Part shown: positions 1 through 64,000 of the stretch, one piece after another | Layout: the number at the start of each line of letters is the position of its first letter | Numbering within the stretch: the first letter of the stretch is position 1 | NCBI GenBank assembly: GCA_001790815.1 | Contig: MGDU01000018.1 | Coordinates: 788 to 64,787 of the forward strand | Direction: 5' to 3' | Length of the DNA: 64,000 bases | Source: Candidatus Uhrbacteria bacterium RIFCSPHIGHO2_02_FULL_46_47 | GTDB lineage: Bacteria > Patescibacteriota > Patescibacteriia > GWA2-47-26 | Translations under genes and position numbers: made by a program | The notes under the pieces: generated by a model | Told to the model about the DNA's origin: nothing | Databases searched by the model: none | The model's input: the letters and a program-made list of their open reading frames with translations, nothing else

Positions 1-24
1 GGCGTGATTAAAAGTATGGTTTTA

Positions 25-55
25 CACCCTGTGTCGCTATGGTATACTGTATTTG
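25..55 (+). promoter_or_regulatory. candidate sigma70-like promoter (TTTACA-16/17-tgGTATACT extended -10) upstream of a small three-gene operon
   Basis: 'ggttttacaccctgtgtcgctatggtatact' read directly; extended -10 TG present. Confidence 0.3.
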
Positions 56-96
56 TGGTGAGAACTCTTTCAATGTATAGCGAATATAGGGTGATA

Positions 97-276
97 TGAA
101 AGATCAATTTTTCAAAATCTACGCGAATCTACCCCTCAATCTCCGCTCTGAGATTGTTTTAGTTTTGTCTGACAGGGGCCCCATTACATGGAATGTGGCA
201 TACACTGAAATTAATAATGATACTAAGCTCGGGGAACTTATACTACAAAAATTACAAGAATTAAAGATTATCTGAA
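97..276 (+). CDS. small hypothetical protein (59 aa, MKDQFFKIYANLPLNLRSEIVLVLSDRGPITWNVAYTEINNDTKLGELILQKLQELKII); below the ORF-track length cutoff
   Basis: Open frame ATG97..TGA276, translated by hand; immediately precedes 282..497 with a 5-nt gap. Confidence 0.4.
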
Positions 277-281
277 CCTGT

Positions 282-497
282 ATGGAAGACGAAATCAAAG
301 AACTTGTTATCGCTCGCCTACAAACATTGCCTGACGATATTTCTGTTTCGGTGGGAGCCGATGGGGAATATTCGAGAGATCAGATCATTCAACATGTCGA
401 AGAAGGGGATGAAGTTGGGAAAAAAATGGTTGAGATTGAAATGAATTTTTTGCGCAGCCTTAAAGAGGGAAAACTTTACGAAACATATGGGGAGTAG
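282..497 (+). CDS. small acidic hypothetical protein (71 aa)
   Basis: ORF track; overlaps the next gene by 11 nt, indicating an operon. Confidence 0.45.
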   Translation: MEDEIKELVIARLQTLPDDISVSVGADGEYSRDQIIQHVEEGDEVGKKMVEIEMNFLRSLKEGKLYETYGE

Positions 498-1146
498 TGT
501 TCTTTTTACGCGTCCCCGGCATGATTATCCAACTCGATATCTTGCAACATGGAATGATGAAATAATTGAGCGTGCAAAAGAAAAGCGGATGGATGTGTTC
601 GATTTAGAGGGAAAGAGGGCGAAGCGTAAAAATGTAGAGAGTTTTTTGCAACATAAGCAACCGAATCTTGTTTTATTCAATGGCCATGGGGGCCCTGATT
701 TGATCATGGGTCATGAAAATGAGATTATCATGCGGGTGCGGAACAATGAGAGTATGCTTGCCAAAACTATCGTGTATGCGCTTGCATGCGCTTCTGGGGC
801 GATACTTGGTCCTGCATGTGTAAAGGCCGGTGCTCGAGCATATATTGGTTATGACGCTGATTTTACATTTATGCGTTTGAATAATTTTCGTACCCATCCT
901 CAGGATGACTCTCTCGCCAAGCTTTTCTCTGGGCCATCAAATTTAATAGGTACTACCTTAATCAAAGGTCATACAGCGGGAGATGCATATAAGCGTTCTC
1001 AAAAGGCTTTTCGCCGAAATATCAACCGCTTGATTTCAAGCGAGACGAGGCCGGAGGAAAGTGCAACACTGCGATATCTTCTGTGGGATATGCAGCATCA
1101 AGTTTGCCTTGGCAATAAAGAAGCAAAGATAGTATCGGATATTTGA
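487..1146 (+). CDS. hypothetical protein with candidate clan-CD (caspase/CHAT/legumain-like) His-Cys dyad: hydrophobic strand+HG ('LVLFNGHGG') and hydrophobic strand+C-x-S-G ('IVYALACASG') about 45 aa apart
   Basis: Motif spacing and context read from the translation; no alignment possible here. Confidence 0.4.
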   Translation: MGSSVLFTRPRHDYPTRYLATWNDEIIERAKEKRMDVFDLEGKRAKRKNVESFLQHKQPNLVLFNGHGGPDLIMGHENEIIMRVRNNESMLAKTIVYALACASGAILGPACVKAGARAYIGYDADFTFMRLNNFRTHPQDDSLAKLFSGPSNLIGTTLIKGHTAGDAYKRSQKAFRRNINRLISSETRPEESATLRYLLWDMQHQVCLGNKEAKIVSDI

Positions 1147-1261
1147 TATTACGCTGAAATATAGGCGCGATTCTCCCTAAACCACGTTCCCACTTCGTTC
1201 ACTAGCGCCCGCCAGAAAAAAATAAAAATCCCCGCTTAAGCGGGGATTTTTCATTACAGAT

Positions 1262-1606
1262 TTATTTAACACTCATCACAATCTTTGAAAAGACCTGAGG
1301 GTATTCAATGGCCAGGGTGGACAGCACTTTGCGATCAAGGGCAATGCCTTTTTTATGAAGTGCCGCAATTAGAGTGGAGTACTTCATCCCTTCTTCACGC
1401 GCCGCGGCATTGACCCGGATATTCCAAAGCGCGCGAAATTCACGCTTTTTGCGGCGACGATCAACATAGGCGTGCGCGCCGGCTTTGAGCACAGCCGGAA
1501 TCATCAGGGTAATCTTGGACTTGCGTCCCCACATGTACCCTTTGGTAGCTTGTAAATATTTTTTGCGCCGCTTTACGCGGTGTGTTCCTCGTTTGACTCG
1601 TGGCAT
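1262..1606 (-). CDS. rplT: 50S ribosomal protein L20
   Basis: N-terminus MPRVKRG...; conserved infC-rpmI-rplT operon. Confidence 0.95.
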   Translation of the reverse strand: MPRVKRGTHRVKRRKKYLQATKGYMWGRKSKITLMIPAVLKAGAHAYVDRRRKKREFRALWNIRVNAAAREEGMKYSTLIAALHKKGIALDRKVLSTLAIEYPQVFSKIVMSVK

Positions 1607-1613
1607 AGTGTCT

Positions 1614-1672
1614 GGGTTATGAGTTACGGGTTATGAGTATAATACACTCTTAACTCATCAACTCTTAACTTA
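1614..1672. repeat. intergenic hairpin of tandem 'gttatgagt'-type units (gggttatgagttacgggttatgagtat ... actcttaactcatcaactcttaactta)
   Basis: Inverted arrangement read in sequence between rplT and rpmI. Confidence 0.7.
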
Positions 1673-1678
1673 ATTCCT

Positions 1679-1873
1679 TTAATTCCATGGCATTAATTTC
1701 TTAACATTAGGAGCATGGTGCTCAGAAAACGTAATATCGCGCCGTTTGGTGCGCGTTACATTTCCTGATTCCCGCGCGTTAAAGTGATCTTGCCCACCTT
1801 TGCGGATCAAAACCTTTCCCTTTTTGGTAACTTTAAATCTCTTGGAGAGTGATTTTGGAGTTTTTAATTTCAT
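1679..1873 (-). CDS. rpmI: 50S ribosomal protein L35 (start at internal Met MKLKTPKSLSKRFKVTKKGKV...)
   Basis: L35 signature KRFKVT.KGK; the track ORF is extended at its N-terminus. Confidence 0.9.
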   Translation of the reverse strand: MKLKTPKSLSKRFKVTKKGKVLIRKGGQDHFNARESGNVTRTKRRDITFSEHHAPNVKKLMPWN

Positions 1874-1959
1874 ACATGTGTACGAACCTACGAAAGGGGA
1901 CAAAACTACGAACAATTAAATTTCGTGATTTCGTTATAGTTCGTTGGTTCGTATACGAA

Positions 1960-2496
1960 TTATTTCTTAGCTACTACCATAGAGAGTATTCCTCCTTGAC
2001 GCTCAAATGGTTGATCTATCCTTATATTTGGCAAGGAGGCAACAAAATTCTCAAGAATCTTGCGCGCGAGATCTGCGTGCTCACGCTCACGGCCCTTGAG
2101 AATAATTTCAACACGCACTCGATTCCCCTCTGACATAAAACGCTCCGCCTGATCGCGCCGCACCTGAAGATCATGCTCACCAATACGCAGTGAAAGACGG
2201 ATTCCTTTTACCTCCACGGTCTTGGCGTGTACTTTTTGCTTGCGAATCTCCTTCTCCTTTTGATATTTAAACTGGCCATAGCCGATAATCTTTGCAACCG
2301 GCGGATTGGCTCCGGGATTTAATTCCACCAAATCCATTCCTCGCTCGCGCGCAAGCGCAAGCGCCTTGGAAGTATCCATAACATCCAGGTGTTCGCCATG
2401 CTCGTCAATCACGCGTACTTGCGGTACGCGAATCCACTCGTTGTAGCGAACGAGCGTGGCTTGAACTGGCTTTGGTCTGTGTCGTGATATTCGCAT
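1960..2496 (-). CDS. infC: translation initiation factor IF-3
   Basis: IF-3 N and C domains (…VRVIDEHGEHLDVMDT…GMDLVELNPGANPPVAKIIGYGQFKY…); the true start may be an atypical codon inside the listed ORF. Confidence 0.85.
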   Translation of the reverse strand: MRISRHRPKPVQATLVRYNEWIRVPQVRVIDEHGEHLDVMDTSKALALARERGMDLVELNPGANPPVAKIIGYGQFKYQKEKEIRKQKVHAKTVEVKGIRLSLRIGEHDLQVRRDQAERFMSEGNRVRVEIILKGREREHADLARKILENFVASLPNIRIDQPFERQGGILSMVVAKK

Positions 2497-2502
2497 TTTT
2501 AG

Positions 2503-2881
2503 TGGTGGAGATGAGGGGTATCGAACCCCTGTCTGGAAATAGTGAACTCTTGATGCACTACAAGGTTAGTACTCTTTTGGTTTTAAGCAGAAATCGAAGT
2601 GTACAAACAATATTCTGCCGAGTACCTGCCAAGATTCGGAAATCACATCGTGGCACATAATGTGATACCTATCCTCTTATTACACCAGCAACCCTTTAGA
2701 GGAGTCAAGGACTGATGTGCCCAGCGTTATTAGGCGCGGGCAAAAGCAGGAGCGCGAAACGCGCTCGCTACTGTTGAGAATACGTTTTTGGCATGTATCT
2801 CTTTGCGCGAAGATTTTAGAGCGTACGCGCGTGCTCTCCTTGCACACCTTGAGAATCTTCTCCATCAAAGCCGTTCATCCC
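2503..2881 (-). ncRNA. ssrA: tmRNA (ssrA), about 379 nt. 5' GGGGATG pairs with 3' CATCTCC-A-CCA including a G3:U70 pair. T-arm is GGTTCGATACC. Candidate tag frame ends ...APAFARA with a TAA TAA double stop
   Basis: Reverse complement read directly: 5'-ggggatgaacggctttgatgg...gacaggggttcgatacccctcatctccacca-3'; adjacent to smpB. Confidence 0.85.
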
Positions 2882-2888
2882 CAAATTT

Positions 2889-3374
2889 TCAAGCTTTCCG
2901 TTTTAACTTCTCTCGGATTTCTCGATCAACCGCGCGTTTCTTAATTACCTCGCGTTTTTCGTATTTTTTGCGGCCGCGACCAAGCCCAAGTTCAACTTTC
3001 AAACGGCGTCCCCTAGTATACACGGATAACGGTACAAGTGTCAAGCGCTCGGCCTCAAGCTTACCCATAAGCTCTTTAATTTCCCGGGCGCGCAATAAAA
3101 GCTTGCGGCTACGGGTCGGATCATAACTGGGAAGCGCTCCGGCCTTTTTATACGGGCTGATATGCGCGTTTAACAGCCAGACCTCGCCGGCTTTGAGCGT
3201 GGCATAAGCGCCTTTAAGCGAAACATTACCGCCACGCACGGATTTCACCTCTTGTCCGGAAAGCACAATGCCGGCCTCATAGATTTTAAGGATATCATAA
3301 TCAAATTTTGCTCTAGAATTAGTGGCAAGGGTGGACATAGATAAGTGTAACGTGAAACGTGTAGCGTGTAACAC
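2889..3374 (-). CDS. smpB: SsrA-binding protein SmpB
   Basis: KFDYDIL..YEAGIVLSGQEVKSVR... signature. Confidence 0.95.
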   Translation of the reverse strand: MLHATRFTLHLSMSTLATNSRAKFDYDILKIYEAGIVLSGQEVKSVRGGNVSLKGAYATLKAGEVWLLNAHISPYKKAGALPSYDPTRSRKLLLRAREIKELMGKLEAERLTLVPLSVYTRGRRLKVELGLGRGRKKYEKREVIKKRAVDREIREKLKRKA

Positions 3375-3455
3375 TAGTATAGCATATTTTAAATAAGAAG
3401 ACGGCGCCGAGGTTGAACCAAGGCGCCGAGGAACGGAAACGGGCGGGGAGGGACA

Positions 3456-3638
3456 TCAGGAGTCGATGTCCTTGATGATGGCGTGGCAGGCAACCACGCC
3501 GGAAAGGACGAACATCGTGAGCGCGGCCGCCACAGCGTGCATCGGGATCTTCACGCCCTGGCAGTAGCCATAGGCCATGCCCGTTAGCGTGAATCCCATG
3601 GCAACAGCCAGCGGACCGCCAACCATCACCCGCAACAT
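3456..3638 (-). CDS. small membrane protein (60 aa, MLRVMVGGPLAVAMGFTLTGMAYGYCQG...) in a GC-rich islet
   Basis: Internal Met of ORF 3456..3914; its start overlaps the stop of the upstream ORF (TGATG coupling). Confidence 0.45.
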   Translation of the reverse strand: MLRVMVGGPLAVAMGFTLTGMAYGYCQGVKIPMHAVAAALTMFVLSGVVACHAIIKDIDS

Positions 3639-3844
3639 CAGCGCACCACCACGACGTGGCGGGGCGAGCGGATGCGGCGCAGGCGGGCGATCAGACAGCG
3701 CGGCTCGATGGTGAACCGGGCGAGTTGTCGGCCGCGCCAGCCAAGCTCGCGCCAGCCCTGCTGGCGCATGTACTCGCGCACCACGATGGACACGAGCGTG
3801 AGGATCAACCCCGCGACGAACAGCTGTCCGATGATCTCTCGCAT
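3638..3844 (-). CDS. small membrane protein (68 aa) in a GC-rich islet, translationally coupled to the downstream small ORF
   Basis: Hydrophobic N-terminus; SD-like 'gaaaggggg' upstream; local GC well above background. Confidence 0.45.
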   Translation of the reverse strand: MREIIGQLFVAGLILTLVSIVVREYMRQQGWRELGWRGRQLARFTIEPRCLIARLRRIRSPRHVVVVR

Positions 3845-4074
3845 GGTAAGAACCCCCTTTCAAGGGTGATGACCGCGCGACATGCGCGGTCTCAAGCTTG
3901 CCTTTTAAAAACAAAAAGCATCCTTGAAACCACGATGCTACATAATATCACGAAGTTGCGACTTTGTCAACCCCTAAAGGGCAAAGAGAATCGTATTCAG
4001 CGCTCAGTTTACAAATGAGAGCCAGCACCCGGCTCAATGGGTGGGCGGGGTTACGCAATGAACAAATATGATCC

Positions 4075-4254
4075 CTAACTGGGAAGCCGGCTCGCGTGCA
4101 TGATGGTAAGACCCACGATGCGCTCGCCACGCCGACGCACGAGTATATTATTTTCAAGCAGTTCACTATCGGTGGCCTGTTGCGGACGCTCAAACGAAAC
4201 ATACAGGACATCTGCTTCTTTATCATAATCAAACCACGCATGAGGATATTGCAT
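4075..4254 (-). CDS. DUF2283-like protein (candidate antitoxin); start at internal Met MQYPHAWFDYDKEADVLYVSF...
   Basis: DUF2283-type motif 'YDKEAD.LY' and C-terminal 'GERIVGLTIMHAS'. Confidence 0.55.
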   Translation of the reverse strand: MQYPHAWFDYDKEADVLYVSFERPQQATDSELLENNILVRRRGERIVGLTIMHASRLPS

Positions 4255-4277
4255 GCGCAAAAAAATGGGAACTGCTT

Positions 4278-4601
4278 TTAATGTTTCTTGGATTGCGATT
4301 TGCGCCATATAGTTGAACGATGTTTGGTAAGTTGGTCAGATTTTGAAGTTTGAAAGGCGGTAATAATAAATCCATTCTTTGGCGGCATTTCTCGATAGAC
4401 CACGACAAGTGCAAGCGGTATAAGTTCGCGCACGGCAAGCAATTCACCTTCCTCTCCTTGCACAATATAATCCGGTTCAGCCACTGCTTCGAGTACCTCG
4501 TGAAATTGTCCTGCCAGATCATCGTGGTTTTCAACAATATGCACCCACCGCTCACTGGTAAGCCGAATCGGCACGGAATTTATTGAGAGCACCATCTCCA
4601 T
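4278..4601 (-). CDS. DUF4258/RelE-fold toxin-like protein (…VHIVENH…L.VVY.E…FIITAF)
   Basis: Pattern similarity to DUF4258/BrnT-type toxins; paired with a DUF2283 gene. Confidence 0.5.
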   Translation of the reverse strand: MEMVLSINSVPIRLTSERWVHIVENHDDLAGQFHEVLEAVAEPDYIVQGEEGELLAVRELIPLALVVVYREMPPKNGFIITAFQTSKSDQLTKHRSTIWRKSQSKKH

Positions 4602-4664
4602 AGTGATTTACAAGTGTGGGTAGTTTCACTATACCATAACGATCTGATGTGTCAAATCCTACCA

Positions 4665-6110
4665 CTAAAGCGTTTTTACCACGGCAAAACTTTGCGCGTG
4701 CGGGGCAGGGTGATCACTACTGACTATCACGATTTTACTTCCCTTTTTAAACCCACTGGCGTGCGCTTGAGCAATCAGTTTTTCTTCCAATTCTTTGCGT
4801 GTCGCAACTTCAGGAAGCAAAAATGGCCGTACTCCCCAGGAAAGATTTATTTGGCGCAAAACTCGCGTGAAAGGCGTTCCAATAATCAATTCCACCTCAC
4901 TGCGATAGCGGGAAAGCAAGCGCGCGGTGTGCCCGGTAACCGTGCCGGCCACAATGGCCTTGGCCTCTTCAGTGCGCGCCTGCATGGCGGCCAAAAGCGC
5001 CGTCTCTTCTTCGGGATTTCCATGATGGATTTCTCCGCCAATGGAAAGATCATCAAAGCGGGATTTTTCTGTTTTCTGAATAATGGCGGACATGATGCGC
5101 ACTGTCTCAATAGGATACGCGCCGGTTGCGCTTTCTCCGGAAAGCATGACCGCGTCTGTATGATCAATCACCGCGTTGGCCACATCTGAGGCCTCGGCGC
5201 GGGTTGGCCGCGGCGCGCGCTCCATAGAAGCCAGCATTTCAGTTGCCACAATAACCGGCACAGCCCTCCGGCGGCATTTTTCAATCAGTTCTTTTTGAAT
5301 AAGAGGCACTTCTTCAGGGCTGGTGGCAAGCGCCAAATCACCGCGGGCAATCATCACTCCGTCACAGACGCGCAAAATTTCTTCAAAATTATGTACGGCC
5401 TCGCGGGTTTCTATTTTGACGATAATTTTAATACCCGGAAGCTCAGCTTCCGTACGGAAGCTGAGCTTCCTCAACATCAATTTTCGTAATGCCAGCACAT
5501 CCTCAGCTTTTTTCACAAACGACAACGCCACAAAATCAATGTCTTGGGTTTTACTCCAGGCAATGTCTTTCCTGTCTTTTGATGTTATGGACGGCAACGG
5601 AAGCGAACCGCCGGCAATCGCGATGCCTTTGTGCGACTTAAGCTCTCCGCCAAGTATTACCCGCGCATGAATATCCTTTCCTGTAACACGTTCAACCACG
5701 CACTCAATTGTGCCGTCCGCAATTAGCAAGTGTGCGCCTTTTTTCACATATTTATGAAAATTAGGCACGGCAATAGGAATTTTGAAGTTATGAGTTATTG
5801 AGTTATGGGTTATGAGTATTGAGTTGCCTGTTGTAAAAATAATCTTTTGTCCTACTCTTAACTCATAACTCCTAACTCCTAACTCTCCAATCCTCGCCTT
5901 TGATCCTTGCAAATCAACTATTATTGCAATTGGCTTGCCGGTTTTTTTCTCTATGGCGCGCAAATTGGAAATAACGCGGCTATTCCAATTATAATCTCCA
6001 TGCGACATATTCAACCGCGCCACATTCATCCCTGCGCTTATCATTTTCTCAAGCGTGGCTGGTTTTTCTGATGCAGGACCTATTGTGCAGACAATTTTGG
6101 TTCGTTTCAT
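4665..6110 (-). CDS. pyk: pyruvate kinase carrying two in-frame palindromic-element insertions
   Basis: MKRTKIVCTIGPAS...NVARLNMSHG...; full-length PK. Confidence 0.95.
   Translation of the reverse strand: MKRTKIVCTIGPASEKPATLEKMISAGMNVARLNMSHGDYNWNSRVISNLRAIEKKTGKPIAIIVDLQGSKARIGELGVRSYELRVGQKIIFTTGNSILITHNSITHNFKIPIAVPNFHKYVKKGAHLLIADGTIECVVERVTGKDIHARVILGGELKSHKGIAIAGGSLPLPSITSKDRKDIAWSKTQDIDFVALSFVKKAEDVLALRKLMLRKLSFRTEAELPGIKIIVKIETREAVHNFEEILRVCDGVMIARGDLALATSPEEVPLIQKELIEKCRRRAVPVIVATEMLASMERAPRPTRAEASDVANAVIDHTDAVMLSGESATGAYPIETVRIMSAIIQKTEKSRFDDLSIGGEIHHGNPEEETALLAAMQARTEEAKAIVAGTVTGHTARLLSRYRSEVELIIGTPFTRVLRQINLSWGVRPFLLPEVATRKELEEKLIAQAHASGFKKGSKIVIVSSDHPAPHAQSFAVVKTL
5437..5470. 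repeat. perfect 15-bp inverted repeat ggaagctcagcttcc-gtac-ggaagctgagcttcc inside pyk (encodes …LSFRTEAELP…)
   Basis: Read directly; same family as two copies in der. Confidence 0.8.
5786..5888. repeat. hairpin of tandem 'gttatgagt' units inserted in-frame in the pyk B-domain (encodes …TGNSILITHNSITHNFKIP…)
   Basis: Arms agttatgagttattgagttatgggttatgagtattgagtt / aactcataactcctaactcctaactc. Confidence 0.75.
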
Positions 6111-6117
6111 AGATATG

Positions 6118-6200
6118 CAATGCGGATGACGCGGATTACCATGCGGATCTACAGATGTCGCGGATGAATTATCCGTAGATCAGCATGAATCCGTAGATCG
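6118..6200. repeat. intergenic hairpin of 'gcggatctac'/'gtagatccg' tandem units between pyk and htrA
   Basis: Read directly. Confidence 0.6.
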
Positions 6201-6212
6201 GCGTTGCGATTA

Positions 6213-7523
6213 TTATTTTAACTCCTCCAACACCACTTTTATTTCTTTTTCCTTTCCTTGGCTTAACACTTTGAGCACCAGCGTATCTCCAACTTTATGC
6301 TTTTGAATCTGTGATGCAAGCGATGTTTCCTCGGTAATCTTGACCTTGTCAATCTCTAAAATAATATCATTTTCACGCAGACTGGCTTTGTCCGCAGGAG
6401 AGCCGGGTACAACTGCAAGATCCGTTCGGCGATCTCCGCGCACAATAAGCGCGCCGTAGTCCACTGGCAATTTATTTTCCTGCGCAAGCTCTGGGTTGAT
6501 AATAATATAGCGCACGCCAAGCCATGGTCGTACAATCCTTCCTACGCTTCTTATACTCTCAATAGCCAGTTTGGCTGGATTTATAGGAATCGCAAAGCCA
6601 ACGTTCTGTCCTGCTGAAGATACGGCGGTATTAATGCCAACTACTTCCCCGCGCAAATTCACCAACGGCCCCCCAGAATTTCCCGGATTAATTGCCGCGT
6701 CGGTCTGTATCGCCTCCTCTATAACTTCAGAGCCAATGCCCGGACCACCGGCAGTAACTCTGCGCTTAATGCCAGAAACAACACCTTTGGTAATAGTGTT
6801 GGAAAATTCTGAAAGAGCGTTTCCGATTGCAATGACTGTTTCGCCGATTTGCAGCTTATCTGAATTGCCAAGCTTTGCTGTTGGAAGATTCTTTGCCTCA
6901 ATCTTAAGAAATCCTAAATCAATGAAGGGATCGCGAGCAAGAACCTTTGCCTCGTAGCGTTTGCCATCTGCGGTCACCACAGTATAGCTTGCCTGATCAT
7001 CAAATATAACGTGCTTGTTCGTAGCAATAAGACCGTCGGAGGCAATAATAAATCCTGTGCCTCCACCAACCTGCCTCCTTTGCGGCGGGCTTTGCGGTTG
7101 CTGCTGCTCCGGCATTTCAATTTCAAATCCAAACTCCCGAAAAAGATCCTCGGGGAAAATAGGGCCGGTTGAGCGCGCAGAGATTTCTTTGGAGATGACA
7201 ATGGAAACCACCGCGGGAGATACTCGCCGCACTACTTCTTCAGTGCTAAGCTCAACTATCGCATTTTTACCCTCACCCTCCCCTCTCCCTAAGGGAGAGG
7301 AATCTACTTTTACTCCCTCTCCCCGTGTGGGAGAGGGTTGGGGTAAGGGGAAGTTACGCGGCACGATCCATTGTAACGACGACGGCAATGACGTACGCAA
7401 ACTCTGTCCCAAATTCCCCGCGGCAATCTGGGTCACCACAATACCGCCGGCAAGTCCTGAAGCGCCACCTACCACAAGACTAATGGCAACTGAAATAATA
7501 ATGGTTTTTCTGAATTCGGACAT
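6213..7523 (-). CDS. HtrA/DegP-family serine protease (trypsin-like domain plus PDZ), membrane anchored, with an in-frame GEGEG-element insertion
   Basis: GNSGGPLVNLRGEVVGINTA; PDZ-like segment; N-terminal TM. Confidence 0.9.
   Translation of the reverse strand: MSEFRKTIIISVAISLVVGGASGLAGGIVVTQIAAGNLGQSLRTSLPSSLQWIVPRNFPLPQPSPTRGEGVKVDSSPLGRGEGEGKNAIVELSTEEVVRRVSPAVVSIVISKEISARSTGPIFPEDLFREFGFEIEMPEQQQPQSPPQRRQVGGGTGFIIASDGLIATNKHVIFDDQASYTVVTADGKRYEAKVLARDPFIDLGFLKIEAKNLPTAKLGNSDKLQIGETVIAIGNALSEFSNTITKGVVSGIKRRVTAGGPGIGSEVIEEAIQTDAAINPGNSGGPLVNLRGEVVGINTAVSSAGQNVGFAIPINPAKLAIESIRSVGRIVRPWLGVRYIIINPELAQENKLPVDYGALIVRGDRRTDLAVVPGSPADKASLRENDIILEIDKVKITEETSLASQIQKHKVGDTLVLKVLSQGKEKEIKVVLEELK
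7279..7362. repeat. GEGEG palindromic element copy (ccctcaccctcccctctccctaagggagagg … ccctctccccgtgtgggagagggttggggtaagggg) inside htrA
   Basis: Read directly; encodes …SPLGRGEGEGK…. Confidence 0.8.
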
Positions 7524-7711
7524 GGGGTAGGGATTAGGTTTTAGGTTTTAGGGGTTAGTAAATTATTTTACCACGCGATGGCAAGGGATTTCAATGGGGT
7601 GTGGATCGCATACGAGAAATGGCTCGTACCATTGTGCGTCAGGCGGAGGAAATGCCTACACCAGAACTTCCAACGCTGTATGTCCACCTCGGACCTACGG
7701 CACTTTTTTAA

Positions 7712-7747
7712 TCACAAAAGCCCCATAAAGGGGCTTCCATGCGGGAT
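7712..7747 (-). terminator. rho-independent terminator candidate (gcccctttatggggc followed by a U-run) downstream of tRNA-Asp
   Basis: Hairpin plus T-run on the minus strand. Confidence 0.45.
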
Positions 7748-7839
7748 CCTAGTCCCGATGACTTAGAAATCGTTGTCAGCATTTTAAATATAACATATTC
7801 TCAAGATATTGTCAAGTGTTCTTATCCACACCTAACCGG

Positions 7840-7912
7840 TGGTGGACCGTAGGGGAATTGAACCCCTCTGGAATCGCTGACAACGATTCCTGGTCACCAG
7901 ACACAACGGCCC
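7840..7912 (-). tRNA. tRNA-Asp (anticodon GTC) with encoded CCA. The D-arm is atypical and short
   Basis: Reverse complement GGGCCGT…GGAATCG-TTGTCAG-CGATTCC…AGGGGTTCAATTCCCCTACGGTCCACCA. Acceptor, anticodon and T arms are canonical; the D-arm is uncertain. Confidence 0.55.
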
Positions 7913-7952
7913 GACCCACCGGGTCTGATATTTTATCACATTATTTACTACT

Positions 7953-8588
7953 CTAAAAGTCAATCCCTTTTTGCGCCTTTATCCCTTTATCATACGGGTG
8001 TTTTACTTTTTGCATTTTTGTTACAAGGTCAGCCAGTTCGGCAAGCTCCGGGTATTCTTTATGTCCGGTCATGATTAAATATACCTCGGGCGGTTTAGCA
8101 CGGATCAACGCTTTGATATCTTCCACACTCAAAAGCGCGCTATCTACCGCTGATAAAATTTCATCTAAAATCACTACATCAAATTCCCATTGCGAAGCAC
8201 TGGGCGACCCAGTGCTTCGCAATATTTTCATCACAAATTCCAATCCTTCGCGCGCGGCTTCTTCATGCTCTTCAATTGGCTTTTTGTCTCCCATGATACG
8301 CACCCATCCTTTTCCAACGATGTGAAATTCCAATTTCCCCTCACCCTCCCCTCTCCCTAAGGGAGAGGGTGGCCGTAGGCCGGGTGAGGGCAACTGCTCC
8401 AACCACTTAAACATCTTTCCCTCCCCGGTTTCCCATCCCGCGTCTTTCCCGCCTTTCATAAATTGCATAAACAGCACGCGCTTGCCTTGCCCCAAGGCGC
8501 GCACCGCCAGTCCCACCGCGGCGGTGCTTTTCCCCTTCCCATATCCCCAATAAATCATCACCAAACCTTTTTGTATATTGATATTCAT
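7953..8588 (-). CDS. cobO: cob(I)yrinic acid a,c-diamide / ATP:corrinoid adenosyltransferase (BtuR/CobO family) with an in-frame GEGEG insertion
   Basis: YWGYGKGKSTAAVGLAVRALGQGKRV..QFMKG … GIKAQKGIDF matches BtuR end to end. Confidence 0.85.
   Translation of the reverse strand: MNINIQKGLVMIYWGYGKGKSTAAVGLAVRALGQGKRVLFMQFMKGGKDAGWETGEGKMFKWLEQLPSPGLRPPSPLGRGEGEGKLEFHIVGKGWVRIMGDKKPIEEHEEAAREGLEFVMKILRSTGSPSASQWEFDVVILDEILSAVDSALLSVEDIKALIRAKPPEVYLIMTGHKEYPELAELADLVTKMQKVKHPYDKGIKAQKGIDF
8337..8390. repeat. GEGEG palindromic element copy inside cobO
   Basis: cccctcaccctcccctctccctaagggagagggtggccgtaggccgggtgaggg. Confidence 0.8.
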
Positions 8589-9385
8589 AATTCCATACCG
8601 GCAGCTTTCCATGCTAATTCAAAAATACTCCGATGCGTATCCGCAATTACCGCGCTTTCAATAATAACACCAACCAATTCTTCTTCTTTTAAGGACATAA
8701 TGGCCACCTTATTACCGTATATATTGATCTCCGTTTTAAAAATGAATTCATCCGGGGGTAAAAATCGCGTTTGCGGAATGGCCACTGGGTTAGCTCCGGT
8801 ATAATATCGCGCGTTAAATTTACGAGCAAGCGGCGTATCAGCAGTGATACCGCGCAGTGGAATCCCCAGTTCTGCCCGGCGTTTAGTATAGCTTTTCATA
8901 TAATCTCCAAACACATTTACTAAATCATCAAGAGAAGTAAAATCTAAAATTTCTTTAGGACGACTTGTCAGTGTGTCTTCAAAAATTGTTTTGATCCCTT
9001 CCACTCCTTCATAAAAACGAACGCGGGGCTTGGCCGGTGTTGCACTATATAATAAATTCAATTCCGGAAGCAATAATTCCAGCGCGGTTTTCTTGCTTTC
9101 CAGTTGAGACATTATCGTAGAGGGATTTTCCGCAATAAAAATTTGCTTTTTACCTTCAATAGCGCGACTCACCAGTCCGTCCGCTTCCAGGCCTTGTAGC
9201 ACACTGTACACCGTAGTGCGCTTGATCCTTGCCGCTTTGGCAACCATCTGCACCGGCGCTTTTCCCATTTGCAAAAGTGCGACATATACCGCCGCGCGCT
9301 TTTTATCAAAGCCAAACTGAAGCAAATCCCGCTCTAGTCCTAATTTTGTGGAGTGCTTAAGCATAGTGAGTGTCCAAGTTTCCAA
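8585..9385 (-). CDS. TrmB-family transcriptional regulator
   Basis: N-terminal wHTH (…AAVYVALLQMGKAPVQMVAKAARIKRTTVYSVLQGLEADGLV…). Confidence 0.7.
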   Translation of the reverse strand: METWTLTMLKHSTKLGLERDLLQFGFDKKRAAVYVALLQMGKAPVQMVAKAARIKRTTVYSVLQGLEADGLVSRAIEGKKQIFIAENPSTIMSQLESKKTALELLLPELNLLYSATPAKPRVRFYEGVEGIKTIFEDTLTSRPKEILDFTSLDDLVNVFGDYMKSYTKRRAELGIPLRGITADTPLARKFNARYYTGANPVAIPQTRFLPPDEFIFKTEINIYGNKVAIMSLKEEELVGVIIESAVIADTHRSIFELAWKAAGMEL

Positions 9386-9450
9386 ACATATACATGATAC
9401 TATGCTAAAAATATGTTGTCAAATTTGGTCAAAAAAATGACGAAAACTAT

Positions 9451-9480
9451 TGACAATACTTATATATGCGGGGTATGATT
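9451..9480 (+). promoter_or_regulatory. sigma70-type promoter TTGACA-18-TATGAT for the small membrane-protein pair, divergent from the TrmB regulator
   Basis: 'ttgacaatacttatatatgcggggtatgat'. Confidence 0.45.
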
Positions 9481-9531
9481 TTCTATAGAAAGAGTTGCTC
9501 CTTGACAACAACAAACAAGGAGGAGGAGAAA

Positions 9532-9738
9532 ATGAAACATCTCACTGTGGCATTCTACGGCATTGCTCCTCTGCTACTTCAGGGCTGCTACGCCATGGAC
9601 AACGACGGCATGAAATTTGATGATGATTTTGCCGAATTATGCGGATGGCTGGGGATCATCATGTTCTGTATCGCCGTGTTCGGAAAAAGCAAAAGCGGCG
9701 GACTTGCATTCGCAGGGGTGATTCTCATCCTGGCCTAG
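9532..9738 (+). CDS. small lipoprotein-like protein (68 aa; signal peptide with LLQGC lipobox) with a strong SD, GC-rich
   Basis: SD 'aaggaggaggag' 6 nt upstream of the ATG; start at an internal Met of the track ORF. Confidence 0.5.
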   Translation: MKHLTVAFYGIAPLLLQGCYAMDNDGMKFDDDFAELCGWLGIIMFCIAVFGKSKSGGLAFAGVILILA

Positions 9739-9781
9739 GTTCCCGCCGCAAACAACCTACTCCACACCAAAGGAGGACTCC

Positions 9782-10063
9782 GTGCCGACGAAACACGAAC
9801 TGAACTATGTCGGAGCTGTAACGGCCTTGATCGGCAGCCACGCCGGAATGTTCATCGGGATGGTGGCGCTATTCGATGCCGCCAGGAAAATCGCTCGCGG
9901 AGCACCTGCCGCCGCAACTCTGGATGATATGGCTTGGCCATTCATCTACATGGGATTCATGCTCAGCGCAGTATGCGTGGGCTACCTGGGACTGACCATT
10001 GGCAAAATCATCTGCCACCTCGACTCGTGTCACCTCGACACGCTCCCTCACGACGAAAGATGA
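9782..10063 (+). CDS. small membrane protein (93 aa), GTG start with SD 'aaaggagga'; GC-rich
   Basis: Two hydrophobic helices; SD present. Confidence 0.5.
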   Translation: MPTKHELNYVGAVTALIGSHAGMFIGMVALFDAARKIARGAPAAATLDDMAWPFIYMGFMLSAVCVGYLGLTIGKIICHLDSCHLDTLPHDER

Positions 10064-10278
10064 TCTGCTTCTACTCGTACACCCCATTACGAGGAGGTTC
10101 GCAATCAGTGGACGGCTGAAGCGGAAGCAAAAAACCTATGCGAACGCGATGAGCCGGGGGCTACTTGCAGGCAGTGCGACTGCGCGAGATAGTCCCCGCA
10201 CTCCGTTCCACCGCGTCCGTGCGCGCATCCCTCGCCTTCCGCTCCAGCGAGATTCGCGCCACGGCGCTTTTTTTATTT

Positions 10279-10390
10279 ACTCCCTCACCCTACCCTCTCC
10301 CGCGGGGAGAGGAAAAATCAGGAAAATCCATTTATATACCCTCTACCTCTGGGAGAGGGTGCTCCGACCGCGGTCGGAGCGGGTGAGGGT
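10279..10390. repeat. composite GEGEG palindromic element (two modules, including 'gtgctccgaccgcggtcggagcgggtgaggg') flanking the DUF559 gene
   Basis: Read directly. Confidence 0.8.
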
Positions 10391-10392
10391 TA

Positions 10393-10737
10393 CTATTTAC
10401 GAAGTTCCGTAAGTATAGTCTCGAGCACAACTTCCGTTTCTCGTACCGCAGTATCTGCACCAAATCGGATGACTCTATACCCATGATTTTCTAAATATCG
10501 CGTTCGTGTAGCATCTTTTTTAACCCTGGCTCCATGTTGACTCCCATCGATCTCAACAATCATACACATTTCTTCACAACAAAAATCCGTAGTATATGGT
10601 CCTACTGGATGCTGGCGCCTAAACTTATAACCGCCTAGTTGTCTATTGCGAATAAAATACCATAACTTATTTTCAGCATCCGTCGCATTATGGCGAAGCG
10701 TGCGAGCGCGTTTGATGGTTTCCATATACCCCCTCAC
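10393..10737 (-). CDS. DUF559 endonuclease-domain protein (Vsr-like fold)
   Basis: …ENKLWYFIRNRQLGGYKFRRQHPVGPYTTDFCCEEMCMIVEIDGSQH… typical of DUF559. Confidence 0.8.
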   Translation of the reverse strand: MRGYMETIKRARTLRHNATDAENKLWYFIRNRQLGGYKFRRQHPVGPYTTDFCCEEMCMIVEIDGSQHGARVKKDATRTRYLENHGYRVIRFGADTAVRETEVVLETILTELRK

Positions 10738-10778
10738 CTATCCTTCGGCCATCCTCTCCCGCGGGGAGAGGAACTAAA
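10733..10778. repeat. GEGEG element copy (intergenic, other flank of the DUF559 gene)
   Basis: ccccctcacctatccttcggccatcctctcccgcggggagagg. Confidence 0.75.
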
Positions 10779-10787
10779 ATAGTGAAT

Positions 10788-10958
10788 TTATTTGATAAAT
10801 TGTTTCCTCTTCAAAATCTTTAAAATACCACTACCGCACTTTTCACATAGCAACAAATCTTTGAGTAATCCCCATTTTCCACTACCAATACTCACTGCCT
10901 TTTCTTTTGCATTCTGATCTAATTCCTTCTTACAGCTATCGCACTTATACACAAACAT
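10788..10958 (-). CDS. small zinc-ribbon protein (CxxC…CxxC; MFVYKCDSCKKEL…CEKCGSG…)
   Basis: Internal Met of ORF 10788..11141; the upstream part of that ORF is repeat-derived. Confidence 0.4.
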   Translation of the reverse strand: MFVYKCDSCKKELDQNAKEKAVSIGSGKWGLLKDLLLCEKCGSGILKILKRKQFIK

Positions 10959-10998
10959 ATATGGCAGAACTTTAAGCGGGGCGTAAAGCCCCGCATGT

Positions 10999-11032
10999 AC
11001 CCTCACCCTACCCTCTCCCATGGGGAGAGGAA
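10999..11032. repeat. GEGEG element copy between the zinc-ribbon gene and the end of nrdJ
   Basis: ccctcaccctaccctctcccatggggagagg. Confidence 0.75.
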
Positions 11033-11043
11033 TTGGAAAGGGT

Positions 11044-13551
11044 TTACCCGCATCTTGAAAACCCGCAGGCGCCGCATTTGGCGCAACCCTCCTGAAAGGC
11101 CAGCACGCCTCCGCAATCCGGGCAGGCCGGCGCAAAACCATTATCCAGCATGCTCTCGGTTCCTTTTTCCAGTGTAAGTTTTACCGGCTGGGCAAGTTTT
11201 TCATCCGAAACCCCCCATTGCAAATCCAATCTGCTTTGCGAGGATTTCATATGCTTTTCCAAAATCTGCGCAATGGCATCTGGCAACGACAGAATCATCT
11301 CGCCCTTGTACCAAATTGGCTGTGGATCGCGAATGCCTTTAATCTGGCGAATTACTGAATCAATATGCACGCCGCTTCTCAAGGAAAGCGAAATCATGCG
11401 GCAGATTGCCTCAAGATTGGCGGCAAAAAATCCACCGGCCTTGCCCATTTGCGAAAATACTTCAAAAGGACCTTGGTCATCTTCATTTATCGTAATATAA
11501 AGATTACCATAGGCGGTCTTGAGCTTATAGGTCGTACCGCGCAGGATTTCCGGACGCGGACGCGGCTCCAAAACATTTATCGTCTGCGCCGTGGCCGTAG
11601 CGCCATCTGTGGCCTGGCCACTATTGACCGTGGCCTGGCCACGATTAGTTTCTGTTTTCTGATCTTTTCTATTATTCAAATTCAAAACCTGCTCCTCGCG
11701 GCTTCCGTCACGATAAACTGTGCCTCCTTTGCATCCAAGCTCCCAAGCCAACATATAACCGGCCCGCACATCTTCACGCGTCGCGCTATTAGGAAAATTA
11801 ATTGTCTTTGAAATTGAATTGTCCGTATGTTTTTGAAACGCGGCTTGCATTAGAATATGATCTTGGGCCGAGATATCCATGGCGGTCACAAAAGTTTTCC
11901 GCAAATCCTCTGGCAATTCAGTGCGGTGCGCAATGGTGCCGGTTGCTGTCACATCCTCAACAAGCTCATCCGAGTATACTCCGCGCTCACGCAAAGCATT
12001 AACCAAATAAGGATTTACATAATTCAAACTATCCCCTCCCATGATATTTTCTTTTTTGTAAGCCAGAGCAAAGAATGGTTCAACACCTGAAGAACACTCA
12101 AAAAACATAGAGATGGAACCAGTGGGAGCAACGGTCGTGAGCGCGGCATTACGTTGAAGTCTATTTTGACCCTGCGGTCCAAAAATACTCTTTTCCCAAT
12201 TGGGAAACACACTTTTTGTACGCGCCAAATCCTCTGAAGTATCATGCGCCGCGTCATTAACAACCTTCATAACACGCTGTGCGGTTGTCAATCCTGCTTC
12301 GCTATTGTAGGGCACATTCATCTGATAAAGCAGGTCGGCAAAACCCATAATACCAAGACCCACCCGGCGATTGTCGCGAAAACGCGAATTGACTTTTTCA
12401 ACCGGAAAGTCAGAAATATCAATTACATTGTCCAGCATGCGCGTGGCAATCGCGGTCGTGTAGCGCAAATGTTCCTCGTCAATTTTTCCGTCTTTTATAA
12501 ATTTTGCAAGATTGATTGATCCTAAATTGCACACATCGCCATCATGTAAAAACTGTTCACCGCATGGATTTGTCGCTTCCAGCCGTCCCAAATGCGGCAC
12601 GGGATTAGTGCGGTTTGCCGCGTCCGGAAACAGCACGCCCGGCTCGCCGTTTTGCCAAGCTGATTCCACTATTTTATCCATAAGCTCGCGCGCGGTAAGC
12701 GTTACGTCCTCATGCCCCGCATAAGCGCCCCGACTATTTCTCTGAATACGTCGCGGTTTCATTTTCTTTCCTTTCCACTCGCACAGCCACGGCTCTTTGG
12801 AATCCGCGCGCACCTGCTTCATAAATTCGTCTGTCATTCCCACGGATACATTAAAATTCACAATCGTGCCTTCTTTGCGTTTGCAATCTATAAATTCCAA
12901 AATATCCGGATGATCAACGCGCATAACGCCCATATTCGCGCCGTGTCTATTTTGTTGCTTAATCACTCCAAAGGCGGTATTGTAGGCATGCAAAAATGAA
13001 ACTGGTCCGGAGGCTTGCCCGCGGGAAGCCACGGTCATGGTTCCGGCTGGACGAAGCAAATGCCAAGCAAATCCCAGACCTGATCCGGCTTGTTGTAAAA
13101 GCGAGGCATCGCGAAGCGTTGAAAAAATTCCATCCATGCTGTCGTCAAAATGAAGCACGATGCAATTAGCTACCACGCGCGTTGGACCGCCGGCATTGGT
13201 AATTGTGCGTCCAGCTGGCGTAAATTCAAATCGGCTAAGTACTCCGTAAAATTCATTTTCCCAAAATTTCACTTCTTCTTCTGTCGCGCCGTAAGCGCGT
13301 TCCACCTCCGCAAGCGCCCGGGCAATGCGAGAAAACATGCCTTTTGGCGTCTCCACCACTTCCCCCTGCTCATTGCGTACAAGATAACGTTTCTCAATAA
13401 CGCGAATGGCGTTATCGGTAAAACCCAGCTCGCGCCCATCGCGCCAGATCTCCTCTTTGGTTACTGGCTTGGCATTTTGCACTAAATTAACAATGTTTTG
13501 TTTGGAAACTGACGCGGAAACGGATGGCGACATAAAGTGAAAAAAATACAC
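11044..13551 (-). CDS. nrdJ: adenosylcobalamin-dependent (class II) ribonucleotide reductase, with a C-terminal Cys cluster and an in-frame tandem-repeat insertion (QATVNSGQATDGATATAQ)
   Basis: …ATNPCGEQ…, …TYKLKTAYGNLYITINEDDQGPFEVFSQMGKAGG…; 835 aa. Confidence 0.9.
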   Translation of the reverse strand: MYFFHFMSPSVSASVSKQNIVNLVQNAKPVTKEEIWRDGRELGFTDNAIRVIEKRYLVRNEQGEVVETPKGMFSRIARALAEVERAYGATEEEVKFWENEFYGVLSRFEFTPAGRTITNAGGPTRVVANCIVLHFDDSMDGIFSTLRDASLLQQAGSGLGFAWHLLRPAGTMTVASRGQASGPVSFLHAYNTAFGVIKQQNRHGANMGVMRVDHPDILEFIDCKRKEGTIVNFNVSVGMTDEFMKQVRADSKEPWLCEWKGKKMKPRRIQRNSRGAYAGHEDVTLTARELMDKIVESAWQNGEPGVLFPDAANRTNPVPHLGRLEATNPCGEQFLHDGDVCNLGSINLAKFIKDGKIDEEHLRYTTAIATRMLDNVIDISDFPVEKVNSRFRDNRRVGLGIMGFADLLYQMNVPYNSEAGLTTAQRVMKVVNDAAHDTSEDLARTKSVFPNWEKSIFGPQGQNRLQRNAALTTVAPTGSISMFFECSSGVEPFFALAYKKENIMGGDSLNYVNPYLVNALRERGVYSDELVEDVTATGTIAHRTELPEDLRKTFVTAMDISAQDHILMQAAFQKHTDNSISKTINFPNSATREDVRAGYMLAWELGCKGGTVYRDGSREEQVLNLNNRKDQKTETNRGQATVNSGQATDGATATAQTINVLEPRPRPEILRGTTYKLKTAYGNLYITINEDDQGPFEVFSQMGKAGGFFAANLEAICRMISLSLRSGVHIDSVIRQIKGIRDPQPIWYKGEMILSLPDAIAQILEKHMKSSQSRLDLQWGVSDEKLAQPVKLTLEKGTESMLDNGFAPACPDCGGVLAFQEGCAKCGACGFSRCG

Positions 13552-13639
13552 CCCCTTGGAGAGTTAATTAGTACTTCGTTTACTCATTGTACGCCACCCC
13601 CTCCATAGTGTGTCAAATATCAAAAAATCCCCTGCAAAT

Positions 13640-13675
13640 GCGGGGGATTTTTCACAAAGTGTCGCAAAAATTTTC
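13640..13675. terminator. bidirectional rho-independent terminator (aaaaaatcccctgcaaatgcgggggatttttc)
   Basis: GC stem flanked by A-run and T-run. Confidence 0.55.
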
Positions 13676-13709
13676 TGCGCTGTGGATAACGTCATGTGCA
13701 AAACTACTC

Positions 13710-13940
13710 TCACACTCCAGGACGGATCTGATCCTTAAATTCATCCCACCGATTTTGAAGTTCTTCGCGAAGTAAATCCCAATCCTCATCATCATGCAGC
13801 TCGCCAAACGGCTTTTTCTCTTCCAGAACTTGTTCAACCAAATCATCCCATGCTTCTTCACCATACGCGCCCTCGGCCTCGGCCCTTGCGCGTACTTCGT
13901 TATAAAGTTGCTCTGGATTAAATGCTGTGTACTCTACCAT
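13710..13940 (-). CDS. small acidic hypothetical protein downstream of ftsZ
   Basis: ORF track; gene spacing consistent with the ftsAZ operon. Confidence 0.45.
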   Translation of the reverse strand: MVEYTAFNPEQLYNEVRARAEAEGAYGEEAWDDLVEQVLEEKKPFGELHDDEDWDLLREELQNRWDEFKDQIRPGV

Positions 13941-13945
13941 ATTTT

Positions 13946-15136
13946 TTATGATCCGAGTTTGCGGCGAATAAAGGCGGGAATTTCCAAGTCTTCGTCATCG
14001 GTTGGCGCGGCGGCTTTAACTGGCGCGGCTTTGGCTTCTTCGCGCTTGAGCGGTTTTACCTCAAAAGTTTTTGCGGCTTGTTTTTCTTCTTTACGAAACG
14101 GCTTTGGGGAGGGAGGCGTATAGCGAGAAGGTGGCGGGGCAGCGGAGACCGAGCGCATGCCTACAAATGGCGAGGGCTGATTGCTTGGCATAAATCCGGT
14201 GGCTATAACCGTAACCTTCATCTCATCCTTAAGTCCTTCATCTAAGACCGCGCCAAAAATCACTTTTGCGGACGGATCAGCATTGCCGGTAATAAGTTTT
14301 GCGGCCTCATTAACTTCATGCATACTCATTGAGGTTCCGCCAGAGACGGTAAAGAGCACGCCTTTCGCGCCGTCAATTGATATATCAAGAAGCGGAGAGG
14401 CCACCGCGGCTTTCGCGGCCTCGGAGGCACGATTCTCGCCTTGCGCCCGCCCAATACCCATCAGCGCTGAACCGGAGTGCGACATAATGGCTTTTACATC
14501 AGCAAAGTCCACATTAATCAGCCCGGGAATGGTAATCAATTCGGAAATTCCCTGCACGCCTTGGCGAAGCACGTCATCAACCGTATCAAATGCCTCCAGC
14601 AAAGATGTTTTTTTATCAACAATTTGCAAAACTCGATCATTGGGAATTGTAATAATAGTATCCACTTTATCAATAAGTTCGTCATGCGCGCGCTCGGCAA
14701 TTTCACGACGCCCCGCACCCTCAAAGGTAAACGGTTTTGTAACAACCGCAACCGTAAGCGCTCCGGCGTCGCGGGCAAGCTCAGCAACCACCGGAGCCGC
14801 TCCGCTTCCTGTGCCGCCCCCCAGTCCGCAAGTAATAAAAATCATATCCGCGCCTTTAAGAGCGTCGCGAATTTCATTTTGCGATTCTTCAGCCGCGCGC
14901 CGCCCAATTTCCGGATCCATACCGGCACCCAGTCCCCGCGTTACGGTCTTGCCCAATTGCATCTTGGTGGCGGCAAGGCAATAATGCAGGGCCTGCAAAT
15001 CCGTGTTCATGGCAATAAATTCCACGCCGCGAATTTTGGATTGAATCATGCGATTTAGCGCGCTCCCCCCTGATCCTCCAACACCAACTACTTTGATTTT
15101 TGCAAACGTCTCAATTTCTGGTTTGACTTCTGGCAT
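13946..15136 (-). CDS. ftsZ: cell division GTPase FtsZ
   Basis: GVGGSGGSALNRM…, GGGTGSGAAP tubulin signature. Confidence 0.97.
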   Translation of the reverse strand: MPEVKPEIETFAKIKVVGVGGSGGSALNRMIQSKIRGVEFIAMNTDLQALHYCLAATKMQLGKTVTRGLGAGMDPEIGRRAAEESQNEIRDALKGADMIFITCGLGGGTGSGAAPVVAELARDAGALTVAVVTKPFTFEGAGRREIAERAHDELIDKVDTIITIPNDRVLQIVDKKTSLLEAFDTVDDVLRQGVQGISELITIPGLINVDFADVKAIMSHSGSALMGIGRAQGENRASEAAKAAVASPLLDISIDGAKGVLFTVSGGTSMSMHEVNEAAKLITGNADPSAKVIFGAVLDEGLKDEMKVTVIATGFMPSNQPSPFVGMRSVSAAPPPSRYTPPSPKPFRKEEKQAAKTFEVKPLKREEAKAAPVKAAAPTDDEDLEIPAFIRRKLGS

Positions 15137-15137
15137 A

Positions 15138-16391
15138 TTAAGGAATTAAAGACTTAAATAATTTTCTAAGTCCTCCTGTTACGCGGCTAAGACCTTTTAA
15201 ATTGATCATTCGAGAAAGTTTTCCACCGCCGCCTTTGCGCTCCATTTCCGCTCCCCAAACAGTCAGTCCTACCGCGGTTGCAAAAGAAAGGTCGCTTACA
15301 CGGTCAAGAGTTGACGATACTCCGCCCGGATAACCCAAAGAAGCCGGCAAGCGCAATTTTTCTTTGGCCAGCTCAATAAGCCCGGAAAGTTTCGCGCCGC
15401 CTCCGGTAAATACAACGCCGGAGGGAAGCATTCCGGAGCGTCCGATTTTTTTAAGCTCACGGTCAAGTTTTTCAAAAACCTCTTCCATCCGCGCCTGAAT
15501 AATTTCTGCCACGTATTTTCGCGACACAGTTTCCTGCTCGCCCCCGATTTCCTCAAGATTAATCTCTTCTTTCTTGTTAAGTTCTTTGGGAATCGCGGTT
15601 CCATACTCGATCTTCACTCTCTCCGCCACGTCAATTGAGGTTCTAAGTCCAATCGCGATATCCGCGGTTACATGATCTCCTCCAATCGGAATAATGCCGG
15701 TGGTAAGCAGATCTCCTTCTTCAAATACCGCGTAACCTGTTGTTGAACCTCCAATATTTACAACCGCGACTCCCAATTCTTTTTGGCGCGCGGAAGTTAC
15801 CGTCTCCGCGGTTGCCAGAACCGAAAGTACTAGATCTTCAATGTCAAATCCTGTGCGATAGATGCACTTTGTCAAATTCTTGATCTGTGAGGAAAGTCCT
15901 TGAATAATCTGCGCGTCAACCTCCAAACGAATGCCGGTCATACCAACAGGATCTTTAATTCCCGATTGTCCGTCAACCGTAAAACTTTTTGGAATCACAT
16001 GCAAAATTTCGTAGTTCAAAGGAGTGGCCACCGTGCGCGCGGCTTCAATGGCGCGTTCCACATCTTCCTCGGTAATTTCTCCATTTGGTTTTCCCACTGC
16101 CACAACTCCCCGCGATTCCTCAGTCAAAATATGGAGTCCGGAAATGCCTACCCAAGCCCGCTCAAGCGGCGCTCCCAGCATGCGCTCCGCCTTCTCCACG
16201 CAGGAAGACACTGCCGCGGTTGCATCTTCAATTGAAGAAATAACCCCTTTTGAAATACCCGAGGCCGGAACTTCGGAGACGCCGACGATTTGCAGCTCCG
16301 TCTCAGCTCCTGTGGGAACAATTTGTCCCACAGCAAGACGTACTGCAGTTGATCCGATATCAAGTCCGACAACGAAAGGCTCTTGAGGCAT
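15138..16391 (-). CDS. ftsA: cell division protein FtsA
   Basis: Actin-fold motifs; adjacent to ftsZ. Confidence 0.93.
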   Translation of the reverse strand: MPQEPFVVGLDIGSTAVRLAVGQIVPTGAETELQIVGVSEVPASGISKGVISSIEDATAAVSSCVEKAERMLGAPLERAWVGISGLHILTEESRGVVAVGKPNGEITEEDVERAIEAARTVATPLNYEILHVIPKSFTVDGQSGIKDPVGMTGIRLEVDAQIIQGLSSQIKNLTKCIYRTGFDIEDLVLSVLATAETVTSARQKELGVAVVNIGGSTTGYAVFEEGDLLTTGIIPIGGDHVTADIAIGLRTSIDVAERVKIEYGTAIPKELNKKEEINLEEIGGEQETVSRKYVAEIIQARMEEVFEKLDRELKKIGRSGMLPSGVVFTGGGAKLSGLIELAKEKLRLPASLGYPGGVSSTLDRVSDLSFATAVGLTVWGAEMERKGGGGKLSRMINLKGLSRVTGGLRKLFKSLIP

Positions 16392-16456
16392 ACAATTTTC
16401 ACTTTTGGTTTAGTCATCCATCATAAAACAAAAAAACCACTTTGACAAAGCGTCAA

Positions 16457-16477
16457 TGTGGATATATTGAACACAAT
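16457..16477. promoter_or_regulatory. perfect palindrome TTGAACACAAtTTGTGTTCAA upstream of ftsA (candidate operator); a TTGTCA-17-TATGAT promoter candidate lies just downstream on the minus strand
   Basis: Read directly. Confidence 0.35.
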
Positions 16478-16487
16478 TTGTGTTCAA

Positions 16488-16577
16488 CCATGATACGAAT
16501 CTACAAATATTTGCGAATCTACGAATATACTAATTCGCATATTTGTTGATTCGTCATTGATTCGCTGATTCGTATCA
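16488..16577. repeat. long imperfect hairpin 'atgatacgaatc…gattcgtatcat' built from tandem 'attcg' units. Same family as the copy at 49670..49783
   Basis: Ends are exact reverse complements. Confidence 0.7.
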
Positions 16578-16931
16578 TAAAAAATACGGCACGAAGATAA
16601 GCAATCCCACAATCAGCGCACCAAGCGATGCGATGAGCACCGCGCCGGCCATCAAGTCTTTAATCTCCTGCACCATAGGATGAATACGCGGTTTAAATAC
16701 ATCCACAAACCGCTCTAAAATGCTATTTATCAACTCCAAAGTAAGCACTAAAATTATCAGCAGTAAAAGGGCAATCGCTTGCCACAAAGGAAGTTGAAAC
16801 CAAAATATCAACGCGACAATTACAAGCGCCGCCGCAACTTGAATGCGAAAACTTTGCTCGTATTTCCAGGCAATGACAATACCACGGGCGGCATAACGGA
16901 AACTTTGAAATAGACGACGTAGACTTAACAT
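16575..16931 (-). CDS. dgkA: diacylglycerol kinase / undecaprenol kinase (DgkA family)
   Basis: 118-aa three-TM protein with the DgkA pattern. Confidence 0.8.
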   Translation of the reverse strand: MLSLRRLFQSFRYAARGIVIAWKYEQSFRIQVAAALVIVALIFWFQLPLWQAIALLLLIILVLTLELINSILERFVDVFKPRIHPMVQEIKDLMAGAVLIASLGALIVGLLIFVPYFL

Positions 16932-17438
16932 AAATTCACCTAATTCATCTAATTCCTAATTCACCTAATAAAAATTAAAAGGAAAAATTCATAAATTATT
17001 GTTGAATACCCTTCCTGTTTTCCGTTTCTTTCGCTCGTTTAATGATAGTCATAAATATAAGATTAAGCTCGTGTGCTTCTTTCCAGAGTCTTCTCGCTTC
17101 AGAGGTGAATTCCGGACATGCTTTGGATACCATGCGCAGAAAATGCTTTGATTCTTTTGCTTCTTTATTGGCAATAGCCATTTTGTGGATGAAATCTTTA
17201 TTGCTTTCTGCACAATCCGCCTCACAGTAGTTTGCACCTATTGCCGTCGTACATCCTATCAACTGGGGGATAATACGTTTTGTAATCTCATCTTTGGGCA
17301 ATTGCCTGCAAAATACAATCGCATCTTCACCGAATTTAGCCGTTCTTTCTTCTAAATCATAGTGCTTTTTACTTTCCTCCTTTGGCATTTGGTATTTTAT
17401 TAGGTGAATTAGGTGAATTGTAATTTAGGTGAATTTTC
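16926..17438. mobile_element. hairpin-flanked cassette carrying a four-helix-bundle (23S rRNA IVS-type) protein gene. Inverted repeats aattcacctaattcatctaattcctaattcacctaat / ttaggtgaattaggtgaattgtaatttaggtgaatt
   Basis: IRs read directly; inserted between ybeY and dgkA. Confidence 0.6.
16996..17388 (-). CDS. four-helix-bundle protein (TIGR02436, 23S rRNA intervening-sequence protein family)
   Basis: …ERTAKFGEDAIVFCRQLPK…IGANYCEADCAESNKDFIHKMAIANKEAKESKHFL…. Confidence 0.85.
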   Translation of the reverse strand: MPKEESKKHYDLEERTAKFGEDAIVFCRQLPKDEITKRIIPQLIGCTTAIGANYCEADCAESNKDFIHKMAIANKEAKESKHFLRMVSKACPEFTSEARRLWKEAHELNLIFMTIIKRAKETENRKGIQQ

Positions 17439-17871
17439 TAAGCACTTTCTCTTCTACCTTTTCCATCTGCTTCGCTTCCTTCTCCTCCTCATGATCATAT
17501 CCTAGCAGATGCAAAAATCCGTGCAAGACAAGACGCGCGATTTCGTAGCGCATAATCCAGCCGTATTTTTTTGCCTCGCGTCTGGCCTCGGGGAAAGAAA
17601 TAAATATATCACCCAGATCCCCCCTCACCCTGCCCTCTCCCCCAGGGAGAGGGGTTGGGGTGAGGGTAGAAAACGACAACACATTCGTCGTCTTGTCTTT
17701 TCCTCTATACTTTTTATTTATTGCGCGCATTTTTTTATCGCCAATAAAACTAATGGATATGGCTACATTGCGCGGACATTGTATTATTTTTACGGCTTGA
17801 TTGACAATCTGTTTCACCGCGCTTTCATATCGCCTTGCCGCTGATACTTCATATCTAACAATGATTTTCAT
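17425..17871 (-). CDS. ybeY: rRNA maturation RNase YbeY with an in-frame GEGEG insertion
   Basis: HGFLHLLGYDHEEE metal motif. Confidence 0.9.
   Translation of the reverse strand: MKIIVRYEVSAARRYESAVKQIVNQAVKIIQCPRNVAISISFIGDKKMRAINKKYRGKDKTTNVLSFSTLTPTPLPGGEGRVRGDLGDIFISFPEARREAKKYGWIMRYEIARLVLHGFLHLLGYDHEEEKEAKQMEKVEEKVLRKFT
17619..17668. repeat. GEGEG element copy inside ybeY (encodes …PTPLPGGEGRVRG…)
   Basis: cccccctcaccctgccctctcccccagggagaggggttggggtgaggg. Confidence 0.8.
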
Positions 17872-17883
17872 GATTCATGATTC

Positions 17884-18798
17884 CTAATTCATAATTCTCA
17901 CACTATTGAGCATCATTTCAAATGTTCTCTTATACGCGCCCTCCACTGCTGTTCCATATAAAACTACGTAGATAAAGCCTTGTCCCGCAAACACACCTCT
18001 TAGCGTCGCGCCCTCTTTTGCGAAAATACCCGGCAGTCCGGCTTTATTGGTTGTCCAATCGGAAATTTCCGCGCTTTGAAAATTGGAAGCGGCATAAGCG
18101 CGAGCAGTGGTATTTTCCGGATTGTCAATAACGCTTACCAAAATAGATTCGCCCGTGGCGCTTTGAAAGATAACTTCACGGGAAGCTATATCGCCTGCGA
18201 TTGTCCAGGGTTTTGGATACAGAATTTCATAACGGTACGTTGAACTTATAAATCGCACAGCAAACCCAGCGGCTTCTAGACGCTCCGGCGCAATGCCTGA
18301 CGGATTATACAGGTTAAACACTTCATGGCCGTCCAAAAAACCATCGTTGTCAGTATCCGGAACTGAGGATTGGCTTCCGTACAAATTTTCTTCTAAATCC
18401 GAAAGGCCATCGCTGTCAGTATCTTGCGTAGCAGTTGGTTGCGCGGGCAGGGTTGGCGGTGCAACAGGGGGCAAAGCCGGAGGAAGTTCAGGAATTTCAG
18501 GAGCGGGCGGTGGCACTTCAACCGCAGGAGGCGTGGGAGTTACTTCTGGGGCAGGAGTAGGCACAGCGGGCGCTTCCCGCAGGCCGCGCGTAAAATACCA
18601 GACCGATCCGCCAACCACTGCCACAAATAAAATACTAACCGCGCTTATAAAAAGCACTTTCGGCGATATTTTGCGCGGCGTTTTTGTTGGTTTTCCCGGA
18701 ATCAAACCAATCTCAGGCGCCTCTTTGTGGGGCACCTTCTTTGGCACTGCCCCGCCATAGTAGGCATCGGGAATAGTGTGGATGATAGTATCCGGCAT
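17884..18798 (-). CDS. membrane-anchored, Pro-rich secreted protein with thrombospondin type-3-like Ca-binding repeats (DSDGLSD…DTDNDGFLDGHE)
   Basis: N-terminal TM; D-x-D-x-D-G repeats. Confidence 0.65.
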   Translation of the reverse strand: MPDTIIHTIPDAYYGGAVPKKVPHKEAPEIGLIPGKPTKTPRKISPKVLFISAVSILFVAVVGGSVWYFTRGLREAPAVPTPAPEVTPTPPAVEVPPPAPEIPELPPALPPVAPPTLPAQPTATQDTDSDGLSDLEENLYGSQSSVPDTDNDGFLDGHEVFNLYNPSGIAPERLEAAGFAVRFISSTYRYEILYPKPWTIAGDIASREVIFQSATGESILVSVIDNPENTTARAYAASNFQSAEISDWTTNKAGLPGIFAKEGATLRGVFAGQGFIYVVLYGTAVEGAYKRTFEMMLNSVRIMN

Positions 18799-18890
18799 AA
18801 TGACGAATGACTAAACCAGAATAACGAATGAATTTCCAATGACTAAATACCAAAATAACTCGTCATTAGTCATTCAGATTTCGGATTTCT

Positions 18891-19529
18891 TTACTGTCCC
18901 GCAGGGACAGTAAAGAGCTTCCCTTCTCCTTTCGGATTATATCCATTTCTTACTTCTTGCCCGTCAAGAAAATTATCTCCATCAGTATCTGCGTCTAAAG
19001 GATCCGTCTGATAGGTATTTACCTCTTCCCCATCCAAAAGACCATCATTGTCTGAATCCGGATTTTGCGGGTCAGTTCCGCGTGAAGTTTCATCTTCATC
19101 TGAAAGCCCGTCATTATCCGAATCTGCCGGCGGAGCAGGCGGTACTTCTTCCACAATAGTTTCTTCAGTTGGCGCAGTAGTAGCTTCGGGCAAAGTAGGA
19201 ATTTCCGGAGGAACTGGCTGTGATACTTCTGCTTGAGGCGGCGCTGGCGGCGCAGCACTGCGGCGCGCAAAACGAAGCACTGCCACTGCTATTCCGGCAA
19301 CAACAAGTATGCCAAGCACAATACCGCCAATTAAAATTGTTTTGCGCGAAGCAATAAGCGGCTGTTTTACTTCTGCCGGTGTTCCCTCACCCTCCCCGCG
19401 CCCTTTGGGAGAGGGTGCTCCGCCCGCAGGAGGAGCGGGTGAGGGAGCTGGCTCCACTTTTTCAAAAATATCTTCTGGCGCAGGGCCTGTGGGTAAATTA
19501 GGAGGCGTTTGTTCTTCAAACATTGGCAT
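18891..19529 (-). CDS. membrane-anchored protein with TSP3-like repeats and an in-frame GEGEG insertion
   Basis: DSDNDGLSDEDE…DSDNDGLLDGEE…DTDGDNFLDGQE. Confidence 0.65.
   Translation of the reverse strand: MPMFEEQTPPNLPTGPAPEDIFEKVEPAPSPAPPAGGAPSPKGRGEGEGTPAEVKQPLIASRKTILIGGIVLGILVVAGIAVAVLRFARRSAAPPAPPQAEVSQPVPPEIPTLPEATTAPTEETIVEEVPPAPPADSDNDGLSDEDETSRGTDPQNPDSDNDGLLDGEEVNTYQTDPLDADTDGDNFLDGQEVRNGYNPKGEGKLFTVPAGQ
19403..19465. repeat. GEGEG element copy inside the TSP3-repeat gene
   Basis: ccctcaccctccccgcgccctttgggagagggtgctccgcccgcaggaggagcgggtgaggg. Confidence 0.8.
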
Positions 19530-19697
19530 AAAGGTTATGAGTTATGAGTTATTGGTTATTAGCCATGTGTATAACAAAGTATACCATATTTATTGATATT
19601 GACACAATGTAAAATCGGCGCTATGGTGTAAAAGTGGTTCGGAAACCAAATCCCCCACCAGCCTAATGGCTTTCCTCTCCCTTAGGGAGGGGGTAGG

Positions 19698-21071
19698 GTG
19701 AGGGTCAACAAGGAGGAAGAGATGAAGACGTTCCTTTTCACGCTAGTGCTGGCATTCACGCTTGGCCTGACCATGTTCTCCTGCGGAAGCGGGGGCGGCA
19801 ACGGTAACGAAGGCGAGTCCGAAGCAGAAGCCGAAGCGGAAGGCGAAGAGGCCGAGGCTGAGTCTGAGTCCGAATCCGAGTGCGAACCTGAATCCTGCGA
19901 CGACGGCGTGGACTGCACAGATGATACCCTTGACGAAAAGGTGTGTGCCTGCGCATTCCAACCTCTCCACGGCCGTTGCGATCTCGGCATGATCTGCGAT
20001 CCTGCGGAAGGCGGCTGTGTCAGCCCGCCTCCCTGCGCCGTGGCGAGCGACTGTCCGGATCGCGATGGCGCTTGTTTGCAGGAATCCTGCAACACAGCCA
20101 CGGCGACCTGCGCATACTTGCCGCTGGACAGTGACGAGGACGGCCATTCGCCCCAAATCTGCACCTCGGTTGGCGGCGACGACTGCTACGATGATGCCAG
20201 CGAGATCTACCCCGGCGCTCCGGAGTTCTGCGACGGGCTGGACAACGACTGCGATGGAGAGGTGGACAGCTTCAGCCGTTCCTGCGGCTCCGACACCGGC
20301 GAGTGCGTTGCCGGGGAGCAGACCTGCGCAGACGGCGAGTGGTCGCAGTGCGATGATGTCGGCCCGGCCACCGAAGTCTGTGATGGGTTGGACAACGACT
20401 GCGATGGAGAAGTGGATGAGTTTCTCATCAACGATTGCAACGAATGCGGGCCGCTTCCGGAAGAAGTCTGCGACGGGGAGGACAATGATTGCGATGGAAC
20501 AACTGATGAAGGCCTGTTGAACGCGTGTGGGCAGTGCGGGCCTCTTCCGGAAGAAGTCTGCGACGGGGAGGACAATGACTGTGATGGAGAAGTAGACAAT
20601 GGTCTTCCAGAAATTGCTTGCGATGGGGAAGACGGCGATGAGTGTGAGGAAGGGTTTTGGCAGTGCGAAGATGGTGTGAGTTTCTGTGATGACCAAACCG
20701 GAAATACAATCGAATGGTGCAACAATAGTGTAGACAACGATTGTGATGGAGAAGTAGACGAGGGATGCGGTGATGCGTGTATCATGCCGCCATCCGCGTG
20801 TCCTTATGGCGGTTGGTGCGTCCCGGAGCCCGGGTGCCCCTACTGCGTCTGGACCTGCGCTACAGTTTCTGACTGTCCCGGAGGCGCCGCCTGCTATACT
20901 TGCGATTACTTTGGTGACGGGCTTTACCTCTGCAATCCCAAGTGGGACCCGGAGGCGAGTTGTCCCGCCGGTGAGATCGGGTACCCGCTTGGCGCGAGTT
21001 CGGAGTGCGATGGCGGCTTTGATCTATCCTTTTCAAGTGCACCTCTATGCACCATTGAGTGCACTCCGTAA
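19698..21071 (+). CDS. secreted/lipoprotein-like Cys-rich protein with MopE-type 'putative metal-binding motif' repeats (CDGxDNDCDGxxDE); GC-rich with a strong SD
   Basis: Signal peptide; at least 6 CDG.DNDCDG repeats; SD aaggagga. Confidence 0.75.
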   Translation: MRVNKEEEMKTFLFTLVLAFTLGLTMFSCGSGGGNGNEGESEAEAEAEGEEAEAESESESECEPESCDDGVDCTDDTLDEKVCACAFQPLHGRCDLGMICDPAEGGCVSPPPCAVASDCPDRDGACLQESCNTATATCAYLPLDSDEDGHSPQICTSVGGDDCYDDASEIYPGAPEFCDGLDNDCDGEVDSFSRSCGSDTGECVAGEQTCADGEWSQCDDVGPATEVCDGLDNDCDGEVDEFLINDCNECGPLPEEVCDGEDNDCDGTTDEGLLNACGQCGPLPEEVCDGEDNDCDGEVDNGLPEIACDGEDGDECEEGFWQCEDGVSFCDDQTGNTIEWCNNSVDNDCDGEVDEGCGDACIMPPSACPYGGWCVPEPGCPYCVWTCATVSDCPGGAACYTCDYFGDGLYLCNPKWDPEASCPAGEIGYPLGASSECDGGFDLSFSSAPLCTIECTP

Positions 21072-21096
21072 ATTAGAAGAAAATACAACGGCCGAG

Positions 21097-21140
21097 TCTG
21101 CCCCGCGCAGGCCCGGCCTCTTTTAATTGCCACGGATGAA
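21097..21140 (+). terminator. GC-rich hairpin followed by tctttta (terminator candidate for the MopE-like gene)
   Basis: ggccgagtctgccccgcgcaggcccggcc…tctttta. Confidence 0.4.
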
Positions 21141-21245
21141 CCCGCTCTTATTTTCACCCTCATCTAGCATTGCAAAACTTGACGTATTATACTCGCCACG
21201 CTCGTGAAGCACTTCAACTCGGAACAAATACAAGCAAGCTTGTGC

Positions 21246-21312
21246 TTGATTCCTCGTTTTGTGCTATAATATCTATGCGGTCAAAAGTATACGATCGTAT
21301 ACTTTTGACCGC
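21246..21312 (+). promoter_or_regulatory. extended -10 promoter (TGcTATAAT) immediately followed by a perfect 36-bp palindrome GCGGTCAAAAGTATACGATCGTATACTTTTGACCGC (21277..21312)
   Basis: Read directly; no downstream plus-strand CDS. Confidence 0.4.
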
Positions 21313-21440
21313 AGTTGATTAATAACGCAGCTAAAGTGATTTTTTCCTAGTTACTGAAGCGGCGCAAATTTATAGAAACAAATTACAAAACTCACTACCC
21401 GCCTAGATGCGGGAATTACCGCATACCGCGCAAACAATAC

Positions 21441-21478
21441 TACGGTCAAAAACCTACGATCGTATAGAATTGACCGCA
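21441..21478. repeat. degenerate second copy of the 36-bp palindrome (ctacggtcaaaaacctacgatcgtatagaattgaccgc)
   Basis: Read directly. Confidence 0.5.
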
Positions 21479-21575
21479 ACCAAAGTGCGGGGTAATGGTA
21501 AGCGAGTCACTTATTTAAAAAGGGAAGAAAAAGAAACCGCGGCCTATTTTAATTGACAAAATAATTTTGACATCA

Positions 21576-24500
21576 TTAAGGAGTTACATTAATCTTATAC
21601 GTTACTGAGCCGGCATCATCTAGTCCCTTATAAATTGTTCCATTGGAATCAGAGCACACAGCTGTTTTAGAACCGGTTTCAACTGCATCGGCTTTTCGTG
21701 CCTCGTCATGTAAAGTTCCAGTATGTACATTATTTGCTGCTGTTCCAGTTTGTGTTGATAAAGAACTACCAGAGGAACGGTGTAAAATCCAATTAGGTGA
21801 AACAAAACTTATATTTGAACTTTTTTGAAATCTATATGTTCCTGAATGATCACCATTGGGGGAATGCTGGTGAGGTATAGAAACAACCAATCCTCCTGCA
21901 AGCGTGGTAGTATGCGTATGAATAAAACCATCACTATGATGGAAAAGAATTTCAAGATCATACTGTCCAGGTAATAAAGAAGTAACACTGGTCTGTTTTG
22001 CATTTCCGCCATATGCAAAATCAATTAGCTGATCATCAAGATATACACAGAAGGTATCATTTGAATCACTATAGTCACTTACCTGTAAAGTTACCGCCAC
22101 ACAGTCAGTTGCCGAATTACAATCTTCATCAACCGCATTGTTGCATAGCTCAGTTGCATCAGGATTTACCTTGGCATTGTTATCATTGCAATCCGTTGAA
22201 GCAGGATAGTTGTCATTGTCTTGATCATTGTCACAGGTATCAGAAACACGATCCCCTGCGTATTGCCCACTTGAAAGATTAGTGACTGCAGATGTTGGTT
22301 GTGATTTATAACTAACAGAGCCTTGTAAGATATTTTCCCTATCAAAATTATTTTCCGTACAAGTGCCTCCAGTACAAACCGTACTGGGTTCCGTGCAATT
22401 TGCTGTAGGATTATTACCGCCACTACACTGCTTTAATTTATTTTGGCAAAACGATCCGCCGCGGCATGCTTGCGTACAATTATTGGCGGTACAAGTCGGC
22501 GGCCCCGGCCGCAGGCGAACTTGGTCTACATGAATATCATCATCATAGTTTTCCACACGAATACGCAACCACCCATCATAAGCACGATTAGGACCAGCAT
22601 CATAAGCCGCGGTAAGCTCAATATATTGCCAAGTATTGGGATCGTGGTCTAATTGGAAATAGGAGTTTGGCGAGGAGTCTGGCGGATATTTATATTCCGT
22701 ATCATTTGGAGCGCCTTCCCGATCCATAATTAATCTCACCCCTTGCGATCCGGTAGTTTGATCAGTATTGACCCAAGCAGATGCGACATACGTTTTTCCA
22801 TCAGTATCAGGAAATCGATATCGAACTTCGCCTGCATTTGCAGATGGATCAATTCGCATTGTGTAAGTACTGTTGTATCCTGGAGTATGGCGTACAGCAA
22901 CTGCATTGCCCTCTACCCATGCATCAACATCAGCAACGGTAGCAAAATTCCCAAAATACTCATTTGTGCCAACTGTTCCTTTGCATACATATTTGGGCGC
23001 GCCGACAATGCCAGCGGTATAACTCAACCCTTGCGTGCCTTCGCACTGTTCAGAGGGCGGTTCATAAATTGTGTTGCCGCAAAAACCGCCGGTGCGCGTA
23101 ATAGCATTGCATTGGTTGTCGCAATAGGTACAGTTTCCTCCATATTGCGGTGTGCAAGGAACGCCGTTTTGCGCGCCTAAATCACAATCTTCAGGATCTT
23201 GGCAAACTCCACCGGTTCCGCATTGTTCGTTAGTCGTGCATGGTCTGCCTTTTTGCGCGTCAGTTCCCGTGGTACAAACTTTGATTTGATTCTTGCCATC
23301 ACCACACTGCGCGCGCGTGCAATTGTTAAGACATCCGTCTTCGTCGCCGTCCGGAGTGCTGTTATTATTCGCATCCGCGGTATTTTGCTGCCCATCATCA
23401 CACTGCTCCGTGCCATTTGTTGTTCCGTCGCCACAGCGCTCGCCGGTTTGCACACACGAGGAAGACCAACCTCCCGAAGCTCCCCAAGTGCATCCGCTTG
23501 TACAAGTACGTTCAAACGCTGTGCTATATCCTCCGATAAAGGTTGGTGCCGAGGTTGTGCTTACTGAAATATCATATTGAATGTAGCCGGGGTCTGTGGA
23601 ATGAGTCCGCGCGCACCATGCAGTTGTACCATTATCACCATTAGGCAATTGGCAACCATTTGTAGCGCTGCGTCCTGTGCATGTTTCTCCTGCTAAAGGA
23701 CAATCCGCATCGCGTGCACAGAGCGTTGTACTTATAGAACAATGTCCAAAAAGTATCGTTCCCACCGGAAGCGCTTGGGGCATATGCAAACGGCCAACTG
23801 TGTAATCATCTGCAGTACCAGCAGCAGGACCATATAGAGAGCTGCCACCTGTTGCTCCGGCAGAAGTGTGTATGATTGGCGTCCTTCTGAAACTTACTCC
23901 TGATCCCCAAACAAGCTGATAATGACCTTGATTATATCCGTTTTTATATTTTATTATTACGGAGTGAGTTCCGAGTGGCAGAGTGAATGTTTTGGGTTCA
24001 TCTTGATACCCGGCAGTGCCAATACCAATACTGGATCCATCCAAAAATATTTCAAAAGTATCCAAGGCCACATCCTCTTCTGGTTGTTTTTGTTGAATCG
24101 TCAAAGTTGTAGTTAATCCTCCAAGCGTGCCTGCAGGTCCGCAAATTGCGCAGGTTTGTCCGGGGTCGCACTGCGCATTGCTTGTGCAGGGCGTTGCAGT
24201 AAGAGCTCCGCTGGAAACAATTCTACACCTGCCTGCTGAGCGGCCAGTATTGCCTAGTTCGCACTGCTCAGTGCCGTTCACGAAAGTATCTCCGCAGTGT
24301 TGCGCAGGGCCGCCGCAATCAAATTTGCAACAGCCATAATCTCCATTTACGCAGGCAGTTGATGGTGCAGCCGCTGTTCCGGCAGTTGAAAAGGTTTCGG
24401 TTGCAAAGTTATAAGTTTGCCGATCACAAACCTCTGCTCCGGTTTTAATGCCATCTCCGCAGTGCGCGGCAAGGCCTGTACAGGTCGCGTTGCACTTTCC

Positions 24501-27500
24501 ATAATTTCCGTTCAATAATCCATCGTCGCAGACTTCATGTTCTCCTGAATCATTAGTATCACCGTCATTATTCAAATCAATATCTTCACGAAGGCCATTG
24601 CCGCAAAAAGTACCGCCTGGAGAGCAATCCGCCGCATCAACCGTACCGCCAGGCCAATCATTCCAATTAGAACAATCACTCTTGCACTCTCGCCGCGCCG
24701 TGCAAGAAGTTAATTTTTGACAAAGGCCTTGCGAGTTACCATCGCCGTCAAGCGGGCAAGGTGTATTTTCCGCAAGTGTTGGGCAAGTTACAGATGGATT
24801 GCCGGTACAGCGTTTTTCGCCTCCAGGAGCAAAATTTACCACCGCAGTATTTTCAGTTCCTAATTCACAAATCTCTGGAGGTTCAATAATAAGATTTCCG
24901 CTTTCTGGAAGTTCAATAATACGATTTCCGCATACCGCAGTCGCATTGCTCCAAGTAGTTCCCGCGGCCTCAACTTCGCATCCGCCGCTGGTATCAACTT
25001 CTTGCTCGCCTGTTGAAGGATCCCAACCATAAACATCCCAAGCCATAGTTTCATTCTCCACCTTTTCCACAAGCTCAAACGCGGAGGATAATTTATAGCC
25101 AACCCCGCCCAAGGATTGATATTGATAAATATGGCTTCCTTTTGGACAAATATACTTTTGCATTTGCTCATTCCAGCAAGTTGCCGGGTTATATGTTCCT
25201 TTCTCTGTCGGGCCTGAAACACATGGCGCGCCAAACCGATCTATCGGATCTTGCGGCAAAGGCGCACCAAGAGCGGAGCCAAACGTAGCATTCCAAGAAG
25301 GCCATTTTGAAGTGGAAAGCGAACGGATAAAGGTGCCGGCTTCTAAAGTGGGATAGCGGCCGGTGCGCGCCTTATATCCGGCAAGGGCGGCCTGCATTGC
25401 GGTTACCTGTTGTATGCGGATAATATCGCGGGCAAGTTTTTCTCTGTCGGAGCGGCACACTACGGTTTCACCGGTTGCGCAATCAAGATCCTTAACGCAT
25501 GATTTTTGCACGCATAAACCATCCACACCATCTGTTTCGCAATCATCATCATTATTGTCCTCGCAATCCTGAGTTGGATTATTGGCGCAGAAATTTTTCT
25601 CGCAGGTTTTCAGATTTTCAAGATTTACGTTGAATTTAAGATTTTCAATCAACTCATCAAACACTACTTTAAGATTTGCTGGCGCGCCTTCAGAAAGAGA
25701 GATCAAATACACATTATCAAATACCTTCTTTGTCGGAGGGCTTGTTGTTGTATCAGTTGTGGCATTTGTCGCGGCAATGTAAATAGTATTGCCTTCCTGA
25801 AGCGCTTGATAGCCGTCAATGGGCGCCGGCGTTGGCGAAGGCGTACCGCCAAAACCCATGCGGTTGTACCAAGCAGCTAAGGGCAAACGCTCCGGATTGG
25901 AAAGCACGCGTATACCAATGGCATCATCTTTAACCCGTCCGCGGCGCAAAGTTACTTTATGAATTTTCAGATTCGGATCCCAAATAGAACCTTCAGCATA
26001 AGTTGTCCCGTCAACGATAAGCTGAGCGCTTGGTAATTTATCTTCATTAGTCCAAGTTTCATCTTCATTGGTCCAAGTAAGTTTGACGGCGTGATCGCCT
26101 TTGGAAACGCCGCGCAAAATTAAACGACCGTCGTTACGCTTGGTTTCAGATCCGGCTTGATTAACAACAAAACCTTTAACAGCGCCATCGAGGCTAATTT
26201 GAATACGGTGATAGTATGCGCCAGTCAGTTCTTTAACATCATCGGACCGATTGCGAAGCGCGGCTCGCACAGCATCAGGAATATTCTTTGCCTCCAGCAC
26301 CGCGGCAAGATTGGAAAGATCATCATCTTTAGGATCATTATTATGATCGTAATTGGAAGTTTCAACCGCGATTTCATAATCGCCCGGCTCAGGGAAATTA
26401 AATGTATAGTCAGGAAACGAACCATTGTTCTCTCTTATGTCATTAGCTGGTTGACGCACGCCATTGGGCACAGAAACACCTTGAGTAAATGATTTGGCAG
26501 TAAGCAAGATTTCCTTAAGCGTCTGCGGCGCTGGATTATCATGCGAGCTTGCAATATAATAAGCATTTTTTGGTTTTGGGAAAAGTCCGGTAATAAGCGG
26601 GATGAGCACTGGCGGCGGATAAGAAAGCTCAGGCAAAAGCGTTGCGCCATCGCGGCAATAGTGCGTTCTAAAATTCAACGGCCGCTCAGTCCCTAAAATA
26701 TGCGCGTCTATGACGGGTGCTGTACCATACTCCTCATTATCAATCAAATAATACGTGGTTGTCGCATCAGCCGGCCACGGGTTGTCACAGCGGAATAAAC
26801 TAAATTCCGCAAAACCCACGCGCGTTTGTCCGGCTTGTTCGCCGCAATCCTGATCAGTTACGCAGGTACGACTGCTATTGTTGGCGCACTTCAGCGCGCC
26901 TGAAATTTCACGGCAAATCCCCGGTTGAATAATGGATTCTGGACGCACAAAATCTTCGGTAATCGTGGCGGTGGCATTAACTTGCGCTGTGCCGTCTTTA
27001 GTGCCGGCTGTTACGGTTTGTTCAGGAAGCGTTACTGGACTAAGAGGATTTGTTGCGGAACAACCAGTTGTGGCCCCATACGGTTTTCCTCCACACCTCT
27101 GTTCAGTTCTATTTGTTGCGGTTACGGTTTCCAGCTCAGAGGATCCCCAAGACCAAGCCCAGCTATAACCCGGCACCGGATAAATCGGTTGTCGTTCGTG
27201 ACTTTGTGTAGCAGTCCTTGTGGCAGAAGTATAAGCAGTTGCCTCAACATCCGCGGTCTGCGCTGTTGCGGTAAGGGCCGCAGTATCCGGCGGTACCACG
27301 ATTACCTCCACCTCATCAAGGGTGCAAATATCCTTGCCGGTTGTAAATTCCCAGCTCATGTCCAGACCAAAGGCCCCGCCATTAAATCCGACCCCAGCTT
27401 GGGAGCGCAGGCCGCCTTTTACCACTTCCCCGGTTGCGGTAAATTTATCGCCGGCAATGCCAACGCGATATGTTACAGGGTCGTCTTTATCGCCAAGCAT

Positions 27501-30500
27501 TTTTGAGGGCTGTAAAATAACCGCTTGTCCGTTTTGCGCCGCCGTAGTCGTAAGCTCAATGTCAGATTCAACACACCAAACCGGATTTTGCGCGCGCGCA
27601 GATGGCGTTAAACGCTTGAATAATTCCACAATCCAGCGCCAAGCGCGCGCGAAAATATGGGTTGACTTTGCTTGCGTGATAACAACTTTGCGCAATTCCA
27701 CCTGATCAAAAAGCGCTTCGGTTTCTCCGCCAACAATGGCGACAAAAACCACGTATTCTCCGGCCTCAACTGTGGTAAAAGTTCCGCTGACATTTACCCA
27801 GCCGGATGTTTGTGTCAAAGGTCCGCGCGCAAATCTCAAGTAGGGATCCGCGCCGGTTCTTTCTTTATATAATCCAATTCCAATCGGGCTTTCCGTAACT
27901 GTTCCCATGCTGATTACGCGCACTTTTGCGGAAAGAGTGTAGGAGGTATTGGCCGGAAGAGTTACGGTTTGCGTGGCAGTTACTGATGGGCCGTCAGGAG
28001 GCGCTTTATCCTGTTCAATGGCGAGCACGTCGGTTTCCACCATTTCTGCACTTATTGCGTAAGTGCCGGCAATTTGATCAGCAGAAGACAGTTCACGGCG
28101 AGAAATATTATCGGCGGCATTGGCAGTTTGGTCTTTCTCCAGTGTCCACGCCAGAGGCGTTTCTTGCTCAAAACTACTATTGCGCAAAATGTTTGGAGAG
28201 ATAATTTGCCCGTTGTCGCGAACTTCAGCCGTGCCTGCCGGACATTTATCCTCATATTGCCGCGCTAAAATGAAATTACCTGATAAGCTTTCTTGATCCA
28301 TGGGCTGGCTAAAAGTGGCGCGAATAAGCGCGTTGCGGCACACTTCGCCAATGGTCGGCGTGCGCGCGGTAACCGTCGGACGATTGTAACAGCAATTGTC
28401 GCTTCCGCGACCGATTGTTGGACTGGCAGAGCCATTTGGCACTGGACAATCTTTATCAGTTTTTGCCACGCAATAAACCGTAAGCGGAGAAGCGCCGGTT
28501 TTTCCACCCGCGGTTGCTTGCACATCAGTGGTGGACCAGGGATTGGTTGGCGCGCAAATGCCAAAACCTGCGGTGGTGCAGTTAGTATTTGAAGTGCATG
28601 ATACCAATTGACCTCCCACAGTTTCTTGAAAATCCGGCGTGGTATCGGAGCGGCAGAATTTTTTAATTCCTTCCGCGCGCGCTTGCTGAAATGGATCGCG
28701 GCGCGGCGGAGTTTCAGGTAAGGTTGCCGGCGACACTGGTCCGGCTTCTGCTTTCGTTCCTTCATTCAAACACGCGCTGGAACAGCTATCGCCAGATGCG
28801 GCATTGCCATCATCGCAGTCTTCTCCCTTGTCAAGTTTTCCATTGCCGCAAGTGCGGGGCGATCCTTCATGCAAACAGTCTGCGGAACAGCCGTCGCCAA
28901 CATTTCCTATTGCGCATGGTTGTCTTACAGGATGACCTCCGCAATCTTTGCTGGCCTCATCACATTCCTCGCCGGTTTCAATAATTCCATTCCCGCATTT
29001 CGGTTGCGGTAAAGTCCCGCGCAAAAGACAAGTTTCCGGATTGCAAAAATATTTGCGTATGCCGGTTGTTTCGTTTGGATCGCATTCTTCTCCGCCAAGT
29101 TCCGGATTATTTTGCGGATGATCAACTGTGCCATTTCCGCACTGCCCAGTTGCGCGGCTTGTGCCTTCATTTAAACAAATCGGAGAACATCCATCACTGG
29201 CGAGATTATTGCCATCATCACAATCTTCGCCGGATTCCACAATTTCATTGCCGCAACAATTAGTTGTTGCTCCAAGCGGACATGGCGTACTGCCGCGATG
29301 CAAACAATTGTTAGAACACCAAGGCGTTTCATACTCGAGGGAGGTTTTTTCACATTCCTCTACAACATCAGGATCGTCACCTTCTCCACAGGCAAACTCA
29401 AAATCTGACCCTTCATTGAGACAAAACTCGTCACAACCATCGTCGGCAAAGGTATTTCCATCATCGCAATCTTCTCCTTGCTCGGAAATTCCATCACCGC
29501 AAGAAGGAATAGTATTGACTCCGGGCTGGTTTACAATTGTGGCAATAACCTGATCTTGCGTGTCCCAGCTCCAATTATAAATAAACTGATTTAATTTTTG
29601 TCCTTGCGGAGAGCAAGAATCCGGCGGGCCATAGGGCTGGGAACTGTACGGCTGACGCGCGCCAATCACATATAAAGAGGCCTGCGCCGGATTTACTTCA
29701 ACGCGGTCAACGCCGCAAGGCAAATCTTTAGTTTTGAAAGTCCAGGAAAAGGTATTGCACCGCTCGTCTACCGGAGCGCTTGGCAAAAGACTGCATCGTA
29801 CACCCTCTTCGTGCGGAGCGCCTGACACTTCCCAGTTATATATAAAATTCAAATTGCTTAAAGTTTTTCCAAGCGCGCCGCCGCTGGCCAGGCCATGCAG
29901 GCCTTCCACTTGTACAGTTGTTGCCGGATTGTCCGCGCCGCGCAAAAGTACGCGATAATTAGTATTGGGGTTAAGCATGCCTGCATCTATAGACACTGCG
30001 TTGGTATTTGTATCCCAAGTTAATATCAGATCATTGCTATTAACCGACTCCGCCGGGCGGCCTTCATTTTTGCATACGTTGGAACAACCGTCGCCATTTG
30101 CAACATTTTTATCATCACAATCTTCGCCATTGTCCAGCGCGCCATTGCCGCAAACAGGCGCCGCAGTGCCTTCATTTGCGCATATTGATGAACAACCATC
30201 ATTATTGGTCGTGTTGCGGTCATCGCAATCCTCCCCGATTTCCGGCTTTCCGCCATTGCCACAGGTTGCGCTGGGCCGGCCTTCATTTAAACATTTGCTG
30301 GAACAGCCGTCGCCGGAAACTGTGTTGCCATCGTCACAGTCCTCGCCGGCGTCAGCCGTGCCGCCATTGCCACAGGCCGGAATCGTACCGGGTGATGATC
30401 CTTCATTGCGGCATGCTCCATCACAGCCGTCCCCCGGCTGAAGATTTCCATCATCACAATCTTCGCCAATTTCAATTTTACGATTGCCGCACCCTTGCCC

Positions 30501-33500
30501 AACCGGGGAGGCCGGCCGAAGCGTGCCAGTCCACTGGCAAGGATATTGCGTGCCCGCGTCAGCGCAAAGCGCTTTTTTTGCCACGCTGTCCAAAAGCGGC
30601 ATATTGTCATCGCATTCTTCCCCGGCATCAACCCGGCCGTTTCCGCAAAGCGCGGCTGGTTGAGGCCCTTGACGCAAGCAAGTTGTGGAGCTGCACCACG
30701 GCGCGAAAGTTTCATCGGCTTGCTTTTCACATTCTTCTCCGCGATCCAACCGTTTATTTCCGCAAATCGGAATATCCGAGCGCGTACCTTCATGCAAGCA
30801 TTTGGAAGAACAGCCGTCCCCATCTTGCCGATTGCCATCATCACAGTCTTCGCCAATCCCTACTGTGCTGTTACCGCATATAGGAGTATTTGTCCCCTCA
30901 TTTAAACACTTGTCTGAACAGCCATCTCCATTTGTAAGATTGTTATCATCACAATCTTCAAACAAATCAATATTCCCATCACCACAGCGCAATGCAAAGT
31001 TTGATCCTTCATGCACACATGCGCTTGAACAGCCATCGCCGCTTATTATATTTCCATCATCACAATCTTCGCCCGGGTCAAGGGCGCCATTGCCGCAAGG
31101 CACGGACCAAACTTGCACATTGGCCTTATTGGTAACGGCCGCGGTATTGCCGCTATTGTTTACCATGGCTTTGCTAAATTGCGCGCCCATGCCGGCGTTT
31201 GTACAAACTCCGTCCGCGCAACTTGGCCAGTATGAAATAACGCGCGGCGGCTCAAATTCAACAGTCAAATCGCCTTGTCCGGTTTTATTTTCAGTCGTGG
31301 CTTGGATATGAACCGGGATTGGTTTTCCGGTTTGCTGATCTAGCTCAGTTTCCGCAATCGCGGTTGCGGTGGTGGTCCAGCCCATTTGCGTGCAATATCC
31401 GGAAACGCAAGCCGGAAGCGCGCCAATTGAGCAGTCCGCGTCAGTTGCACAAGCATGTCCAATATGAGGCGGACTTGCTCCCGGATTATAACTCACGGTG
31501 GCCTTGGCAGTATCAGTGCTTTGCCAGGCCCAAGCATAACTTCCGGGTTTTGGAATAACGCAAGGATCTCCGGCGGCAACCGGTACTGCCGAGTACTCAA
31601 TCATTTCATTTTCCGCGCGCGCGGTATATTTTTTCGGCACAACCGCAATGCCACCCACTTTGCAAAGATTGTCTTGCGCATTTGGCTCATTTTTAGTTTT
31701 GAACCTGAAACAGTAGGCCGCGCTGGCATCCCCACAACGCGCTGGCGCGTCTTTTAACACTTCCATGCCTTGCCCTTGACGGACTCCAATATCTTGCGCT
31801 TTAATGCCGCTTGCTCCGCCAATCAATGTTACGCGATACCAGGTATTGGGATCGAAATCAGAAGATGAATAATAGCGGAAGCCGATGTCGCCGGGATATT
31901 CATCAATAAGATTCGCATCTACCGTATTGGCTTCAACCGCGGTGCAAGGATCACCAGTGACTTGCACATCATCAACATACATAGCAAACAATTGCGCTGG
32001 ATCAGAATATTGCGCAATGGTAGCCGCGTCATTGGCTTGCGTCTTAGTTCCTTCGCGCAGATCATACGGCGCGCCTTCCATAAATACGCGCACAAATCCG
32101 GGGGCGGTATGCGCGTCAAAGGTAAGCGATACAGAAACCTGTCGCCAACTTTCTGTAAGCATGGTTTCTTGCGACGCTTTTTGCCACGCATTTGGCGTAT
32201 TTGCCGCAAGTGCAGAACCGTCCCGCTGAATCAAAATTCCGGCGCGCTTGCCAAATGCGGCCGCGTTTCCCGCGCGCACCCAAGCCGTGGCAGTATAGGT
32301 TTTGCCATTGGTGTTTTCAATTGCATTGGCTTGATATCCAAACCAGTGCTCATAATTTTGTTGAATACCAGTCTCATTTGCCCAGCCCGGTCCGGTATCA
32401 TCATCAAGCTTGGTCAGATGCAAAGCATACGTGTCAGTATCATTTGGATTGCGTCCTTCCCCTGGCGCGAGCACTGCGTCAAGCACTTGATTTTCCAATT
32501 GCGCGACAACATCAGTCGGATGCGGCGGATGCGCCCATTTTGCCGTTGTCCCGGCAAACGAAGAATCATTGCCCGTAAGCAGTTCTTGCGTACCAGTGCA
32601 CTTTTGCAATTTGATATTGGTAGCGTTAAGCGTGGCCGGCAAAACCGGCGTGTTAAAGGTTACTGCCACTGCGGCGTTGACGCAGACATTAACATCTTTA
32701 TTGCGTCCGGACTGCGCGGCCGGGCTGGGCGAAGGCGGAAATTCCGGATGATCTATGCCTCCGTCTTCAAATGTATCGCACTGCGCAATAACTTCCGGCA
32801 CAAGCGGCTTGGGAGAAGTGGAAAATTGCCAGCCATAGGCCGAAACAGGCGTTACAAAAGTTGGACACGGGCTGTTGCAACTGCCATCTAAACAGCATAT
32901 CAGCGAAGAGCCGCAATTAAGATACAAGGGGCCAACCGGCGCGCGGCAAGAGCCCACGGTAAATAAGAGCGGATTGGAATAGCGCGTAACGTCGTCAATA
33001 TCCTGCTCCACTATCACCGCTCCGGTGCGCGCCACATTTGGCGGGGTTGCGCTTGGATCATTAGGCAAAGCGGCGCAAGCTTTATTTCCGGACCAGCCGC
33101 TTAAGGGACAAGTATCATTCGGAACCCCGCCAATGTTGGTCGGAGTGGCGCGAGCGGAAACCCAAGATGCACTGCGTGCTCCAGTTACTGGATCAAATGC
33201 CACAGGAGGATCTGGTGAATCTTTGCGCGTAAAGAATAGCCCGCGATCCGCTATAACGCTATTTCCAAAATTCTCGCCATATACGCTTACACGACTCGTA
33301 AGCGGTCCGCCTGTGGGACGAATGCAAGCCAAAAACGGCCCGGGCGTGGTATTGGTAACTTCAAAGTCCTTTCCAGCGGATTGCTGGTCATAACGATAAA
33401 CTTGTACATTATATATTGTACCAATGCTAAGTCCTTGCGGCACTTTGACAGTAATAACATGCGGCGTCCACCAGGTCGTGCCGCATTGAGACGGAAAATT

Positions 33501-35603
33501 AACATCGGCCAATACTGCAACTCCACTGGTGGGATGCACAAAATAAACACTGCCGCACGGGGCACCGTTTGGCGCGCAAAGATCACCAAAATTATTTCCT
33601 AAAATTGAGATTCCCGTACCTACTCCTCCGGAAGGCGGGGTAATGCTTAAAATTTCCGGAAGTGTTCCTTTAAGCGGGGAAAGAACTTCATAAGGCAGGG
33701 CGTTTGAAGCAATGCCTTCCGTGTTCAACACCTGCACTCCAAAAGTTTCATAGTCAATCGGGATAACCGCGGTTTGCGCGCTAGTATCAGTCCAGTTGGC
33801 AACCCCTGCTCCGCCAAGTCCGCCAAACAAAACTGCACCAGGAGTTGCCCCAAACTGCGCGCCTCTAAGGGCAACCGCAGTTCCCCATCCGCCCCTGGCT
33901 TGATCCGCCGGAGGAGATTTTACTGAACACAGACCCGGACGCGCCGTATTATTTACCTCAAACGAGCCGTCTGCGACAATTGATCCTTGCGGAGGCGGAT
34001 GAAGCGGCACCACAGGTCCGCGCGTGTCATCTGTGGAGTCGCGGCAAAGTGAATCGTTTGCCGCGCACCCGGCAGTGGCAAGAGTAATTGGCCCGGTTAC
34101 CGCGCTCTCAGGCAAGCCAGGCAAGCCAACCAGCACAGAATTATCTGTCCAGGTATTTTCTCCAGCGCAGGCCTGTGGAGCAGAAGCCACCTTATCATCT
34201 TCCGGCGCGGAAGTGCCTTTAAATACCACGGTTCCGGCTTGGGATCCAAAACTATATCCGGCCAGCGCCACAAATGTGCCTGGCCGTCCATCACCCGGGG
34301 ACACGCCGGTAATTTTGGTGGGTTCAGCGCATATGCCATTGATGCAAGCTCCGCCGGAGCACTGAATATTTTGAGTGCAGGACGCTCCATTGCAAAGCCC
34401 GCATCCTGAAGGACCATTCACTTGACTGTCGCAATCCACCTGATCTTCATCATCATCTTTAATATCATTGAAACAGTGCAAAGGCCGCACCATTACCGCC
34501 ACTGGTGCTGACAGCGTATTATTATCATCCACATCATACGCCCTGGCCGTGAGCCGACGCGCTTTGGGAGCTGGAGGCGGCGGATACCAGCAAGGAATTT
34601 CCAGCACAGTATCAGTAGGGGTTGTGTCATTGGAAGGCATGATGCTCCCACCCGTTATCAATTGTCCATCCATGTAAAATTTGACCAACGAAACTCCGCC
34701 ATCATCAGTCACTTTTGCCTGCACTCGCACACACGTACCAACTGCCACTGGCTCGCCTTCATCCGGATATTCCAGGGTTACAGTTGGTGGCGCTACATCA
34801 ACCAAAGATCCGCTATGAAAAGCGCCAGTGCATGAGGGCGCGAGCCCGCCGCAAATCAGTTTTTTGCCGTCAGCGCTTAACAGTTTTTCTTTGGCTTCTA
34901 CAGTAAAGTCAGTTTCGGCGTCAAAACACTTGCGATCAGTGTTTGGCGCCGGACATGCCGTGCGCGGCCGCAGTTCAATAGTATAGTCATTTACAATTGG
35001 ATCCGTTTCCACCAGCACTCCTTCATCTCCATCACTTGCTTTGCGGCGCACTTCTATAGTTGAACGTATATTTTCAAGGTCGCCAGTTGGTTTTTTGCTC
35101 AAAGTTACGCGCACTACAATATTGCGTATCGTGCTTGCGCCGCGCGGCGTAATTCCTTTGACAATAAAAGCGTCTTTTGGCAAACCTTCGGGACAATCCG
35201 GGCCAAGACAAGGAGTAGCAATTATGACTTCCCTCGGACCGCGCGTTGCTTCAATCAGTTTATTGATAACAAATTGTGTAATGGCAAATGAGGTTAAGAT
35301 AATAATCAACCCGATAATGGCATTGCGCAGAACTTTTTTTGCTTTTTCAATTGTTTCTTCATTGCCAGCCGCGGTCATCCACAAAAATCCACCGTAGATA
35401 ATTAGCGTTAGCACGACAATGCCAAGAAAACCGAGCGCCACTCGAATAATCCGCGCCGCAATCAGACGCGGGTCAGCCGCCGTCAAAGCCAGCCCCTCCA
35501 CTTCGGCAGAAACCTGAGCAAAACTTGTATATGCTAAAAGCAAGCCCAGTAGTGTAGCTGCGCTTATTATCCAACCTCTCAATTTTTTCATGAGTTTTGC
35601 CAT
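21576..35603 (-). CDS. giant (4675 aa) cell-surface protein. Signal peptide plus TrbC/VirB2-like two-helix N-terminal anchor, IPT/TIG-like domains, and at least 15 'Myxococcus cysteine-rich repeat' units (CGNG..E.GEECDDGN…DGCS..C)
   Basis: Single 14-kb ORF; repeats read from the translation. Confidence 0.9.
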   Translation of the reverse strand: MAKLMKKLRGWIISAATLLGLLLAYTSFAQVSAEVEGLALTAADPRLIAARIIRVALGFLGIVVLTLIIYGGFLWMTAAGNEETIEKAKKVLRNAIIGLIIILTSFAITQFVINKLIEATRGPREVIIATPCLGPDCPEGLPKDAFIVKGITPRGASTIRNIVVRVTLSKKPTGDLENIRSTIEVRRKASDGDEGVLVETDPIVNDYTIELRPRTACPAPNTDRKCFDAETDFTVEAKEKLLSADGKKLICGGLAPSCTGAFHSGSLVDVAPPTVTLEYPDEGEPVAVGTCVRVQAKVTDDGGVSLVKFYMDGQLITGGSIMPSNDTTPTDTVLEIPCWYPPPPAPKARRLTARAYDVDDNNTLSAPVAVMVRPLHCFNDIKDDDEDQVDCDSQVNGPSGCGLCNGASCTQNIQCSGGACINGICAEPTKITGVSPGDGRPGTFVALAGYSFGSQAGTVVFKGTSAPEDDKVASAPQACAGENTWTDNSVLVGLPGLPESAVTGPITLATAGCAANDSLCRDSTDDTRGPVVPLHPPPQGSIVADGSFEVNNTARPGLCSVKSPPADQARGGWGTAVALRGAQFGATPGAVLFGGLGGAGVANWTDTSAQTAVIPIDYETFGVQVLNTEGIASNALPYEVLSPLKGTLPEILSITPPSGGVGTGISILGNNFGDLCAPNGAPCGSVYFVHPTSGVAVLADVNFPSQCGTTWWTPHVITVKVPQGLSIGTIYNVQVYRYDQQSAGKDFEVTNTTPGPFLACIRPTGGPLTSRVSVYGENFGNSVIADRGLFFTRKDSPDPPVAFDPVTGARSASWVSARATPTNIGGVPNDTCPLSGWSGNKACAALPNDPSATPPNVARTGAVIVEQDIDDVTRYSNPLLFTVGSCRAPVGPLYLNCGSSLICCLDGSCNSPCPTFVTPVSAYGWQFSTSPKPLVPEVIAQCDTFEDGGIDHPEFPPSPSPAAQSGRNKDVNVCVNAAVAVTFNTPVLPATLNATNIKLQKCTGTQELLTGNDSSFAGTTAKWAHPPHPTDVVAQLENQVLDAVLAPGEGRNPNDTDTYALHLTKLDDDTGPGWANETGIQQNYEHWFGYQANAIENTNGKTYTATAWVRAGNAAAFGKRAGILIQRDGSALAANTPNAWQKASQETMLTESWRQVSVSLTFDAHTAPGFVRVFMEGAPYDLREGTKTQANDAATIAQYSDPAQLFAMYVDDVQVTGDPCTAVEANTVDANLIDEYPGDIGFRYYSSSDFDPNTWYRVTLIGGASGIKAQDIGVRQGQGMEVLKDAPARCGDASAAYCFRFKTKNEPNAQDNLCKVGGIAVVPKKYTARAENEMIEYSAVPVAAGDPCVIPKPGSYAWAWQSTDTAKATVSYNPGASPPHIGHACATDADCSIGALPACVSGYCTQMGWTTTATAIAETELDQQTGKPIPVHIQATTENKTGQGDLTVEFEPPRVISYWPSCADGVCTNAGMGAQFSKAMVNNSGNTAAVTNKANVQVWSVPCGNGALDPGEDCDDGNIISGDGCSSACVHEGSNFALRCGDGNIDLFEDCDDNNLTNGDGCSDKCLNEGTNTPICGNSTVGIGEDCDDGNRQDGDGCSSKCLHEGTRSDIPICGNKRLDRGEECEKQADETFAPWCSSTTCLRQGPQPAALCGNGRVDAGEECDDNMPLLDSVAKKALCADAGTQYPCQWTGTLRPASPVGQGCGNRKIEIGEDCDDGNLQPGDGCDGACRNEGSSPGTIPACGNGGTADAGEDCDDGNTVSGDGCSSKCLNEGRPSATCGNGGKPEIGEDCDDRNTTNNDGCSSICANEGTAAPVCGNGALDNGEDCDDKNVANGDGCSNVCKNEGRPAESVNSNDLILTWDTNTNAVSIDAGMLNPNTNYRVLLRGADNPATTVQVEGLHGLASGGALGKTLSNLNFIYNWEVSGAPHEEGVRCSLLPSAPVDERCNTFSWTFKTKDLPCGVDRVEVNPAQASLYVIGARQPYSSQPYGPPDSCSPQGQKLNQFIYNWSWDTQDQVIATIVNQPGVNTIPSCGDGISEQGEDCDDGNTFADDGCDEFCLNEGSDFEFACGEGDDPDVVEECEKTSLEYETPWCSNNCLHRGSTPCPLGATTNCCGNEIVESGEDCDDGNNLASDGCSPICLNEGTSRATGQCGNGTVDHPQNNPELGGEECDPNETTGIRKYFCNPETCLLRGTLPQPKCGNGIIETGEECDEASKDCGGHPVRQPCAIGNVGDGCSADCLHEGSPRTCGNGKLDKGEDCDDGNAASGDSCSSACLNEGTKAEAGPVSPATLPETPPRRDPFQQARAEGIKKFCRSDTTPDFQETVGGQLVSCTSNTNCTTAGFGICAPTNPWSTTDVQATAGGKTGASPLTVYCVAKTDKDCPVPNGSASPTIGRGSDNCCYNRPTVTARTPTIGEVCRNALIRATFSQPMDQESLSGNFILARQYEDKCPAGTAEVRDNGQIISPNILRNSSFEQETPLAWTLEKDQTANAADNISRRELSSADQIAGTYAISAEMVETDVLAIEQDKAPPDGPSVTATQTVTLPANTSYTLSAKVRVISMGTVTESPIGIGLYKERTGADPYLRFARGPLTQTSGWVNVSGTFTTVEAGEYVVFVAIVGGETEALFDQVELRKVVITQAKSTHIFARAWRWIVELFKRLTPSARAQNPVWCVESDIELTTTAAQNGQAVILQPSKMLGDKDDPVTYRVGIAGDKFTATGEVVKGGLRSQAGVGFNGGAFGLDMSWEFTTGKDICTLDEVEVIVVPPDTAALTATAQTADVEATAYTSATRTATQSHERQPIYPVPGYSWAWSWGSSELETVTATNRTEQRCGGKPYGATTGCSATNPLSPVTLPEQTVTAGTKDGTAQVNATATITEDFVRPESIIQPGICREISGALKCANNSSRTCVTDQDCGEQAGQTRVGFAEFSLFRCDNPWPADATTTYYLIDNEEYGTAPVIDAHILGTERPLNFRTHYCRDGATLLPELSYPPPVLIPLITGLFPKPKNAYYIASSHDNPAPQTLKEILLTAKSFTQGVSVPNGVRQPANDIRENNGSFPDYTFNFPEPGDYEIAVETSNYDHNNDPKDDDLSNLAAVLEAKNIPDAVRAALRNRSDDVKELTGAYYHRIQISLDGAVKGFVVNQAGSETKRNDGRLILRGVSKGDHAVKLTWTNEDETWTNEDKLPSAQLIVDGTTYAEGSIWDPNLKIHKVTLRRGRVKDDAIGIRVLSNPERLPLAAWYNRMGFGGTPSPTPAPIDGYQALQEGNTIYIAATNATTDTTTSPPTKKVFDNVYLISLSEGAPANLKVVFDELIENLKFNVNLENLKTCEKNFCANNPTQDCEDNNDDDCETDGVDGLCVQKSCVKDLDCATGETVVCRSDREKLARDIIRIQQVTAMQAALAGYKARTGRYPTLEAGTFIRSLSTSKWPSWNATFGSALGAPLPQDPIDRFGAPCVSGPTEKGTYNPATCWNEQMQKYICPKGSHIYQYQSLGGVGYKLSSAFELVEKVENETMAWDVYGWDPSTGEQEVDTSGGCEVEAAGTTWSNATAVCGNRIIELPESGNLIIEPPEICELGTENTAVVNFAPGGEKRCTGNPSVTCPTLAENTPCPLDGDGNSQGLCQKLTSCTARRECKSDCSNWNDWPGGTVDAADCSPGGTFCGNGLREDIDLNNDGDTNDSGEHEVCDDGLLNGNYGKCNATCTGLAAHCGDGIKTGAEVCDRQTYNFATETFSTAGTAAAPSTACVNGDYGCCKFDCGGPAQHCGDTFVNGTEQCELGNTGRSAGRCRIVSSGALTATPCTSNAQCDPGQTCAICGPAGTLGGLTTTLTIQQKQPEEDVALDTFEIFLDGSSIGIGTAGYQDEPKTFTLPLGTHSVIIKYKNGYNQGHYQLVWGSGVSFRRTPIIHTSAGATGGSSLYGPAAGTADDYTVGRLHMPQALPVGTILFGHCSISTTLCARDADCPLAGETCTGRSATNGCQLPNGDNGTTAWCARTHSTDPGYIQYDISVSTTSAPTFIGGYSTAFERTCTSGCTWGASGGWSSSCVQTGERCGDGTTNGTEQCDDGQQNTADANNNSTPDGDEDGCLNNCTRAQCGDGKNQIKVCTTGTDAQKGRPCTTNEQCGTGGVCQDPEDCDLGAQNGVPCTPQYGGNCTYCDNQCNAITRTGGFCGNTIYEPPSEQCEGTQGLSYTAGIVGAPKYVCKGTVGTNEYFGNFATVADVDAWVEGNAVAVRHTPGYNSTYTMRIDPSANAGEVRYRFPDTDGKTYVASAWVNTDQTTGSQGVRLIMDREGAPNDTEYKYPPDSSPNSYFQLDHDPNTWQYIELTAAYDAGPNRAYDGWLRIRVENYDDDIHVDQVRLRPGPPTCTANNCTQACRGGSFCQNKLKQCSGGNNPTANCTEPSTVCTGGTCTENNFDRENILQGSVSYKSQPTSAVTNLSSGQYAGDRVSDTCDNDQDNDNYPASTDCNDNNAKVNPDATELCNNAVDEDCNSATDCVAVTLQVSDYSDSNDTFCVYLDDQLIDFAYGGNAKQTSVTSLLPGQYDLEILFHHSDGFIHTHTTTLAGGLVVSIPHQHSPNGDHSGTYRFQKSSNISFVSPNWILHRSSGSSLSTQTGTAANNVHTGTLHDEARKADAVETGSKTAVCSDSNGTIYKGLDDAGSVTYKINVTP

Positions 35604-35605
35604 TG

Positions 35606-35685
35606 CTATATTGCTATATTGCTATATTGTTTCCGTACCTTCCATATAACAATATAACAGTATAACAATTTAACAATATCTCTAG
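35606..35685. repeat. intergenic hairpin of tandem 'gctatatt' units (gctatattgctatattgctatattg … caatataacagtataacaatttaacaatat)
   Basis: Read directly. Confidence 0.65.
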
Positions 35686-37808
35686 AATCCACACGCTGCC
35701 CCTTGCGCCACGCCATTGCAACAATATGGAAGCGCAACTGTAGTTGCGCAGGAAACTGTAGCGCTTCCCGACACTATTCCATCCGCGCCGGCTGGATAAT
35801 AACAATTTTGATATAAGTCCCGCACTCTGGAAGTTGCTTCATTTGCGTAAGCGGTTTTTTCCCAAAGCCCGCCATGGACAATTCGCGCTAAAGTCCAGCC
35901 ATCCGGATGCGGATGAGCCGCATCTGCTTGCAGATTTTCACCTTGGAGTGTCCACCAACTGTCCCAAAATCCGCCGGTTATCTCATCAGTGCCGGAAAGC
36001 AAGATATTCGCGCTTGAAAAAGTTGTCATGGCCATGAAACGGTCAAAAGTCATTTCAATGGGATTGACAAGCGAGGCGCCGGAGGTCGCGTCGGAATAAG
36101 TAGTAACTGGGGCGGTTTGCTCAATAATCGCTGAACCCAAAAGAATCGTATTGCTGGTAGAAAACGCAAAACGCGCGTTATCGCCGGGCGGCACTACTGC
36201 GGGAGCATATACAATATTCATGTCATAATATGCGGCCGGCCCTTGCGCTGTCCCATTGCTATTTCCATCTAAAGAATTGCCGGCAATATCTTCAATGCCA
36301 TCAAACCGTCCAGCGGACGCGGGGTCGTTCCCGCCCGGTTGAGCCAAAGTAGCGGCCAGCACTCGCGTTTCAATCCTACTGCTTGCCGGCAAACAAAATA
36401 CGTCTTCTCCGCAAGAATTTTGTCCGCAAAGATCAGCACTTATAAACTCAGAGGTGCGATATTGATTGCCCAACCGCCAAGCGCCGGCAAGAAATTCGGA
36501 GGTGTCCGCGCTAAAGACCTGCATCACCCTATAGGAACCAGGCTGAATGCTCAGCCCTGCGGTGGGCCGCGTTCCTGAAACCACCGTGGTGCTACCGGAG
36601 GCCACGGTCGGAAGCACGCCCTCATTAAAATTCACTTGCAACATGGAATTGCGCGGACGGTTTTCCGCGCCCGGAGTTGGAATCACGCTTTGAATGCGTG
36701 GCGGCGTTACATCTAAAAATGTTCCGGTGGTAAATGGCCACTGATAATCCTTAAAGCGCCCTTGAAACGCGGAGGTCTGAGTGGATAAAAGCTTAATGCC
36801 ATTACTTGCGCAATTGCCGCGGCTTGGAAAGGTGCCGCAAAGATATACTTGATATAAAACATCGTCTTTGGGATCGCCAAACAGCGCGCGATGCGTCCGA
36901 TTTGCCCGTTCAACCGGAGCTAGTACAAACGTGCGCAAATCTTGAGTAAAGCTAACCAGCACATCTATATTGCTGGCGTTGCTTCCCAGATATTTTGTCC
37001 CATCGCTTGCGCGCACAGTGCTGGCATTCATGTCCGTGGATTTGATAATCTGAATCGCGCTGGGTATTCCGTCGTTTCCTTCTCGTTTAAGGCGCAGAGC
37101 CGACACTGGGATTCCGCCGATATCCAGAGTGGGAAAATGATAAGCGCCATCTTCGCTTTGCGTAAAAATTTCGGTTCCCTCCGTCGCCTCTGGCACAAGT
37201 TCTGCCAAACTTTCCGGATCAATCTTTTCTTTGAATGTAATAATGATACGCGTGTTGCGCGCGACATTTTCAGCGCCGCGAGGCGGGTAATGACTTTCAA
37301 TTATTCCAGAGCCCAACGCTCCTCCGCCCAGCCGCGGCGGAGCCGCGGAAGGAGAAGGAAGCGGTGGCACTCCCTGATCAGCCAAAAGTTTATTTATTAT
37401 GAATTGAGTAATGGCAAAAGCAGAAAGAATAATCGCCAAACCAATCGTGGCATTAATAAGTACTTTTTTGGCTTTGGCAATGGTTTCTTCATTTCCCGCG
37501 GAAGTCATCCAAAGATATCCGCCGTATAGAATAAGCACAAGCGCCACCATGCCTAAAAATCCTAAGGCAACGCGAATAATTTTTGCCACAATAATGCGCG
37601 GATCAGTTGTAGGCAAGGCCAGCCCGGCAAGGCCTGGAACCTCGGCAATTTGTGTTATCGGAACTGCGCCCGGCGCAGGAAGAGCTTGCGGGGCAGGAGG
37701 CGGCGGCGGAGGGGCAATCTGTTGTGCAAAAACAAAAATTGGGACAACCAAAAATATGGCAAGTCCCAATATGATGAAAAAATACCTTTTTTTAGCTAAG
37801 CTTCGCAT
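35682..37808 (-). CDS. 708-aa surface protein paralogous at its N-terminus (about 85% identity over 80 aa) to the giant protein; C-terminal Cys cluster
   Basis: DPRIIVAKIIRVALGFLGMVALVLILYGGYLWMTSAGNEETIAKAKKVL… versus the giant protein N-terminus. Confidence 0.85.
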   Translation of the reverse strand: MRSLAKKRYFFIILGLAIFLVVPIFVFAQQIAPPPPPPAPQALPAPGAVPITQIAEVPGLAGLALPTTDPRIIVAKIIRVALGFLGMVALVLILYGGYLWMTSAGNEETIAKAKKVLINATIGLAIILSAFAITQFIINKLLADQGVPPLPSPSAAPPRLGGGALGSGIIESHYPPRGAENVARNTRIIITFKEKIDPESLAELVPEATEGTEIFTQSEDGAYHFPTLDIGGIPVSALRLKREGNDGIPSAIQIIKSTDMNASTVRASDGTKYLGSNASNIDVLVSFTQDLRTFVLAPVERANRTHRALFGDPKDDVLYQVYLCGTFPSRGNCASNGIKLLSTQTSAFQGRFKDYQWPFTTGTFLDVTPPRIQSVIPTPGAENRPRNSMLQVNFNEGVLPTVASGSTTVVSGTRPTAGLSIQPGSYRVMQVFSADTSEFLAGAWRLGNQYRTSEFISADLCGQNSCGEDVFCLPASSRIETRVLAATLAQPGGNDPASAGRFDGIEDIAGNSLDGNSNGTAQGPAAYYDMNIVYAPAVVPPGDNARFAFSTSNTILLGSAIIEQTAPVTTYSDATSGASLVNPIEMTFDRFMAMTTFSSANILLSGTDEITGGFWDSWWTLQGENLQADAAHPHPDGWTLARIVHGGLWEKTAYANEATSRVRDLYQNCYYPAGADGIVSGSATVSCATTVALPYCCNGVAQGAACGF

Positions 37809-37876
37809 GGGGAAGGGTTACTGCATCTATCATACACCACCTTGGTTGTGGGTTTCAAGAGTGCTTGCAAAAAAAA

Positions 37877-37906
37877 CCACCCTTTTAGGGTGATTTTGTC
37901 TTTACC
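37877..37906 (-). terminator. rho-independent terminator after yqeY (caccctaaaagggtg followed by a U8 run on the minus strand)
   Basis: Read directly. Confidence 0.55.
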
Positions 37907-37918
37907 ACTTTTATATAA

Positions 37919-38401
37919 CTAGCCCAATAGCTCTTTTACGATCTTGCTCACTACCGTCCCATCGGCTTGGCCTTTGGTTTCTTTCATGACCGCGCCCATT
38001 ACTTTGCCGAAGTCAGACGGCGCCACCTTTCCCATTTTGGCAATCACGCCCTTGGCTATTTCGCGCACTTTTCCCTCTTCCATTTGCGCCGGCAGATATT
38101 TTTTCAACACCACAAGCTCGGCCTGATTTTGCGCGACTAGATCCTCCCGTCCACCTTGCTTAAACAATTCTCCTGCTTCTTCAGTTTGTTTCACTTGTCT
38201 TTTTACAATGGCCAGCGCCTCATCATCAGTCAGTTTTGCCTCGCGATTACTGGTTTTCGCGCGCTTTTCAATTTCCGCATTTTGCACCGCGGTCTTTACC
38301 CCACGCAAAACCTCAATCGTAATTTTATCTCCACCCCGAAAAGCCTTCTTGTAATCTTCGTCTATTGTTTGCATCAATCCCATATTTTTATTTTCCCTCA
38401 C
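37919..38401 (-). CDS. yqeY: GatB/YqeY-domain protein
   Basis: YqeY pattern; conserved rpsU-yqeY neighbourhood. Confidence 0.8.
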   Translation of the reverse strand: MRENKNMGLMQTIDEDYKKAFRGGDKITIEVLRGVKTAVQNAEIEKRAKTSNREAKLTDDEALAIVKRQVKQTEEAGELFKQGGREDLVAQNQAELVVLKKYLPAQMEEGKVREIAKGVIAKMGKVAPSDFGKVMGAVMKETKGQADGTVVSKIVKELLG

Positions 38402-38409
38402 GAAGGCGC

Positions 38410-38638
38410 GGGCATATTACTAACACCGAATTCAGACCACCGAAGGGCATGCCCGCAAAGAAAACCCTGGCGTAGCCGAGCATTGCATTATTGATTTCTG
38501 TTTAAGTGGTGTTGCGAGGCGAGCCGGAGCGCGGCGGAAATAATTTTGCCCAACCTTGCGGTAGCGCCGACGCGAGTTTTCGTGCGGGCTGCCCGAGGTG
38601 GTCGCATATCGTGAAATGCCGTATGCCGACGCCAACAC
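38410..38638 (-). ncRNA. candidate structured RNA / GC-rich conserved leader between rpsU and yqeY (about 60% GC; terminal pairing GGTGTTGGCG…CGCAACACC)
   Basis: Compositional and secondary-structure impression only. Confidence 0.2.
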
Positions 38639-38639
38639 C

Positions 38640-38882
38640 TTACCTCCGCCCTCTCTTCATCGTCTCCTCCGGCAATTTTCCAAGCTTTTTTAATTTATCG
38701 TACTCGCGCTGAAGTTCCACGCGCCTAAGCGCTGATTTTTTAAGTTCAGTCTCGTTTTTCTTTCCGGCATGAAACCGAATTTTCTTGGCATGACGGATTT
38801 TTCCGGAAAGCTGAAGCCGACGGCTAAAACGCCTAAGCATGCTTTCAAATGATTCTCCGCGTCTTCGTTTTACTTCTACCAT
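38640..38882 (-). CDS. rpsU: 30S ribosomal protein S21
   Basis: MVEVKRRRGESFESMLRRFSRR…. Confidence 0.9.
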   Translation of the reverse strand: MVEVKRRRGESFESMLRRFSRRLQLSGKIRHAKKIRFHAGKKNETELKKSALRRVELQREYDKLKKLGKLPEETMKRGRR

Positions 38883-38925
38883 ATTCCACACTCCTTTCTA
38901 TAATATTATAGTTATAATACCGCAT

Positions 38926-40431
38926 TTAAGCATCACCGGCAAGTTTTTTCTTAATCTCGCCGACAATCTTATTGTAATCCACAACCTCTTGTATCCCCGC
39001 TTCCATATCCCGAATAATCGCGGTTTTATCAAGGATTTCTTTTTGCCCAATAATGATGGCGTAACGCACTTGCAGACGATTTGCGATTTCAAGTTGCGCC
39101 TTCAGTCCATCTTTAGAAAGCGAGGCAACAGCAGGTACTTCTTTACGCAACTCATGCCAAAGCAATAAGGCTTTGCGGCGCGCGGCATCTCCAAGCTGGG
39201 CAATAAATATGCGCGGCAGACGCCCGGAAACAGGTGAAAACCCGCGGGAGCGCATATATGAAATAATTCGCTCCAGTCCTAGAGAAAATCCTACCGCAGG
39301 CGTTGACCGTCCGCCCAATTGCTCAATCAGACCGTCATACCTTCCCCCTCCTCCCAGCGCGCTTTGCGCTCCGGAAGACAGAAGATTGAGGACGGGAGAC
39401 GGATTTTCCTCATCCTCATTCAGCTCTGCTTCTTTTTTCTCTCCCCCATGCTCTCCTTCAGTTCTGTCTTCTGTTTTCTGTTTTCCGTCATCTGAGGCAA
39501 CTGGAAATATCTCAAACACCGTGCGATTATAATAATCAAGTCCGCGCACAATATAAGGATTCAAATTGTACGAGACTCCAGCTTCATCAAGATATTCAAG
39601 CACATGCATAAAGTGATCGCGGCAGGCCTCGCAGAGAAAATCAGTAATTTGCGGCGCGCCCTCGCGCAAAAGTTCACACTGCGCTTCTTTGCAATCCAAA
39701 AGTCGAAGCGGATTGATTTGCAGTCGCATCTTGCAGGCATCACATAACAATTCTTGTTTAGGAGTGTAAAATTTTACAAGCTCATTTTTATAAGAGGCGC
39801 GGCACTGGCTGCAGCCGATACTGTTTATTTCCAGTTTCACCGGCAATTCAAGATCGCGAAAAAACGCCAGCGCGATTGAAATCGTTTCCGCGTCTAAAAC
39901 TGGGTGACTGTCGCCAAGCGCCTCAAGCCCCCACTGATGAAATTGTCTGAATCGTCCGGCTTGCGGCCGCTCGCGACGGAAAAACGGTCCAAGATACCAG
40001 AGTTTAACCGGCTGAGGAAGATTGAGCATCCCATGATTTACATAGGCCCGCGCTACTGCGGCAGTGGCTTCTGGCCGCAAGCACAATTCATCTCCTCCTT
40101 GATCCTTAAAACAATACATTTCTTTTTGCACAATATCCGTCACTGTGCCAACAGCGCGCGCAAAAAGCGCTTTATGCTCCAAAATAGGAGTTTCAATAAA
40201 TCCATACCCAAACCCATTTGAAAGCTCCTCGGCTTCTTTTTTTACTGCATGCCACAAATGCTCGTCGGCCGGCAATATATCACGCATGCCGCGGGGCGCT
40301 TGCGGAACCTCCGGAGGCTTGGGTGGAATTGCCGGAGCAAGCGGCAGAACTGCCTGTTTGACCGTCTTCGCGCGCGCGCCCATTTTCTTTGTCTTGATAA
40401 TTTTCTTTTTTGTTATTTTCTTTTTCGGCAT
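38926..40431 (-). CDS. hisS: histidyl-tRNA synthetase with a Lys-rich N-terminal extension and an acidic internal insertion
   Basis: …APRGMRDILP…; class II motifs; C-terminal anticodon-binding domain. Confidence 0.9.
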   Translation of the reverse strand: MPKKKITKKKIIKTKKMGARAKTVKQAVLPLAPAIPPKPPEVPQAPRGMRDILPADEHLWHAVKKEAEELSNGFGYGFIETPILEHKALFARAVGTVTDIVQKEMYCFKDQGGDELCLRPEATAAVARAYVNHGMLNLPQPVKLWYLGPFFRRERPQAGRFRQFHQWGLEALGDSHPVLDAETISIALAFFRDLELPVKLEINSIGCSQCRASYKNELVKFYTPKQELLCDACKMRLQINPLRLLDCKEAQCELLREGAPQITDFLCEACRDHFMHVLEYLDEAGVSYNLNPYIVRGLDYYNRTVFEIFPVASDDGKQKTEDRTEGEHGGEKKEAELNEDEENPSPVLNLLSSGAQSALGGGGRYDGLIEQLGGRSTPAVGFSLGLERIISYMRSRGFSPVSGRLPRIFIAQLGDAARRKALLLWHELRKEVPAVASLSKDGLKAQLEIANRLQVRYAIIIGQKEILDKTAIIRDMEAGIQEVVDYNKIVGEIKKKLAGDA

Positions 40432-40465
40432 ACTCGATTCTCATTCATAATTCATAATTCTTAAT

Positions 40466-41101
40466 TCATAATTCGCCCGTATTAATCTCATAGTTCGGTG
40501 TTAAAAATCTTGTAACGCGATCAAGCGGCCAGCCGCGAATCCAGGCACGGCCAACGATGTAGTCGCGCAATACTGGTCCGAATACTCGAGAATCAAGCGA
40601 AGAGGTGCGATTGTCTCCTATCACAAAATATTCTTCTGCTCCAAGACTGACTTCTTTGTCTCCAATCGTCACAGCTGACCGGCTCAAATATGGCTCTTCA
40701 AGGGTGGCCCATGTTTTGGAATCCTTGGACTTTATCAGCACACGGCTGCTTTGAATGCGCAATGTCTCACCGGGCAAACCAATCACGCGCTTAATAAAAA
40801 ATTGCGATGGATCGTTTGGATATCTAAATACTACAATCTCGCCGCGCTTAGGATCGCGAAATCTGAAACTTGCCTCATCAATAATCAAATATTCATGATC
40901 ATAGAAATTTGGTTCCATGGATGCGCCTTTCACATAAAAAGGCTGCACCAAAAAATAGCGAATCGGGAGAATGATTGCCAGTGAAATAACAATCACGCGT
41001 ATGAGTTCTCCGACGTAGGCTAGCCCATCCCGCAGCAATTTGCGCAATCCTTGAATATCTTGAATATTTTGTGATGGCATAAATAAAAATTCTATCCACA
41101 T
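40466..41101 (-). CDS. lepB: signal peptidase I
   Basis: GASMEPNF…, VIGLPGETL S26 motifs. Confidence 0.9.
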   Translation of the reverse strand: MWIEFLFMPSQNIQDIQGLRKLLRDGLAYVGELIRVIVISLAIILPIRYFLVQPFYVKGASMEPNFYDHEYLIIDEASFRFRDPKRGEIVVFRYPNDPSQFFIKRVIGLPGETLRIQSSRVLIKSKDSKTWATLEEPYLSRSAVTIGDKEVSLGAEEYFVIGDNRTSSLDSRVFGPVLRDYIVGRAWIRGWPLDRVTRFLTPNYEINTGEL

Positions 41102-41159
41102 TCTAACATATAATCAAGATCCTTGCAACTCAAATCAAAAGATGATAGTATAAGAAACG

Positions 41160-41260
41160 TTTCGGACGATTAGCCCGCCTAAATTTTGGGCGATTAGCCC
41201 CGACGCGCTTCGCGGTCGGGGAGCCGACCGAAGCGTCGGCTCTCAGTGTATCTAAAATGC
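41160..41260. repeat. two partial copies of the tRNA-Val 5' end ('ggacgattagc', three occurrences in total) plus a 44-nt GC palindrome (ccccgacgcgcttcgcggtcggggagccgaccgaagcgtcgg) upstream of tRNA-Val
   Basis: Read directly. Confidence 0.6.
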
Positions 41261-41337
41261 GGACGATTAGCTCAGCTGGTTAGAGCGTACGGTTCACATC
41301 CGTAAGGTCGGAGGTTCGAGTCCTCCATCGTCCACCA
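41261..41337 (+). tRNA. tRNA-Val (anticodon CAC) with encoded CCA
   Basis: GGACGATTAGCTCAGCTGGTTAGAGCGTACGGTTCACATCCGTAAGGTCGGAGGTTCGAGTCCTCCATCGTCCACCA folds as a canonical cloverleaf. Confidence 0.9.
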
Positions 41338-41348
41338 GCTTTCATAAT

Positions 41349-42797
41349 ATGGATCAACTCTCATCCAATTTTTTAAAAGAATCCTCACCAGAACCGAAAG
41401 AAAATCGGCGTGTAATTTTTCTTCTCCTTGGAGCACTGATTTTTCTTATCGTCAGTGCCTCAATTGGAGGAATGCTTTTTGCGTCCTCAGCGGGTTTTAC
41501 TCCTGCAAAGATTTTTGCGAAATTGCGTTCACTTACTCTTTCAAAAGAGAAAATGCTCAAAGGTGAAAAAGACGATCGGGTAAATATCCTCCTTCTGGGC
41601 ATGGGAGGAGTTGGTCATGATGGAGCACTCCTGACTGATACAATGATCTTTACAAGCCTGCGGCCATCTGATGGCACCGTCGCCATGCTTTCTATTCCAC
41701 GGGATCTGCAGGTTGAAATTCCCAGTTATGGATATCGCAGGATAAACAGCGTTAACTCCTATGCGGAACTTGAAAATAGTGGAAGCGGCGGGATGGCAAC
41801 GGCAAATCTTGTATCTAATATCTTAACTCAACCAATTCATTATTATTTGCGCGTTGATTTTGAAGCATTCAAAGAAATTGTTGATACCATTGATGGAATC
41901 GAGGTGAATGTAGGGCGCGCGTTCTATGATCCATTCTATCCTGACGAAAACTTCGGTTATGAACCCGTCTCCTTTGAAGCCGGGCCTCAAACTATGAACG
42001 GTAAACGCGCGCTCCAATTTGTACGCAGCCGCCATGGCACAAACGGAGAGGGCAACGATTTTGCACGCGCGCGACGTCAACAGCAAGTCCTTTTTGCGCT
42101 AAAAGAACGACTGCTCTCTTTTGACGTATTGCTTCGTCCAAAACGAATTCAGAGCATTCTTGAGTCTTTGCAAGATCATATCCAAACCGATATCGCGTTT
42201 TGGGAAGGAATGCGGCTTGCAAAACTTCTGCGCCATATTGATGGAAGCAAAATTGTAAGCCGCGTTCTTGACGCATCTGATGAAGGAGTACTTCAAGAGC
42301 GAAACTACAACGGCGCGTTTGTATTGGAGCCAAAAGGCGGAAATTGGGATGAAATTCGCGCGATTGCCGCGAATGTATTTTCACCCGCAACCCCCTCACC
42401 CCAACCCTCTCCCCAAGGGGGCGAGGGGGTGACGCTAAAATCCCCTCTCCCTAAGGGAGAGGGTGCTCCGACCGCGGTCGGAGCAGGTGAGGGAACACAA
42501 AAAGCATCCGCGCCTATTGTGGAAATCCAAAACGGCACTTTTACGCTTGGGCTTGCCTCAAAAATCGCGACTATTCTTGAGGCGCAAGGATTTAATCCGG
42601 CTAGCATCGGCAATGCGACACTGCGCGATGTGGATGAGACCATTGTCTATGACCTAACTGGCGGACAAAAGAAAGAAGAATTTGCAAAACTGCGGGAAAT
42701 TCTCAAAGCGCGCGATGGCGAAGGCGAGCCACTTCATCTTTTAAGTCAGGGTAAACTGGATTTCCTCGTCATCTTAGGGGCAAATTCAGTTAAGTGA
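41349..42797 (+). CDS. LytR-CpsA-Psr (LCP) family cell-wall glycopolymer transferase with an in-frame GEGEG insertion
   Basis: …NILLLGMGG.GHDGALLTDTMIFTSL…MLSIPRDL…. Confidence 0.85.
   Translation: MDQLSSNFLKESSPEPKENRRVIFLLLGALIFLIVSASIGGMLFASSAGFTPAKIFAKLRSLTLSKEKMLKGEKDDRVNILLLGMGGVGHDGALLTDTMIFTSLRPSDGTVAMLSIPRDLQVEIPSYGYRRINSVNSYAELENSGSGGMATANLVSNILTQPIHYYLRVDFEAFKEIVDTIDGIEVNVGRAFYDPFYPDENFGYEPVSFEAGPQTMNGKRALQFVRSRHGTNGEGNDFARARRQQQVLFALKERLLSFDVLLRPKRIQSILESLQDHIQTDIAFWEGMRLAKLLRHIDGSKIVSRVLDASDEGVLQERNYNGAFVLEPKGGNWDEIRAIAANVFSPATPSPQPSPQGGEGVTLKSPLPKGEGAPTAVGAGEGTQKASAPIVEIQNGTFTLGLASKIATILEAQGFNPASIGNATLRDVDETIVYDLTGGQKKEEFAKLREILKARDGEGEPLHLLSQGKLDFLVILGANSVK
42390..42492. repeat. 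composite GEGEG element inside the LCP gene (encodes …PSPQPSPQGGEGVTLKSPLPKGEGAPTAVGAGEG…)
   Basis: Read directly. Confidence 0.8.
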
Positions 42798-42892
42798 GTG
42801 ATGGGTTATTGAGTTATGAGGCAAGAATTAAGAGTTGATGGATTAAGGGTTAATTGCAATACTCATAACACATAACTTAATAACATAATAAC
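42797..42892. repeat. intergenic 'gttatgagt'-family hairpin between LCP and der
   Basis: gggttattgagttatgag … actcataacacataacttaataac. Confidence 0.6.
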
Positions 42893-42893
42893 T

Positions 42894-44345
42894 ATGTCCA
42901 CCCTCCCAACAATAGTCATCATCGGCCGACGCAATGTTGGCAAATCCGCCCTGTTTAATCGCTTGATTGAGGAACAAAAAGCGATTGTTTCTGAAATTCC
43001 CGGAACCACCCGCGATCGCACTGAAGGAATTTGCCGCTGGCGCGGAGTTGATCTGCGCATTGTAGATACTGGCGGGCTGGATGTTGGCGAGGAAAATACT
43101 ATTGATCGCGAAGTGCGCAAGCAAGCAAAGTTCGCTATTAAGCAAGCAGATCTTATTTTATTTATGGTGGACGCGCGAGTGGGTGTTTTGCCTGCCGAGC
43201 AAAAGTTAGCCAGGGAATTGAAGCTGAGCTTTGAGCGTGAAAAAGCTCAGCTTCGGATTCCATCTGTTCTCCTTGTTGCCAACAAAGCTGAAACGCCAAA
43301 GTTGCGCGAGGCCGCGCAAGATCCTACATGGAAACGACTGCGTCTGGGCACGCCATTTCCCATTTCCGCCATTACCGGCCAAGGCGTTGGTGATTTGCTA
43401 GATGAAATCTTCAAAACACTGAAGCTGAGCTTTGAGCGTGAAAAAGCTCAGCTTCGAACAACAAAACCTGACCTTCGCGTCGCGATCATTGGCAAACCAA
43501 ATGTTGGCAAATCTTCTTTGCTTAATAAAATTCTAGGTGAAGAGCGCGTTATTGTTTCTCCTATCCCCCACACTACTCGCGAACCGCAAGACACACTATT
43601 CACTTATTCTTTAAGTGGAATTGAGAAGAATATTCTCCTTGTTGACACTGCCGGCATTCGCAAAAAAGCCAGAAGAAAACCCGGACTTGAGCAAATGGGC
43701 GTTTACAAAACCTTAGCCGCAATCGGCCGCTCTGATGTGGTAATTTTTGTGCTGGACGCCAATGAACTTTTGGATAGCCAAGATAAACAACTGGCCGATA
43801 TGATTGAGGAAAAAGGGGTGGGGGTTGTGATTGCAGTTAATAAATGGGACTTGCTAGGCCAAGAACCTGTAGCCGCAGGTCTTCAGCCTGCGCGCAACCT
43901 AAAGGTTGCGACTACCATATCCAAGCGCACCACCCACGAAGGCGACCTCTTAATGAAAACCATTCACTTTGGCCTTCCCGGACTTACCTTCGCGCCGGTG
44001 GTCTTTATCTCGGCAAACACCGGGCACGGCGTGCAAAAACTTTTGCCTCTGGCTCTTGAAGCCCATGAAAATCGCAAACGCGTCATCCCCGATGAAGAAC
44101 TGGAACGCATTTTGCCAAAACTTATTTTGCGCCATCGTCCGGCGCGCTCCAAAGCCGGCAGCCGCCATCCCATTATCCGCGCGATTGTTCAAACCGGAAC
44201 CGAACCGCCAACCTTTGTCATTATCATTGGCCCAAAACAATCTTTGCACGAAACTTATTTGCGTTATCTTGAAAACCGCCTGCGCGAATTTTTTGACTTC
44301 GAAGGCACGCCGATAAAGATTTGGGTAAAACAGGAGCGAGGGTAG
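42894..44345 (+). CDS. der: ribosome-biogenesis GTPase Der/EngA (tandem GTPase domains plus KH-like) with two in-frame palindromic insertions
   Basis: Two G1-G4 motif sets (GRRNVGKSALFN…, GKPNVGKSSLLN…). Confidence 0.95.
   Translation: MSTLPTIVIIGRRNVGKSALFNRLIEEQKAIVSEIPGTTRDRTEGICRWRGVDLRIVDTGGLDVGEENTIDREVRKQAKFAIKQADLILFMVDARVGVLPAEQKLARELKLSFEREKAQLRIPSVLLVANKAETPKLREAAQDPTWKRLRLGTPFPISAITGQGVGDLLDEIFKTLKLSFEREKAQLRTTKPDLRVAIIGKPNVGKSSLLNKILGEERVIVSPIPHTTREPQDTLFTYSLSGIEKNILLVDTAGIRKKARRKPGLEQMGVYKTLAAIGRSDVVIFVLDANELLDSQDKQLADMIEEKGVGVVIAVNKWDLLGQEPVAAGLQPARNLKVATTISKRTTHEGDLLMKTIHFGLPGLTFAPVVFISANTGHGVQKLLPLALEAHENRKRVIPDEELERILPKLILRHRPARSKAGSRHPIIRAIVQTGTEPPTFVIIIGPKQSLHETYLRYLENRLREFFDFEGTPIKIWVKQERG
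43221..43255. repeat. palindromic element gaagctgagctt-tgagcgtgaaaa-agctcagcttc in der, copy 1 (encodes LKLSFEREKAQLR)
   Basis: Read directly. Confidence 0.8.
43421..43455. repeat. identical palindromic element in der, copy 2 (encodes LKLSFEREKAQLR again)
   Basis: Read directly. Confidence 0.8.
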
Positions 44346-44375
44346 TATGTAGTAAGTAGTGGGGTAGTATGTAGC

Positions 44376-44490
44376 CGCCGGTCTTTAGCCGGCGTCTCCC
44401 TCTCTTAAGTCCGACGCTTCAGTCGGACTCCGACCCCACAGGGCGTCGGAGATAAGAGAGGGTGGGGTGAGTTATGACAAACTCGTAGCG
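44376..44490. repeat. cluster of nested palindromes downstream of der. It contains hairpin cgccggtctttagccggcg and a 'ccctctcttaag…gataagagagggtggggtgagttatga' element with another palindrome nested inside it
   Basis: Read directly; the same element without the nested insert sits at 47606..47650. Confidence 0.65.
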
Positions 44491-44726
44491 CGACACTTTA
44501 CCTGCCTGCCGGCCCGCTTCGCCGGAGCGTCAGCGAGGCGAGCAGGCAGGTGTGCCGTTTTTTTCATTTTTCCTTTGTTGTCAGTTTAGCGCGATCGTGA
44601 TAAACTGACAACACATTGAATTACACTTTTCTTGATTAAAAAACACGGCGCCCCCTTTCGACAGGCGCCGTTTGTTCTCTCCTTTTTGTTGTCATTCCCG
44701 CGAAAGCGGAAATCCACGCATTTGGC

Positions 44727-45473
44727 CTACTTGGCTTTGTAGTCCGGCAACTCCAGCGGCGCGACAAGCATGCGCCATCCCGGCATACTACTCAGCTCGG
44801 GCCAGGCCGCAAACACACGCCGCGACCCGTCATCCTTGATCAGGGACAAGACGAAGCGCCCGCCTCCTCCGTGTCCTTCTTTGTGTGGATGGTTAAAAGA
44901 AGTGCCATCCGCAGAGATGGAGAACAGCAATGGCATCTCCCGTGTCGCCTTTTCAAACCCATTAAAGTCCTCCGCGCTTGCGCAACGCCGACCGGCTTTG
45001 TACAACGCCGCCTCCTGGTCCCTACCCTGACGCGTTGTCGATCCGAAATTCACTACCTCGAGCGGAACGACATGCGTACCTACGGGAATTCGCAAATAAT
45101 GATCCTTACGTTCGATACCAACCTCGGTGTTAACTAGTACCTGAGGCAGTTCGTACTTCTGATCGTAGTTCACGAGTACCGGGATGATCATCTCCACCGT
45201 GAAGGGCAACTGCGGCACAGGCCGATGGTTGATCAAGTCGATGATCGCCTGCACCATTGTGTCATCGGCACAATTGTTCTGCAGCGCGCTTGAGATGTTT
45301 GCCAGCGCTTCGCTGTATCTATCAAAACCGTGCAGGGCTAGTCCCCTTTCCCATCCACCTGCCCTCATTCTCTGCATGAGCCACTCCACCTGCCCTAGTA
45401 CTGCTTTGAAGTTGTCCTCCTGCTTCCTTACCCTTTCGCCCTTCGGGCCACTGTCGTCATCAGCATTTGACAT
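44727..45473 (-). CDS. hypothetical protein (248 aa from MSNADDDSGPKG…) on a GC-rich island; strong SD GGAGGAGG
   Basis: Long ORF plus SD plus ATG; GC about 58%. Confidence 0.5.
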   Translation of the reverse strand: MSNADDDSGPKGERVRKQEDNFKAVLGQVEWLMQRMRAGGWERGLALHGFDRYSEALANISSALQNNCADDTMVQAIIDLINHRPVPQLPFTVEMIIPVLVNYDQKYELPQVLVNTEVGIERKDHYLRIPVGTHVVPLEVVNFGSTTRQGRDQEAALYKAGRRCASAEDFNGFEKATREMPLLFSISADGTSFNHPHKEGHGGGGRFVLSLIKDDGSRRVFAAWPELSSMPGWRMLVAPLELPDYKAK

Positions 45474-45727
45474 GATCTTCCTCCTCCCATGCGGGCAGTG
45501 GCGGTACCACGGCGGCTTGAAACTATGCCGCCCCAATACCGGTAAACCCGCACACGAGTTTTCAATGTGCCGCGCAGATGATGGCGGATTGCCTTCACCC
45601 GAGCACATCTTTACCCTACTGCCTGTTTTACACAATGTCAATGGTACGCCAGTCGGTCTTTAGCCGGAGATTATTTTATGATACAATCCTTTACCCGGAG
45701 GGTCGGGTCGTTGTGTCCGGTGACCAA

Positions 45728-45850
45728 GGATAGCTATCACCTATCCTAGAGGGGTCCGACTCCCCTACGATCCACCTCCGGTTATGTGGATAAACCAATC
45801 TTGACAATTCTTATTTAATTTGTTACCTTATAATCAGGTGATAGCTATCC
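45728..45850. promoter_or_regulatory. 14-bp inverted repeats GGATAGCTATCACC (45728..45741) / GGTGATAGCTATCC (45837..45850) bracketing a TTGACA…TATAAT promoter-like region
   Basis: Read directly; the -35/-10 spacer is 22 nt, which is suboptimal. Confidence 0.35.
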
Positions 45851-45873
45851 AAAGTCACTGGGATCTCGGATCC

Positions 45874-45905
45874 CAAACAGGAGCCCTTCCGGGCTTCTTT
45901 GTTTA
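45874..45905 (+). terminator. hairpin agccc-ttcc-gggct followed by a tctttgtttatatttt U-tract
   Basis: Read directly. Confidence 0.45.
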
Positions 45906-45921
45906 TATTTTGAAAATTAAA

Positions 45922-45950
45922 AGAGCCCCGCCAGCTGTGAAAGCCGGCGG
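45922..45950 (-). terminator. terminator for the coiled-coil gene (ccccgccggctttcacagctggcgggg followed by ctcttttaatttt on the minus strand)
   Basis: Read directly. Confidence 0.5.
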
Positions 45951-45964
45951 GGCAGGTACATCTC

Positions 45965-46772
45965 TTGATCAGGTCCAGCGGAGCGCCTGGACCTCGCGGC
46001 GCCACGTGCGCCGCTTGTCGCGGTCGATCGTCTTGCCGCGGCGTAGCCACGAGTAGGTGCCGTAGGTTCTGTGGAGGCGCTTGTCCTCGCGCAGCTTCAC
46101 GCCGCCGCGCTCGGAGACCGTGTCGGCCCAGTCCGCGTACTCCTCCAGCAGGTCTTCGAAGCGCCGCTCCTCACGCGCGTACATGCACACGCGGCTCTGG
46201 AGCACGAGGAAGTCCGCCTGCGGCAGCATCCCGAGCTCCACGAGCTCGTTCGCCTCCGCCACGAGCCCCTCGTCCGCCTCGCGCTTGCTGCTCTTGAGGA
46301 AGACGCGCACGTCCTCCAGCGCGCCGACCATCCTCTGCTTGTAGAACTTCCGCTCCTGCACCCTGCGCTCGTGCTCCTCCTGCGCCTGCCGCTGCAGTTC
46401 GGCCTTGGCCTCCTTGCGGAGAACCTCAGCCTGCTCGATCCAGTGCGTGAGCTCTTCCACGCTCTGGGGCAGACGCGCATCGCCTGCCTTGATGAGGAGC
46501 TTGCCGACCTGGCGCAGGCCACAGTCGTACCCCGCACCGTAGTAGCGGTCCTGCCCGGCGAGACGGCGCAGCTCCTGCTGGAGCTTGCTGGCCATGGCTT
46601 GCAGCCGCTGCCTCTCCGCCTCGCCCGAGCGCTCACGCTCGAGCTGCTCCTCCTTGTGCCGGCGCGCTTCTTCAGCGTGCCGGTCGCGCATGGTGTAGGT
46701 GGCCGGACGGAAGTTGCGGCCCTGGTACCACGCGCGCGGAACCACGACCTCGATCTTATTCGTAGTCATCAT
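45965..46772 (-). CDS. hypothetical E/R/K-rich coiled-coil protein (about 65% GC) with a strong SD (aaggaggg) before MMTTNK…
   Basis: SD plus ATG. The plus-strand Leu/Arg-rich overlapping ORFs are antisense artefacts. Confidence 0.5.
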
Positions 46773-46977
46773 CGGACCCTCCTTGGGGTTGCGGTTGTGC
46801 CGCACCCTTGGAAGGTTCCCGCTGATGCTACTTCACCTCATGCGAGTGCGACGGTTTCTTCGCAAATAAACCGTCACTTCTGACTCTTCATGTTGTCCCT
46901 CCTTTCTTAGGACTAATGTGGATAGTAACACAAAATCGACGCTTTGTCAATAGTTTGGTAAAATACTCAATATCACA

Positions 46978-47012
46978 TTCGCAATTTGTAGATTGGCATT
47001 AAATTCGTAGAT
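46978..47012. repeat. tandem 17-nt direct repeat (ttgtagattggcatt / ttcgtagattggcatc) immediately upstream of the pth start
   Basis: Read directly. Confidence 0.55.
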
Positions 47013-47025
47013 TGGCATCATATTT

Positions 47026-47616
47026 ATGAAACTCATCATCGGCCTGGGCAACCCGGGAAAAGAATATGAAAAAACCCGACATAATGTTGGGTTTCTTGCG
47101 GTTGAAAAAATCGCGCAGGATTTACAATTTTCTAAATGGAAAATGGAGAAAAAATTGGAAGCCGAGGTGTGCCGCGGTTTTATTGCATCTTGCTGTGAAG
47201 ATGTAATCCTTGCCAAACCCCAAACCTTCATGAACCTCTCCGGCCGCGCAGTCCAACTACTTACTACGTACTACAAACTACATACGAATGACGTGCTCAT
47301 CGTCCACGACGATTTGGATTTAGAGCTTGGCACGCTTAAACTATCCTACGGTTCAGGTAGCGCAGGACATAACGGTGTGCAATCAATTATTGATACGCTA
47401 GGCACTAAAGATTTCTGGCGCCTGCGCATGGGCATTGGCCGCCCACCACAAGTTCGGGAGGGTTATGATGACGCGGCAAAATTTGTCCTGCACAATTTCT
47501 CCCGCACCGAAAACCCCAAACTCAAAAAATCCCTTGACCTTGCCGCGCAAGCCGTTCAAAAAATGTTTACCCTCGGCCCGGCCAAAGCCCAGACGGAAAT
47601 TAATTCCCTCTCTTAA
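47026..47616 (+). CDS. pth: peptidyl-tRNA hydrolase
   Basis: MKLIIGLGNPGKEYEKTRHNVGF…. Confidence 0.95.
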   Translation: MKLIIGLGNPGKEYEKTRHNVGFLAVEKIAQDLQFSKWKMEKKLEAEVCRGFIASCCEDVILAKPQTFMNLSGRAVQLLTTYYKLHTNDVLIVHDDLDLELGTLKLSYGSGSAGHNGVQSIIDTLGTKDFWRLRMGIGRPPQVREGYDDAAKFVLHNFSRTENPKLKKSLDLAAQAVQKMFTLGPAKAQTEINSLS

Positions 47617-47700
47617 GATAAGAGAGGGCGGGGTGAGTTATGAACGGTTCATAACCCCTCCTCCCTCCCCTTATCTTAAGGGGAGGAAATTGTGCTATAA
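47606..47700. repeat. three consecutive palindromes downstream of pth: ccctctcttaagataagagaggg, gggtgagttatgaacggttcataacccc, and ccccttatcttaagggg
   Basis: Read directly; related to the element at 44396..44490. Confidence 0.7.
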
Positions 47701-47925
47701 TGAATATTTCTTGACGAGCCTGGTCCCTGCATTTGCAGGATCTATCAAAAATCCGCCTCGCGGGGGCGGATTTTTGTTTGAAATTACATACTAACCAAAC
47801 GGCTCAATATTTTGCGATCGCAAATAGTTGAGTCGTGGGGATTTAGGTTTTATAAAATAAAAAAAGAGCGGCGCCAGGGGGTTTCCAGCGCCGGCCCCGC
47901 ACCATGATGCGGGGACTTTTGTACA

Positions 47926-48143
47926 TCAGTTGGAGGGTTTGTCGCCCTCCGTCTCCGTCCCCTGCTCCGAGGGGTCGCCGTCCGCCTCGGCCTCTGCCAC
48001 ATCGTGCTCCTCGAGCACTCTGTGTAGGAGCCACGCGGCCTGCCGATCGGCCTCCCGCGCCTCTTCGATCTGCCTCGGGTTGAGGCCGCGAGCCTGAGAG
48101 CGTCGGATCTTGTCCTTGGAAAAGGTTCTGCGTCCCATTTGGA
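47926..48143 (-). CDS. small hypothetical protein (72 aa, MGRRTFSKDKIRRSQARGLNPRQIEEAREADRQAAWLL…) with a perfect SD AAAGGAGGTGATCC; GC-rich
   Basis: SD is complementary to the canonical anti-SD; internal Met of the listed ORF. Confidence 0.45.
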
Positions 48144-48307
48144 TCACCTCCTTTCGTGGTGGATTCTTCCTTGCCGACCACGCAGGAAAGTTGACCCAAA
48201 GCAGGGATGGAGACATTTTGTTTGTACCATGTTTTTGGCAATTTGTCAAGGGGTGGGGTATAATGGCCCAAAGTTGCGCAAGGCGATAATTTATTTTGCG
48301 TAGCGCG

Positions 48308-48425
48308 GCACTTTATGTGCCGCTTAAGCGGGAGATAAACTCCCGCGCTACATTGCGCAGGCTAAAGACCTGCGACTACCTTCAAGCTACATTGCGCAGG
48401 CTAAAGACCTGCGACTACCTTCAAG
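48308..48425. repeat. dprA leader with two hairpins followed by a perfect tandem duplication of a 39-nt unit (gctacattgcgcaggctaaagacctgcgactaccttcaa x2), each unit containing a hairpin
   Basis: Read directly. Confidence 0.7.
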
Positions 48426-48434
48426 TAGAAAAAT

Positions 48435-49667
48435 ATGGAAAACGAAAAAATTTACTACCAAGCGCTGGCGAGGTTTGATAAAATCGGGCCGTTGCGGTTG
48501 CGGACGCTTTTGAAAAGTTTCACATCCGTGGAGCAGATTTGGCACGCCTCGGCCCAAGACCTTACCCGCTCTGGATTGGATGAAAATGTTGCGACGGAAT
48601 TTGTGTCCTGGCGCAAAGACCAGGATATTGAAAAGCAGTGGGAAGAGTTGCAGAAAGAAGGGATACAGGTGGTGACGTGGGGGGATGCTCCCCCTCACCT
48701 GGCCTCCGGCCATCCTCTCCCTCAGGGAGAGGGACGGGGTGAGGGAAAATATCCATCACTCCTTGCTGAGATTCATGATCCGCCGCATACATTGTTTGTG
48801 AGAACAGCACACCCCCTCCTAACCTCCCCCATCAAGAGGGAGGGACAAATTGGTAGTTCCCCTCCCCTGGTGGGAGGGGTTAGGGGAGGGGAAATTTTTG
48901 ACAACACCTTCACCCTTGCGGTGGTGGGGACGCGCATGGCTACTACTTATGGCCGACAAATTGTAGAGCAGATTGTTGGGCCGCTGGCGCGCTCAGGACT
49001 AACTATTGTTTCCGGACTGGCCCTGGGAGTTGACGCGCTGGCACATGATGTAACTGTACGCGAAGGTGGAACTACCATTGCCGTGCTTGGCGGCGGGTGC
49101 GATCGCGCTTCAATTTATCCTACGAGCAACCGCGCCTTAGCCGAGAGGATCATTGAAAAAGGTGGCGCAGTAATTTCTGAATATCCGCCAGGTACTTTAG
49201 CCATGCCATTTCATTTCCCGCATCGCAATCGCATTATCTCCGGCATGAGCCGCGGTACTTTTGTTATTGAGGCCACTGAAGATTCTGGTTCGCTCATTAC
49301 CGCAAAGCACGCGCTTGAGCAAAACCGCGAAGTGTTTACAGTGCCCGGCGATATTACCCGCGATACATCGCGCGGGCCAAACAATCTTTTGAAAATGGGC
49401 GCGCACCCGGTACTTTGCGCTGATGATATTTTGGACGCGCTGAATTTGCAAGATTTAAAAGCCACAATTGAAGCGCGAAAAATCATGCCGGATGATCCAA
49501 CTGAAGAGAAGATTTTGGCGCACTTGGGAGATGAGCCAGTGCACATTGACGAGCTTGTGGAAAAGACACAAATGCAAGCTGGCGAAACTGCTTCATGCTT
49601 GACACTTATGGAAATGAAAGGTAAAGTCCGGCATATTGGAGGAATGAACTATGTGCTCGCGCACTGA
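48435..49667 (+). CDS. dprA: DNA processing protein DprA (Rossmann-like plus C-terminal wHTH) with two in-frame GEGEG-family insertions
   Basis: …LTIVSGLALGVDALAHD…GGGTIAVLGGG…. Confidence 0.9.
   Translation: MENEKIYYQALARFDKIGPLRLRTLLKSFTSVEQIWHASAQDLTRSGLDENVATEFVSWRKDQDIEKQWEELQKEGIQVVTWGDAPPHLASGHPLPQGEGRGEGKYPSLLAEIHDPPHTLFVRTAHPLLTSPIKREGQIGSSPPLVGGVRGGEIFDNTFTLAVVGTRMATTYGRQIVEQIVGPLARSGLTIVSGLALGVDALAHDVTVREGGTTIAVLGGGCDRASIYPTSNRALAERIIEKGGAVISEYPPGTLAMPFHFPHRNRIISGMSRGTFVIEATEDSGSLITAKHALEQNREVFTVPGDITRDTSRGPNNLLKMGAHPVLCADDILDALNLQDLKATIEARKIMPDDPTEEKILAHLGDEPVHIDELVEKTQMQAGETASCLTLMEMKGKVRHIGGMNYVLAH
48691..48894. repeat. two GEGEG-family element copies inside dprA (48691..48747 and the variant 48812..48894)
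   Basis: cctccggccatcctctccctcagggagagggacggggtgaggg; cccctcctaacctccccc…gggaggggttaggggagggg. Confidence 0.8.
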
Positions 49668-49669
49668 TA

Positions 49670-49783
49670 TGATACGAATCAGCGAATATCTGACGAATCT
49701 ACCAATATACGAATTGAGTAAGGATTTCGTAGATTCGCATATTCGTTGATTCGCTATAAGATTTGTAGATTCGTATCATAATA
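49670..49783. repeat. long hairpin 'atgatacgaatc…gattcgtatcat' abutting the topA start codon
   Basis: Same family as 16488..16577. Confidence 0.7.
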
Positions 49784-51969
49784 TGAAGCTCATCATTGTT
49801 GAATCCCCTACTAAAGCCAAGACGCTCTCCAAATTCCTCGGGAGTGATTTTGTTGTTAAATCCTCCTTTGGCCATATTCGTGATTTGCCTAAAAGCAATA
49901 AAGACGCGGTGGATATTGCCGGCGGTTTTGTGCCGCGCTATCAGATCTTGAAAGAGAAACAAAAAGTCATTGCGGAATTACGCGAAGCCGCGGAAAAGGC
50001 GGACGAAGTCATTTTGTCCCCTGATCCTGATCGCGAAGGTGAAGCAATTGCCTGGCATTTGGCGCAGGTCATTGGCCTTAAAAACCCCAAGCGCAGTGTT
50101 TTCCATGAAATAACGCAGCGTGCTGTGGCGGAGGCGCTGGCGCATCCGCGCGAGATTGATAATCAACTGGTGCGCGCTCAAGAAGCCCGCCGGGTTTTGG
50201 ATCGCCTGTTTGGCTATGATCTTTCCGGTTTAATTTGGAAAAAAGTTCGCTATGGCTTGTCAGCTGGACGCGTGCAATCCCCAGCACTGCGCATACTTAT
50301 GGAGCGCGAGCGCGAAATTCGAGCGTTTGTGCCGGAAAAATTCTGGGTCATAAGCGCGAACCTTAAAACAAAGTCTGGCGGAGCCTTTACCGCCACTTGC
50401 GTAGAAGAACCAAAAACCGAACCAGAAGCCAAAAAGATATTAACGGCGGCGCAAACCGGAACATGGTTTGTCAAAGATATTGAAGAATCAGAGCAGTCCC
50501 GCGCGGCGCGTCCACCCTTTACCACCTCTACTTTACAACAAACTGCCAGCACCCGTTTGGGATTTTCTCCATCACGCACCATGCGTATAGCGCAAAAACT
50601 GTACGAAGCCGGACACATTACCTACATGCGCACCGACAGCGTACATCTGGCGCAGGAAGCACAAGCGAATTTTATCGCGGTGATTAAAAAAGAGTTTGGT
50701 GAAAATTACGCCGAGCCGCGTGAGTACAAAACCAAAAGCAAATCCGCGCAAGAAGCGCACGAGGCAATTCGACCAACTGACGCAGCTGTGCGCGCCTGCG
50801 GCGCGAATGAAGAAGAGAAAAAATTATACGTGCTTATTCGTGCGCGGGCGCTGGCCAGTCAAATGTCTGACGCGCGCATTGCCCGCACCAAAATCATTGC
50901 TAACATCTCCAACAGTTCCCTTCCTGATTTTGCCGTAAATGGTTCGCGCGTGGTGTTTGAAGGATGGCTTAAGGCTGACCCGTCTGCCCGCGGTGAAGAT
51001 GTTGAACTTCCCAAAACCGCAAAGAACGATCCGCTCACACTTATGGAGGCGGCCTTTGAAGGCAAGGAAACCCAACCGCCCGGACGCTATAGTGAAGCCG
51101 GATTGGTTAAGGAGCTGGAGAAGCGTGATATTGGACGGCCGTCTACCTATGCCTCCATTATCAAAACCCTGGAGGACCGCGGCTATGTGGAAAAACAAAA
51201 TCGCACACTCATGCCCACTGCGACCGGAGACGTGGTCAGCTCATTTATTGAAGAAAATTTTGGCGACTACATTTCCGATACTTTTACCGCGGAAATGGAA
51301 AATGAGCTGGACGAAATTGCCGAGGGTAAACGCACCTATGAAGGGACGCTCACGGAATTTTACGAGCCCTTTCACAAAGCTGTCAAAGGGAAAAGCGGAG
51401 TAGCCAAAATTACCGAAATGGGAGCGGCGCCAAAAGAATTTCCCTGCCCGATTTGCGGCAAGGCCATGGTGTATAAACTTTCGCGCACCGGCCGTTTTAT
51501 GAGTTGCGTTGATTTTCCAAAATGCCTTGGCGCGCGCAAAGAAGACGGCAGTGTTATCGCGCCACCCAAAGAAATTGGAGAAACCTGCCCGGAATGTAGC
51601 CGCCTGCCTGCCGGTAGGCAGGGCCAATTGATTGAACGTGAAGGACGGTTCGGCCGATTTATCGCGTGCAGTAATTATCCAAAATGCAAATTTATTAAAA
51701 AAGGTGAGGCGGAGGAAGCCAAAGGAAAAACCGGCGTGCAATGCCCGATATGCAAGAAGGGAGAGATGGTTGAGCGGCGCGGCAAATTCGGCGTTTTTTA
51801 TTCCTGCTCCAATTATCCAGATTGCAAAAATGCTATCAAAGCGCGGCCGACCGGACGACTTTGTAATTTGTGCGGCGCCCTATATATGCTCGGTACCAAA
51901 ACAATTCCGGAGCGCTGTTCAAACAAAGACTGCCCAAATCACAATCCGCATAAATTGAAAGCGAATTAG
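49783..51969 (+). CDS. topA: DNA topoisomerase I with C-terminal zinc ribbons
   Basis: TOPRIM MKLIIVESPTKAK…, multiple CxxC ribbons. Confidence 0.97.
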   Translation: MKLIIVESPTKAKTLSKFLGSDFVVKSSFGHIRDLPKSNKDAVDIAGGFVPRYQILKEKQKVIAELREAAEKADEVILSPDPDREGEAIAWHLAQVIGLKNPKRSVFHEITQRAVAEALAHPREIDNQLVRAQEARRVLDRLFGYDLSGLIWKKVRYGLSAGRVQSPALRILMEREREIRAFVPEKFWVISANLKTKSGGAFTATCVEEPKTEPEAKKILTAAQTGTWFVKDIEESEQSRAARPPFTTSTLQQTASTRLGFSPSRTMRIAQKLYEAGHITYMRTDSVHLAQEAQANFIAVIKKEFGENYAEPREYKTKSKSAQEAHEAIRPTDAAVRACGANEEEKKLYVLIRARALASQMSDARIARTKIIANISNSSLPDFAVNGSRVVFEGWLKADPSARGEDVELPKTAKNDPLTLMEAAFEGKETQPPGRYSEAGLVKELEKRDIGRPSTYASIIKTLEDRGYVEKQNRTLMPTATGDVVSSFIEENFGDYISDTFTAEMENELDEIAEGKRTYEGTLTEFYEPFHKAVKGKSGVAKITEMGAAPKEFPCPICGKAMVYKLSRTGRFMSCVDFPKCLGARKEDGSVIAPPKEIGETCPECSRLPAGRQGQLIEREGRFGRFIACSNYPKCKFIKKGEAEEAKGKTGVQCPICKKGEMVERRGKFGVFYSCSNYPDCKNAIKARPTGRLCNLCGALYMLGTKTIPERCSNKDCPNHNPHKLKAN

Positions 51970-52391
51970 CGGATTAGAGATTAGCGAATTAGCTTATGGC
52001 TCACACATTTTATGAACTTAACATTTGGAAAAAGGGGCATGAACTTCTTATAGAAGTATACAAAGTAACGGCCAAATATCCACCTACTGAAAAGTACGGC
52101 CTTAGTAATGATACTAGGCGTTCTGGCAACTCTATCATTGCAAATATCGCGGAAGCGCACGGTAGATATTTTTTTGCCGATAAAGTGCGCGTCCTTTATA
52201 TTGCCCGCGGGGAAGTGGAAGAAATACGGAGTCATTTGAGAGTTGCGGAAAGTCTTAGTTATATTTCAAATGAAAAATTCCAGTGGTTTGATCAAGAATA
52301 TGAGGGTCTCGCAAAAGGCATAAGTAGCTACATTGCTAGCCTGGAACAACAATCCCAAAATCAACACGACTAATTCGCTCAATTCGCTAAT
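51961..52391. mobile_element. second hairpin-flanked cassette carrying a four-helix-bundle protein gene (IRs gcgaattagcggattagagattagcgaattagc / taattcgctcaattcgctaattagc); the left IR overlaps the last codons of topA
   Basis: Read directly. Confidence 0.6.
51996..52373 (+). CDS. four-helix-bundle protein (23S rRNA IVS protein family)
   Basis: …GHELLIEVYKVTAKYPPTEKYGLSNDTRRSGNSIIANIAEAHGRYFFADKVRVLYIARGEVEE…. Confidence 0.85.
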   Translation: MAHTFYELNIWKKGHELLIEVYKVTAKYPPTEKYGLSNDTRRSGNSIIANIAEAHGRYFFADKVRVLYIARGEVEEIRSHLRVAESLSYISNEKFQWFDQEYEGLAKGISSYIASLEQQSQNQHD

Positions 52392-52570
52392 TAGCTAATC
52401 CTCTCTTAAATACAAAGACAGCCGGACAGGCTAACCCCTAAAACCAAAGTAATAAGAGGGCGCGCTGCCGGCCGTCACCGATTAGTATATCCACACGCGT
52501 TCCCCTTGACAATACCCGTGTCAAGCGATAACATAAGACTGTAATAAGAGGAATCCCAAAAACCAGGAAA

Positions 52571-52607
52571 TGCCCGATGTGCAAACACTGGGCATTTTCT
52601 TTTATCA
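52571..52607 (+). terminator. rho-independent terminator (aaatgcccgatgtgcaaacactgggcattt followed by tcttttat)
   Basis: Read directly. Confidence 0.5.
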
Positions 52608-52713
52608 TCTTGACAGGAATCTGCTTTTACTCTATTCTGAACACAGAAGTTGACGCATGATCTGCAATAATGTAGATGATGTAAGTTCAACTGCACCTTA
52701 ACAAGGAACAAAC

Positions 52714-54015
52714 ATGCCAGTCACTGAGCTGCTTGCGCTCGTAGATCCTGATCTACCGCGCACCAGTTCAGGGTTGCGCGGTCTATATAAAATCAATTGC
52801 GGCAAGGCCACAAGAATGCGGGAACTTACAAATCTTGTGAGATCACTAGAATCCGCAGGAGGCATCACTGCCCAACGGTACATCATCTGGGCATACTTCC
52901 AAAGGCTCGTGCTTGGGCCGCAAAACGTGTCAGACTCGCAACTCCCGCTTCCACTTCTTGGGGATCCAAACGAACTTTACCAGGCACTTTGCGAACGACT
53001 CATGATCGTGCGCAAAGCGTTACGTAAGTTCCTTCGTCCTTACATCCCAGAACATCTTATACGCGCGCTTTTTTCACGCCATGCTGAAGAAGAGCCACTC
53101 CAAGACATCACGGCAATCGTGATACCGAGTTTCGGGATCATGCCGAAGGAATGGAACCCTTCTTCAGAAGAGCGAAGACTTTCCTTTGAATTACAGCGCG
53201 ACTGTATACTTACGTTCATCAATTACGACCTGCTCAAGCGTGGCAAATGGATCGGTTATAAACGAAGTCACGAGGATTTTCAAGATGTGGCGGAATTCCT
53301 CGTATCGCAAGGGCTACTGGATTCAATACCCGAGCATAAAATAGTGGCTTCGCTGCACGATCCGGGAAACGCGCTACGAACCGTGTGGATTCATGGCATC
53401 GACGGCTTTGCGCCGCCTTATCAGAATCATCTGACGCATCGCACTACAAAACTTGCTTTCACGCATCTGCGCATGGAAGATCACGCTATCCCGGTAATAA
53501 TGCAAGTGCGCAGAAAAGGATTTCTGCAAACGCTCGGAAAATGGCGTGCGGTATATACAGAAAAGCAACAGAAAACGCTTGACCTGGTGCATGACCGGAG
53601 AGGCATTTGTTTTGCCTATAAGTCAATGGAAGAACTTGAGGAGGGAGCGGCTTTCTTGCGTAAACGCCTTCCCTTTAATCAAATTCTTGGAAACGTATGG
53701 GAGCAGTACCATGAATCGCCGGGAGACAACCCCCATAGTGCTTCCAACTTCAGAGCGATTGCCTACTACCGACTGCTTTGCAAATCACCCGGGCGGCGGT
53801 ATCAACTCCAACATCGCCTGATGTCGCAACACATTGGTCTTGTGCATTGCCGGGGAGCAGAAAATCATACTCTTTACCATCTGCGGCAATATACTACCAA
53901 ACCTAATGGCCTGCTTTACTGGCTATTTCCCAAAAGTATCTATGGGATTGATTGGGGAGATGCAACAGTCTTTGAGGAGCTCCTTCATCACGCACTCGCG
54001 TCGCTTCCCGCTTAG
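52714..54015 (+). CDS. hypothetical protein (433 aa), co-oriented with and 71 nt upstream of rel
   Basis: ORF track; no motif recognised. Confidence 0.55.
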   Translation: MPVTELLALVDPDLPRTSSGLRGLYKINCGKATRMRELTNLVRSLESAGGITAQRYIIWAYFQRLVLGPQNVSDSQLPLPLLGDPNELYQALCERLMIVRKALRKFLRPYIPEHLIRALFSRHAEEEPLQDITAIVIPSFGIMPKEWNPSSEERRLSFELQRDCILTFINYDLLKRGKWIGYKRSHEDFQDVAEFLVSQGLLDSIPEHKIVASLHDPGNALRTVWIHGIDGFAPPYQNHLTHRTTKLAFTHLRMEDHAIPVIMQVRRKGFLQTLGKWRAVYTEKQQKTLDLVHDRRGICFAYKSMEELEEGAAFLRKRLPFNQILGNVWEQYHESPGDNPHSASNFRAIAYYRLLCKSPGRRYQLQHRLMSQHIGLVHCRGAENHTLYHLRQYTTKPNGLLYWLFPKSIYGIDWGDATVFEELLHHALASLPA

Positions 54016-54086
54016 CGCTACTTCCGAGAGGTGGCGCTCTTTTTTATCTTGACGCACGCGATGTAAAACGCTATACTGCACAATAT

Positions 54087-55580
54087 ATGGATGAACTTCT
54101 GCAGTCACTTCTTTCCGCAGTTACAGGAACTTTTTCTTCCGCGGATATTCAACTTGTAGAGCGTGCGTATAATTTTGCATTTAAAGCACACACAAACCAA
54201 ACGCGATTAAATGGCATGCCTTTTATTACGCATTCCGTCGGCACGGCAGAATTGCTTGCACAATGGAAATTACCTCCTCTTCTTGTAGTTGCCGGACTTT
54301 TGCATGATGTACCGGAGGATACTCCTCTTACTATCAGTGATATTGAAAAAGAATTCGGCAAAGAAATTGCGAACATTGTTGAAGGAGAGACGAAGCTCGA
54401 TCATCTTAAATATCAGGGAGTTGAACGTTACGCCGAAAATCTTCGCAAAATGTTCCTTGCAATAGCAAGCGATATACGGGTTATTTTTGTAAAATTCGCG
54501 GATAGAATTCATAATCTACAAACGCTTGAAGGCATTCCGGAATATAAACAACAACGCATTGCGCTTGAAAGCCTTGAAATCTACGCGCCGATTGCCAATC
54601 GTTTGGGAATGGGCGCGATTCGCGGTGAACTAGAAGATCTTTCTTTCAAATATGTGCATCCTGCAGAATATGCATGGGTCACCTCGCTTGTTCAAGATCG
54701 TCTTAAATATAAAGAAGGGTACCTTGAAACAATCAAAACAATTATTGAGAAAGATCTTAAACAAGGCGGGATTATTCCGATTTCCATTCACGGCCGCACA
54801 AAACACCTTTACAGTTTGTACAAAAAACTTCTTGAAAAAGATCGCGATATTTCTAAAGTATACGATATTGTGGCCGAGCGTATTATTGTGCCAACTGTTC
54901 AAGATTGTTATGCGACGCTTGGCATTCTACACCAACGTTGGAAGCCATTAAAAGGACGCATTAAAGATTACATTGCTCAGCCAAAACCCAATGGCTATCA
55001 ATCTATACACACGACTATTTTTTGCGACGATGGCGAGATTGTAGAGTTCCAAATCCGCACCCCGCAGATGCATGAGGAGGCAGAGTACGGTATCGCGGCA
55101 CATTGGTTTTATGTGGACAAAGGCAAAAAAATCGTGGTAATGGATCACCACTTAAGCTGGCTTAAAGATCTGGTCAAGATTCAAAAAAATATCAATGACC
55201 GCACGAAATTTCTTGAAGCTCTTGAATCTCTCAAAATTGATTTTTTCAATAATCGTATTTTTGTCTTTACTCCCAATGGCGATGTTATTGATCTTCCGGA
55301 AGGAGCCACGCCGGTTGATTTTGCTTATGCCATTCATACTGAAATTGGCAATCATTGCACCTCCGCGCGCGTCAATGATAAAATGACCCAACTGAATGTA
55401 CCTCTACAATCTGGCGATGTAGTTAAAATTACTACTGATAAAAATCGCAAAGGTCCCTCGCCGGATTGGCTCGATTCTGTAAAAACAAATCATGCCCGCG
55501 CAAAGATTAAAGAAGCCGTAAAAAAAACAAAATTCTCGGGCTGGCTCCGAGAGCTCGTGCACCATCGGAAATCAAACTGA
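54087..55580 (+). CDS. rel: RelA/SpoT-family (p)ppGpp synthetase/hydrolase (HD plus synthetase plus TGS, no ACT)
   Basis: HD motif LLHDVPEDT; synthetase EFQIRTPQMHEEAEYGIAAHW; TGS FVFTPNGDVIDLPEGATPVDFAYAIHTEIG. Confidence 0.92.
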   Translation: MDELLQSLLSAVTGTFSSADIQLVERAYNFAFKAHTNQTRLNGMPFITHSVGTAELLAQWKLPPLLVVAGLLHDVPEDTPLTISDIEKEFGKEIANIVEGETKLDHLKYQGVERYAENLRKMFLAIASDIRVIFVKFADRIHNLQTLEGIPEYKQQRIALESLEIYAPIANRLGMGAIRGELEDLSFKYVHPAEYAWVTSLVQDRLKYKEGYLETIKTIIEKDLKQGGIIPISIHGRTKHLYSLYKKLLEKDRDISKVYDIVAERIIVPTVQDCYATLGILHQRWKPLKGRIKDYIAQPKPNGYQSIHTTIFCDDGEIVEFQIRTPQMHEEAEYGIAAHWFYVDKGKKIVVMDHHLSWLKDLVKIQKNINDRTKFLEALESLKIDFFNNRIFVFTPNGDVIDLPEGATPVDFAYAIHTEIGNHCTSARVNDKMTQLNVPLQSGDVVKITTDKNRKGPSPDWLDSVKTNHARAKIKEAVKKTKFSGWLRELVHHRKSN

Positions 55581-56498
55581 CTATTCTGCTGAACCAGAGA
55601 TTTTACCGATAATTTCACTATAATCCTGATCTGAATAAAACTGGATCACAATCTTGCCGCGCTCGCCACTTTTTTCTATTTGTACTTTTGTATTAAGCGT
55701 CTCGCGCAACCGCATCTCATCCGCAAGAAGTGCTGGATCTTTGGTACTGGTACGTTTTCTTCGAATTTTAGGCGCGGCAAGATCCTGCGCCTCGCGCACT
55801 GTTAGACCTTCCCCGACCATGCGGTCAAACACTTCCTTGCGCGCGCGCGGATTATCAATGGATAGAAGGATACGCGCGTGTGCCGGACTGATTTTGCCTG
55901 AAGCAACTGATGTCTGCATCTCAGTTGGAAGCTCTAAAAGCCGCAAGGCGTTAGAAATTGATTCTCGGCTTTTACCAGCTTTCTTTGCGGCTTCTTCCTG
56001 CGTCAAACCAAATGTCTCAACTAGTTCGCGATATGCTTCTGCTTCCTCTATAGGATTGAGATCTTGCCGCTGTATATTTTCAATAAGCGATAGTTCCAAT
56101 TTTTCAAGATCGTCCGCATGGCGCACTACCACTGGCACAGTTTTCAATTTCAGCATTTTGACTGCCCGCAAACGCCGCTCGCCAGCAATAAGCTCAAAAC
56201 GCCCATCGTTTTTTTCAGTAACAATGAGCGGTTCCAAAATCCCGTACTCTTTAATTGAAGCTTTCAGCTCCTGGAGTTTTTCCTCATTAAAAATCGTGCG
56301 CGGCTGGCGCGGATTAGGATCAATGCGATCAGGCGCAACCTGAAGCACGCTCATCACCTCCCCCTCATCAGGATCGTGGGGCGGAAGCACCCTCACCCTA
56401 TCCTCTCCCTGGGGGAGAGGGTGGCCGGAGGTCGGGTGAGGGGTGGGGGCAATGACTCCCGGAATAAGCGAACTTAAACCCTTGCCAAAAGTATCCAT
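55581..56498 (-). CDS. parB: chromosome partitioning protein ParB with an in-frame GEGEG insertion near the N-terminus
   Basis: …KGLSSLIPG…; HTH …GLTQEEAAKKAGKSRESISNALRLL…. Confidence 0.92.
   Translation of the reverse strand: MDTFGKGLSSLIPGVIAPTPHPTSGHPLPQGEDRVRVLPPHDPDEGEVMSVLQVAPDRIDPNPRQPRTIFNEEKLQELKASIKEYGILEPLIVTEKNDGRFELIAGERRLRAVKMLKLKTVPVVVRHADDLEKLELSLIENIQRQDLNPIEEAEAYRELVETFGLTQEEAAKKAGKSRESISNALRLLELPTEMQTSVASGKISPAHARILLSIDNPRARKEVFDRMVGEGLTVREAQDLAAPKIRRKRTSTKDPALLADEMRLRETLNTKVQIEKSGERGKIVIQFYSDQDYSEIIGKISGSAE
56388..56452. repeat. GEGEG element copy inside parB
   Basis: ccctcaccctatcctctccctgggggagagggtggccggaggtcgggtgaggggtggggg. Confidence 0.8.
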
Positions 56499-56501
56499 AC
56501 T

Positions 56502-57704
56502 TTATTTGAAATTTGAAAAAGCTAATTTCTGCTGATTAATGAACGCTAAATTTCGGATATCAATTTTTTTAACTTTAATTTCGGATATTGCTTCTGTTTT
56601 TCCGGTTTTATGAATTACAAATAGATATTCTTTATTAGACCCATTTTTTTCGTTAATCCATTCGTTCGTTGTTCGGGTAATTGTTGACATCACATTCTTT
56701 TTATAATCCATCTCAATAATAGAAACTTTTTTCTTTAAATCTTTGAGAATTTCTTTTATTGCTTGTAAAGTAGCCCTACCATTATTGTTATATGATAAAA
56801 CCACATATTTAGCCGGTGCATTTTTTATCAATTTTTCTATAGCATCAATAACTATATATTGACCTTTATCATTTTTTCTAAACTCTTCAAAAACAGAGCC
56901 TGAGATCATATCGCCCACATCTTCCCGTCTGTTTGCTACTCCAACCAATTTTGGTTGATCATTCAAACAAATTGTTTTCCAAATATGATAATACGAGGCA
57001 TATCGCACCCGAGAGGGTGGCATTAACTCGTTTGAAGAACCATAAGGCGGATCATAATACGCCAAATCAACTTCAATATCATTTACTAAATCAAAAATAT
57101 CTTTTTGATAAACTTTGTGTGGCTTTTCATCAATAATCAAACGAGGCACCTCCATTTTCATTATATTGTAGGCGCGAGGAGCCCATTTTTTCAAATACGA
57201 AACTTGATGACCAACAGAACTATCAACTTTATCCATCGCTATAATTAAACTGGTAAGTAGTACTGATTTTTCAATTTCTTCATTCGCGATTTTATCAATT
57301 TCTTCTCTTATTGCGTCCAATTTTTTAGTATTGTGTATTTGCCAAATTCTTTTTCTGCCGTCTTCTTGTATAGCCGAGCCGCCGTTCGGCTTGCCGCCAT
57401 AATTTTCAGAAAACCAGCCGTATTTCCCGGGAAGTTTATTAAGATGCTCTATCATCGGCAAATAATAACTTACTGGTCTTCTATTTAGAAGATAGCATTC
57501 ACCAAAAACTTTGGACCAATCCGCGATATCGTTGGCATAAACGGTATAGCCGGCTTGCTTTAATGCTTGGGAAACTCTTGTTGTCCCGGAAAAACCATCT
57601 AAAACCGTTTTAACATTCATTGGCCTTATCAATTCTAACAAAGCAGGAAGTATTTCCCTTTTAGAACCGGTGTATTTTACTCCTTGTGTTTTAAGATCAA
57701 ACAT
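56502..57704 (-). CDS. Dam/DpnM-family N6-adenine DNA methyltransferase (type II); AT-rich
   Basis: N-terminal KYTGSKREILPALLELI; DPPY motif (LAYYDPPYG); GC about 38%. Confidence 0.85.
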   Translation of the reverse strand: MFDLKTQGVKYTGSKREILPALLELIRPMNVKTVLDGFSGTTRVSQALKQAGYTVYANDIADWSKVFGECYLLNRRPVSYYLPMIEHLNKLPGKYGWFSENYGGKPNGGSAIQEDGRKRIWQIHNTKKLDAIREEIDKIANEEIEKSVLLTSLIIAMDKVDSSVGHQVSYLKKWAPRAYNIMKMEVPRLIIDEKPHKVYQKDIFDLVNDIEVDLAYYDPPYGSSNELMPPSRVRYASYYHIWKTICLNDQPKLVGVANRREDVGDMISGSVFEEFRKNDKGQYIVIDAIEKLIKNAPAKYVVLSYNNNGRATLQAIKEILKDLKKKVSIIEMDYKKNVMSTITRTTNEWINEKNGSNKEYLFVIHKTGKTEAISEIKVKKIDIRNLAFINQQKLAFSNFK

Positions 57705-57705
57705 A

Positions 57706-58584
57706 CTAAATAGTCATTGATTGCGTCCTTTTTAATTTATCAATGTCTTTCTGCAAAATTTGATTTGCTAGTTTATGGCCATCTTCAGTGCTATTTAACG
57801 CAAGGCCGAATAATTTCACTAATGTATGGTTGTGTGAATAATCTATCCAACCACTGGTTAACGATTCAAAATACGGCAAAGCATTTTTAGTGTGTGTCCA
57901 TAATCCTCTTTGCAATGCGTTCGCTGATGCTCCTCCATATCTTACTTCACATATGTACCCGCCATTATCATTTACGAACATAAAGATAGGGTGTGATCTA
58001 CCTTTACCGGATACCACTTTTTGAGTTTCGAAATTAAATCTTTTATTGACTCCAATATAGACAATTCTTTTTGTCTCGTTAATTGCTTTATTATGATCAA
58101 AAATCATGATATTGCATCGCTGGTTTGTCTCATTATATATAAGAGGTAGTATATTAATGGCACCAAAATTCGCAAATGCCACCGAACTGAAAATAGATTT
58201 TATAATCTTTAAATCGGAAGTGTCTTTCCCCTGTTTTTCAAGAAAGGGGAACATTTTTTGATCGCTATCCGTTGATAATTGAAGTGGGCCGTCACCATAC
58301 GTTTTCAAACTGACAGGAAATTTTTCTTTTGTTATTTCATTGATGATCATTATATCCTCCTCATGTTCTTTTGCGCGAAATAAATCTTTACCTACATGAA
58401 TACTTTTAAAGTCGTACATGAATTGATTAACAAACTCAACCATTCCAATTTCCGCTAAATCACCGTGTGTTTTATTGCCAATAAGGCGCATTGTGAAAAT
58501 ATTGGACAGAGTATTAACAATGAGGGATTTGTTTTTACTGGCCAATAACTTAAATCTTTTTTTAAAATTTTCGAATTGAGTCAT
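57706..58584 (-). CDS. candidate type II restriction endonuclease partner of the Dam-family MTase (DpnII/MboI-like is plausible)
   Basis: Adjacent, co-oriented, same AT-rich composition, 1-nt gap to the MTase; family not verifiable here. Confidence 0.55.
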   Translation of the reverse strand: MTQFENFKKRFKLLASKNKSLIVNTLSNIFTMRLIGNKTHGDLAEIGMVEFVNQFMYDFKSIHVGKDLFRAKEHEEDIMIINEITKEKFPVSLKTYGDGPLQLSTDSDQKMFPFLEKQGKDTSDLKIIKSIFSSVAFANFGAINILPLIYNETNQRCNIMIFDHNKAINETKRIVYIGVNKRFNFETQKVVSGKGRSHPIFMFVNDNGGYICEVRYGGASANALQRGLWTHTKNALPYFESLTSGWIDYSHNHTLVKLFGLALNSTEDGHKLANQILQKDIDKLKRTQSMTI

Positions 58585-58589
58585 AGCTA

Positions 58590-59360
58590 CTAGGTAAGAT
58601 TGAGTATTTTGCTAATTTCGTGCGTTAAATAAATATAGGCCTTGGCGCCTTTACTTTTGGAGGCGTGTTCAAAAATAGTCTTGCCTTGCGCCGGAGCTTC
58701 GGCCAGTTTTACCGTGCGCGGTACCACCACCCGAAAAATTTTGCGCGGAAAGTACCGATACAGTTCAGAAAGAACTTCAGCAGAAAGTTTTTGATTGCCA
58801 GCGTACATGGTAATTAGCGCACCTAACACCATAAGGTTTGGATTCAAATTTTGCTGAACAAGTTGAATCACTGAAATGAGCTGGCCAACGCCTTCAAGCG
58901 CAAAATATTCTGCCTGCACTGGAATCAGCACAGAATCTGCGGCCACAAGCGCGTTTATCACAAAAAGGCCAAGCGAGGGCGGACAATCAATTAAAATATA
59001 ATCATATGAATTGCGAACTTGTGCCAATGCTTCTTTAAGTTTGAACTCACGCCTCTCTGCAGTGACCAATTCCACAGTTGCCCCTGCCAAATCCATAGTG
59101 GCCGGCGCGAGCGAAAGCCGATTAATGCGCGTTGGCACCACAATTGCGGCAAATGGCGCGCGACCAACCAGCGCGTCATACACGCTGGTTTTTAAAATCG
59201 CGCGATTAATTCCTAATCCAGCAGTCGCATTGGCTTGCGGATCAAAATCAACAATTAGCACTGATGATCCCAGCACAGCCAATTGTGCGCCAAGATTAAT
59301 TGTAGTCGTGGTTTTTCCCACGCCACCTTTTTGATTGACAATAGCGATCACTTGTGCCAT
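58590..59360 (-). CDS. parA: ParA/Soj partition ATPase (start at internal Met MAQVIAIVNQKGGVGKTT…)
   Basis: Deviant Walker A KGGVGKTT. Confidence 0.92.
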   Translation of the reverse strand: MAQVIAIVNQKGGVGKTTTTINLGAQLAVLGSSVLIVDFDPQANATAGLGINRAILKTSVYDALVGRAPFAAIVVPTRINRLSLAPATMDLAGATVELVTAERREFKLKEALAQVRNSYDYILIDCPPSLGLFVINALVAADSVLIPVQAEYFALEGVGQLISVIQLVQQNLNPNLMVLGALITMYAGNQKLSAEVLSELYRYFPRKIFRVVVPRTVKLAEAPAQGKTIFEHASKSKGAKAYIYLTHEISKILNLT

Positions 59361-59465
59361 AATAGTATTCAAGTGTATCACGAAATGCAACAAAGCACAA
59401 CGTGCCGGGATGGTGGAACTGCTAGACACACAGGACTCACCTTGCACCACGTTGGGTGCATGGTG

Positions 59466-59500
59466 CCCTGCACTCCACGTAGTGCAGGGCAAAATCGTAT
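59466..59500. repeat. palindrome-containing element copy 1 (ccctgcactccacgtagtgcagggcaaaatcgtatg)
   Basis: Near-identical copy at 59893..59930. Confidence 0.7.
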
Positions 59501-59517
59501 GCCACAAAAATAAATAT

Positions 59518-59766
59518 ATGCACTACGTTTATATCTTGCTCCTATCAAACAAACAGCTCTATACGGGGCGAACAGATGACCTGCGTCGCCGGTTTCAAGA
59601 ACATAAGGATGGCAAAGTTGCGGCGACCAGATACAGACGCCCACTTAAACTTGTATTCTACGAAACGTTCCTCTCAAAAGAAGATGCTATACGAAGGGAG
59701 CGATACTTGAAAACGAGCAAAGGTAAGAGTACACTCAAAATGATGTTAAGAGATTCATTGAAATAA
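59518..59766 (+). CDS. small GIY-YIG nuclease-family protein (UPF0213-like, 82 aa)
   Basis: MHYVYILLLSNKQLYTGRTDDLRRRFQEH…ETFLSKEDAIRRERYLKTSKGK…; internal Met of the track ORF. Confidence 0.8.
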   Translation: MHYVYILLLSNKQLYTGRTDDLRRRFQEHKDGKVAATRYRRPLKLVFYETFLSKEDAIRRERYLKTSKGKSTLKMMLRDSLK

Positions 59767-59771
59767 TATAC

Positions 59772-59855
59772 GCCGGCGTGGCGGAATTGGCAGACGCGCT
59801 GGACTCAAAATCCAGTGGTAGCAATACCGTATCGGTTCGACTCCGATCGCCGGCA
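59772..59855 (+). tRNA. tRNA-Leu (anticodon CAA), long variable arm, no encoded CCA
   Basis: GCCGGCGTGGCGGAATTGGCAGACGCGCTGGACTCAAAATCCAG…GGTTCGACTCCGATCGCCGGCA. Confidence 0.85.
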
Positions 59856-59892
59856 TTAAGACTCACCCTAAACCACGTAGGGTTTAGGGTAC

Positions 59893-59930
59893 CCTGCACT
59901 CTACGTAGTGCAGGGCAAAATCGTATGACC
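59893..59930. repeat. palindrome-containing element copy 2 (ccctgcactctacgtagtgcagggcaaaatcgtatg)
   Basis: Read directly. Confidence 0.7.
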
Positions 59931-59975
59931 GCAAGGTCGTGAGAGTTCGAATCTCTCCCCGGGCATTGACATTAT
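59931..59975 (+). other. orphan tRNA-like 3' half (GAGAG-TTCGAAT-CTCTC T-arm plus CCCGGGC-A acceptor strand) with no matching 5' half
   Basis: Read directly; no GCCCGGG 5' strand found nearby. Confidence 0.25.
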
Positions 59976-60004
59976 TTGCGTAAGAGCGCATAATTAAGGC
60001 TCAT

Positions 60005-60081
60005 AGCGGGGTGGAGCAGCCTGGAAGCTCGCCGGGCCCATAACCCGGAGGTCACTGGTTCAAATCCAGTCCCCGCAACCA
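60005..60081 (+). tRNA. initiator tRNA-fMet (anticodon CAT). It has a 1:72 mismatch, A11:U24, three G:C pairs at the base of the anticodon stem, and an encoded CCA
   Basis: AGCGGGGTGGAGCAGCCTGGAAGCTCGCCGGGCCCATAACCCGGAGGTCACTGGTTCAAATCCAGTCCCCGCAACCA. Confidence 0.85.
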
Positions 60082-60097
60082 TCAGAGCTCCACGAAA

Positions 60098-61168
60098 GTG
60101 GAGTTTTGTTGTAAACTATATCTCATGAATCTATTTTTTGACTCAATCATTATTTTATATCTTATCGCCGCGCTTACCTTTGCCGTAGCGATTTTTTGTG
60201 ACCGCAAAGTGCCTAATAAATGGGAATACAAGCATCCTCGCATTACTCTCGCTGTTTTCATATTTTTATGTTCTAGTGCTCTCGTGGTCTTCTGGGGCTC
60301 ATTTATTGAACCGCGAATTATTACAATCAATCGCGTTTCCATTGACTTGCCCAATTTTGAGCCAACCCAACCGGTTCGCGTCGCGCTTATTTCCGATGTC
60401 CATGTTGGCACTTATAAAAAAGACGGCTGGGTGCGCCGCGTGTCCAACCGCATCATAACCGAACATCCTGACCTTGTACTTATGGCCGGGGATATGATTG
60501 TGGACAAACCTGAACATGCGCAATATCTTTCTGGCTTCCGACTACTGACTACTGACTACCCCGTCTATGCCGTACTTGGCGATCATGATTATCATGTTAG
60601 AAAAAACCCCCGTTTCTCAATTGAAGAATCCACTGCGCAAGTCGTGAATGATACGCTTACCTCCGCCGGCATGCACGTACTGCGCAATGAAGCAAGAGAA
60701 ATAAACATTGGTTGTACAGGGCTTAGCCCTGGGCGTGAAAGGACTAAGCCCTGCAACTTTTGGCTTGTCGGTCTTGATGATTGGCTTGCCGGAAAAACTG
60801 ACTTTGCAACTGCCGTTTCGGTGACTAAACCACCAATCAATGGTAACTTAGTCACCACACCCTTTATCATTCTTGTGCACAATCCCGATTTTATTCTTGA
60901 TCCGCAATCAAAAAATGCCGATCTCATCTTAAGCGGCAATACTCACGGCGGACAAATTCGTATTCCACTGCTTGGACCTGCTCCGCGCCTTCCCTCAGAA
61001 CTTCCTCGAAGCTTTGACGAGGGATTATTTAATTTGCAATATACGGAGGCCTTGCCTCCGGAAAATCGGAGGCAAGGCCTCTTATTTATCACCTCCGGCA
61101 TTTCCGAGTCCGGCCCGCGCGCGCGCCTTTTCAATCCTCCCGAAATCGTTCTTTTAGAACTCCGCTAA
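60098..61168 (+). CDS. membrane-anchored metallophosphoesterase (calcineurin-like)
   Basis: …RVALISDVHVG…LVLMAGDMI…GNTHGG…. Confidence 0.85.
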   Translation: MEFCCKLYLMNLFFDSIIILYLIAALTFAVAIFCDRKVPNKWEYKHPRITLAVFIFLCSSALVVFWGSFIEPRIITINRVSIDLPNFEPTQPVRVALISDVHVGTYKKDGWVRRVSNRIITEHPDLVLMAGDMIVDKPEHAQYLSGFRLLTTDYPVYAVLGDHDYHVRKNPRFSIEESTAQVVNDTLTSAGMHVLRNEAREINIGCTGLSPGRERTKPCNFWLVGLDDWLAGKTDFATAVSVTKPPINGNLVTTPFIILVHNPDFILDPQSKNADLILSGNTHGGQIRIPLLGPAPRLPSELPRSFDEGLFNLQYTEALPPENRRQGLLFITSGISESGPRARLFNPPEIVLLELR

Positions 61169-61443
61169 TATTTTATCTTCCCCTCCCTATCCCCAATTTT
61201 TTGCCCGCATTGCTGACGGACGGGCACAAATCTTTTTGGGGCGGCTCTCTTTACAAAATCCACCACAAATGCTAAGGTATTGTATTCCTTGGAAAATCTC
61301 AAGGAGTGTGAAAAATAGTTTTTTGACAACCTGAAAGCACGGTGGCTCGGTGTAATGTGCAGGGATTACCCTGATCTATGCCGCGCTTACCCACAGCATT
61401 CTCTGTCACGTTCCAAGGAACACAACGAGGAAGGAAGAGACCG

Positions 61444-62766
61444 ATGAAAAAAGTGTATGCAGTTGATTTGCTCAACCGCACTTCAAGTGGTATGCGGGTT
61501 GAGCTTTACGGCTGGGTGAAAACTCGCCGCAGACATAATCACGTCGTCTTCTTGGACATCTGCGATTCCACAGGGACGGTTCAAAGCGTGGTTGATGAGA
61601 CCAATAAAGAACTGTTCGAACTGGCAAAGCGGATCAATCAGGAAACGGCAGTAAAGGTTGCTGGAATCCTCACGGAGACCGGGCGACCGAATCCGCCAAA
61701 GGAAATCCGTGTTCGGGAGATCAAAATCGTCGGCGTTGCCACAATCAATGTCTCACCGTATCCGCGATCGGACATTGATATCTTGGACCCAAAACTCCAA
61801 AAGCAACTCCTGGACAAACGGCACTTCTACCTTCGAAATGAAAAGATCGCAGCGATTCTGAAGTTCCGTCATGTCCTCACGCGTATTGTGCATCAGTGGT
61901 TCCATGAAAATGGGTTCATTGAGATTCATGCTCCCGTGCTCACACCGACGCCGCTCTACGATGACCGTTCGGCGATGGCGCTCAAAGTGCATGGGCAAGA
62001 TGTATTCCTAACACAATGTGTCGGGTTCTATCTCGAACAGGCAGTCCATGCCTTCGAGAAGATCTACAATATCGGTCCCAGCTTTCGAGCCGAAGAAAGT
62101 CGCTCCAAGAGACACCTCATGGAATACTGGCACATCAAAGCCGAATTGGCGTTCGTGGATTTCGAGGACATGGTCGCAACGGTAGAGCGGTTCATCCAAG
62201 ATGTAAGCAAGCAAAGCATCCATGAAGGACGTGAGCTTGCACATATCATCGGCACCGAAATGTGCGACGACGGGCTGAAAATTCCGTTTCTGCGCATTGG
62301 CTACGACGAAGCAGTTGAGTGGCTGAAGGCGCAGGGTTCCGACATGGAATTCGGCAAGAGCTTGGGTTCCAATGACGAATCTTTGCTCAGTAGCCGGTTC
62401 GGCAATACCCCATTCTGGGTCGTTGGCATTCCGCGATCCATCGAACCCTTTCCGTACGTGATTGATTCAGCTGATCCGCGTCGCACAAAGACAGCTGATT
62501 TGATTGCAAGCCGAGGGTTCGGCGAACTTCTCGGTATCGCTGAGAAGATTCACGTTCTGTCAATGCTCGATGAGAGATTGACGGAGAAAGGCAAAGCCGG
62601 TGATACCCGCTACGAATGGGTGCGGGAGCTTCGTCAGTACGGCTGTGTGCCGCACGGAGGGTTCGGCATGGGGCTGGAGCGGTTCATCCGTTGGCTCCTG
62701 CAGATTCCGCATGTGCGGGACACCATTCCCTTCCACCGAGCGTTCGGTAGGAGGATCGATCCATGA
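61444..62766 (+). CDS. asnS: asparaginyl-tRNA synthetase (class IIb)
   Basis: FRAEESRSKRHLMEYWHIKAELAF; HGGFGMGLERF…IRDTIPFHR; start at internal Met with an AGGAAG SD. Confidence 0.85.
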   Translation: MKKVYAVDLLNRTSSGMRVELYGWVKTRRRHNHVVFLDICDSTGTVQSVVDETNKELFELAKRINQETAVKVAGILTETGRPNPPKEIRVREIKIVGVATINVSPYPRSDIDILDPKLQKQLLDKRHFYLRNEKIAAILKFRHVLTRIVHQWFHENGFIEIHAPVLTPTPLYDDRSAMALKVHGQDVFLTQCVGFYLEQAVHAFEKIYNIGPSFRAEESRSKRHLMEYWHIKAELAFVDFEDMVATVERFIQDVSKQSIHEGRELAHIIGTEMCDDGLKIPFLRIGYDEAVEWLKAQGSDMEFGKSLGSNDESLLSSRFGNTPFWVVGIPRSIEPFPYVIDSADPRRTKTADLIASRGFGELLGIAEKIHVLSMLDERLTEKGKAGDTRYEWVRELRQYGCVPHGGFGMGLERFIRWLLQIPHVRDTIPFHRAFGRRIDP

Positions 62767-62821
62767 ATGCCACATACACCAAGCCAATCAGGCAAGGCAC
62801 CACCACTGAAAGGAGAAGGAA

Positions 62822-64000
62822 ATGGAACGATCGTTGATCAAAGAACTCGGGTCCAAGAACGGCGAAACCGTTCGGATCTGCGGATGGCTCGAAACGCTTC
62901 GCGATCAAAAAAAGGTACAATTCGTCATCGTGCGCGACCACACCGGCAGAGTCCAGGTCGTGCGCGAGAAGAAGCAAGACTCACTCAGCGCCCTCATCTC
63001 CACGCTCACGGCGGAATCCGCCGTGGAGGTGACCGGCACGGTCGTCGCCAACGAGAAGGTCAAGCTCGGCGGCATCGAGATCGTACTCGATGATCTCAAA
63101 GTCAGCAACGCGGCTCCTCCGATGCTCCCCATCACGGAGGAATCCGGCCTCGACCTGCGACTCGACTGGCGCTTCCTAGACCTGCGCCGTCCTGCCAACC
63201 ATCTGATCTTCCAGGTACAGACGGCAGCGGAGCATGCCATGCGCGAGTACTGGATTAAGGAGGGGTTCATCGAGATCCACTCGCCGAAGTTCATGGGCAG
63301 TGCCAGTGAGTCCGGCGCGGAGCTCTTCCGCGTCGAGTACTTCGGTGGCCACGCCTACCTCGCTCAGTCGCCGCAGTTCTACAAGCAGATGGCGATGGCA
63401 GCGGGCTTCGATCGCGTGTTCGAGATCGGACCGGTGTTCCGTGCAAATCCGTCGTTCACATCCCGCCACGACACGGAGTTCACCAGCGTGGACGTGGAGA
63501 TCTCGTGGGTCGAGTCGCACGACGATGTCATGAAGTTCGAGGAGCGGTGGCTGCAGTACGTGCTCCAGTCCCTCCGGGACAAGCTCGGCGAGGTCATCAC
63601 CAAGCACTTCGGTGTCGAGGTGACTATTCCCACGGTGCCGTTCCCGCGAATCAGCATGACCGAGGCCTATGCGATCCTCGCGCAACGCGGTCACGTCCTC
63701 TCCGCCGAGACCAAGGGCGACCTTGACCCGGAGGGAGAGCGTCAGCTCTGCGCTCACATCAAGGAGCAGACGGGTCACGACTTCGTGTTCGTGACGGACT
63801 ATCCCATCTCCGTGCGTCCTTTCTACCACATGCGCCACGCGGACAATCCCGCCATCACCAAGAGCTTCGACCTTCTCTGGAAGGGGCTCGAAGTAACGAC
63901 GGGTGCTCAGCGCGAGCATCGGTACGACATCCTCACGCAGCAGGCGAAGGAGAAAGGACTCACTCCCGAGCCGATCAAGCACTACCTGGACTGCTTCCGC
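62822..64000 (+). CDS. aspS: aspartyl-tRNA synthetase, archaeal/non-discriminating type (5' partial at the window end); GC-rich (about 62%) with an SD
   Basis: MERSLIKELG…RFLDLRRP…GPVFRANPSFTSRHDTEFTSVD…HYLDCFR; not in the ORF track because it has no stop codon. Confidence 0.85.
   Translation, partial: MERSLIKELGSKNGETVRICGWLETLRDQKKVQFVIVRDHTGRVQVVREKKQDSLSALISTLTAESAVEVTGTVVANEKVKLGGIEIVLDDLKVSNAAPPMLPITEESGLDLRLDWRFLDLRRPANHLIFQVQTAAEHAMREYWIKEGFIEIHSPKFMGSASESGAELFRVEYFGGHAYLAQSPQFYKQMAMAAGFDRVFEIGPVFRANPSFTSRHDTEFTSVDVEISWVESHDDVMKFEERWLQYVLQSLRDKLGEVITKHFGVEVTIPTVPFPRISMTEAYAILAQRGHVLSAETKGDLDPEGERQLCAHIKEQTGHDFVFVTDYPISVRPFYHMRHADNPAITKSFDLLWKGLEVTTGAQREHRYDILTQQAKEKGLTPEPIKHYLDCFR

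Follow-up and report, generated by a model that had tools for sequence, protein, structure and literature searches.

Palindromic insertions in Uhrbacteria housekeeping genes are probably copies of a BoxC/PIT/TM-type repeat that forms the ends of a DUF559 nuclease-carrying unit

Why do several conserved proteins of a Candidatus Uhrbacteria bacterium carry Pro/Gly/Glu-rich stretches that are encoded by related palindromic DNA sequences? An earlier note on the 64-kb stretch of DNA that we analyzed (the window) had proposed a dispersed, modular palindromic repeat with at least 12 copies, and a hairpin scan combined with reading of the sequence raised this number to 14, against none expected by chance (Table 1). 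The motif CCCTCTCCC-N2-8-GGGAGAGGG occurs four times (0.00 expected from shuffles) and GGGTGAGGG 15 times (0.24 expected); the published TM(ECO)-type pattern has four exact matches (0 expected), identical stretches of 30-31 nt are shared between copies, and the elements are predicted to form strong DNA folds (z −3 to −7). In the basic module of about 32-36 nt, a C-rich arm is followed by a loop and a complementary G-rich arm, then by 2-4 nt (alternatively, a small GC hairpin) and finally by a second G-rich arm, GGGTGAGGG; we refer to the orientation in which this second arm comes last as P and to its reverse complement as M. The nested palindrome has the form CCCTCACCC..CCCTCTCCC-loop-GGGAGAGGG..GGGTGAGGG and would derive from the two-hairpin form through a deletion between the repeated arms. 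Copies that lack a gene are present as solo ends, as end pairs (P-spacer-M or M-spacer-P), or as end pairs collapsed onto one hairpin, and there are two types of accessory hairpin, GCTCCGACCGCGGTCGGAGC and GGCCNNNGGCC. In correction of the earlier note, three copies, namely the second one in dprA and those at 44.4 kb and 47.6 kb, are sequence variants (GGGGAGGGG type, TTATGA-tailed type).

Table 1. Element copies and associated features in the window.
Feature	Position	Form	Location	Product or remark
E1	7270..7349	two-hairpin (M-spacer-P)	within htrA (6213-7523, minus strand)	encodes PLPQPSPTRGEGVKVDSSPLGRGEGEGK
E2	8338..8390	nested palindrome + GGCC mini-hairpin	within cobO (7953-8612, minus strand)	encodes PSPGLRPPSPLGRGEGEG
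E3	10282..10389	composite M-spacer-P + GCTCCGACCGCGGTCGGAGC hairpin	3 nt past DUF559 stop codon	DNA fold −35.7 kcal/mol, z −7.25
GCTCCGACCGCGGTCGGAGC hairpin	10361..10380			
DUF559 nuclease gene	10393..10737		minus strand	Pfam PF04480, 5.7e-38
P-DUF559-M unit	10393..10772			one such unit in the window; the other copies are gene-less
E4	10730..10772	element copy	at DUF559 gene	
E5	11000..11031	solo module (M)	13 nt past ribonucleotide reductase stop codon	
E6	17622..17666	nested palindrome	within ybeY (17425-17871, minus strand)	encodes TPTPLPGGEGRVRG; variable loop between VLSF and LGD
E7	19384..19445	nested palindrome + accessory hairpin	within TSP3-repeat gene (18891-19529, minus strand)	encodes PSPAPPAGGAPSPKGRGEGEG
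GCTCCGACCGCGGTCGGAGC hairpin, variant	19415..19436			
E8	19674..19704	solo module (P)	directly upstream of Cys-rich MopE-motif gene	intergenic if ATG at ~19719 is the real start
E9	42393..42493	composite M-spacer-P + GCTCCGACC hairpin	within LCP gene (41349-42797, plus strand)	linker between LytR_cpsA_psr and LytR_C domains
GCTCCGACCGCGGTCGGAGC hairpin	42465..42484			
E10	44398..44476	variant module CCCTCTCTTAAG...TAAGAGAGGG-TGG-GGTGAGTTATGA, GC hairpin nested in loop	intergenic, 53 nt past der (engA) stop codon	
E11	47604..47688	gene-less P-M pair, TTATGA-tailed variant	overlaps last codons of pth (47026-47616)	fold z −5.9
E12	48690..48745	nested palindrome + GGCC hairpin	within dprA (48435-49667, plus strand)	encodes PHLASGHPLPQGEGRGEG
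E13	48811..48895	two-hairpin, GGGGAGGGG subtype	within dprA	encodes HPLLTSPIKREGQIGSSPPLVGGVRGGE
E14	56390..56442	nested palindrome + GGCC-type hairpin	within parB (55581-56498, minus strand)	linker behind N-terminal GKGLxxLIP peptide

Eight of the 14 copies lie in frame within full-length ORFs; the remaining six are non-coding. As had been read from the sequence, the recipients are conserved genes, namely htrA, cobO, ybeY, the LCP gene, dprA (twice), parB and a TSP3-repeat gene; the peptides quoted for them were reproduced, and Pfam agrees with the assignments (HtrA, CobO, YbeY, TSP3 repeat, LytR_cpsA_psr, DprA, ParB). It is extremely improbable that the stretches rich in Pro, Gly and Glu are just low-complexity linkers inherited from an ancestor, or that the host genes represent pseudogenes or chimeras of the assembly. 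Several inserts do occupy naturally variable places (the ParB N-terminal linker, the YbeY loop, the HtrA N-terminal region), but the underlying DNA is a repeated palindrome with stretches shared identically between copies, the host ORFs are of full length with complete Pfam coverage, and an ancestral origin is contradicted by ortholog alignments from which the peptides are missing. An assembly artefact was rejected, as the same proteins are found in three assemblies and on numerous contigs obtained independently.

CobO relatives with 75-79% identity lack the insert and possess an empty site, while other relatives contain versions of different length in the same loop; the E2 insert is missing from the orthologs P0007, P0009, P0010, and P0012, and locus L205 provides the empty-site DNA. 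In the predicted CobO structure, the insert forms a low-confidence surface coil (pLDDT 52-70) between a helix and a strand, which places it in a loop, as anticipated. ParB and DprA relatives with about 65-72% identity are likewise devoid of the corresponding inserts: E14 was found in the closest relatives only, E12 is missing in 15 of 20 relatives, and both DprA insertion sites are clade-specific. HtrA, the TSP3-repeat protein and YbeY were compared with a syntenic related Uhrbacteria genome, whose locus L206 carries a variant element at the htrA E1 site and an ortholog of the TSP3-repeat gene without E7 at the corresponding site. The CobO, ParB and DprA alignments support the view that the peptides are insertions without counterpart in close orthologs, and the sequence comparisons show those of CobO, ParB, DprA, HtrA and the TSP3-repeat protein to be clade-specific insertions in loops or linkers. 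Strain-level presence/absence polymorphism of the CDS copies was looked for and none was found. The intact frames suggest that the host genes are translated across the inserts.

Stop-free reading had been taken as an intrinsic property of the element; this was not borne out. Only 40 of 84 element frames are open, so that about half carry stops, and random windows of the Uhrbacteria genome behave similarly (37-61%). Read-through therefore reflects survivorship. Most insertions hit genes because the genome is about 89% coding, and yet the eight copies found in CDSs compare with about 12 of 14 expected from random insertion at 87-89% coding (P ~0.006). With about half of the frames interrupted and with copies depleted from coding DNA, the in-frame copies are therefore those that selection has spared. 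Survivors would be those insertions that add a multiple of three bases, offer a stop-free frame, and fall into a surface loop or an interdomain linker; the C/G-rich arms would be translated as Pro/Ser/Leu in one half and as Gly/Glu/Arg in the other.

The core CCCTCTCCC-loop-GGGAGAGGG-N2-4-GGGTGAGGG is the BoxC/PIT/TM(ECO) motif of E. coli (Holder et al., 2015; PMC4666352), which has been in the literature since the 1990s (work of Bergler, Bachellier, and Maher, as far as it is recounted in Holder et al., 2015) and for which 3610 copies were reported in 262 proteobacterial genomes. Both share near-identical arms (CCCTC[T/G]CCC-loop-GGGAGAGGG-N2-4-GGGTGAGGG) in the same architecture, and both are dispersed, multi-copy, often arranged as inverted pairs, and variably present between relatives (PMC4666352); four of the five paired BoxCs of strain K-12 have the order P-(16-27 nt)-M (Table 1 of Holder et al., 2015). 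They differ in that all 23 K-12 copies are intergenic (PMC4666352), while 8 of 14 window copies reside in frame within genes, and in that most window copies, whether nested or two-hairpin, are complete palindromes that bear additional GC mini-hairpins. The elements are thus not the undescribed, lineage-specific family that they were first thought to be, since the exact sequence is present in many unrelated phyla. Stretches identical in 27 or more specified bases were detected at more than 120 loci across widely varied bacterial phyla, and the exact core occurs in Planctomycetota, Nitrospirota, Omnitrophota, Rokubacteria, Chloroflexota, four proteobacterial classes, Vampirovibrionales, Elusimicrobiota, and Patescibacteria. 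In five other phyla, elements lie in frame with Pfam domains flanking or spanning them, in genes for PrmC, a transketolase-like protein, a metallophosphoesterase, cytidylate kinase (cmk), an Eco57I-type methylase, and a Zn-ADH. We found no published description of such residence in genuine genes outside this phylum (cmk, prmC, and others); in the published BoxC/TM descriptions we likewise found neither residence in frame within genes, nor a link to DUF559/YcjD, nor an occurrence outside Proteobacteria (Patescibacteria, Planctomycetota, Nitrospirota, and others).

Could the modules instead be host-beneficial structural signals (terminators, G-quadruplex/hairpin switches, or triplex sites) under selection, with the CDS copies serving as regulatory RNA or DNA structures and the DUF559 protein as a binding factor? 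Four of the six non-coding copies (E3, E5, E10, and E11) are positioned closely behind stop codons, the folds are strong, the authors of the Enterobacter sp. 638 study presumed termination, and in vitro the motif folds into a stable triplex. However, in published tests the motif acted neither as a promoter nor as a terminator, and a triplex was not found in vivo; moreover, CDS copies vary in presence, length, and subtype between close relatives, copies are depleted from coding DNA, and near-identical sequences in unrelated phyla and genes speak for spread rather than for local function. We consider this possibility very unlikely.

The earlier note had also described a pair of elements bracketing a DUF559 gene. 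Gene and flanking elements were confirmed, but three or four modules contact the gene, so that there is no simple pair; beyond mere bracketing, the gene is the cargo of a full-length element, a point missed earlier. Units of this kind have two inverted modules (P...M) as terminal inverted repeats, measure 397-481 bp (about 440 bp), and contain a YcjD-like DUF559 nuclease gene (Vsr/EDxHD fold) as their sole gene; in the window, the gene-proximal half of E3 constitutes the downstream end of the unit (M, on the gene's strand). The gene probably starts at an ATG four codons into the listed ORF. Its product is a YcjD-like, Vsr-fold PD-(D/E)XK nuclease that retains all residues invariant in our alignment A2, with profile matches to PDB 3HRL (3e-36) and to the homing endonuclease I-Bth0305I in its catalytic domain (3R3P; 7e-5). 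In a related Uhrbacteria genome the gene is found at a different place, and a search for direct repeats or target duplications flanking DUF559 units detected none.

Unbiased clustering of element-neighbor genes yielded DUF559 as the one recurrent small family, beside a few small clusters of larger proteins. In the reverse search, from the protein, core 9-mers were present within 250 bp in 66 of 80 metagenomic loci, and motif density was 8.95 per kb near the DUF559 genes vs. 0.18 per kb further away; because these 80 loci are the best matches to a query built from element-associated genes, the association holds for the YcjD-like subfamily only. As a negative control, distant DUF559/Vsr-like genes on viral contigs (at most 43% identity) almost never had the motif. 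Gene and modules most often follow the order P-gene-M, and both sides of a gene have the same arm subtype. Among isolates, the link is seen in S. meliloti, Deinococcus proteolyticus, and E. coli, where a BoxC lies 167 bp downstream of ycjD. Whole units are located in frame within priA and an MmeI-type gene, and at loci L015 and L083 DUF559 is translated within the reading frame of the host protein, neither an intron nor an intein being present. For neither the systematic flanking of YcjD-like DUF559 genes by two inverted copies nor the in-frame units in priA and the MmeI-type gene did we find a published description.

Collectively, we think it probable that the window elements derive from a pan-bacterial, selfish repeat, the BoxC/PIT/TM family, which represents the ends of a DUF559-carrying unit. 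The nuclease would recognize and cut the module, either homing into gene-less pairs or mobilizing them, and it may thereby drive their spread. Several observations count against this explanation. The architecture is not uniform (M-gene-P order at L015 and in Deinococcus, a single module at E. coli ycjD, and no motif at 14 of the 80 loci), nuclease similarity follows the arm subtype only weakly (55.6% vs. 52.3% identity), and a lone PD-(D/E)XK nuclease has no obvious strand-transfer activity that would carry gene-less copies to new sites. Among 125 elements from diverse genomes, moreover, 76% are solo modules and both pair orders are equally common. Alternatively, the repeats may spread by another route (replication or repair by the host, template switches where stable hairpins form, or some transposase), with DUF559 as a free-standing homing endonuclease that parasitizes them and is copied in by repair after cutting gene-less modules. 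The kinship of DUF559 with a real homing endonuclease, the varying orders of gene and modules, the predominance of solo modules, the rarity of the gene (five DUF559 genes in about 120 element loci), the lack of target-site duplications, and the view of Holder et al. that problems in replication and repair cause the local changes seen near the motif are all in keeping with this alternative. It accounts for the location of the gene, but not for the dispersal of the repeats, and explains less because no source for this dispersal is offered; the agreement of arm subtypes on both sides of each gene also speaks against it. We regard it as possible, yet rather unlikely. E. coli phylogroups A, B1, and C keep ycjD, and Table S7 of Holder et al. 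(2015) lists 19-30 TMs for K-12, BL21, 55989, IAI1, and W, as compared with 1-2 for CFT073, UTI89, and IHE3034. The latter three are B2 strains, in which eef replaces ycjD; the correlation reflects few independent events. The scarcity of modules in lineages without ycjD is compatible with the nuclease helping to maintain or multiply them and argues against spread by another route. The Pro/Gly/Glu-rich loops of Uhrbacteria housekeeping proteins stem from in-frame copies of an old, unexplained repeat, and this BoxC-type repeat probably constitutes both ends of a very small selfish element that carries a nuclease gene and is present across many bacterial phyla.

The elements behave like Rickettsia palindromic elements (RPEs) and are organized like REPIN-RAYT systems, while being members of neither. 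REPIN-RAYT systems (Bertels and Rainey, Nunvar et al.) combine REP doublets with a REP-associated tyrosine transposase. Common to both are short hairpin-forming repeats that occur singly or as inverted doublets, a small repeat-flanked gene in one or few copies, and no target-site duplication; however, the REPIN-RAYT protein is an HUH/Y1 transposase rather than a Vsr-fold PD-(D/E)XK nuclease, its GTAG tag is missing here, and REPs are extragenic, whereas the elements described here are often found in coding sequences. The comparison with RPEs (Ogata et al., 2000, as outlined in PMC10969869), drawn in the earlier note, is fair as a description of behavior, because the elements are modular palindromes in frame within intact genes whose peptides are lacking in close orthologs; as detailed above, it fails for intrinsically stop-free reading. 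According to that outline, RPEs too are palindromic mini-elements inserted in frame into housekeeping genes that are unrelated, within a genome both small and gene-dense, adding peptides at fold-compatible positions and leaving the host genes intact. They are, however, about 100-150 bp long and confined to Rickettsia, while our modules measure 31-108 bp, are G/C-rich, and belong to a family found in many phyla; the outline mentions no associated gene, and by this description the full-length form with its nuclease gene sets the present family apart. EDxHD (Vsr-like) homing endonucleases such as I-Bth0305I (PMC3239194) resemble DUF559 in their related catalytic domain and in being small selfish nuclease genes within their presumed target, but I-Bth0305I resides in a group I intron and has an extra N-terminal DNA-binding region, while the DUF559 proteins comprise about 110 amino acids and are encoded between inverted repeats.

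Combining clustering of core 9-mers with reading of the sequence and a scan for C-rich/G-rich hairpins, we found 14 copies (E1-E14, numbered along the window; see the table) of a palindromic repeat of which the earlier note had counted at least 12. The dispersed family is real: CCCTCTCCC-N2-8-GGGAGAGGG occurs four times in the window against 0.00 occurrences expected, and GGGTGAGGG 15 times against 0.24 expected. The module, called P in one orientation and M in its reverse complement, consists of a C-arm (CCCTCTCCC), a loop of 3-5 nt, a G-arm (GGGAGAGGG), 2-4 nt and a second G-arm (GGGTGAGGG). Modules stand alone, are nested, or form inverted pairs (E1, E3, E9, E11 and E13), and the short inter-arm spacer can be replaced by a small GC hairpin (GCTCCGACC-GCG-GGTCGGAGC or GGCC-N3-GGCC); accessory hairpins resembling these are also present in copies from other phyla. 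Two subtypes were recognized: E13 has GGGGAGGGG arms, and E10 and E11 are of a TTATGA-tailed form. Folded as single strands, the elements reach -18 to -36 kcal/mol (z of -2.8 to -7.3 for most), and at the gathering threshold Rfam reports only tmRNA and tRNAs in the window and no family for the elements. Two ParB relatives (P0122, P0126) and a DprA relative (P0247) carry a different form of the element at the same site as the window (short nested or two-hairpin). As the sequences suggest, nested and two-hairpin forms may interconvert via deletion or duplication between the repeated arms. At the Planctomycetota loci L005, L008, L033, L037, L055 and L082 the module lies within a larger palindrome (AAAATAACTTCGGC...GCGGAAGTTATTTTT), which points to nesting of the module in another repeat or, alternatively, to an additional outer stem in this phylum.

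Coordinates of the repeat copies, the nuclease gene and other features (window positions unless another locus is named)
Feature	Position	Strand	Description
Repeat copies E1-E14	7270-56442		
Nested palindromes (E2, E6, E7, E12, E14)			one hairpin common to M and P
M-spacer-P (E1, E3, E9, E13)			two hairpins
P-M pair (E11)			the one such pair in the window
Solo modules (E4, E5, E8, E10)			
DUF559 gene	10393-10737	minus	PF04480, Vsr-like fold (Pfam and profile)
P module at DUF559	10772-10730		
Pyruvate kinase gene	4665-6110	minus	
Palindrome in pyruvate kinase gene	5437-5470		perfect, 34 bp, GGAAGCTCAGCTTCCGT/ACGGAAGCTGAGCTTCC; in frame; 10-residue insertion KLSFRTEAEL, missing from the L206 ortholog; sequence unrelated to BoxC
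Heptamer inverted repeat in pyruvate kinase gene	5781-5878		GAGTTAT/ATAACTC; encodes ELGVRSYELRV...ITHNSITHN; partly common to L206
Similar run	about 19560		AATAACTCATAACTCATAACC, upstream of the TSP3 gene
Hairpin in cobO	8189-8223		perfect 16-nt arms, ATTGCGAAGCACTGGG-N3-CCCAGTGCTTCGCAAT; second, 8-residue insertion (LRSTGSPSASQ region), common only to P0007 in the CobO alignment (A1)
Second palindromic family	16488-16580; 49667-49781		TATGATACGAATC...GATTCGTATCATA with internal ACGAATC repeats; intergenic
38-40-nt palindrome	21276-21315; 21439-21478		TGCGGTCAAAAGTATACGATCGTATACTTTTGACCGCA; two copies with 123 nt between them, close downstream of the giant ORF
Giant ORF	21576-35603	minus	single ORF of 4675 residues
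23S_rRNA_IVP gene	16996-17388		four-helix bundle; adjoins ybeY
23S_rRNA_IVP genes, L206	3589-3966; 15864-16253		
tRNA-Asp (ARAGORN)	45705-45776		anticodon ATC, without Rfam support; overlaps the inverted repeat 45717-45742 / 45836-45861
Region with inserted DUF559 unit, L015 (Gastranaerophilales)	1774-4407		M-DUF559-P in frame in priA, between 3'-DNA-binding and helicase domains
Region with inserted DUF559 unit, L083 (Methylotenera)	1-2877		P-DUF559-M in frame in the methyltransferase domain of an MmeI-type restriction-modification gene
DUF559, L208 (Picosynechococcus sp. PCC 7002 plasmid pAQ6)	430-1110		flanking repeats in direct orientation: a triplex-like one different from BoxC (C5-loop-G5-N3-G5), and CCCCTAAATCCCCG...GGGGACTTTCTACTGGTG

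By their sequence, the window elements belong to the BoxC family of E. coli, which was renamed PIT element and then TM(ECO) and is described by the pattern CCCTCNCCC-N3-6-GGGNGAGGG-N3-GGGNGAGGG, which tolerates a single mismatch in the stem (Holder et al., 2015; PMC4666352). When the second loop is relaxed to 2-4 nt, four exact matches are present in the window (0 expected), and further copies deviate from the pattern by a single mismatch in an arm or by a hairpin that replaces the second loop. Scanning one genome per species with the pattern CCCTCACCCTNCCCTCTCCC-N3-5-GGGAGAGG yielded at least 120 loci in many phyla, among them isolates of Bosea, Xanthobacter, Rhizobium and Variovorax, so that the view of an undescribed family of this lineage had to be given up. 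Previous work recorded 3610 copies across 262 proteobacterial genomes, 23 of them in K-12 and there 'always located intergenically'; the E. coli motif forms a triplex in vitro with none detectable in vivo, has no promoter or terminator activity and is accompanied by local sequence instability, and no partner gene or mobility mechanism was known for it (Holder et al., 2015; PMC4666352). The genome paper on Enterobacter sp. 638 lists 100 copies of the hairpin. The many dispersed copies in the window, both single and in inverted pairs, are a trait of the BoxC family.

Intergenic location describes the K-12 genome and does not define the family; in the window, 8 of the 14 copies sit in frame within full-length ORFs and translate to Pro/Ser/Leu...Gly/Glu/Arg peptides. 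The peptides quoted in the earlier note, which had placed them in conserved genes, were recovered, and Pfam confirmed the hosts HtrA, CobO, YbeY, the TSP3-repeat protein, LCP (LytR_cpsA_psr plus LytR_C), DprA and ParB. An assembly artefact is excluded, because the same host proteins recur on many independent contigs (Patescibacteria/CPR, metagenome-derived genome). Our literature search, whose coverage is incomplete and does not prove novelty, retrieved no paper on in-frame BoxC copies.

For CobO, ParB, DprA, HtrA and the TSP3-repeat protein, alignments with orthologs bore out that the peptides are insertions confined to a clade. Among 29 relatives of CobO, the helix runs directly into the next strand in P0007, P0010 and P0012 (75-79% identity), the insert of the window is present in P0002 (82%), a longer, different version occupies the same loop in P0003 and P0005, and P0025 carries yet another; relative to the DNA of an empty cobO site (L205), the window is longer by a net 16 codons. 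The ParB insert is confined to the window and its four closest relatives, while site 1 of DprA is filled in 3 and site 2 in 2 of 21 sequences, one more having an unrelated insert. Another Uhrbacteria genome (L206), syntenic over 20 kb, carries variant elements at the same HtrA and CobO sites, no element at the TSP3 site, and an unrelated, longer sequence in the YbeY loop. No strain-level polymorphism came to light in the three relatives L001-L003, whose sequence over ybeY and TSP3 either matches the window exactly or has gaps. The inserts lie in loops or linkers: in the AlphaFold model of CobO (mean pLDDT 85) residues 74-92 form a coil (pLDDT 52-70) between helix 63-73 and strand 93-99, the YbeY insert fills a length-variable loop in alignments to solved PDB structures, the putative LCP insert sits between the two domains (Pfam coordinates), and domain coordinates place the remaining inserts in linkers.

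Stop avoidance as a built-in property of the elements, which the earlier note had proposed, was ruled out, since 40 of the 84 reading frames of the 14 copies are stop-free (random windows of this genome, 37-61%). About 89% of the window is coding, and insertions land in genes because little else is available; the 8 of 14 copies in coding sequence even fall below the random-insertion prediction (P about 0.006). Selection purges those insertions that shift the frame, add a stop or disturb the fold, and read-through is survivorship. In-frame residence of the repeat is general, beyond Uhrbacteria. At loci with less than 60% G+C, 24-31% of copies have a frame that stays open for 80 codons or more to either side, as against 42-49% of random positions. 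In six proteins of other genomes Pfam domains flank the element on both sides or span it, namely PrmC (Vampirovibrionales), a transketolase-like protein (Nitrospirae), a metallophosphoesterase (Omnitrophota), cytidylate kinase (Deltaproteobacteria), an Eco57I-type methylase and a Zn-dependent alcohol dehydrogenase.

The window contains further palindromes (see the table). Because two of these, one in the pyruvate kinase gene and the other a second site in cobO, are also in-frame insertions, such insertions are here not the work of one family only. A link of the repeat to the 23S_rRNA_IVP gene found no support, as phmmer detected no such gene near the at least 120 cross-phylum elements.

A candidate partner gene emerged from the neighborhood of the elements. 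When all ORFs within 400 bp of 125 cross-phylum elements (among the matches listed) were clustered, DUF559, a YcjD-like nuclease, was the one recurrent small family, next to a few small clusters of larger proteins, and in the DUF559 cases the gene is in contact with the element. In the reverse direction, we scanned metagenomes with a DUF559 alignment (A2); among the best 80 loci, which are 43-57% identical and come from diverse habitats, core 9-mers are found no more than 250 bp from the gene in 66, and in 63 there are at least two; their density is 8.95 per kb close to DUF559 vs 0.18 per kb at greater distance. As a negative control we used more distant DUF559/Vsr-like genes on viral contigs, near which the motif is almost always missing. 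In the prevailing order, P is followed after about 50 nt by the gene, and the gene after about 15 nt by M; the two modules are therefore terminal inverted repeats, and each gene has matching arm subtypes, e.g., CCCTCCCCC/CCCCCACCC, at its two ends. Complete units are 397-481 bp long. Flanking direct repeats amount to 0-2 nt in 26 complete units, as predicted by chance, and no consistent target-site duplication surrounds the window copies. In the window the unit reads P-gene-M, followed by a further spacer and P, M-spacer-P being E3; in L206 the gene resides at another locus, again as P-gene-M. Isolates vary the scheme: DUF559 lies between long inverted M-spacer-P arms in S. meliloti, the order is M-gene-P in Deinococcus proteolyticus, and a degenerate P is found at DUF559 in N. 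gonorrhoeae. Gene-less P-M pairs exist as well, as E11 and in E. coli. On plasmid pAQ6 (L208), the arrangement of repeats around DUF559 may be a cyanobacterial counterpart.

Invariant residues of DUF559 in alignment A2 are E62, D64, H68 and D75, and its profile matches PDB entry 3HRL, the N. gonorrhoeae protein NGO0050; I-Bth0305I (3R3P), a homing endonuclease, is hit in its catalytic domain at 7e-5. The full-length unit itself has inserted in frame into priA (L015) and an MmeI-type gene (L083), where neither stop codons nor signs of an intron or intein turned up. Nuclease similarity follows arm subtype weakly, and coevolution of the two was discarded as evidence, the signal being too weak to use.

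Escherichia coli carries the same association. A BoxC lies 167 bp downstream of ycjD, a proximity with a chance expectation of about 1%, and four of the five paired BoxCs of K-12 have the order P-(16-27 nt)-M (from the table of Holder et al., 2015; PMC4666352) and look like the unit without its gene. Our literature search returned no paper that joins DUF559/ycjD to BoxC, an absence that is not proof. We located ycjD in 3375 of the 5426 complete E. coli genomes; B2 and other phylogroups have the eefRABCD efflux operon instead, ycjD plus BoxC and eefRABCD being alternative occupants of the fabI-sapF interval (L124 / L211). Because strains without the unit carry eefRABCD there, its boundaries in E. 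coli are unreadable. The module count goes with the ycjD-bearing phylogroups, a correlation that reflects few independent events. The strains with high counts belong to ycjD-bearing groups, and those with 1-2 modules to B2. The former have 19-30 modules (K-12, BL21, HS, 55989, IAI1, E24377A and W), the latter 1-2 (CFT073, UTI89, IHE3034, S88 and APEC O1; Table S7 in Holder et al., 2015; PMC4666352).

Collectively, these data establish a selfish repeat family that possesses a nuclease-carrying full-length form, has spread across phyla, inserts into genes and persists only where it is tolerated. How it moves can be proposed with less assurance. The DUF559 nuclease would recognize the module, and its own gene would home into gene-less pairs, a proposal for which we see about equal chances of being right or wrong; with the same balance, it might perhaps also multiply the pairs. 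Gene-less P-M pairs, and the differing position of the gene in related genomes, point indirectly to such homing. A simple nuclease model is opposed by the fact that a lone PD-(D/E)XK nuclease cannot join strands, and by the variable module orders, the mostly solo modules elsewhere and the weak tracking of nuclease and arm subtype. One fixed order of gene-less pairs was ruled out, M-spacer-P and P-spacer-M being equally common elsewhere. In the main rival view, DUF559 would home as a passenger, and the repeats would disperse through replication or repair at stable hairpins. Our own reading, which we put forward tentatively and rate slightly below an even chance, is that BoxC/TM together with the YcjD-like DUF559 is an unrecognized pan-bacterial minimal selfish element of about 440 bp, whose gene-less derivatives colonize genomes and, in gene-dense lineages, survive in frame within housekeeping proteins. 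As part of this reading, and just as possibly though not quite probably, the minimal element would consist of a Vsr-fold nuclease gene between hairpin-/triplex-forming inverted ends and would cause no target duplication.

Should this be true, a 30-year-old orphan repeat of E. coli would gain an explanation and an orphan domain, DUF559, a function. Catalogues of BoxC/PIT/TM in E. coli and hundreds of genomes offer no origin, mobility mechanism or partner gene, and DUF559/YcjD is a widespread domain of solved structure whose function is not known; with the two so tightly associated physically across phyla, both questions can be tested in E. coli. Frequent in-frame colonization of housekeeping genes by palindromes, deemed a peculiarity of Rickettsia, also takes place in candidate-phyla bacteria and in no fewer than five further phyla, through a single repeat in all of them. 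For protein evolution, this means that selfish DNA seeds loops; for annotation, that 'GEGEG'/'PSPLP' peptides and spurious small ORFs come from these elements. Proteins from metagenome-assembled genomes are affected as well when they are aligned or their structures predicted.

Among named systems, the window elements are like Rickettsia palindromic elements in behavior, since they insert in frame with the ORF intact and place the peptide in surface regions or loops (the CobO model, the YbeY alignment, linkers); they are probably not members, the Rickettsia families (about 100-150 bp) being set apart by description from elements of 31-108 nt in another phylum and of other composition. With MITEs of DDE transposons they share terminal inverted repeats, P and M being reverse complements that bound the unit, but not the target-site duplication, which is lacking in the 26 units and at the window copies. 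The acidic and histidine residues of DUF559 correspond to the catalytic set of EDxHD/Vsr-like homing endonucleases. As in REPIN-RAYT systems, repeats flank a single or low-copy gene (in the window, at 66 of the best 80 loci and in isolates); the gene, however, is PF04480 with a Vsr-like fold and not an HUH/Y1 (IS200/IS605-like) transposase. The organization thus resembles REPIN-RAYT, with a Vsr-fold nuclease replacing the Y1 transposase.

Follow-up and report, generated by a model that had tools for sequence, protein, structure and literature searches.

In mobile insertion cassettes, in MITEs and in the palindromic elements of Rickettsia, terminal inverted repeats enclose either a passenger gene or no gene. 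In REPIN-RAYT systems inverted repeats flank one gene as well, that of the Y1 transposase RAYT, while many ORF-less hairpin copies lie in intergenic regions; the REPINs of a genome share the sequence flanking their RAYT gene. Coxiella's intervening sequence (IVS) has a 28-bp terminal stem and an S23p ORF, is excised by RNase III and has been described as a selfish element (PMC4990558). In CPR bacteria, 23S_rRNA_IVP ORFs occur within rRNA insertions (PMC11270868). Paired inverted arrays of octa-, nona- and heptanucleotides (24, 21 and 8 pairs) are known from Geobacter metallireducens (PMC2700814), convergent GGGAATC arrays (70-75 pairs) from Xanthomonas (PMC4692102), and intergenic tandem heptamers near start codons from cyanobacteria (STRR) and Beggiatoaceae (TAACTGA) (PMC4679880).

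Here we analysed 64,000 nt of Candidatus Uhrbacteria bacterium RIFCSPHIGHO2_02_FULL_46_47 (GCA_001790815.1, MGDU01000018.1, positions 788-64,787, forward strand), which as a whole are called the window, and compared them with about 170 related loci from several phyla. A sequence-only reading had described two four-helix-bundle (4HB) genes, each bracketed by inverted arrays of tandem units. This observation proved correct, and the arrays greatly exceed what chance would give. The first gene, hb1, lies between ybeY and dgkA and the second, hb2, after topA:

16575-16931: DgkA (PF01219, 1.7e-30)
16932..16995, minus strand: downstream part of cassette 1, an AT-rich spacer of about 25 nt and then the 3' arm (16932-16973) of ATTAGGTGA units
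16996..17388, minus strand: hb1, 130-aa four-helix-bundle protein, pI 8.6 (TIGR02436/PF05635)
17399..17436, minus strand: upstream (5') arm of cassette 1, about four tandem 9-nt units, AATTCACCT read on the minus strand
17425-17871: YbeY (PF02130, 1.6e-39)
49783-51969: TopA (TIGR01051, 703 bits)
51950..51961, plus strand: candidate target-site duplication, left copy, ATAAATTGAAAG
51960..51995, plus strand: upstream (5') arm of cassette 2, 4.4 tandem 8-nt units AGCGAATT, ending at the hb2 start codon
51996..52373, plus strand: hb2, four-helix-bundle protein of 125 aa (TIGR02436/PF05635, with a weak Avd match below threshold)
52370..52404, plus strand: downstream (3') arm of cassette 2, 3.6 tandem 8-nt units CTAATTCG, overlapping the hb2 stop codon
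52406..52417, plus strand: candidate target-site duplication, right copy, TTAAATACAAAG, directly 5' of a non-coding element

Both ORFs are of the TIGR02436 type, as had been proposed: hb1 scored 60.8 bits and hb2 100.6 bits (cut-off 24 bits), with PF05635 matches of E=2.6e-10 and E=3.5e-30, respectively. In the PDB, hb1 matches 2RLD (E=4e-9) and hb2 matches 2GSC (E=1e-12). For hb1 6049 homologues were found, and the protein is under purifying selection (pN 0.13-0.15 vs pS 0.83-0.85). In Foldseek searches with an AlphaFold2 model of hb2 (pLDDT 94.8) the pentamers 2GSC (TM 0.85) and 2RLD were the top structural matches, followed by Avd (4DWL, TM 0.74) and a DGR ribonucleoprotein (8UBE, TM 0.74). 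With the Avd model hb2 reached 32.9 bits at a cut-off of 80, and hb1 gave no Avd signal. Neither had a match among the anti-phage defence proteins in PADLOC.

Tandem Repeats Finder detected the arrays of cassette 1 at 16933-16969 and 17399-17435 (period 9, 4.3 copies, AATTCACCT / ATTAGGTGA) and those of cassette 2 at 51960-51993 and 52370-52399 (period 8, 4.4 and 3.6 copies, AGCGAATT / CTAATTCG). The inverted repeats are therefore built from tandem units as had been claimed, though of 8-9 nt rather than 7-8 nt. Between the arrays of cassette 1, stretches of 28, 21 and 19 nt are reverse-complementary at 82%, 95% and 100%, and between those of cassette 2 stretches of 16 and 15 nt at 88% and 93%. 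The arrays reach into the neighbouring genes: The first unit of the cassette 1 5' arm provides the last three codons and the stop codon of ybeY (17425-17436), and the dgkA start codon (16929-16931) follows 1 nt beyond the end of the 3' arm. Likewise, the last three codons of topA, an overlap already seen in the sequence-only reading, and its stop codon (51960-51969) fall within the left array of cassette 2.

Both loci are insertions. Empty sites in relatives had been predicted, and the outcomes at both loci were as predicted. ybeY and dgkA had been expected to be contiguous, and of 65 related species 60 have them side by side, with a median gap of -4 nt. Among these 65 species a 4HB gene between the two was found in the sister species L015 only, also with arms; the protein is only 56% identical to hb1, and one compensatory change was seen (AATTCACCTAA/TTAGGTGAATT in the window against AATTGACCTAA/TTAGGTCAATT). 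In L014, L019, L028, L031 and L039 the junction holds ORF-less hairpins with unrelated units. After topA, three close relatives (TopA 82-83% identical) keep the pth-dprA-topA...relA synteny and have no 4HB gene; the sequence at the empty site of L182 is CATAAATTAAAAG|ACGGCCGG. The non-coding element (52418-52480) is located after topA in all four species compared. The copies of the candidate 12-nt target-site duplication at the topA site agree at 9/12 positions, and no duplication is discernible at the ybeY/dgkA site. Among the relatives compared, no case turned up in which the gene occupies its locus but lacks inverted repeats.

The unit that is inherited and moved is the gene with its arms. 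Four unrelated contexts (L174, L176, L177 and L179) hold copies that share 75-80% identity with hb1. Across these the 5' arm is 80-96% identical at a third-codon-position identity of about 50%, and the spacing is shared (36-47 nt upstream; 64-68 nt downstream where the downstream gene is co-directional). Between the window and L174, 47/49 positions of the 5' arm and 85% of the 3' flank are identical compared to 51% of the third codon positions (pS 0.85), such that the arms are constrained. For hb2 we used a sample of 72 metagenome-derived hb2-like genes, of which 71% are flanked by inverted arrays vs 0.8% of 256 control genes, with the same flank inverted-repeat score threshold of >=30 applied to both. 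Most hb2 homologues are flanked by GAATTAGNG / GATTAAGC, the unit family of the cassette 2 5' arm, and in more than 15 different neighbourhoods hb2-type genes come with hb2-type arms (ATTAG / ATTAAG units). The array period is 8 in 84/115 arrays at 4HB loci. Dozens of contexts have ordinary housekeeping genes next to the 4HB gene; at hb2-like loci 47 distinct neighbour-gene combinations were counted, representing some 30 or more independent contexts. The 4HB gene is co-directional with the upstream gene in 68/70 cases at a background of 0.73, and the gaps have medians of 48 and 38 nt. The idea that the genes travel as cassettes is directly supported, with arms and ORF recurring almost unchanged in unrelated neighbourhoods.

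Cultured cyanobacteria have 4HB genes as well, located between cmr2 and cmr3 and between parA and parB. Those of Nostoc are flanked by inverted heptamer arms, (CAGGAGT)n / (ACTCCTG)n; as exceptions, one cyanobacterial copy has direct instead of inverted arrays and one has no arrays. Within CRISPR-Cas operons the 4HB gene is an insert with its own arrays, between cmr2 and cmr3 or between cas6 and cas4. Both genes of the window might be leftovers of larger systems, an orphan DGR accessory gene or defence fragment with unrelated repeats, for which the weak Avd match of hb2 and the copies in CRISPR-Cas operons speak, but this is extremely improbable given the negative PADLOC search, the dozens of contexts with ordinary housekeeping neighbours, the arrays around the CRISPR-Cas inserts and the conservation of the arms along with the gene.

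The cassette was present in all 24 contigs read per neighbouring gene, and neither presence/absence nor array-length polymorphism was seen among 10-11 population contigs compared. The cassettes are thus fixed and mobility is not recent here. Several copies of the same cassette in one genome were not seen. Neither a recombinase nor a transposase nor a reverse transcriptase (RT) is encoded by the cassettes, and a non-exhaustive look at the window revealed none nearby.

The arms form the closing stem of both cassettes in the minimum-free-energy as well as the centroid structure, with folding z-scores of -3.5 and -2.0 vs shuffles. Selection on a sense-strand RNA stem left no sign in the arms: mismatches comprised 71 G:U vs 66 A:C and 166 other pairs, and the sense/antisense duplex-energy difference was like that of control genes. 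The arm upstream of either ORF contains no promoter-like site. The proposed likeness to the 23S rRNA IVS holds for topology and protein family, while its RNA-level part, a putative processing by RNase III, obtains no support from the G:U test.

Heptamer and octamer arrays are not confined to the hb1 and hb2 genes. Array hairpins lacking an ORF form a genome-wide population to which the arms belong, and GxxExxY genes are a second cargo family of the same vehicle; both had been missed before. Besides the cassettes, the window has six or more array hairpins without an ORF, plus several single arrays at gene junctions. Listed here are ORF-less array hairpins between genes, together with one array hairpin inside a gene:

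1614..1670, minus strand: rpmI/rplT junction, GAGTTAT / ATAACTC family, 7-nt loop
5786..5885, minus strand: array hairpin in frame within pyruvate kinase, GAGTTAT family
16480..16570, minus strand: dgkA/ftsA junction, ATACGAATC / GATTCGT units
35602..35679, minus strand: between two large surface-protein genes, ATTGCTAT / ATATAACA, 30-nt arms, 83% complementary
42798..42893, plus strand: junction of a LytR-family gene and der, GAGTTAT family
49671..49777, plus strand: dprA/topA junction, arms (TACGAAT)n and (ATTCGTA)n, 9-nt loop

Such hairpins and the version with a GxxExxY gene are found at the same kinds of junction as the 4HB cassettes. At the dprA/topA junction of a sister genome, a GxxExxY gene lies between arms of the TACGAAT/ATTCGTA unit; in L182 and L183 the hairpin is absent and dprA and topA abut. 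The pair within pyruvate kinase encloses conserved host coding sequence, such that array pairs can also form, or be copied, on either side of DNA that was already in place.

Taken as a whole, these results are best explained, we think with reasonable though far from full assurance, by widespread mobile cassettes of arms and 4HB gene, with a looped-out ORF, recognition of the arms and rare movement. A cassette of this class measures about 0.45-0.55 kb and carries a single S23p/Avd-type 4HB gene lacking its own promoter-like site, bounded by two inverted arrays of 2-13 tandem units of 7-9 nt (mostly 8 nt). It lands co-directionally within the few nt that separate a host stop codon from the gene or element that follows, such that the outer units supply the last codons and the stop of the upstream gene and abut the downstream start codon. 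Read-through from the host operon would transcribe it, and in the transcript or in ssDNA the arms could pair over roughly 30-40 bp, interrupted by internal bulges, with the ORF looped out. This is the topology of the RNase III-excised, ORF-bearing 23S rRNA IVS; it would make the insert tolerable to an essential operon, and the stem may likewise be processed by RNase III. Since the arms are conserved far beyond synonymous sites, they are probably recognised sequence-specifically. The most plausible partner would be the cassette's own pentameric nucleic-acid-binding protein, comparable to Avd, which binds structured RNA in DGRs; since GxxExxY genes have similar arms, recognition by the 4HB protein itself is not required. 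Movement would be rare and probably proceed by recombination or insertion at array-hairpin sites, with the ORF-less hairpins at similar junctions being decayed copies or landing pads.

Alternatively, the cassettes could be non-autonomous DNA transposons, in which the arrays are terminal inverted repeats with several sites that a transposase or recombinase from another locus would bind, e.g. a hairpin-repeat-targeting IS110-type enzyme, and the 4HB gene is a passenger. The sharp ends set by the inverted arms, the candidate duplication at the topA site and the similar arms on GxxExxY as second cargo fit this, as do IS110/IS481 elements at fixed distance from paired octamer arrays in G. metallireducens (PMC2700814 supplementary file 5). 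We nevertheless consider it unlikely: a gene that is under strong purifying selection and tracks the arm type is more readily seen as a functional partner than as a passenger, the ybeY/dgkA site has no discernible duplication, multiple copies of one cassette per genome were not seen, and neither was a transposase in our non-exhaustive look at the window.

Slightly more doubtful still is an origin of the hairpins in situ, by replication slippage and fold-back template switching at AT-rich junctions, possibly with retention as RNA-processing, pausing or protein-binding sites. The arrays would then belong to the host genome itself, with a mutational or regulatory character, and two of them would enclose 4HB genes by chance with no mobile unit involved. 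The ORF-less hairpins and single arrays of the window, the hairpins with unrelated units between ybeY and dgkA, the pair around host sequence in pyruvate kinase, the strand-symmetric arm mismatches, the fixation in the population and the many paired arrays reported without cargo from Geobacter and Xanthomonas (PMC2700814, PMC4692102) would all agree with it. For the two cassettes, however, it is contradicted by arms that stay similar while the synonymous sites of the gene are saturated, and one ORF lineage keeps arm sequence and spacing in five unrelated contexts. The ATTAG / ATTAAG arms of hb2-type genes and the excess of flanking arrays over controls oppose it as well.

A retro-mobility route, in which an arm-duplex-bracketed transcript is bound by the Avd-like protein, copied by a trans-supplied RT of the DGR or group II intron type and installed as cDNA at hairpin or cruciform targets, could draw on the structural homology of hb2 to Avd, the strict co-orientation with host transcription and the fact that DGRs are common in CPR bacteria. 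It is very improbable, with no RT, template repeat or variable repeat in the window, an Avd score of hb2 far under the cut-off and no Avd signal in hb1.

Among known systems, the in-frame insertion of Rickettsia palindromic-type elements into protein-coding genes resembles the pyruvate kinase case. In contrast to these elements, mobile insertion cassettes and MITEs, the arms of our cassettes are tandem arrays and target duplication is uncertain; we know of no cognate transposase. The cassettes recall REPIN-RAYT in having both a gene between inverted repeats and ORF-less hairpins, but the hairpins mostly have units differing from both cassettes, the arms are tandem arrays and the 4HB protein, unlike RAYT, has to our knowledge no catalytic activity. 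The Geobacter and Xanthomonas arrays share with the cassettes three to five tandem units of 7-9 nt on opposite strands at gene junctions, such as nifD/nifK, proB/proA and 3' of topA, with variable distance between pair members and a position conserved between species (PMC2700814, PMC4692102). They were read as global-regulator binding sites or G-quadruplex sequences with no connection made to 4HB or GxxExxY genes, and where Geobacter arrays have a cargo, it is an IS110 or IS481 element rather than a 4HB gene. The heptamer arms of Nostoc 4HB genes resemble STRR repeats, and (CAGTTAT)n in L031 is the complement of the Beggiatoaceae TAACTGA; those repeats were reported as direct repeats and regulatory candidates, not as inverted pairs around a gene. 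With Avd (bAvd, DGR accessory protein) hb2 shares the fold, whereas it stays under the Avd-specific cut-off, and the hb genes are solitary inserts among housekeeping genes; a reverse transcriptase is absent here, as are a template repeat and a variable repeat.

The cassette is real, widespread and akin to the ORF-bearing 23S rRNA IVS (Leptospira, Coxiella burnetii; S23p ORF). Both share the protein family (PF05635/TIGR02436), one small ORF enclosed by complementary termini that pair into a long stem, ORF-bearing next to ORF-less forms, and a sporadic distribution suggesting horizontal transfer. They differ in that the cassette arms are tandem arrays of 8-9-nt units without the RNA-strand signature, that the outer units serve as stop- and start-codon context of the neighbours, and that the host is a protein-coding operon instead of helix 25 or 45 of 23S rRNA. 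Since gene and arms form an insertion that recurs between unrelated housekeeping genes in several phyla, we regard the cassette as a relative of the ORF-bearing IVS; an IVS-type element would thus live in protein-coding operons rather than in rRNA.

The source of this DNA, an Uhrbacteria genome, belongs to the Candidate Phyla Radiation (CPR), and Rifle groundwater assemblies hold identical contigs. It carries two genes for four-helix-bundle (4HB) proteins of the TIGR02436/PF05635 (S23p) family, hb1 and hb2, each bounded by two inverted arrays of tandem units, the 5' and the 3' arm. Gene and arms together are termed cassette 1 (hb1) and cassette 2 (hb2):

16575-16931, dgkA, neighbour of hb1
16933-16969 and 17399-17435, arrays of cassette 1, period 9
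16996..17388, minus strand, hb1, 4HB gene of 130 aa between ybeY and dgkA
17425-17871, ybeY, neighbour of hb1
49783-51969, topA, gene preceding hb2
51960-51993 and 52370-52399, arrays of cassette 2, period 8
51996..52373, plus strand, hb2, 4HB gene of 125 aa after topA

In both cassettes the paired arrays, located with Tandem Repeats Finder (TRF), are mutual reverse complements. The sequence-only reading had described the genes as bracketed by inverted tandem arrays, which is correct, with units of 7-8 nt, which has to be amended to 8-9 nt. The end of ybeY (...AAA TTC ACC TAA) falls within the first array unit of cassette 1, the last unit of which is separated by 1 nt from the start codon of dgkA. 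Likewise, the end of topA (...AAA GCG AAT TAG) including its stop codon falls within the first array unit of cassette 2, in agreement with the overlap proposed earlier. RNA folding predicted an arm-arm stem that closes both cassettes in minimum-free-energy as well as centroid structures (z = -3.5 and -2.0). Consensus scans of the arms revealed neither an own promoter nor an intrinsic terminator, a result that carries little weight in CPR bacteria. At the gathering threshold no Rfam match overlapped the arms or a conserved element after topA; the Rfam matches in the window were a tmRNA and three tRNAs.

This element is non-coding and lies directly 3' of topA in four species (window 52418-52480; L181 5318-5385; L182 5173-5235; L183 5053-5115; L numbers denote loci of other genomes). 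It reads GACGGCCGGACaGGCTAACCCCTAAAACC..GTAATAAGAGGGCGC..GCCGgCCG with a stem around conserved loops. Behind it come a second GTAATAAGAGG module and a hairpin resembling a terminator. The element may represent a small RNA or leader not described so far.

The occupied sites were compared with the corresponding loci of relatives. An FtsA query with one genome per species provided 80 loci, of which 65 contained both ybeY and dgkA upstream of ftsA. The gap between the two genes had a median of -4 nt and was at most 20 nt in 60 of these 65 loci, such that ybeY and dgkA are normally contiguous, as had been supposed. A 4HB gene occupies this position solely in L015, a sister species within Uhrbacteria whose FtsA is 81% identical. 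The arms of this copy are of the AATTNACCT type with one compensatory change (AATTGACCTAA / TTAGGTCAATT). The L015 protein is just 56% identical to hb1, which speaks against simple vertical descent and in favour of replacement or an independent arrival. Behind topA, the expected empty sites were found in three genomes with 82-83% identical TopA, which lack the 4HB gene and keep the pth-dprA-topA...relA synteny. In L182 the empty site lies between CATAAATTAAAAG and ACGGCCGG, and cassette 2 occupies exactly that point in the window. The 12 nt preceding cassette 2 (ATAAATTGAAAG) recur behind it (TTAAATACAAAG) with 9 of 12 positions identical, a candidate target-site duplication. For cassette 1 no duplication can be discerned, since the arm terminates in a palindrome, AATT. 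Judged from sequence comparison, both 4HB genes are insertions.

Within the source population the cassettes are invariant: 11 and 10 compared contigs were identical over them. Neither presence/absence nor array-length polymorphism was seen there, the cassette being present in 24 of 24 contigs read per neighbouring gene. Fixation and invariance count against recent mobility. The cassettes could also be non-autonomous transposons moved by an unlinked enzyme, in line with Geobacter, where IS110 and IS481 elements keep a constant spacing to paired octamer arrays (PMC2700814). No transposase was present in the window among the families listed (25 of 70), and we consider such a transposon unlikely. 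We regard an assignment of hb1 and hb2 to IVS-type insertion cassettes, akin to the intervening sequence (IVS) of 23S rRNA, as reasonably probable.

Gene and arms recur together. hb1 has thousands of homologues. The nearest ones, 75-80% identical, are found in four mutually unrelated settings: behind an SLT-like gene, behind a TraG-like ATPase gene, between genes for a glycosyltransferase and an LPG synthase, and beside a DUF2341 protein. In all four, the 5' arm AAATTCACCTAAATTACAATTCAYCTAATTCACCTAATAAAAT..CAA stands immediately ahead of the ATG, and on the 3' side roughly 25 nt of AT-rich spacer, more in L176, precede TTTTATTAGGTGAATTAG...GGTGAATT. That the genes travel as cassettes, as the sequence-only reading had it, finds direct support. 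In the comparison with L174, the window agrees at 47 of 49 positions of the 5' arm, at 85% of the 3' flank and at 51% of third codon positions in the ORF, whose synonymous sites are saturated (pS 0.85, pN 0.13). The arms are therefore constrained in sequence, beyond mere structure. The low pN compared to pS indicates strong purifying selection on the hb1 protein.

For hb2 a metagenome scan supplied 80 loci, many of them orthologous and going back to a single insertion; genes in the loci were called from rough ORF maps. A flank inverted-repeat score of at least 30 was reached by 71% of the 72 hb2-like genes having both flanks (median 35) compared to 0.8% of 256 other genes from the same loci (median 15.5). 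The occurrence of TRF arrays on both sides was dropped as control statistic, since many control genes adjoin cassettes and share an arm. The flanks in the hb2 subfamily are nearly always tandem arrays (period 8 in 84 of 115; 2 to 12.9 copies) with related units, GTGAATTA / GATTAGAG / GATTAAGC upstream and the complements downstream. About 35 loci represent a single context, between genes for an acyl-CoA dehydrogenase and a HAD hydrolase; the others are distributed over more than 30 contexts, including ribosomal protein L5, smpB-pabB, glmU and AmmeMemoRadiSam genes. hb2-like genes point the same way as their upstream neighbour in 68 of 70 instances and as their downstream neighbour in 60 of 69, at a co-direction background of 0.73 for adjacent genes. 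The 4HB orientation follows host transcription. Median gaps of 48 nt upstream and 38 nt downstream leave space for scarcely more than the arms.

4HB cassettes are also found on plasmids of cultured cyanobacteria:

Picosynechococcus PCC 7003 plasmid (L195), between cmr2 and cmr3, (GGAGATA)/(TATCTCC) arms
Pseudanabaena galeata plasmid pPg_01 (L194), between cas6 and cas4, direct, not inverted arrays, (AAAGCTA)x15 and (AAAGCCA)x10
Geminocystis, 4HB gene between parA and parB
Nostoc punctiforme, 4HB gene with (CAGGAGT)n/(ACTCCTG)n arms

The cmr2-cmr3 and cas6-cas4 insertions place 4HB genes inside CRISPR-Cas operons. One Calothrix copy was found without arrays.

Array hairpins that enclose no gene are also frequent in this genome. 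The window contains about 8 inverted array pairs in 64 kb, including both cassettes and a pair within the pyruvate kinase gene; for 80 relatives (1.16 Mb) an automated scan found about 10, and reading added one. The following arrays of the window enclose no gene (ORF-less array hairpins) or are single:

1614-1670, ORF-less array hairpin between rpmI and rplT
16480-16570, ORF-less array hairpin between dgkA and ftsA
35602-35679, ORF-less array hairpin
42798-42893, ORF-less array hairpin
49671-49777, ORF-less array hairpin between dprA and topA
17867-17897, 19534-19552 and 40443-40474, single arrays

The dispersed hairpins mostly have units (GAGTTAT, TACGAAT, ATTGCTAT) unlike those of the cassettes. 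Between ybeY and dgkA, ORF-less hairpins were found in five species (L014 at about 63-150, L019 6488-6559, L028 6563-6613, L031 2459-2570 and L039 6537-6603) with units that are all unrelated (CCACTAG, AAAGGGGACACTTCT, TTAGTCA, CAGTTAT, AGGTTGT). The spacer is enlarged in L031, L019 and L028, each with such a hairpin; one exception, L066, has a 34-nt spacer and no evident array. An ORF-less hairpin is thus present at this junction in about 9% of species compared to about 1% of junctions overall, which marks it as a hot spot.

At the dprA-topA junction the sister genome (L181 2557-2967; genome of L015) carries a gene of a second family, GxxExxY, between (TACGAAT)n and (ATTCGTA)n arms. This family is TIGR04256 (PDDEXK_3), of the PD-(D/E)XK fold. 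The window has the same arms as L181 at this junction with a 9-nt loop and no gene, and more distant relatives have neither arms nor gene. The comparison therefore indicates that ORF-less hairpins are decayed cassettes or landing pads, and that at least two protein families share one vehicle. A second GxxExxY gene with inverted heptamer/octamer arrays was found in L174 (4475-4957); a jackhmmer search of the collected loci returned only the L181 and L174 copies.

The pyruvate kinase gene (4665-6110, minus strand) harbours the in-frame inverted pair (GAGTTAT)n / (ATAACTC)n at 5786-5885. Translated, the arms give GELGVRSYELRV and NSILITHNSITHNF, and the conserved motif QKIIFTTG comes from the 24-nt 'loop'. 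Compared to the closest homologue (68% identical), the left codons are replaced at equal length and the right side is 9 codons longer. As judged from this alignment, the pair does not fit a simple insert, its arms flanking host coding sequence; in this it differs from the in-frame palindromic elements of Rickettsia, which it otherwise resembles. An origin of the arrays in situ would account for the pyruvate kinase case as well as for the ORF-less hairpins. It leaves the conservation of arms and ORF across contexts unexplained, and we judge it quite improbable.

Another inverted pair, (GTAGTAT)n / (ACTACAT)n at 44342-44374 / 47256-47285, has arms 2.9 kb apart. It was rejected as a cassette: the second array lies within pth codons 77-87, and two unannotated ORFs are enclosed (44727-45641 and 45969-46805). 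These ORFs have no family match and are inserted between der and pth compared to L182 and L183. The window also contains a dispersed GC-rich palindrome, about 45 nt long (CCCTCACCC...CCCCCAGGGAGAGGGG...GGGTGAGGG), at these positions:

17620-17665, in ybeY
within dprA (48435-49667)
within the ORF 18891-19529
7270-7352, 8334-8367, 10998-11019, 19674-19704, 42381-42416 and 47604-47688, other sites

In several genes it lies in frame, as a peptide insert TPTPLPGGEGRVRG in YbeY and GHPLPQGEGRGEG in DprA. Upstream of dprA a perfect 39-nt tandem duplication (2.0 copies, 48347-48425) is adjoined by palindromes at 48300-48351. For one ORF of 4675 aa (21576-35603, minus strand) the Pfam matches, to Big_5, Big_7, CBM_4_9, DUF4215 and Cu-binding_MopE, were weak or faint; giant surface proteins such as this one are typical of CPR bacteria.

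Both proteins score above the family cut-offs, with 60.8 (hb1) and 100.6 bits (hb2) for TIGR02436 (cut-off 24) and 40.9 and 104.8 bits for PF05635 (cut-off 33.8), at a mutual identity of only 16%. Glu53, Glu73, Glu76 and Leu81 are invariant in both subfamilies and His80 is nearly so. By sequence, hb2 matches PDB 2GSC (Xanthomonas XCC0516) and hb1 matches PDB 2RLD (Bacteroides BT_0352; E=4e-9), homologues with five chains per entry. The AlphaFold2 model of hb2 consists of four helices (pLDDT 94.8). Foldseek aligned it to 2GSC (TM 0.85) and 2RLD (TM 0.77), followed by Avd and cryo-EM structures of the ribonucleoprotein of the diversity-generating retroelement (DGR; TM 0.74). Few small 'hypothetical' families have more members in CPR bacteria, cyanobacteria and Bacteroidota than the S23p/IVS family, and we know of no function assigned to it since the early-1990s description of the ORF-bearing 23S rRNA IVS.

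The structural likeness to Avd could point to retro-mobility via an Avd-RT-like complex. No RT was found in the window among the families listed (25 of 70; 42 other window proteins), and we hold this route for very improbable. That the genes are fragments of an orphan DGR or a defence system is hardly credible and was rejected given sub-threshold scores for the Avd-specific models on hb2 (NF033474, 32.9 bits at a cut-off of 80; PF22296, 30.2 at 40), no listed RT and no PADLOC match for hb1 or hb2; a repeat scan likewise found no long pair of direct repeats close to hb1 or hb2, as a template/variable pair of a DGR would give.

For IVS-type insertion cassettes the following working appears the most likely. 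The cassette would be expressed by read-through and its arms would pair. By analogy with the IVS of Coxiella and Leptospira, RNase III may process the arms, which would allow the host operon to tolerate the insert. The presumably pentameric 4HB protein may bind the arms of its cassette, much like Avd with structured RNA. Movement would be rare and aimed at array-hairpin sites. Arm mismatches in 56 cassettes comprised 71 G:U and 66 A:C (p=0.73) besides 166 others, so they provide no evidence for a stem in the sense RNA. The sense strand gave the more stable duplex in 49 of 69 cassettes, with the same bias in control genes (-28.7 vs -26.1 kcal/mol), which makes this comparison uninformative. As the mismatches are strand-symmetric, the arms may equally well act at the DNA level, whether as ssDNA hairpin, as cruciform or as homology arms.

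Paired inverted arrays have been described before, with other interpretations: in Geobacter metallireducens, arrays of 7-9-nt units at junctions were read as global-regulator binding sites (PMC2700814), and in Xanthomonas, tandem arrays at junctions as G-quadruplex sequences (PMC4692102). Cyanobacteria and Beggiatoaceae have long been known for tandem heptamers (PMC4679880). In the literature covered, which excludes most subscription journals, no paper was found that reports the cassette anywhere but in rRNA or that ties such arrays to 4HB or GxxExxY genes. A wider reading, which taken whole we consider possible but doubtful, is that array-armed cassettes form an unrecognised superfamily of tiny mobile elements in several phyla. 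Each cassette would then encode the protein that recognises the sequence of its arms, which are tandem repeats of 7-9 nt: an Avd-like pentamer in one class, the GxxExxY PD-(D/E)XK nuclease in a sister class. Heptamer and octamer arrays at junctions or in genes, paired or single, would be ORF-less derivatives, including the cyanobacterial STRR, TAACTGA of Beggiatoa, GGGAATC of Xanthomonas and the Geobacter 'global regulator sites', and the 23S rRNA IVS would be merely the rRNA-resident branch.

The junction heptamer repeats of bacteria have been catalogued time and again without explanation. If gene and inverted arrays are one conserved unit, both these repeats and the 4HB function become experimentally tractable. 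The cassettes divide conserved operons (ybeY-dgkA, cmr2-cmr3, cas6-cas4) and furnish the stop codon of the upstream gene; annotation pipelines would best handle them as inserts. Many 4HB homologues lie on contigs of just 0.5-2 kb, which would fit repeat-induced assembly breaks.

Among known systems, insertion sequences, MITEs and mobile insertion cassettes share the terminal inverted repeats with the cassettes of hb1 and hb2, in which the only ORF, however, is the 4HB protein, with no transposase among the listed families. In REPIN-RAYT systems the flanked gene is a Y1 (IS200/IS605-like) transposase rather than a 4HB gene, and the flanking repeat is dispersed in the genome, whereas the dispersed hairpins found here mostly have other units. 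Unlike integron cassettes with their one attC, the cassettes have arms on both sides, and they are solitary in housekeeping operons with no adjacent integrase. They differ from DGRs by the Avd score below cut-off and by the absence of an RT among the 25 of 70 window families listed. The ORF-bearing 23S rRNA IVS, which RNase III excises in Coxiella and Leptospira (PMC4990558), counts among the known selfish elements. Excision of an IVS is from the precursor RNA and is not followed by re-ligation. The IVS shares with both cassettes the protein family and the terminal complementary sequences that form a stem around the insert. The IVS resides in helix 25 or 45 of 23S rRNA, whereas the cassettes lie between protein-coding genes, as the sequence-only reading had recognised; because of this location they are not members of the rRNA IVS class. 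The cassettes of hb1 and hb2 are best classed as an IVS-type element of protein-coding operons with tandem-array arms.

What the first reader, a model, noticed from the sequence alone, without database searches (positions are those of the whole stretch)
21576..37808. Adjacent giant (4675 aa) and 708-aa surface proteins share a TrbC/VirB2-like two-helix anchor
The first ~80 residues after the signal peptide are about 85% identical between the two neighbouring genes (DPRxIxAxIIRVALGFLGxVxLxLIxYGGxLWMTxAGNEETIxKAKKVL.NA.IGLxIIL..FAITQFxINKL). That segment is two hydrophobic helices separated by a short charged loop, the architecture of type IV secretion pilins (TrbC/VirB2). The giant protein then continues with IPT/TIG-like domains and at least 15 Myxococcus-type cysteine-rich repeats. 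A pilin-like module fused to huge adhesin-like ectodomains may be a surface-display system for host or episymbiont attachment.
Basis: inference. Interest (0 to 1): 0.55.

Follow-up and report, generated by a model that had tools for sequence, protein, structure and literature searches.

The report
Pilin-headed giant adhesin gene pair
Two adjacent genes of an uncultured Uhrbacteria (Patescibacteria) genome each start with the two-helix module of a conjugation-type (VirB2-like) pilin. One continues into a 4-domain Ig stalk and the other into a 4,500-residue adhesin-like ectodomain, and the same gene pair recurs in most of the several hundred related species genomes found, so it is a candidate for the host-attachment part that has not been found for their type IV secretion system.

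Summary
Both ORFs exist as described (4675 aa and 708 aa, minus strand). Each has a Sec signal peptide followed by an ~80-residue module. The two modules are 75% identical in the core and 70% over 92 aa, not 85%.

The module matches Pfam PF18895 (T4SS_pilin) above its gathering score. It carries every residue that is invariant in the free pilins I aligned. It aligns in register with Agrobacterium VirB2 (hhalign 83%). AlphaFold2 models it as a confident helical hairpin.

Its closest relatives are free 100-148 aa Patescibacteria pilins (50-70% identity), which sit in tandem arrays. The medium-then-giant pair is conserved in 73 of 80 species loci examined (at least 562 matches). Gaps are usually ~3 bp, and the pair always sits among housekeeping genes, not next to T4SS genes.

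The module is the best-conserved part of both proteins. Partner modules also evolve in concert within a genome.

An assembly that is 100% identical to the window over their shared 12.5 kb is listed as VirB4-positive.

Best reading: these are modular VirB2-type pilins that hold Ig-stalk and giant adhesin ectodomains outside the cell. I found no paper describing such fusions. Whether they enter a pilus is untested.

The parts
35682..37808 (-). Medium gene (708 aa): signal peptide, pilin module, flexible linker, Ig-like stalk, Cys-containing tail
   Evidence: ORF. Pfam PF18895 and Big_5. Family of at least 183 proteins of 530-1130 aa, 112 of the 120 listed carrying PF18895+PF13205 and 8 only PF13205.
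37725..37808 (-). Signal peptide of p708 (aa 1-28; predicted cleavage VFA|QQ)
   Evidence: Read from the sequence. Hydrophobic segment 4-34. The family consensus keeps V-x-A-Q. Cleavage is inferred, not tested.
37377..37610 (-). Pilin (PF18895) module of p708, aa 67-144: helix, charged loop WMTSAGNEETIAKAKK, helix
   Evidence: Module HMM 118.5 bits. Pfam. AF2 helices 70-102 and 107-145.
37326..37376 (-). Pro/Gly-rich disordered linker of p708 (aa 145-161)
   Evidence: pLDDT below 50 over 145-161.
35685..37325 (-). p708 ectodomain (aa 162-708): beta-rich, tandem bacterial Ig-like domains
   Evidence: AF2 pLDDT mostly above 90 up to about residue 670, dropping to 49-65 in the last ~40 residues. 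Foldseek best matches are the BIg domains of LdtMt2 and the S-layer protein SbsC. Big_5.
35601..35678 (-). Intergenic RNA hairpin between the two genes; its 3' arm reaches the giant's ATG
   Evidence: dG -27.8 kcal/mol, z -6.45, 0 of 200 shuffles fold as well. Function not tested.
21576..35603 (-). Giant gene (4675 aa)
   Evidence: ORF. Identical to OGL65314.1. Family with 603 representatives at E<=1e-30.
35517..35603 (-). Signal peptide of the giant (aa 1-29; predicted cleavage SFA|QV)
   Evidence: Sequence; hydropathy. Cleavage is inferred.
35241..35480 (-). Pilin (PF18895) module of the giant, aa 42-121
   Evidence: Module HMM 122 bits. Pfam. AF2 hairpin with pLDDT above 90. hhalign to VirB2.
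33204..35240 (-). Proximal region conserved across the giant family (aa 122-800): Big_7, TIG and other Ig-like domains
   Evidence: Most of the 150 listed representatives align from their N-terminus to about residue 780. Big_7 and TIG.
28755..31100 (-). 15 cysteine-rich acidic repeats (TIGR02232/DUF4215), aa 1502-2283
27744..28037 (-). CBM_4_9 carbohydrate-binding-like domain, aa 2523-2620
   Evidence: (40.7 bits).
21579..27743 (-). Distal ~2050 aa: Cys-rich, mostly without Pfam matches, MopE motif at aa 4471-4500
   Evidence: One search finds no families for three 500-aa segments. MopE. The stretch just after the conserved proximal region already aligns poorly across the family: only 11 of about 125 relatives aligned over aa 801-1200. 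The distal 2,000 residues themselves were not compared.
18891..19529 (-). Downstream 212-aa TSP3-repeat protein, a recurrent downstream neighbour of the pair
   Evidence: TSP3_bac. The same family lies downstream in 24 of 83 loci and directly after the giant in L001. Any functional link is not shown.

Best explanation
The two genes form a conserved operon of modular VirB2-type (PF18895) pilins from Candidatus Uhrbacteria (Patescibacteria, class ABY1).

Topology. Each protein is exported by Sec and its signal peptide is probably cut after A|Q. It then inserts as a helical hairpin. Helix 1 crosses inward, the conserved charged loop WMT(A/S)AGNEE..AKK faces the cytoplasm, and helix 2 crosses outward. 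Everything C-terminal is therefore outside the cell. In one protein that is a stalk of about four Ig-like domains. In the other it is about 4,550 residues: a conserved Ig/TIG proximal stalk, then a region of cysteine-rich repeats and carbohydrate-binding-like domains that aligns poorly across the family.

Role of the module. The pilin module is not a passive anchor. It is kept under the same constraints as the free pilins and evolves in step with its partner. It most likely still engages other PF18895 modules, the T4SS assembly machinery, or both. On this reading the two proteins are adhesin-bearing minor subunits of the patescibacterial T4SS-type filament or its membrane platform, at the tip, the base or scattered along it. 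They would tether the episymbiont to a host surface.

Shown: homology to the pilin family, hairpin structure, domain content, conservation of the pair, conservation pattern of the module, VirB4 elsewhere in a matching assembly.

Inferred: signal-peptide cleavage, outside location of the ectodomains, adhesin role, any incorporation into a filament.
For: Family membership. PF18895 above the gathering score for both proteins. All seven invariant residues of the free-pilin alignment A1 are present in the giant (G61, G72, W75, M76, T77, G80, G98) and at the matching positions of p708. The closest relatives of the module are free 100-148 aa Patescibacteria pilins at 50-70% identity. These sit in arrays of 6-11 PF18895 genes.

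Link to classical pilins. 13 of 47 relatives also hit PF04956 TrbC. hhalign to VirB2 gives 83%. NCBIfam NF045849, a Mycoplasma ICE pilin-like conjugal transfer protein, scores 38 bits against a cut-off of 40.

Structure. AF2 hairpins have pLDDT above 90. A disordered linker is followed by Ig-like domains. There is no other hydrophobic segment. The giant has 214 Cys, which fits an extracytoplasmic location.

Conservation of the pair. Medium gene followed by giant gene in 73 of 80 species loci, median gap 3 bp.

Conservation of the module. Median identity of the module is 57%, against 31-36% for the next 680 residues of the giant family. It is 66% against 31-43% in the p708 family.

Concerted evolution. 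Partner modules in one genome are 59.6% identical, against 49.0% for non-partner pairs. This holds in 69 of 76 loci, with 0 of 10,000 permutations reaching the observed value, and it is not driven by GC content. Synonymous sites are near saturation in 41 of 44 pairs.

Background from papers. In F-type pili both pilin termini lie on the outside of the filament, and the loop is cytoplasmic before assembly (PMC7555446). A C-terminal fusion is therefore topologically compatible with display. VirB4 is present in the matching assembly GCA_001791415.1. The published survey found no PrgB-like adhesin in Patescibacteria T4SS (PMC12102498).
Against: No T4SS gene lies next to the pair in any of 83 loci. 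The conserved neighbours are signal peptidase I, HisRS, YqeY and a TSP3 protein.

The four free-pilin arrays I inspected are not within 10 kb of virB4 either.

No filament made of PF18895 proteins has been seen experimentally in the papers I read.

A 4,550-residue appendage on every subunit could not pack in a helical filament. At most a rare or terminal position is possible.

The direct PDB sequence match to VirB2 is not significant (E 4.3). The Foldseek search of the hairpin was uninformative.

Concerted evolution could come from occasional gene conversion rather than functional coupling. Two loci, L011 and L043, have pS below 0.3.
Confidence: 0.55

Rival explanations
1. Exapted anchor. The pilin hairpin has been recruited only as a two-helix membrane anchor for ordinary cell-surface adhesins or envelope proteins. 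The proteins never leave the membrane and have nothing to do with the T4SS.
For: The pair always sits among housekeeping genes, away from T4SS genes and from the pilin arrays. There is no other anchor in either protein. The size of the giant argues against packing into a filament. Giant membrane-anchored surface proteins are already reported in CPR bacteria (PMC8080830).
Against: Passive anchors normally conserve hydrophobicity rather than sequence. Here the module, including its cytoplasmic loop, is the most conserved part of both proteins (57-66% against 31-43%). It keeps every family-invariant residue. The two modules co-vary within genomes.
Confidence: 0.25
2. Heteromeric envelope complex. 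The medium and giant proteins pair with each other through their hairpins, forming a four-helix bundle or a larger ring in the membrane. This would be a dedicated two-component surface structure, for example an envelope-spanning fibre with the Ig stalk as a sheath or spacer, independent of free pilins and of the T4SS.
For: The genes are strictly co-conserved and often translationally coupled (median gap 3 bp). Similarity is partner-specific. Homology extends about 70 residues beyond the module in both proteins.
Against: No direct evidence of contact; multimer modelling was not available. The modules are about as similar to free pilins (44-46%) as to non-partner modules (49%). That does not single out a private pairing interface. 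Gene conversion also explains the similarity between partners.
Confidence: 0.15
3. The shared N-terminus is just a recent local duplication or gene conversion between neighbouring genes, with no functional meaning.
For: The genes are adjacent and on the same strand. Two other loci show low synonymous divergence between partner modules (L011 and L043).
Against: In this window synonymous sites are saturated (pS 0.70, dS ~2) while dN is 0.20. The arrangement is conserved in 73 of 80 species-level genomes across several candidate phyla of class ABY1.
Confidence: 0.03

Closest known systems
VirB2-like pilins of Patescibacteria (Pfam PF18895 T4SS_pilin). Examples are the essential pilin array of Southlakia epibionticum (Wang et al. 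2023, PMC10633639) and the phylum-wide survey by Quinonero-Coronel et al. 2025 (PMC12102498)
   Same: Same protein family by HMM, by invariant residues and by hairpin structure. Same phylum. Sec signal peptide. VirB4 is present in the matching genome.
   Different: The known members are 100-150 aa proteins in tandem arrays, often near virB4. Here the module heads proteins of 708 and 4675 aa in a fixed two-gene cassette among housekeeping genes. The papers I read mention no fusion of the pilin to other domains and state that no adhesin was detected.
TrbC/VirB2/TraA conjugative pilins of diderm bacteria (PF04956; T-pilus PDB 8cue)
   Same: Signal peptide, a DP motif before helix 1, two hydrophobic helices, and a G..WM motif at the end of helix 1. 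The module aligns in register with VirB2. The membrane topology places both termini outside.
   Different: The loop is 8 residues longer. Neither window protein hits PF04956 directly. The head-to-tail cyclisation of VirB2 and TrbC (stated from my own knowledge) could not occur with a large C-terminal extension still attached. The host is a monoderm.
Modular type IV pilins of type IV pili, such as PilB of Streptococcus sanguinis (PMC8179133)
   Same: Same design principle: a pilin module that enters a filament, fused to a bulky adhesive C-terminal domain, in a monoderm.
   Different: A different, unrelated filament superfamily. There is no class III signal peptide or prepilin-peptidase motif here. 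Incorporation into a filament is demonstrated for PilB but not here.
Giant surface proteins of CPR bacteria, for example Vampirococcus lugosii (PMC8080830)
   Same: Proteins of thousands of residues, predicted to be membrane-anchored, with interaction domains, proposed to attach the cell to its host.
   Different: That paper reports no pilin-type anchor. Here the anchor is a conserved pilin module, shared with a second co-transcribed protein.
Myxococcus-type cysteine-rich acidic repeat proteins (TIGR02232 / DUF4215)
   Same: 15 repeats with the CGNG..GE(E/D)CDDGN..GDGC pattern.
   Different: The repeats are only one segment (aa 1502-2283) of the ectodomain. They say nothing about the anchor.

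Membership tests
Pfam PF18895 T4SS_pilin (Patescibacteria VirB2-like pilins) | HMM score at or above the gathering threshold (26.6 bits) | tested here: met
   31.5 and 32.3 bits for the N-terminal segments; 28.8 and 26.7 bits for the full-length proteins.
Pfam PF18895 T4SS_pilin (Patescibacteria VirB2-like pilins) | Signal peptide followed by two hydrophobic helices joined by a short charged loop | tested here: met
   Hydropathy shows three segments only. AF2 hairpins have pLDDT above 90.
Pfam PF18895 T4SS_pilin (Patescibacteria VirB2-like pilins) | Family-invariant residues (G, G, W-M-T, G, G) | tested here: met
   Alignment A1 of 45 free pilins plus both window modules: 7 invariant columns, all present in both.
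Pfam PF18895 T4SS_pilin (Patescibacteria VirB2-like pilins) | Small stand-alone protein (about 100-150 aa) ending a few residues after helix 2 | tested here: not met
   708 and 4675 aa, while the 120 best module relatives are 100-148 aa. Some array members do carry extra domains (170-358 aa).
Pfam PF18895 T4SS_pilin (Patescibacteria VirB2-like pilins) | Encoded near virB4 or other T4SS genes | tested here: not met
   None in the 64-kb window, in about 8 kb beyond its left end, or in the +/-10 kb flanks of 83 loci. VirB4 is recorded elsewhere in the matching assembly.
Pfam PF18895 T4SS_pilin (Patescibacteria VirB2-like pilins) | Polymerises into an extracellular filament | not testable with these tools
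   Needs multimer modelling or experiment.
TrbC/VirB2 pilins (Pfam PF04956) | Direct HMM match | tested here: not met
   PF04956 is not listed for either window protein at E<=1. 13 of 47 close relatives do match (best E 9.6e-6).
TrbC/VirB2 pilins (Pfam PF04956) | Detectable homology to a pilin of a solved T4SS pilus | tested here: inconclusive
TrbC/VirB2 pilins (Pfam PF04956) | C-terminal processing or head-to-tail cyclisation (VirB2, TrbC) | not testable with these tools
   A signal peptidase I gene lies three genes upstream (with a small S21-like ORF in between) and is a conserved neighbour in 61 of 83 loci. It looks like the housekeeping enzyme.
Modular type IV pilins (type IV pili) | Class III signal peptide cut by a prepilin peptidase, with an N-terminal hydrophobic alpha-1 helix | tested here: not met
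   The N-termini are classical Sec signal peptides ending SFA|Q and VFA|Q. There is no T4P pilin Pfam hit. This is an analogy, not membership.
Cysteine-rich acidic repeat proteins (TIGR02232 / DUF4215) | Repeat HMM above cut-off, in multiple copies | tested here: met
   230.5 bits against 20.8, 10 stretches. 15 full repeats with my own HMM.
Gram-positive T4SS adhesins (PrgB-like) | PrgB-type adhesin domains and an LPXTG cell-wall anchor | tested here: not met
   No such Pfam families in either protein. No C-terminal hydrophobic segment.

The most novel reading that the evidence does not exclude
These are natural 'modular VirB2 pilins'. On this reading the giant and its Ig-stalk partner are the priming or tip subunits of a conjugation-type pilus in a monoderm. 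The pilus would carry a 4,500-residue adhesin to capture host cells. This would be the missing adhesin of the essential patescibacterial T4SS and the first T4SS pilin known to carry a functional ectodomain.
Probability: 0.3. Interest if true: 0.8.

Novelty: new variant of a known kind. Interest (0 to 1): 0.6.

Why it matters
The T4SS of Patescibacteria is essential for epibiotic growth in the one species tested (PMC10633639). It is unusual among monoderm systems in having VirB2-like pilins. Its function is unknown, and a phylum-wide survey found no adhesin for it (PMC12102498).

The cassette described here physically joins that pilin module to a giant adhesin-like ectodomain. It is conserved in 73 of the 80 ABY1-type species genomes examined closely, out of at least 562 that carry a relative of the medium gene. 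That gives a concrete candidate for how these cells hold on to a host.

It also gives a handle on what the pilin module interacts with. The module, including its cytoplasmic loop, is as conserved as a core housekeeping protein.

Finally, it shows that HMM-based counts of 'pilins' in these genomes can include multi-thousand-residue proteins.

Tried and rejected
Structure searches.
- Foldseek of the 125-residue hairpin model against PDB gave only generic helical hairpins, nothing at E<=0.001. This is uninformative, not negative.
- Foldseek of the p708 model found only tandem Ig-like domains and no enzyme fold. The LdtMt2 hits come from its BIg domains, so I do not read them as L,D-transpeptidase activity.

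Other copies and T4SS genes.
- A search for further copies of the module in the window found none beyond the two genes (tblastn; module HMM on all six-frame ORFs of at least 60 aa).
- A search for T4SS genes around the pair and around four free-pilin arrays found none.

Alternative causes of the similarity.
- Recent gene conversion was rejected for this window (dS ~2). It does occur in a few other genomes.
- GC-driven amino-acid bias as the cause of within-genome module similarity was rejected. The correlation is -0.008, and non-partner pairs with |dGC| below 0.01 are still only 50% identical.

Literature. Searches for pilin-fused giant proteins in CPR returned nothing relevant. This covers only the held library.

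Signal peptidase I. I considered it as a TraF-like pilin cyclase and did not adopt the idea. It looks like the housekeeping enzyme, and a large C-terminal extension still attached would preclude cyclisation.

Full report
**1. What is in the sequence**

The two ORFs are as reported: 21576..35603(-) encodes 4675 aa and 35682..37808(-) encodes 708 aa.

Each protein begins with a classical Sec signal peptide: a basic n-region, a hydrophobic core, then SFA|Q or VFA|Q. A short or Pro-rich spacer follows, then an ~80-residue segment starting at a DPR motif.

BLASTP of the N-termini gives 70% identity over 92 residues (E 3e-42). The ungapped core is 57/76 identical, or 75%.

Similarity continues at 50% for about 70 residues beyond the module and then stops.

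Each protein has three hydrophobic segments only, the signal peptide and two helices, and none anywhere else.

At the DNA level the two modules are 69% identical. Synonymous sites are near saturation (pS 0.70, dS about 2) while dN is 0.20. The duplication is therefore old and under purifying selection, not a recent copy.

**2. What the module is**

Both N-termini match Pfam PF18895 (T4SS_pilin) above its gathering score.

A search of 5.8 billion proteins with the module returned 461 hits. The best 120 are all 100-148 aa Patescibacteria proteins carrying PF18895, at 50-70% identity to the module.

I aligned 45 of these free pilins with both window modules. There are seven invariant columns (two Gly in helix 1, W-M-T, and two more Gly), and both window proteins have all of them. 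Free pilins simply end 5-10 residues after helix 2, where the window proteins continue.

The link to classical conjugative pilins is indirect but consistent:
- 13 of the 47 aligned sequences also hit PF04956 TrbC/VirB2 (best E 9.6e-6), and 13 hit DUF6112.
- NCBIfam NF045849, a Mycoplasma ICE 'pilin-like conjugal transfer protein', scores 38 bits against a cut-off of 40.
- A profile search of PDB sequences lists Agrobacterium VirB2 (8cue) second, in register but at a non-significant E of 4.3.
- hhalign of the profile against that VirB2 segment gives 83% probability over 54 columns. The DP motif, the LG.fG motif and the G..WM motif all line up. The patescibacterial loop is 8 residues longer.

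**3. The ectodomains**

p708 models with mean pLDDT 85 and pTM 0.75. After the hairpin comes a disordered Pro/Gly linker (145-161), then a beta-rich region whose pLDDT is mostly above 90 up to about residue 670. Its best structural matches are tandem bacterial Ig-like domains (the LdtMt2 BIg domains and the S-layer protein SbsC), with no enzyme fold.

The giant contains, in order:
- Big_7 at 273-318;
- TIG at 649-747;
- a weak CBM_4_9-like stretch near residue 1100;
- 15 cysteine-rich acidic repeats (TIGR02232/DUF4215) at 1502-2283;
- Big_5 at 2408-2483;
- CBM_4_9 at 2523-2620;
- about 2,000 Cys-rich residues with almost no Pfam match;
- a MopE motif at 4471-4500.

It has 214 cysteines. With a signal peptide and two further membrane passes, everything C-terminal of helix 2 is predicted to lie outside the cytoplasmic membrane. 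This is inference from topology rules. The cysteine content and the domain types agree with it.

**4. The pair is a conserved cassette**

The 708-aa protein belongs to a family of at least 183 proteins of 530-1130 aa. Of the 120 listed, 112 are annotated PF18895+Big_5 and 8 carry Big_5 only.

The first 1,200 residues of the giant find 603 cluster representatives at E<=1e-30. Of the best 150, 95 are at least 3,000 aa, and nearly all align from their own N-terminus through about residue 780.

In a collection with one genome per species, at least 562 stretches encode a relative of the medium protein. I examined the best 80 loci. In 73 of them the medium gene is followed on the same strand by a second, much larger gene that also starts with the module. 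Three more loci end at a contig edge. The median gap is 3 bp. The 42 complete giants are 901-3519 aa, median 3070. The window's giant is among the largest in the family.

The named genomes are Candidatus Uhr-, Magasanik-, Falkow- and Komeilibacteria and 'Patescibacteria group'.

The neighbourhood is conserved and is housekeeping. Upstream lie signal peptidase I (61 of 83 loci), HisRS (66) and YqeY (48). A TSP3-repeat protein is often downstream (24). No locus has a T4SS gene within 10 kb.

**5. Evidence that the module is more than an anchor**

Across orthologues the module is the best-conserved part. Median identity is 57%, against 31-36% for the next 680 residues of the giant family. In the p708 family it is 66% against 31-43%.

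Within a genome, the two partner modules are more alike (59.6%) than medium and giant modules from different genomes (49.0%). This holds in 69 of 76 loci, and none of 10,000 permutations reach the observed value. Typically only 6% of orthologous medium-protein modules from other species are closer to a given medium module than its own partner's module is.

This is not a base-composition effect. It is mostly not recent gene conversion either: pS is at least 0.5 in 41 of 44 pairs, and below 0.3 in two. Older, episodic conversion cannot be excluded.

**6. Context from free pilins and from the literature**

The free pilins closest to the module sit in arrays of 6-11 PF18895 genes. In all four loci inspected the array follows an SBP_bac_1/8 gene (the gene directly after it is itself a PF18895 gene; in L089 the main six-gene run lies about 4 kb further on). 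None is within 10 kb of virB4. Some array members carry extra domains, sometimes N-terminal of the module. The family therefore tolerates appendages at either end.

Published work reports the following:
- VirB2-like pilins occur in 1,948 VirB4-positive Patescibacteria assemblies. Arrays hold 2-11 genes. VirB4 is found in 2,417 of 3,035 assemblies. 'No adhesins, such as PrgB, were detected' (PMC12102498).
- The pilin array of Southlakia is essential (PMC10633639).
- A recent review calls these systems unique among monoderms for their potential to make conjugative pili (PMC12857230).

None of these papers, and none of my four literature searches, mention a pilin fused to large ectodomains.

In F-type pili both pilin termini are on the outside of the filament, and the loop is cytoplasmic before assembly (PMC7555446). 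A C-terminal fusion is therefore topologically compatible with display.

**7. Source organism and T4SS elsewhere**

The window comes from JGI contig Ga0209541_10000586, which is 71,822 bp long.

[quoted passage not shown] The giant is identical to OGL65314.1 / UniRef100_A0A1F7UPE8, which is annotated only as 'hypothetical' or 'DUF4215 domain-containing protein'.

That assembly is class ABY1 and is marked 'Presence of VirB4: Yes' in Table S1 of PMC12102498. I did not see the virB4 locus itself.

**8. Interpretation**

Solid findings:
- Both proteins are members of the PF18895 pilin family by their N-terminal module.
- They are predicted to be tethered to the cytoplasmic membrane by a hairpin, with large Ig-like or adhesin-like ectodomains outside.
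- The two genes form a conserved, tightly linked cassette across a class-level clade.

Most likely reading (confidence 0.55): the module remains an active pilin-type assembly module, so these are adhesin-bearing minor subunits of the patescibacterial pilin system.

Rivals:
- A purely exapted anchor (0.25).
- A private two-protein membrane complex (0.15).
- A meaningless local duplication (0.03), which is effectively excluded.

The finding is a new variant of a known kind. The pilin family, giant CPR surface proteins and the idea of modular pilins (in type IV pili) are each known. Their combination in a T4SS-type pilin, as a conserved pair, is not described in the literature I could search.

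Noticed in passing
window 35601-35678 (- strand): The 78-nt spacer between the stop of the 708-aa gene and the ATG of the giant folds into a long imperfect hairpin built from TGTTATA / TATAGCA repeats (dG -27.8 kcal/mol, z -6.45, 0 of 200 shuffles fold as well). Its 3' arm ends at the giant's start codon, and a GGAAGG lies in the loop. In most other species the two genes are only about 3 bp apart, so this may be a lineage-specific control of giant-gene translation or mRNA stability.
   Followed up: partly
window 7840-7912 (-) and 45705-45776 (+): ARAGORN calls two tRNA-Asp genes, one with the odd anticodon ATC. The Rfam tRNA model reports neither at its gathering score, although it does find the Val, Leu and Met tRNAs and the tmRNA.
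   Followed up: partly
window 19698-21071 (+): A plus-strand ORF (457 aa, two MopE metal-binding motifs) lies between the giant and the TSP3 gene. The local GC skew is reversed here. In the syntenic complete genome L001 the TSP3 gene follows the giant directly, so this looks like an insertion.
   Followed up: no
window 17884-18798 (-) and 18891-19529 (-): Two TSP3-repeat (calcium-binding type) proteins lie downstream of the giant. A TSP3 protein is a recurrent downstream neighbour of the pair (24 of 83 loci). It may be a third member of the cassette.
   Followed up: partly
window 40466-41101 (-): A signal peptidase I (S26) gene lies three genes upstream of the pair (a small S21-like ORF is in between). 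It is a conserved neighbour in 61 of 83 loci. It is probably the housekeeping enzyme that cuts both signal peptides. RP4 uses an S26-like peptidase to cyclise its pilin (from my own knowledge), so the linkage may be worth a look.
   Followed up: partly
L005 6567-12426; L006 4761-13839; L089 3828-12525; L090 2717-10423: In all four ABY1 loci inspected, the free PF18895 pilin array (6-11 genes) follows a solute-binding-protein gene (SBP_bac_1/8), which is immediately followed by a PF18895 gene; in L089 the main six-gene run lies about 4 kb further on. None has virB4 within 10 kb. The SBP-pilin linkage is unexplained.
   Followed up: no
L005 8568-9518; L006 4761-5651 and 7119-8624: Some array pilins carry their extra domain N-terminal of the module, for example a 316-aa protein with the module at 242-313. 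In the medium-giant pair the appendage is C-terminal instead.
   Followed up: no
L055 11734-12123; L061 8753-9250: In two species a small free pilin (129 and 165 aa) is inserted between the medium and giant genes. This links free and fused pilins in one operon.
   Followed up: no
L011 and L043 (medium and giant modules): Partner modules have low synonymous divergence here (pS 0.24 and 0.25; amino-acid identity 0.88 and 0.75). This indicates recent gene conversion between the two genes in these genomes.
   Followed up: partly
window 56001-58584: A low-GC patch (0.38, against about 0.48 for the window) holds a D12-class adenine methyltransferase (56502-57704) and an unannotated 292-aa ORF, between parB and parA. 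It may be an acquired restriction-modification remnant.
   Followed up: no
L009, L011, L014 and many other loci: Many species-representative genomes carrying the cassette are titled 'uncultured Gammaproteobacteria bacterium', and single ones 'Kapaibacterium' or 'Udaeobacter'. Their gene content and synteny are patescibacterial, so these record titles look like placeholder or wrong taxonomy.
   Followed up: no
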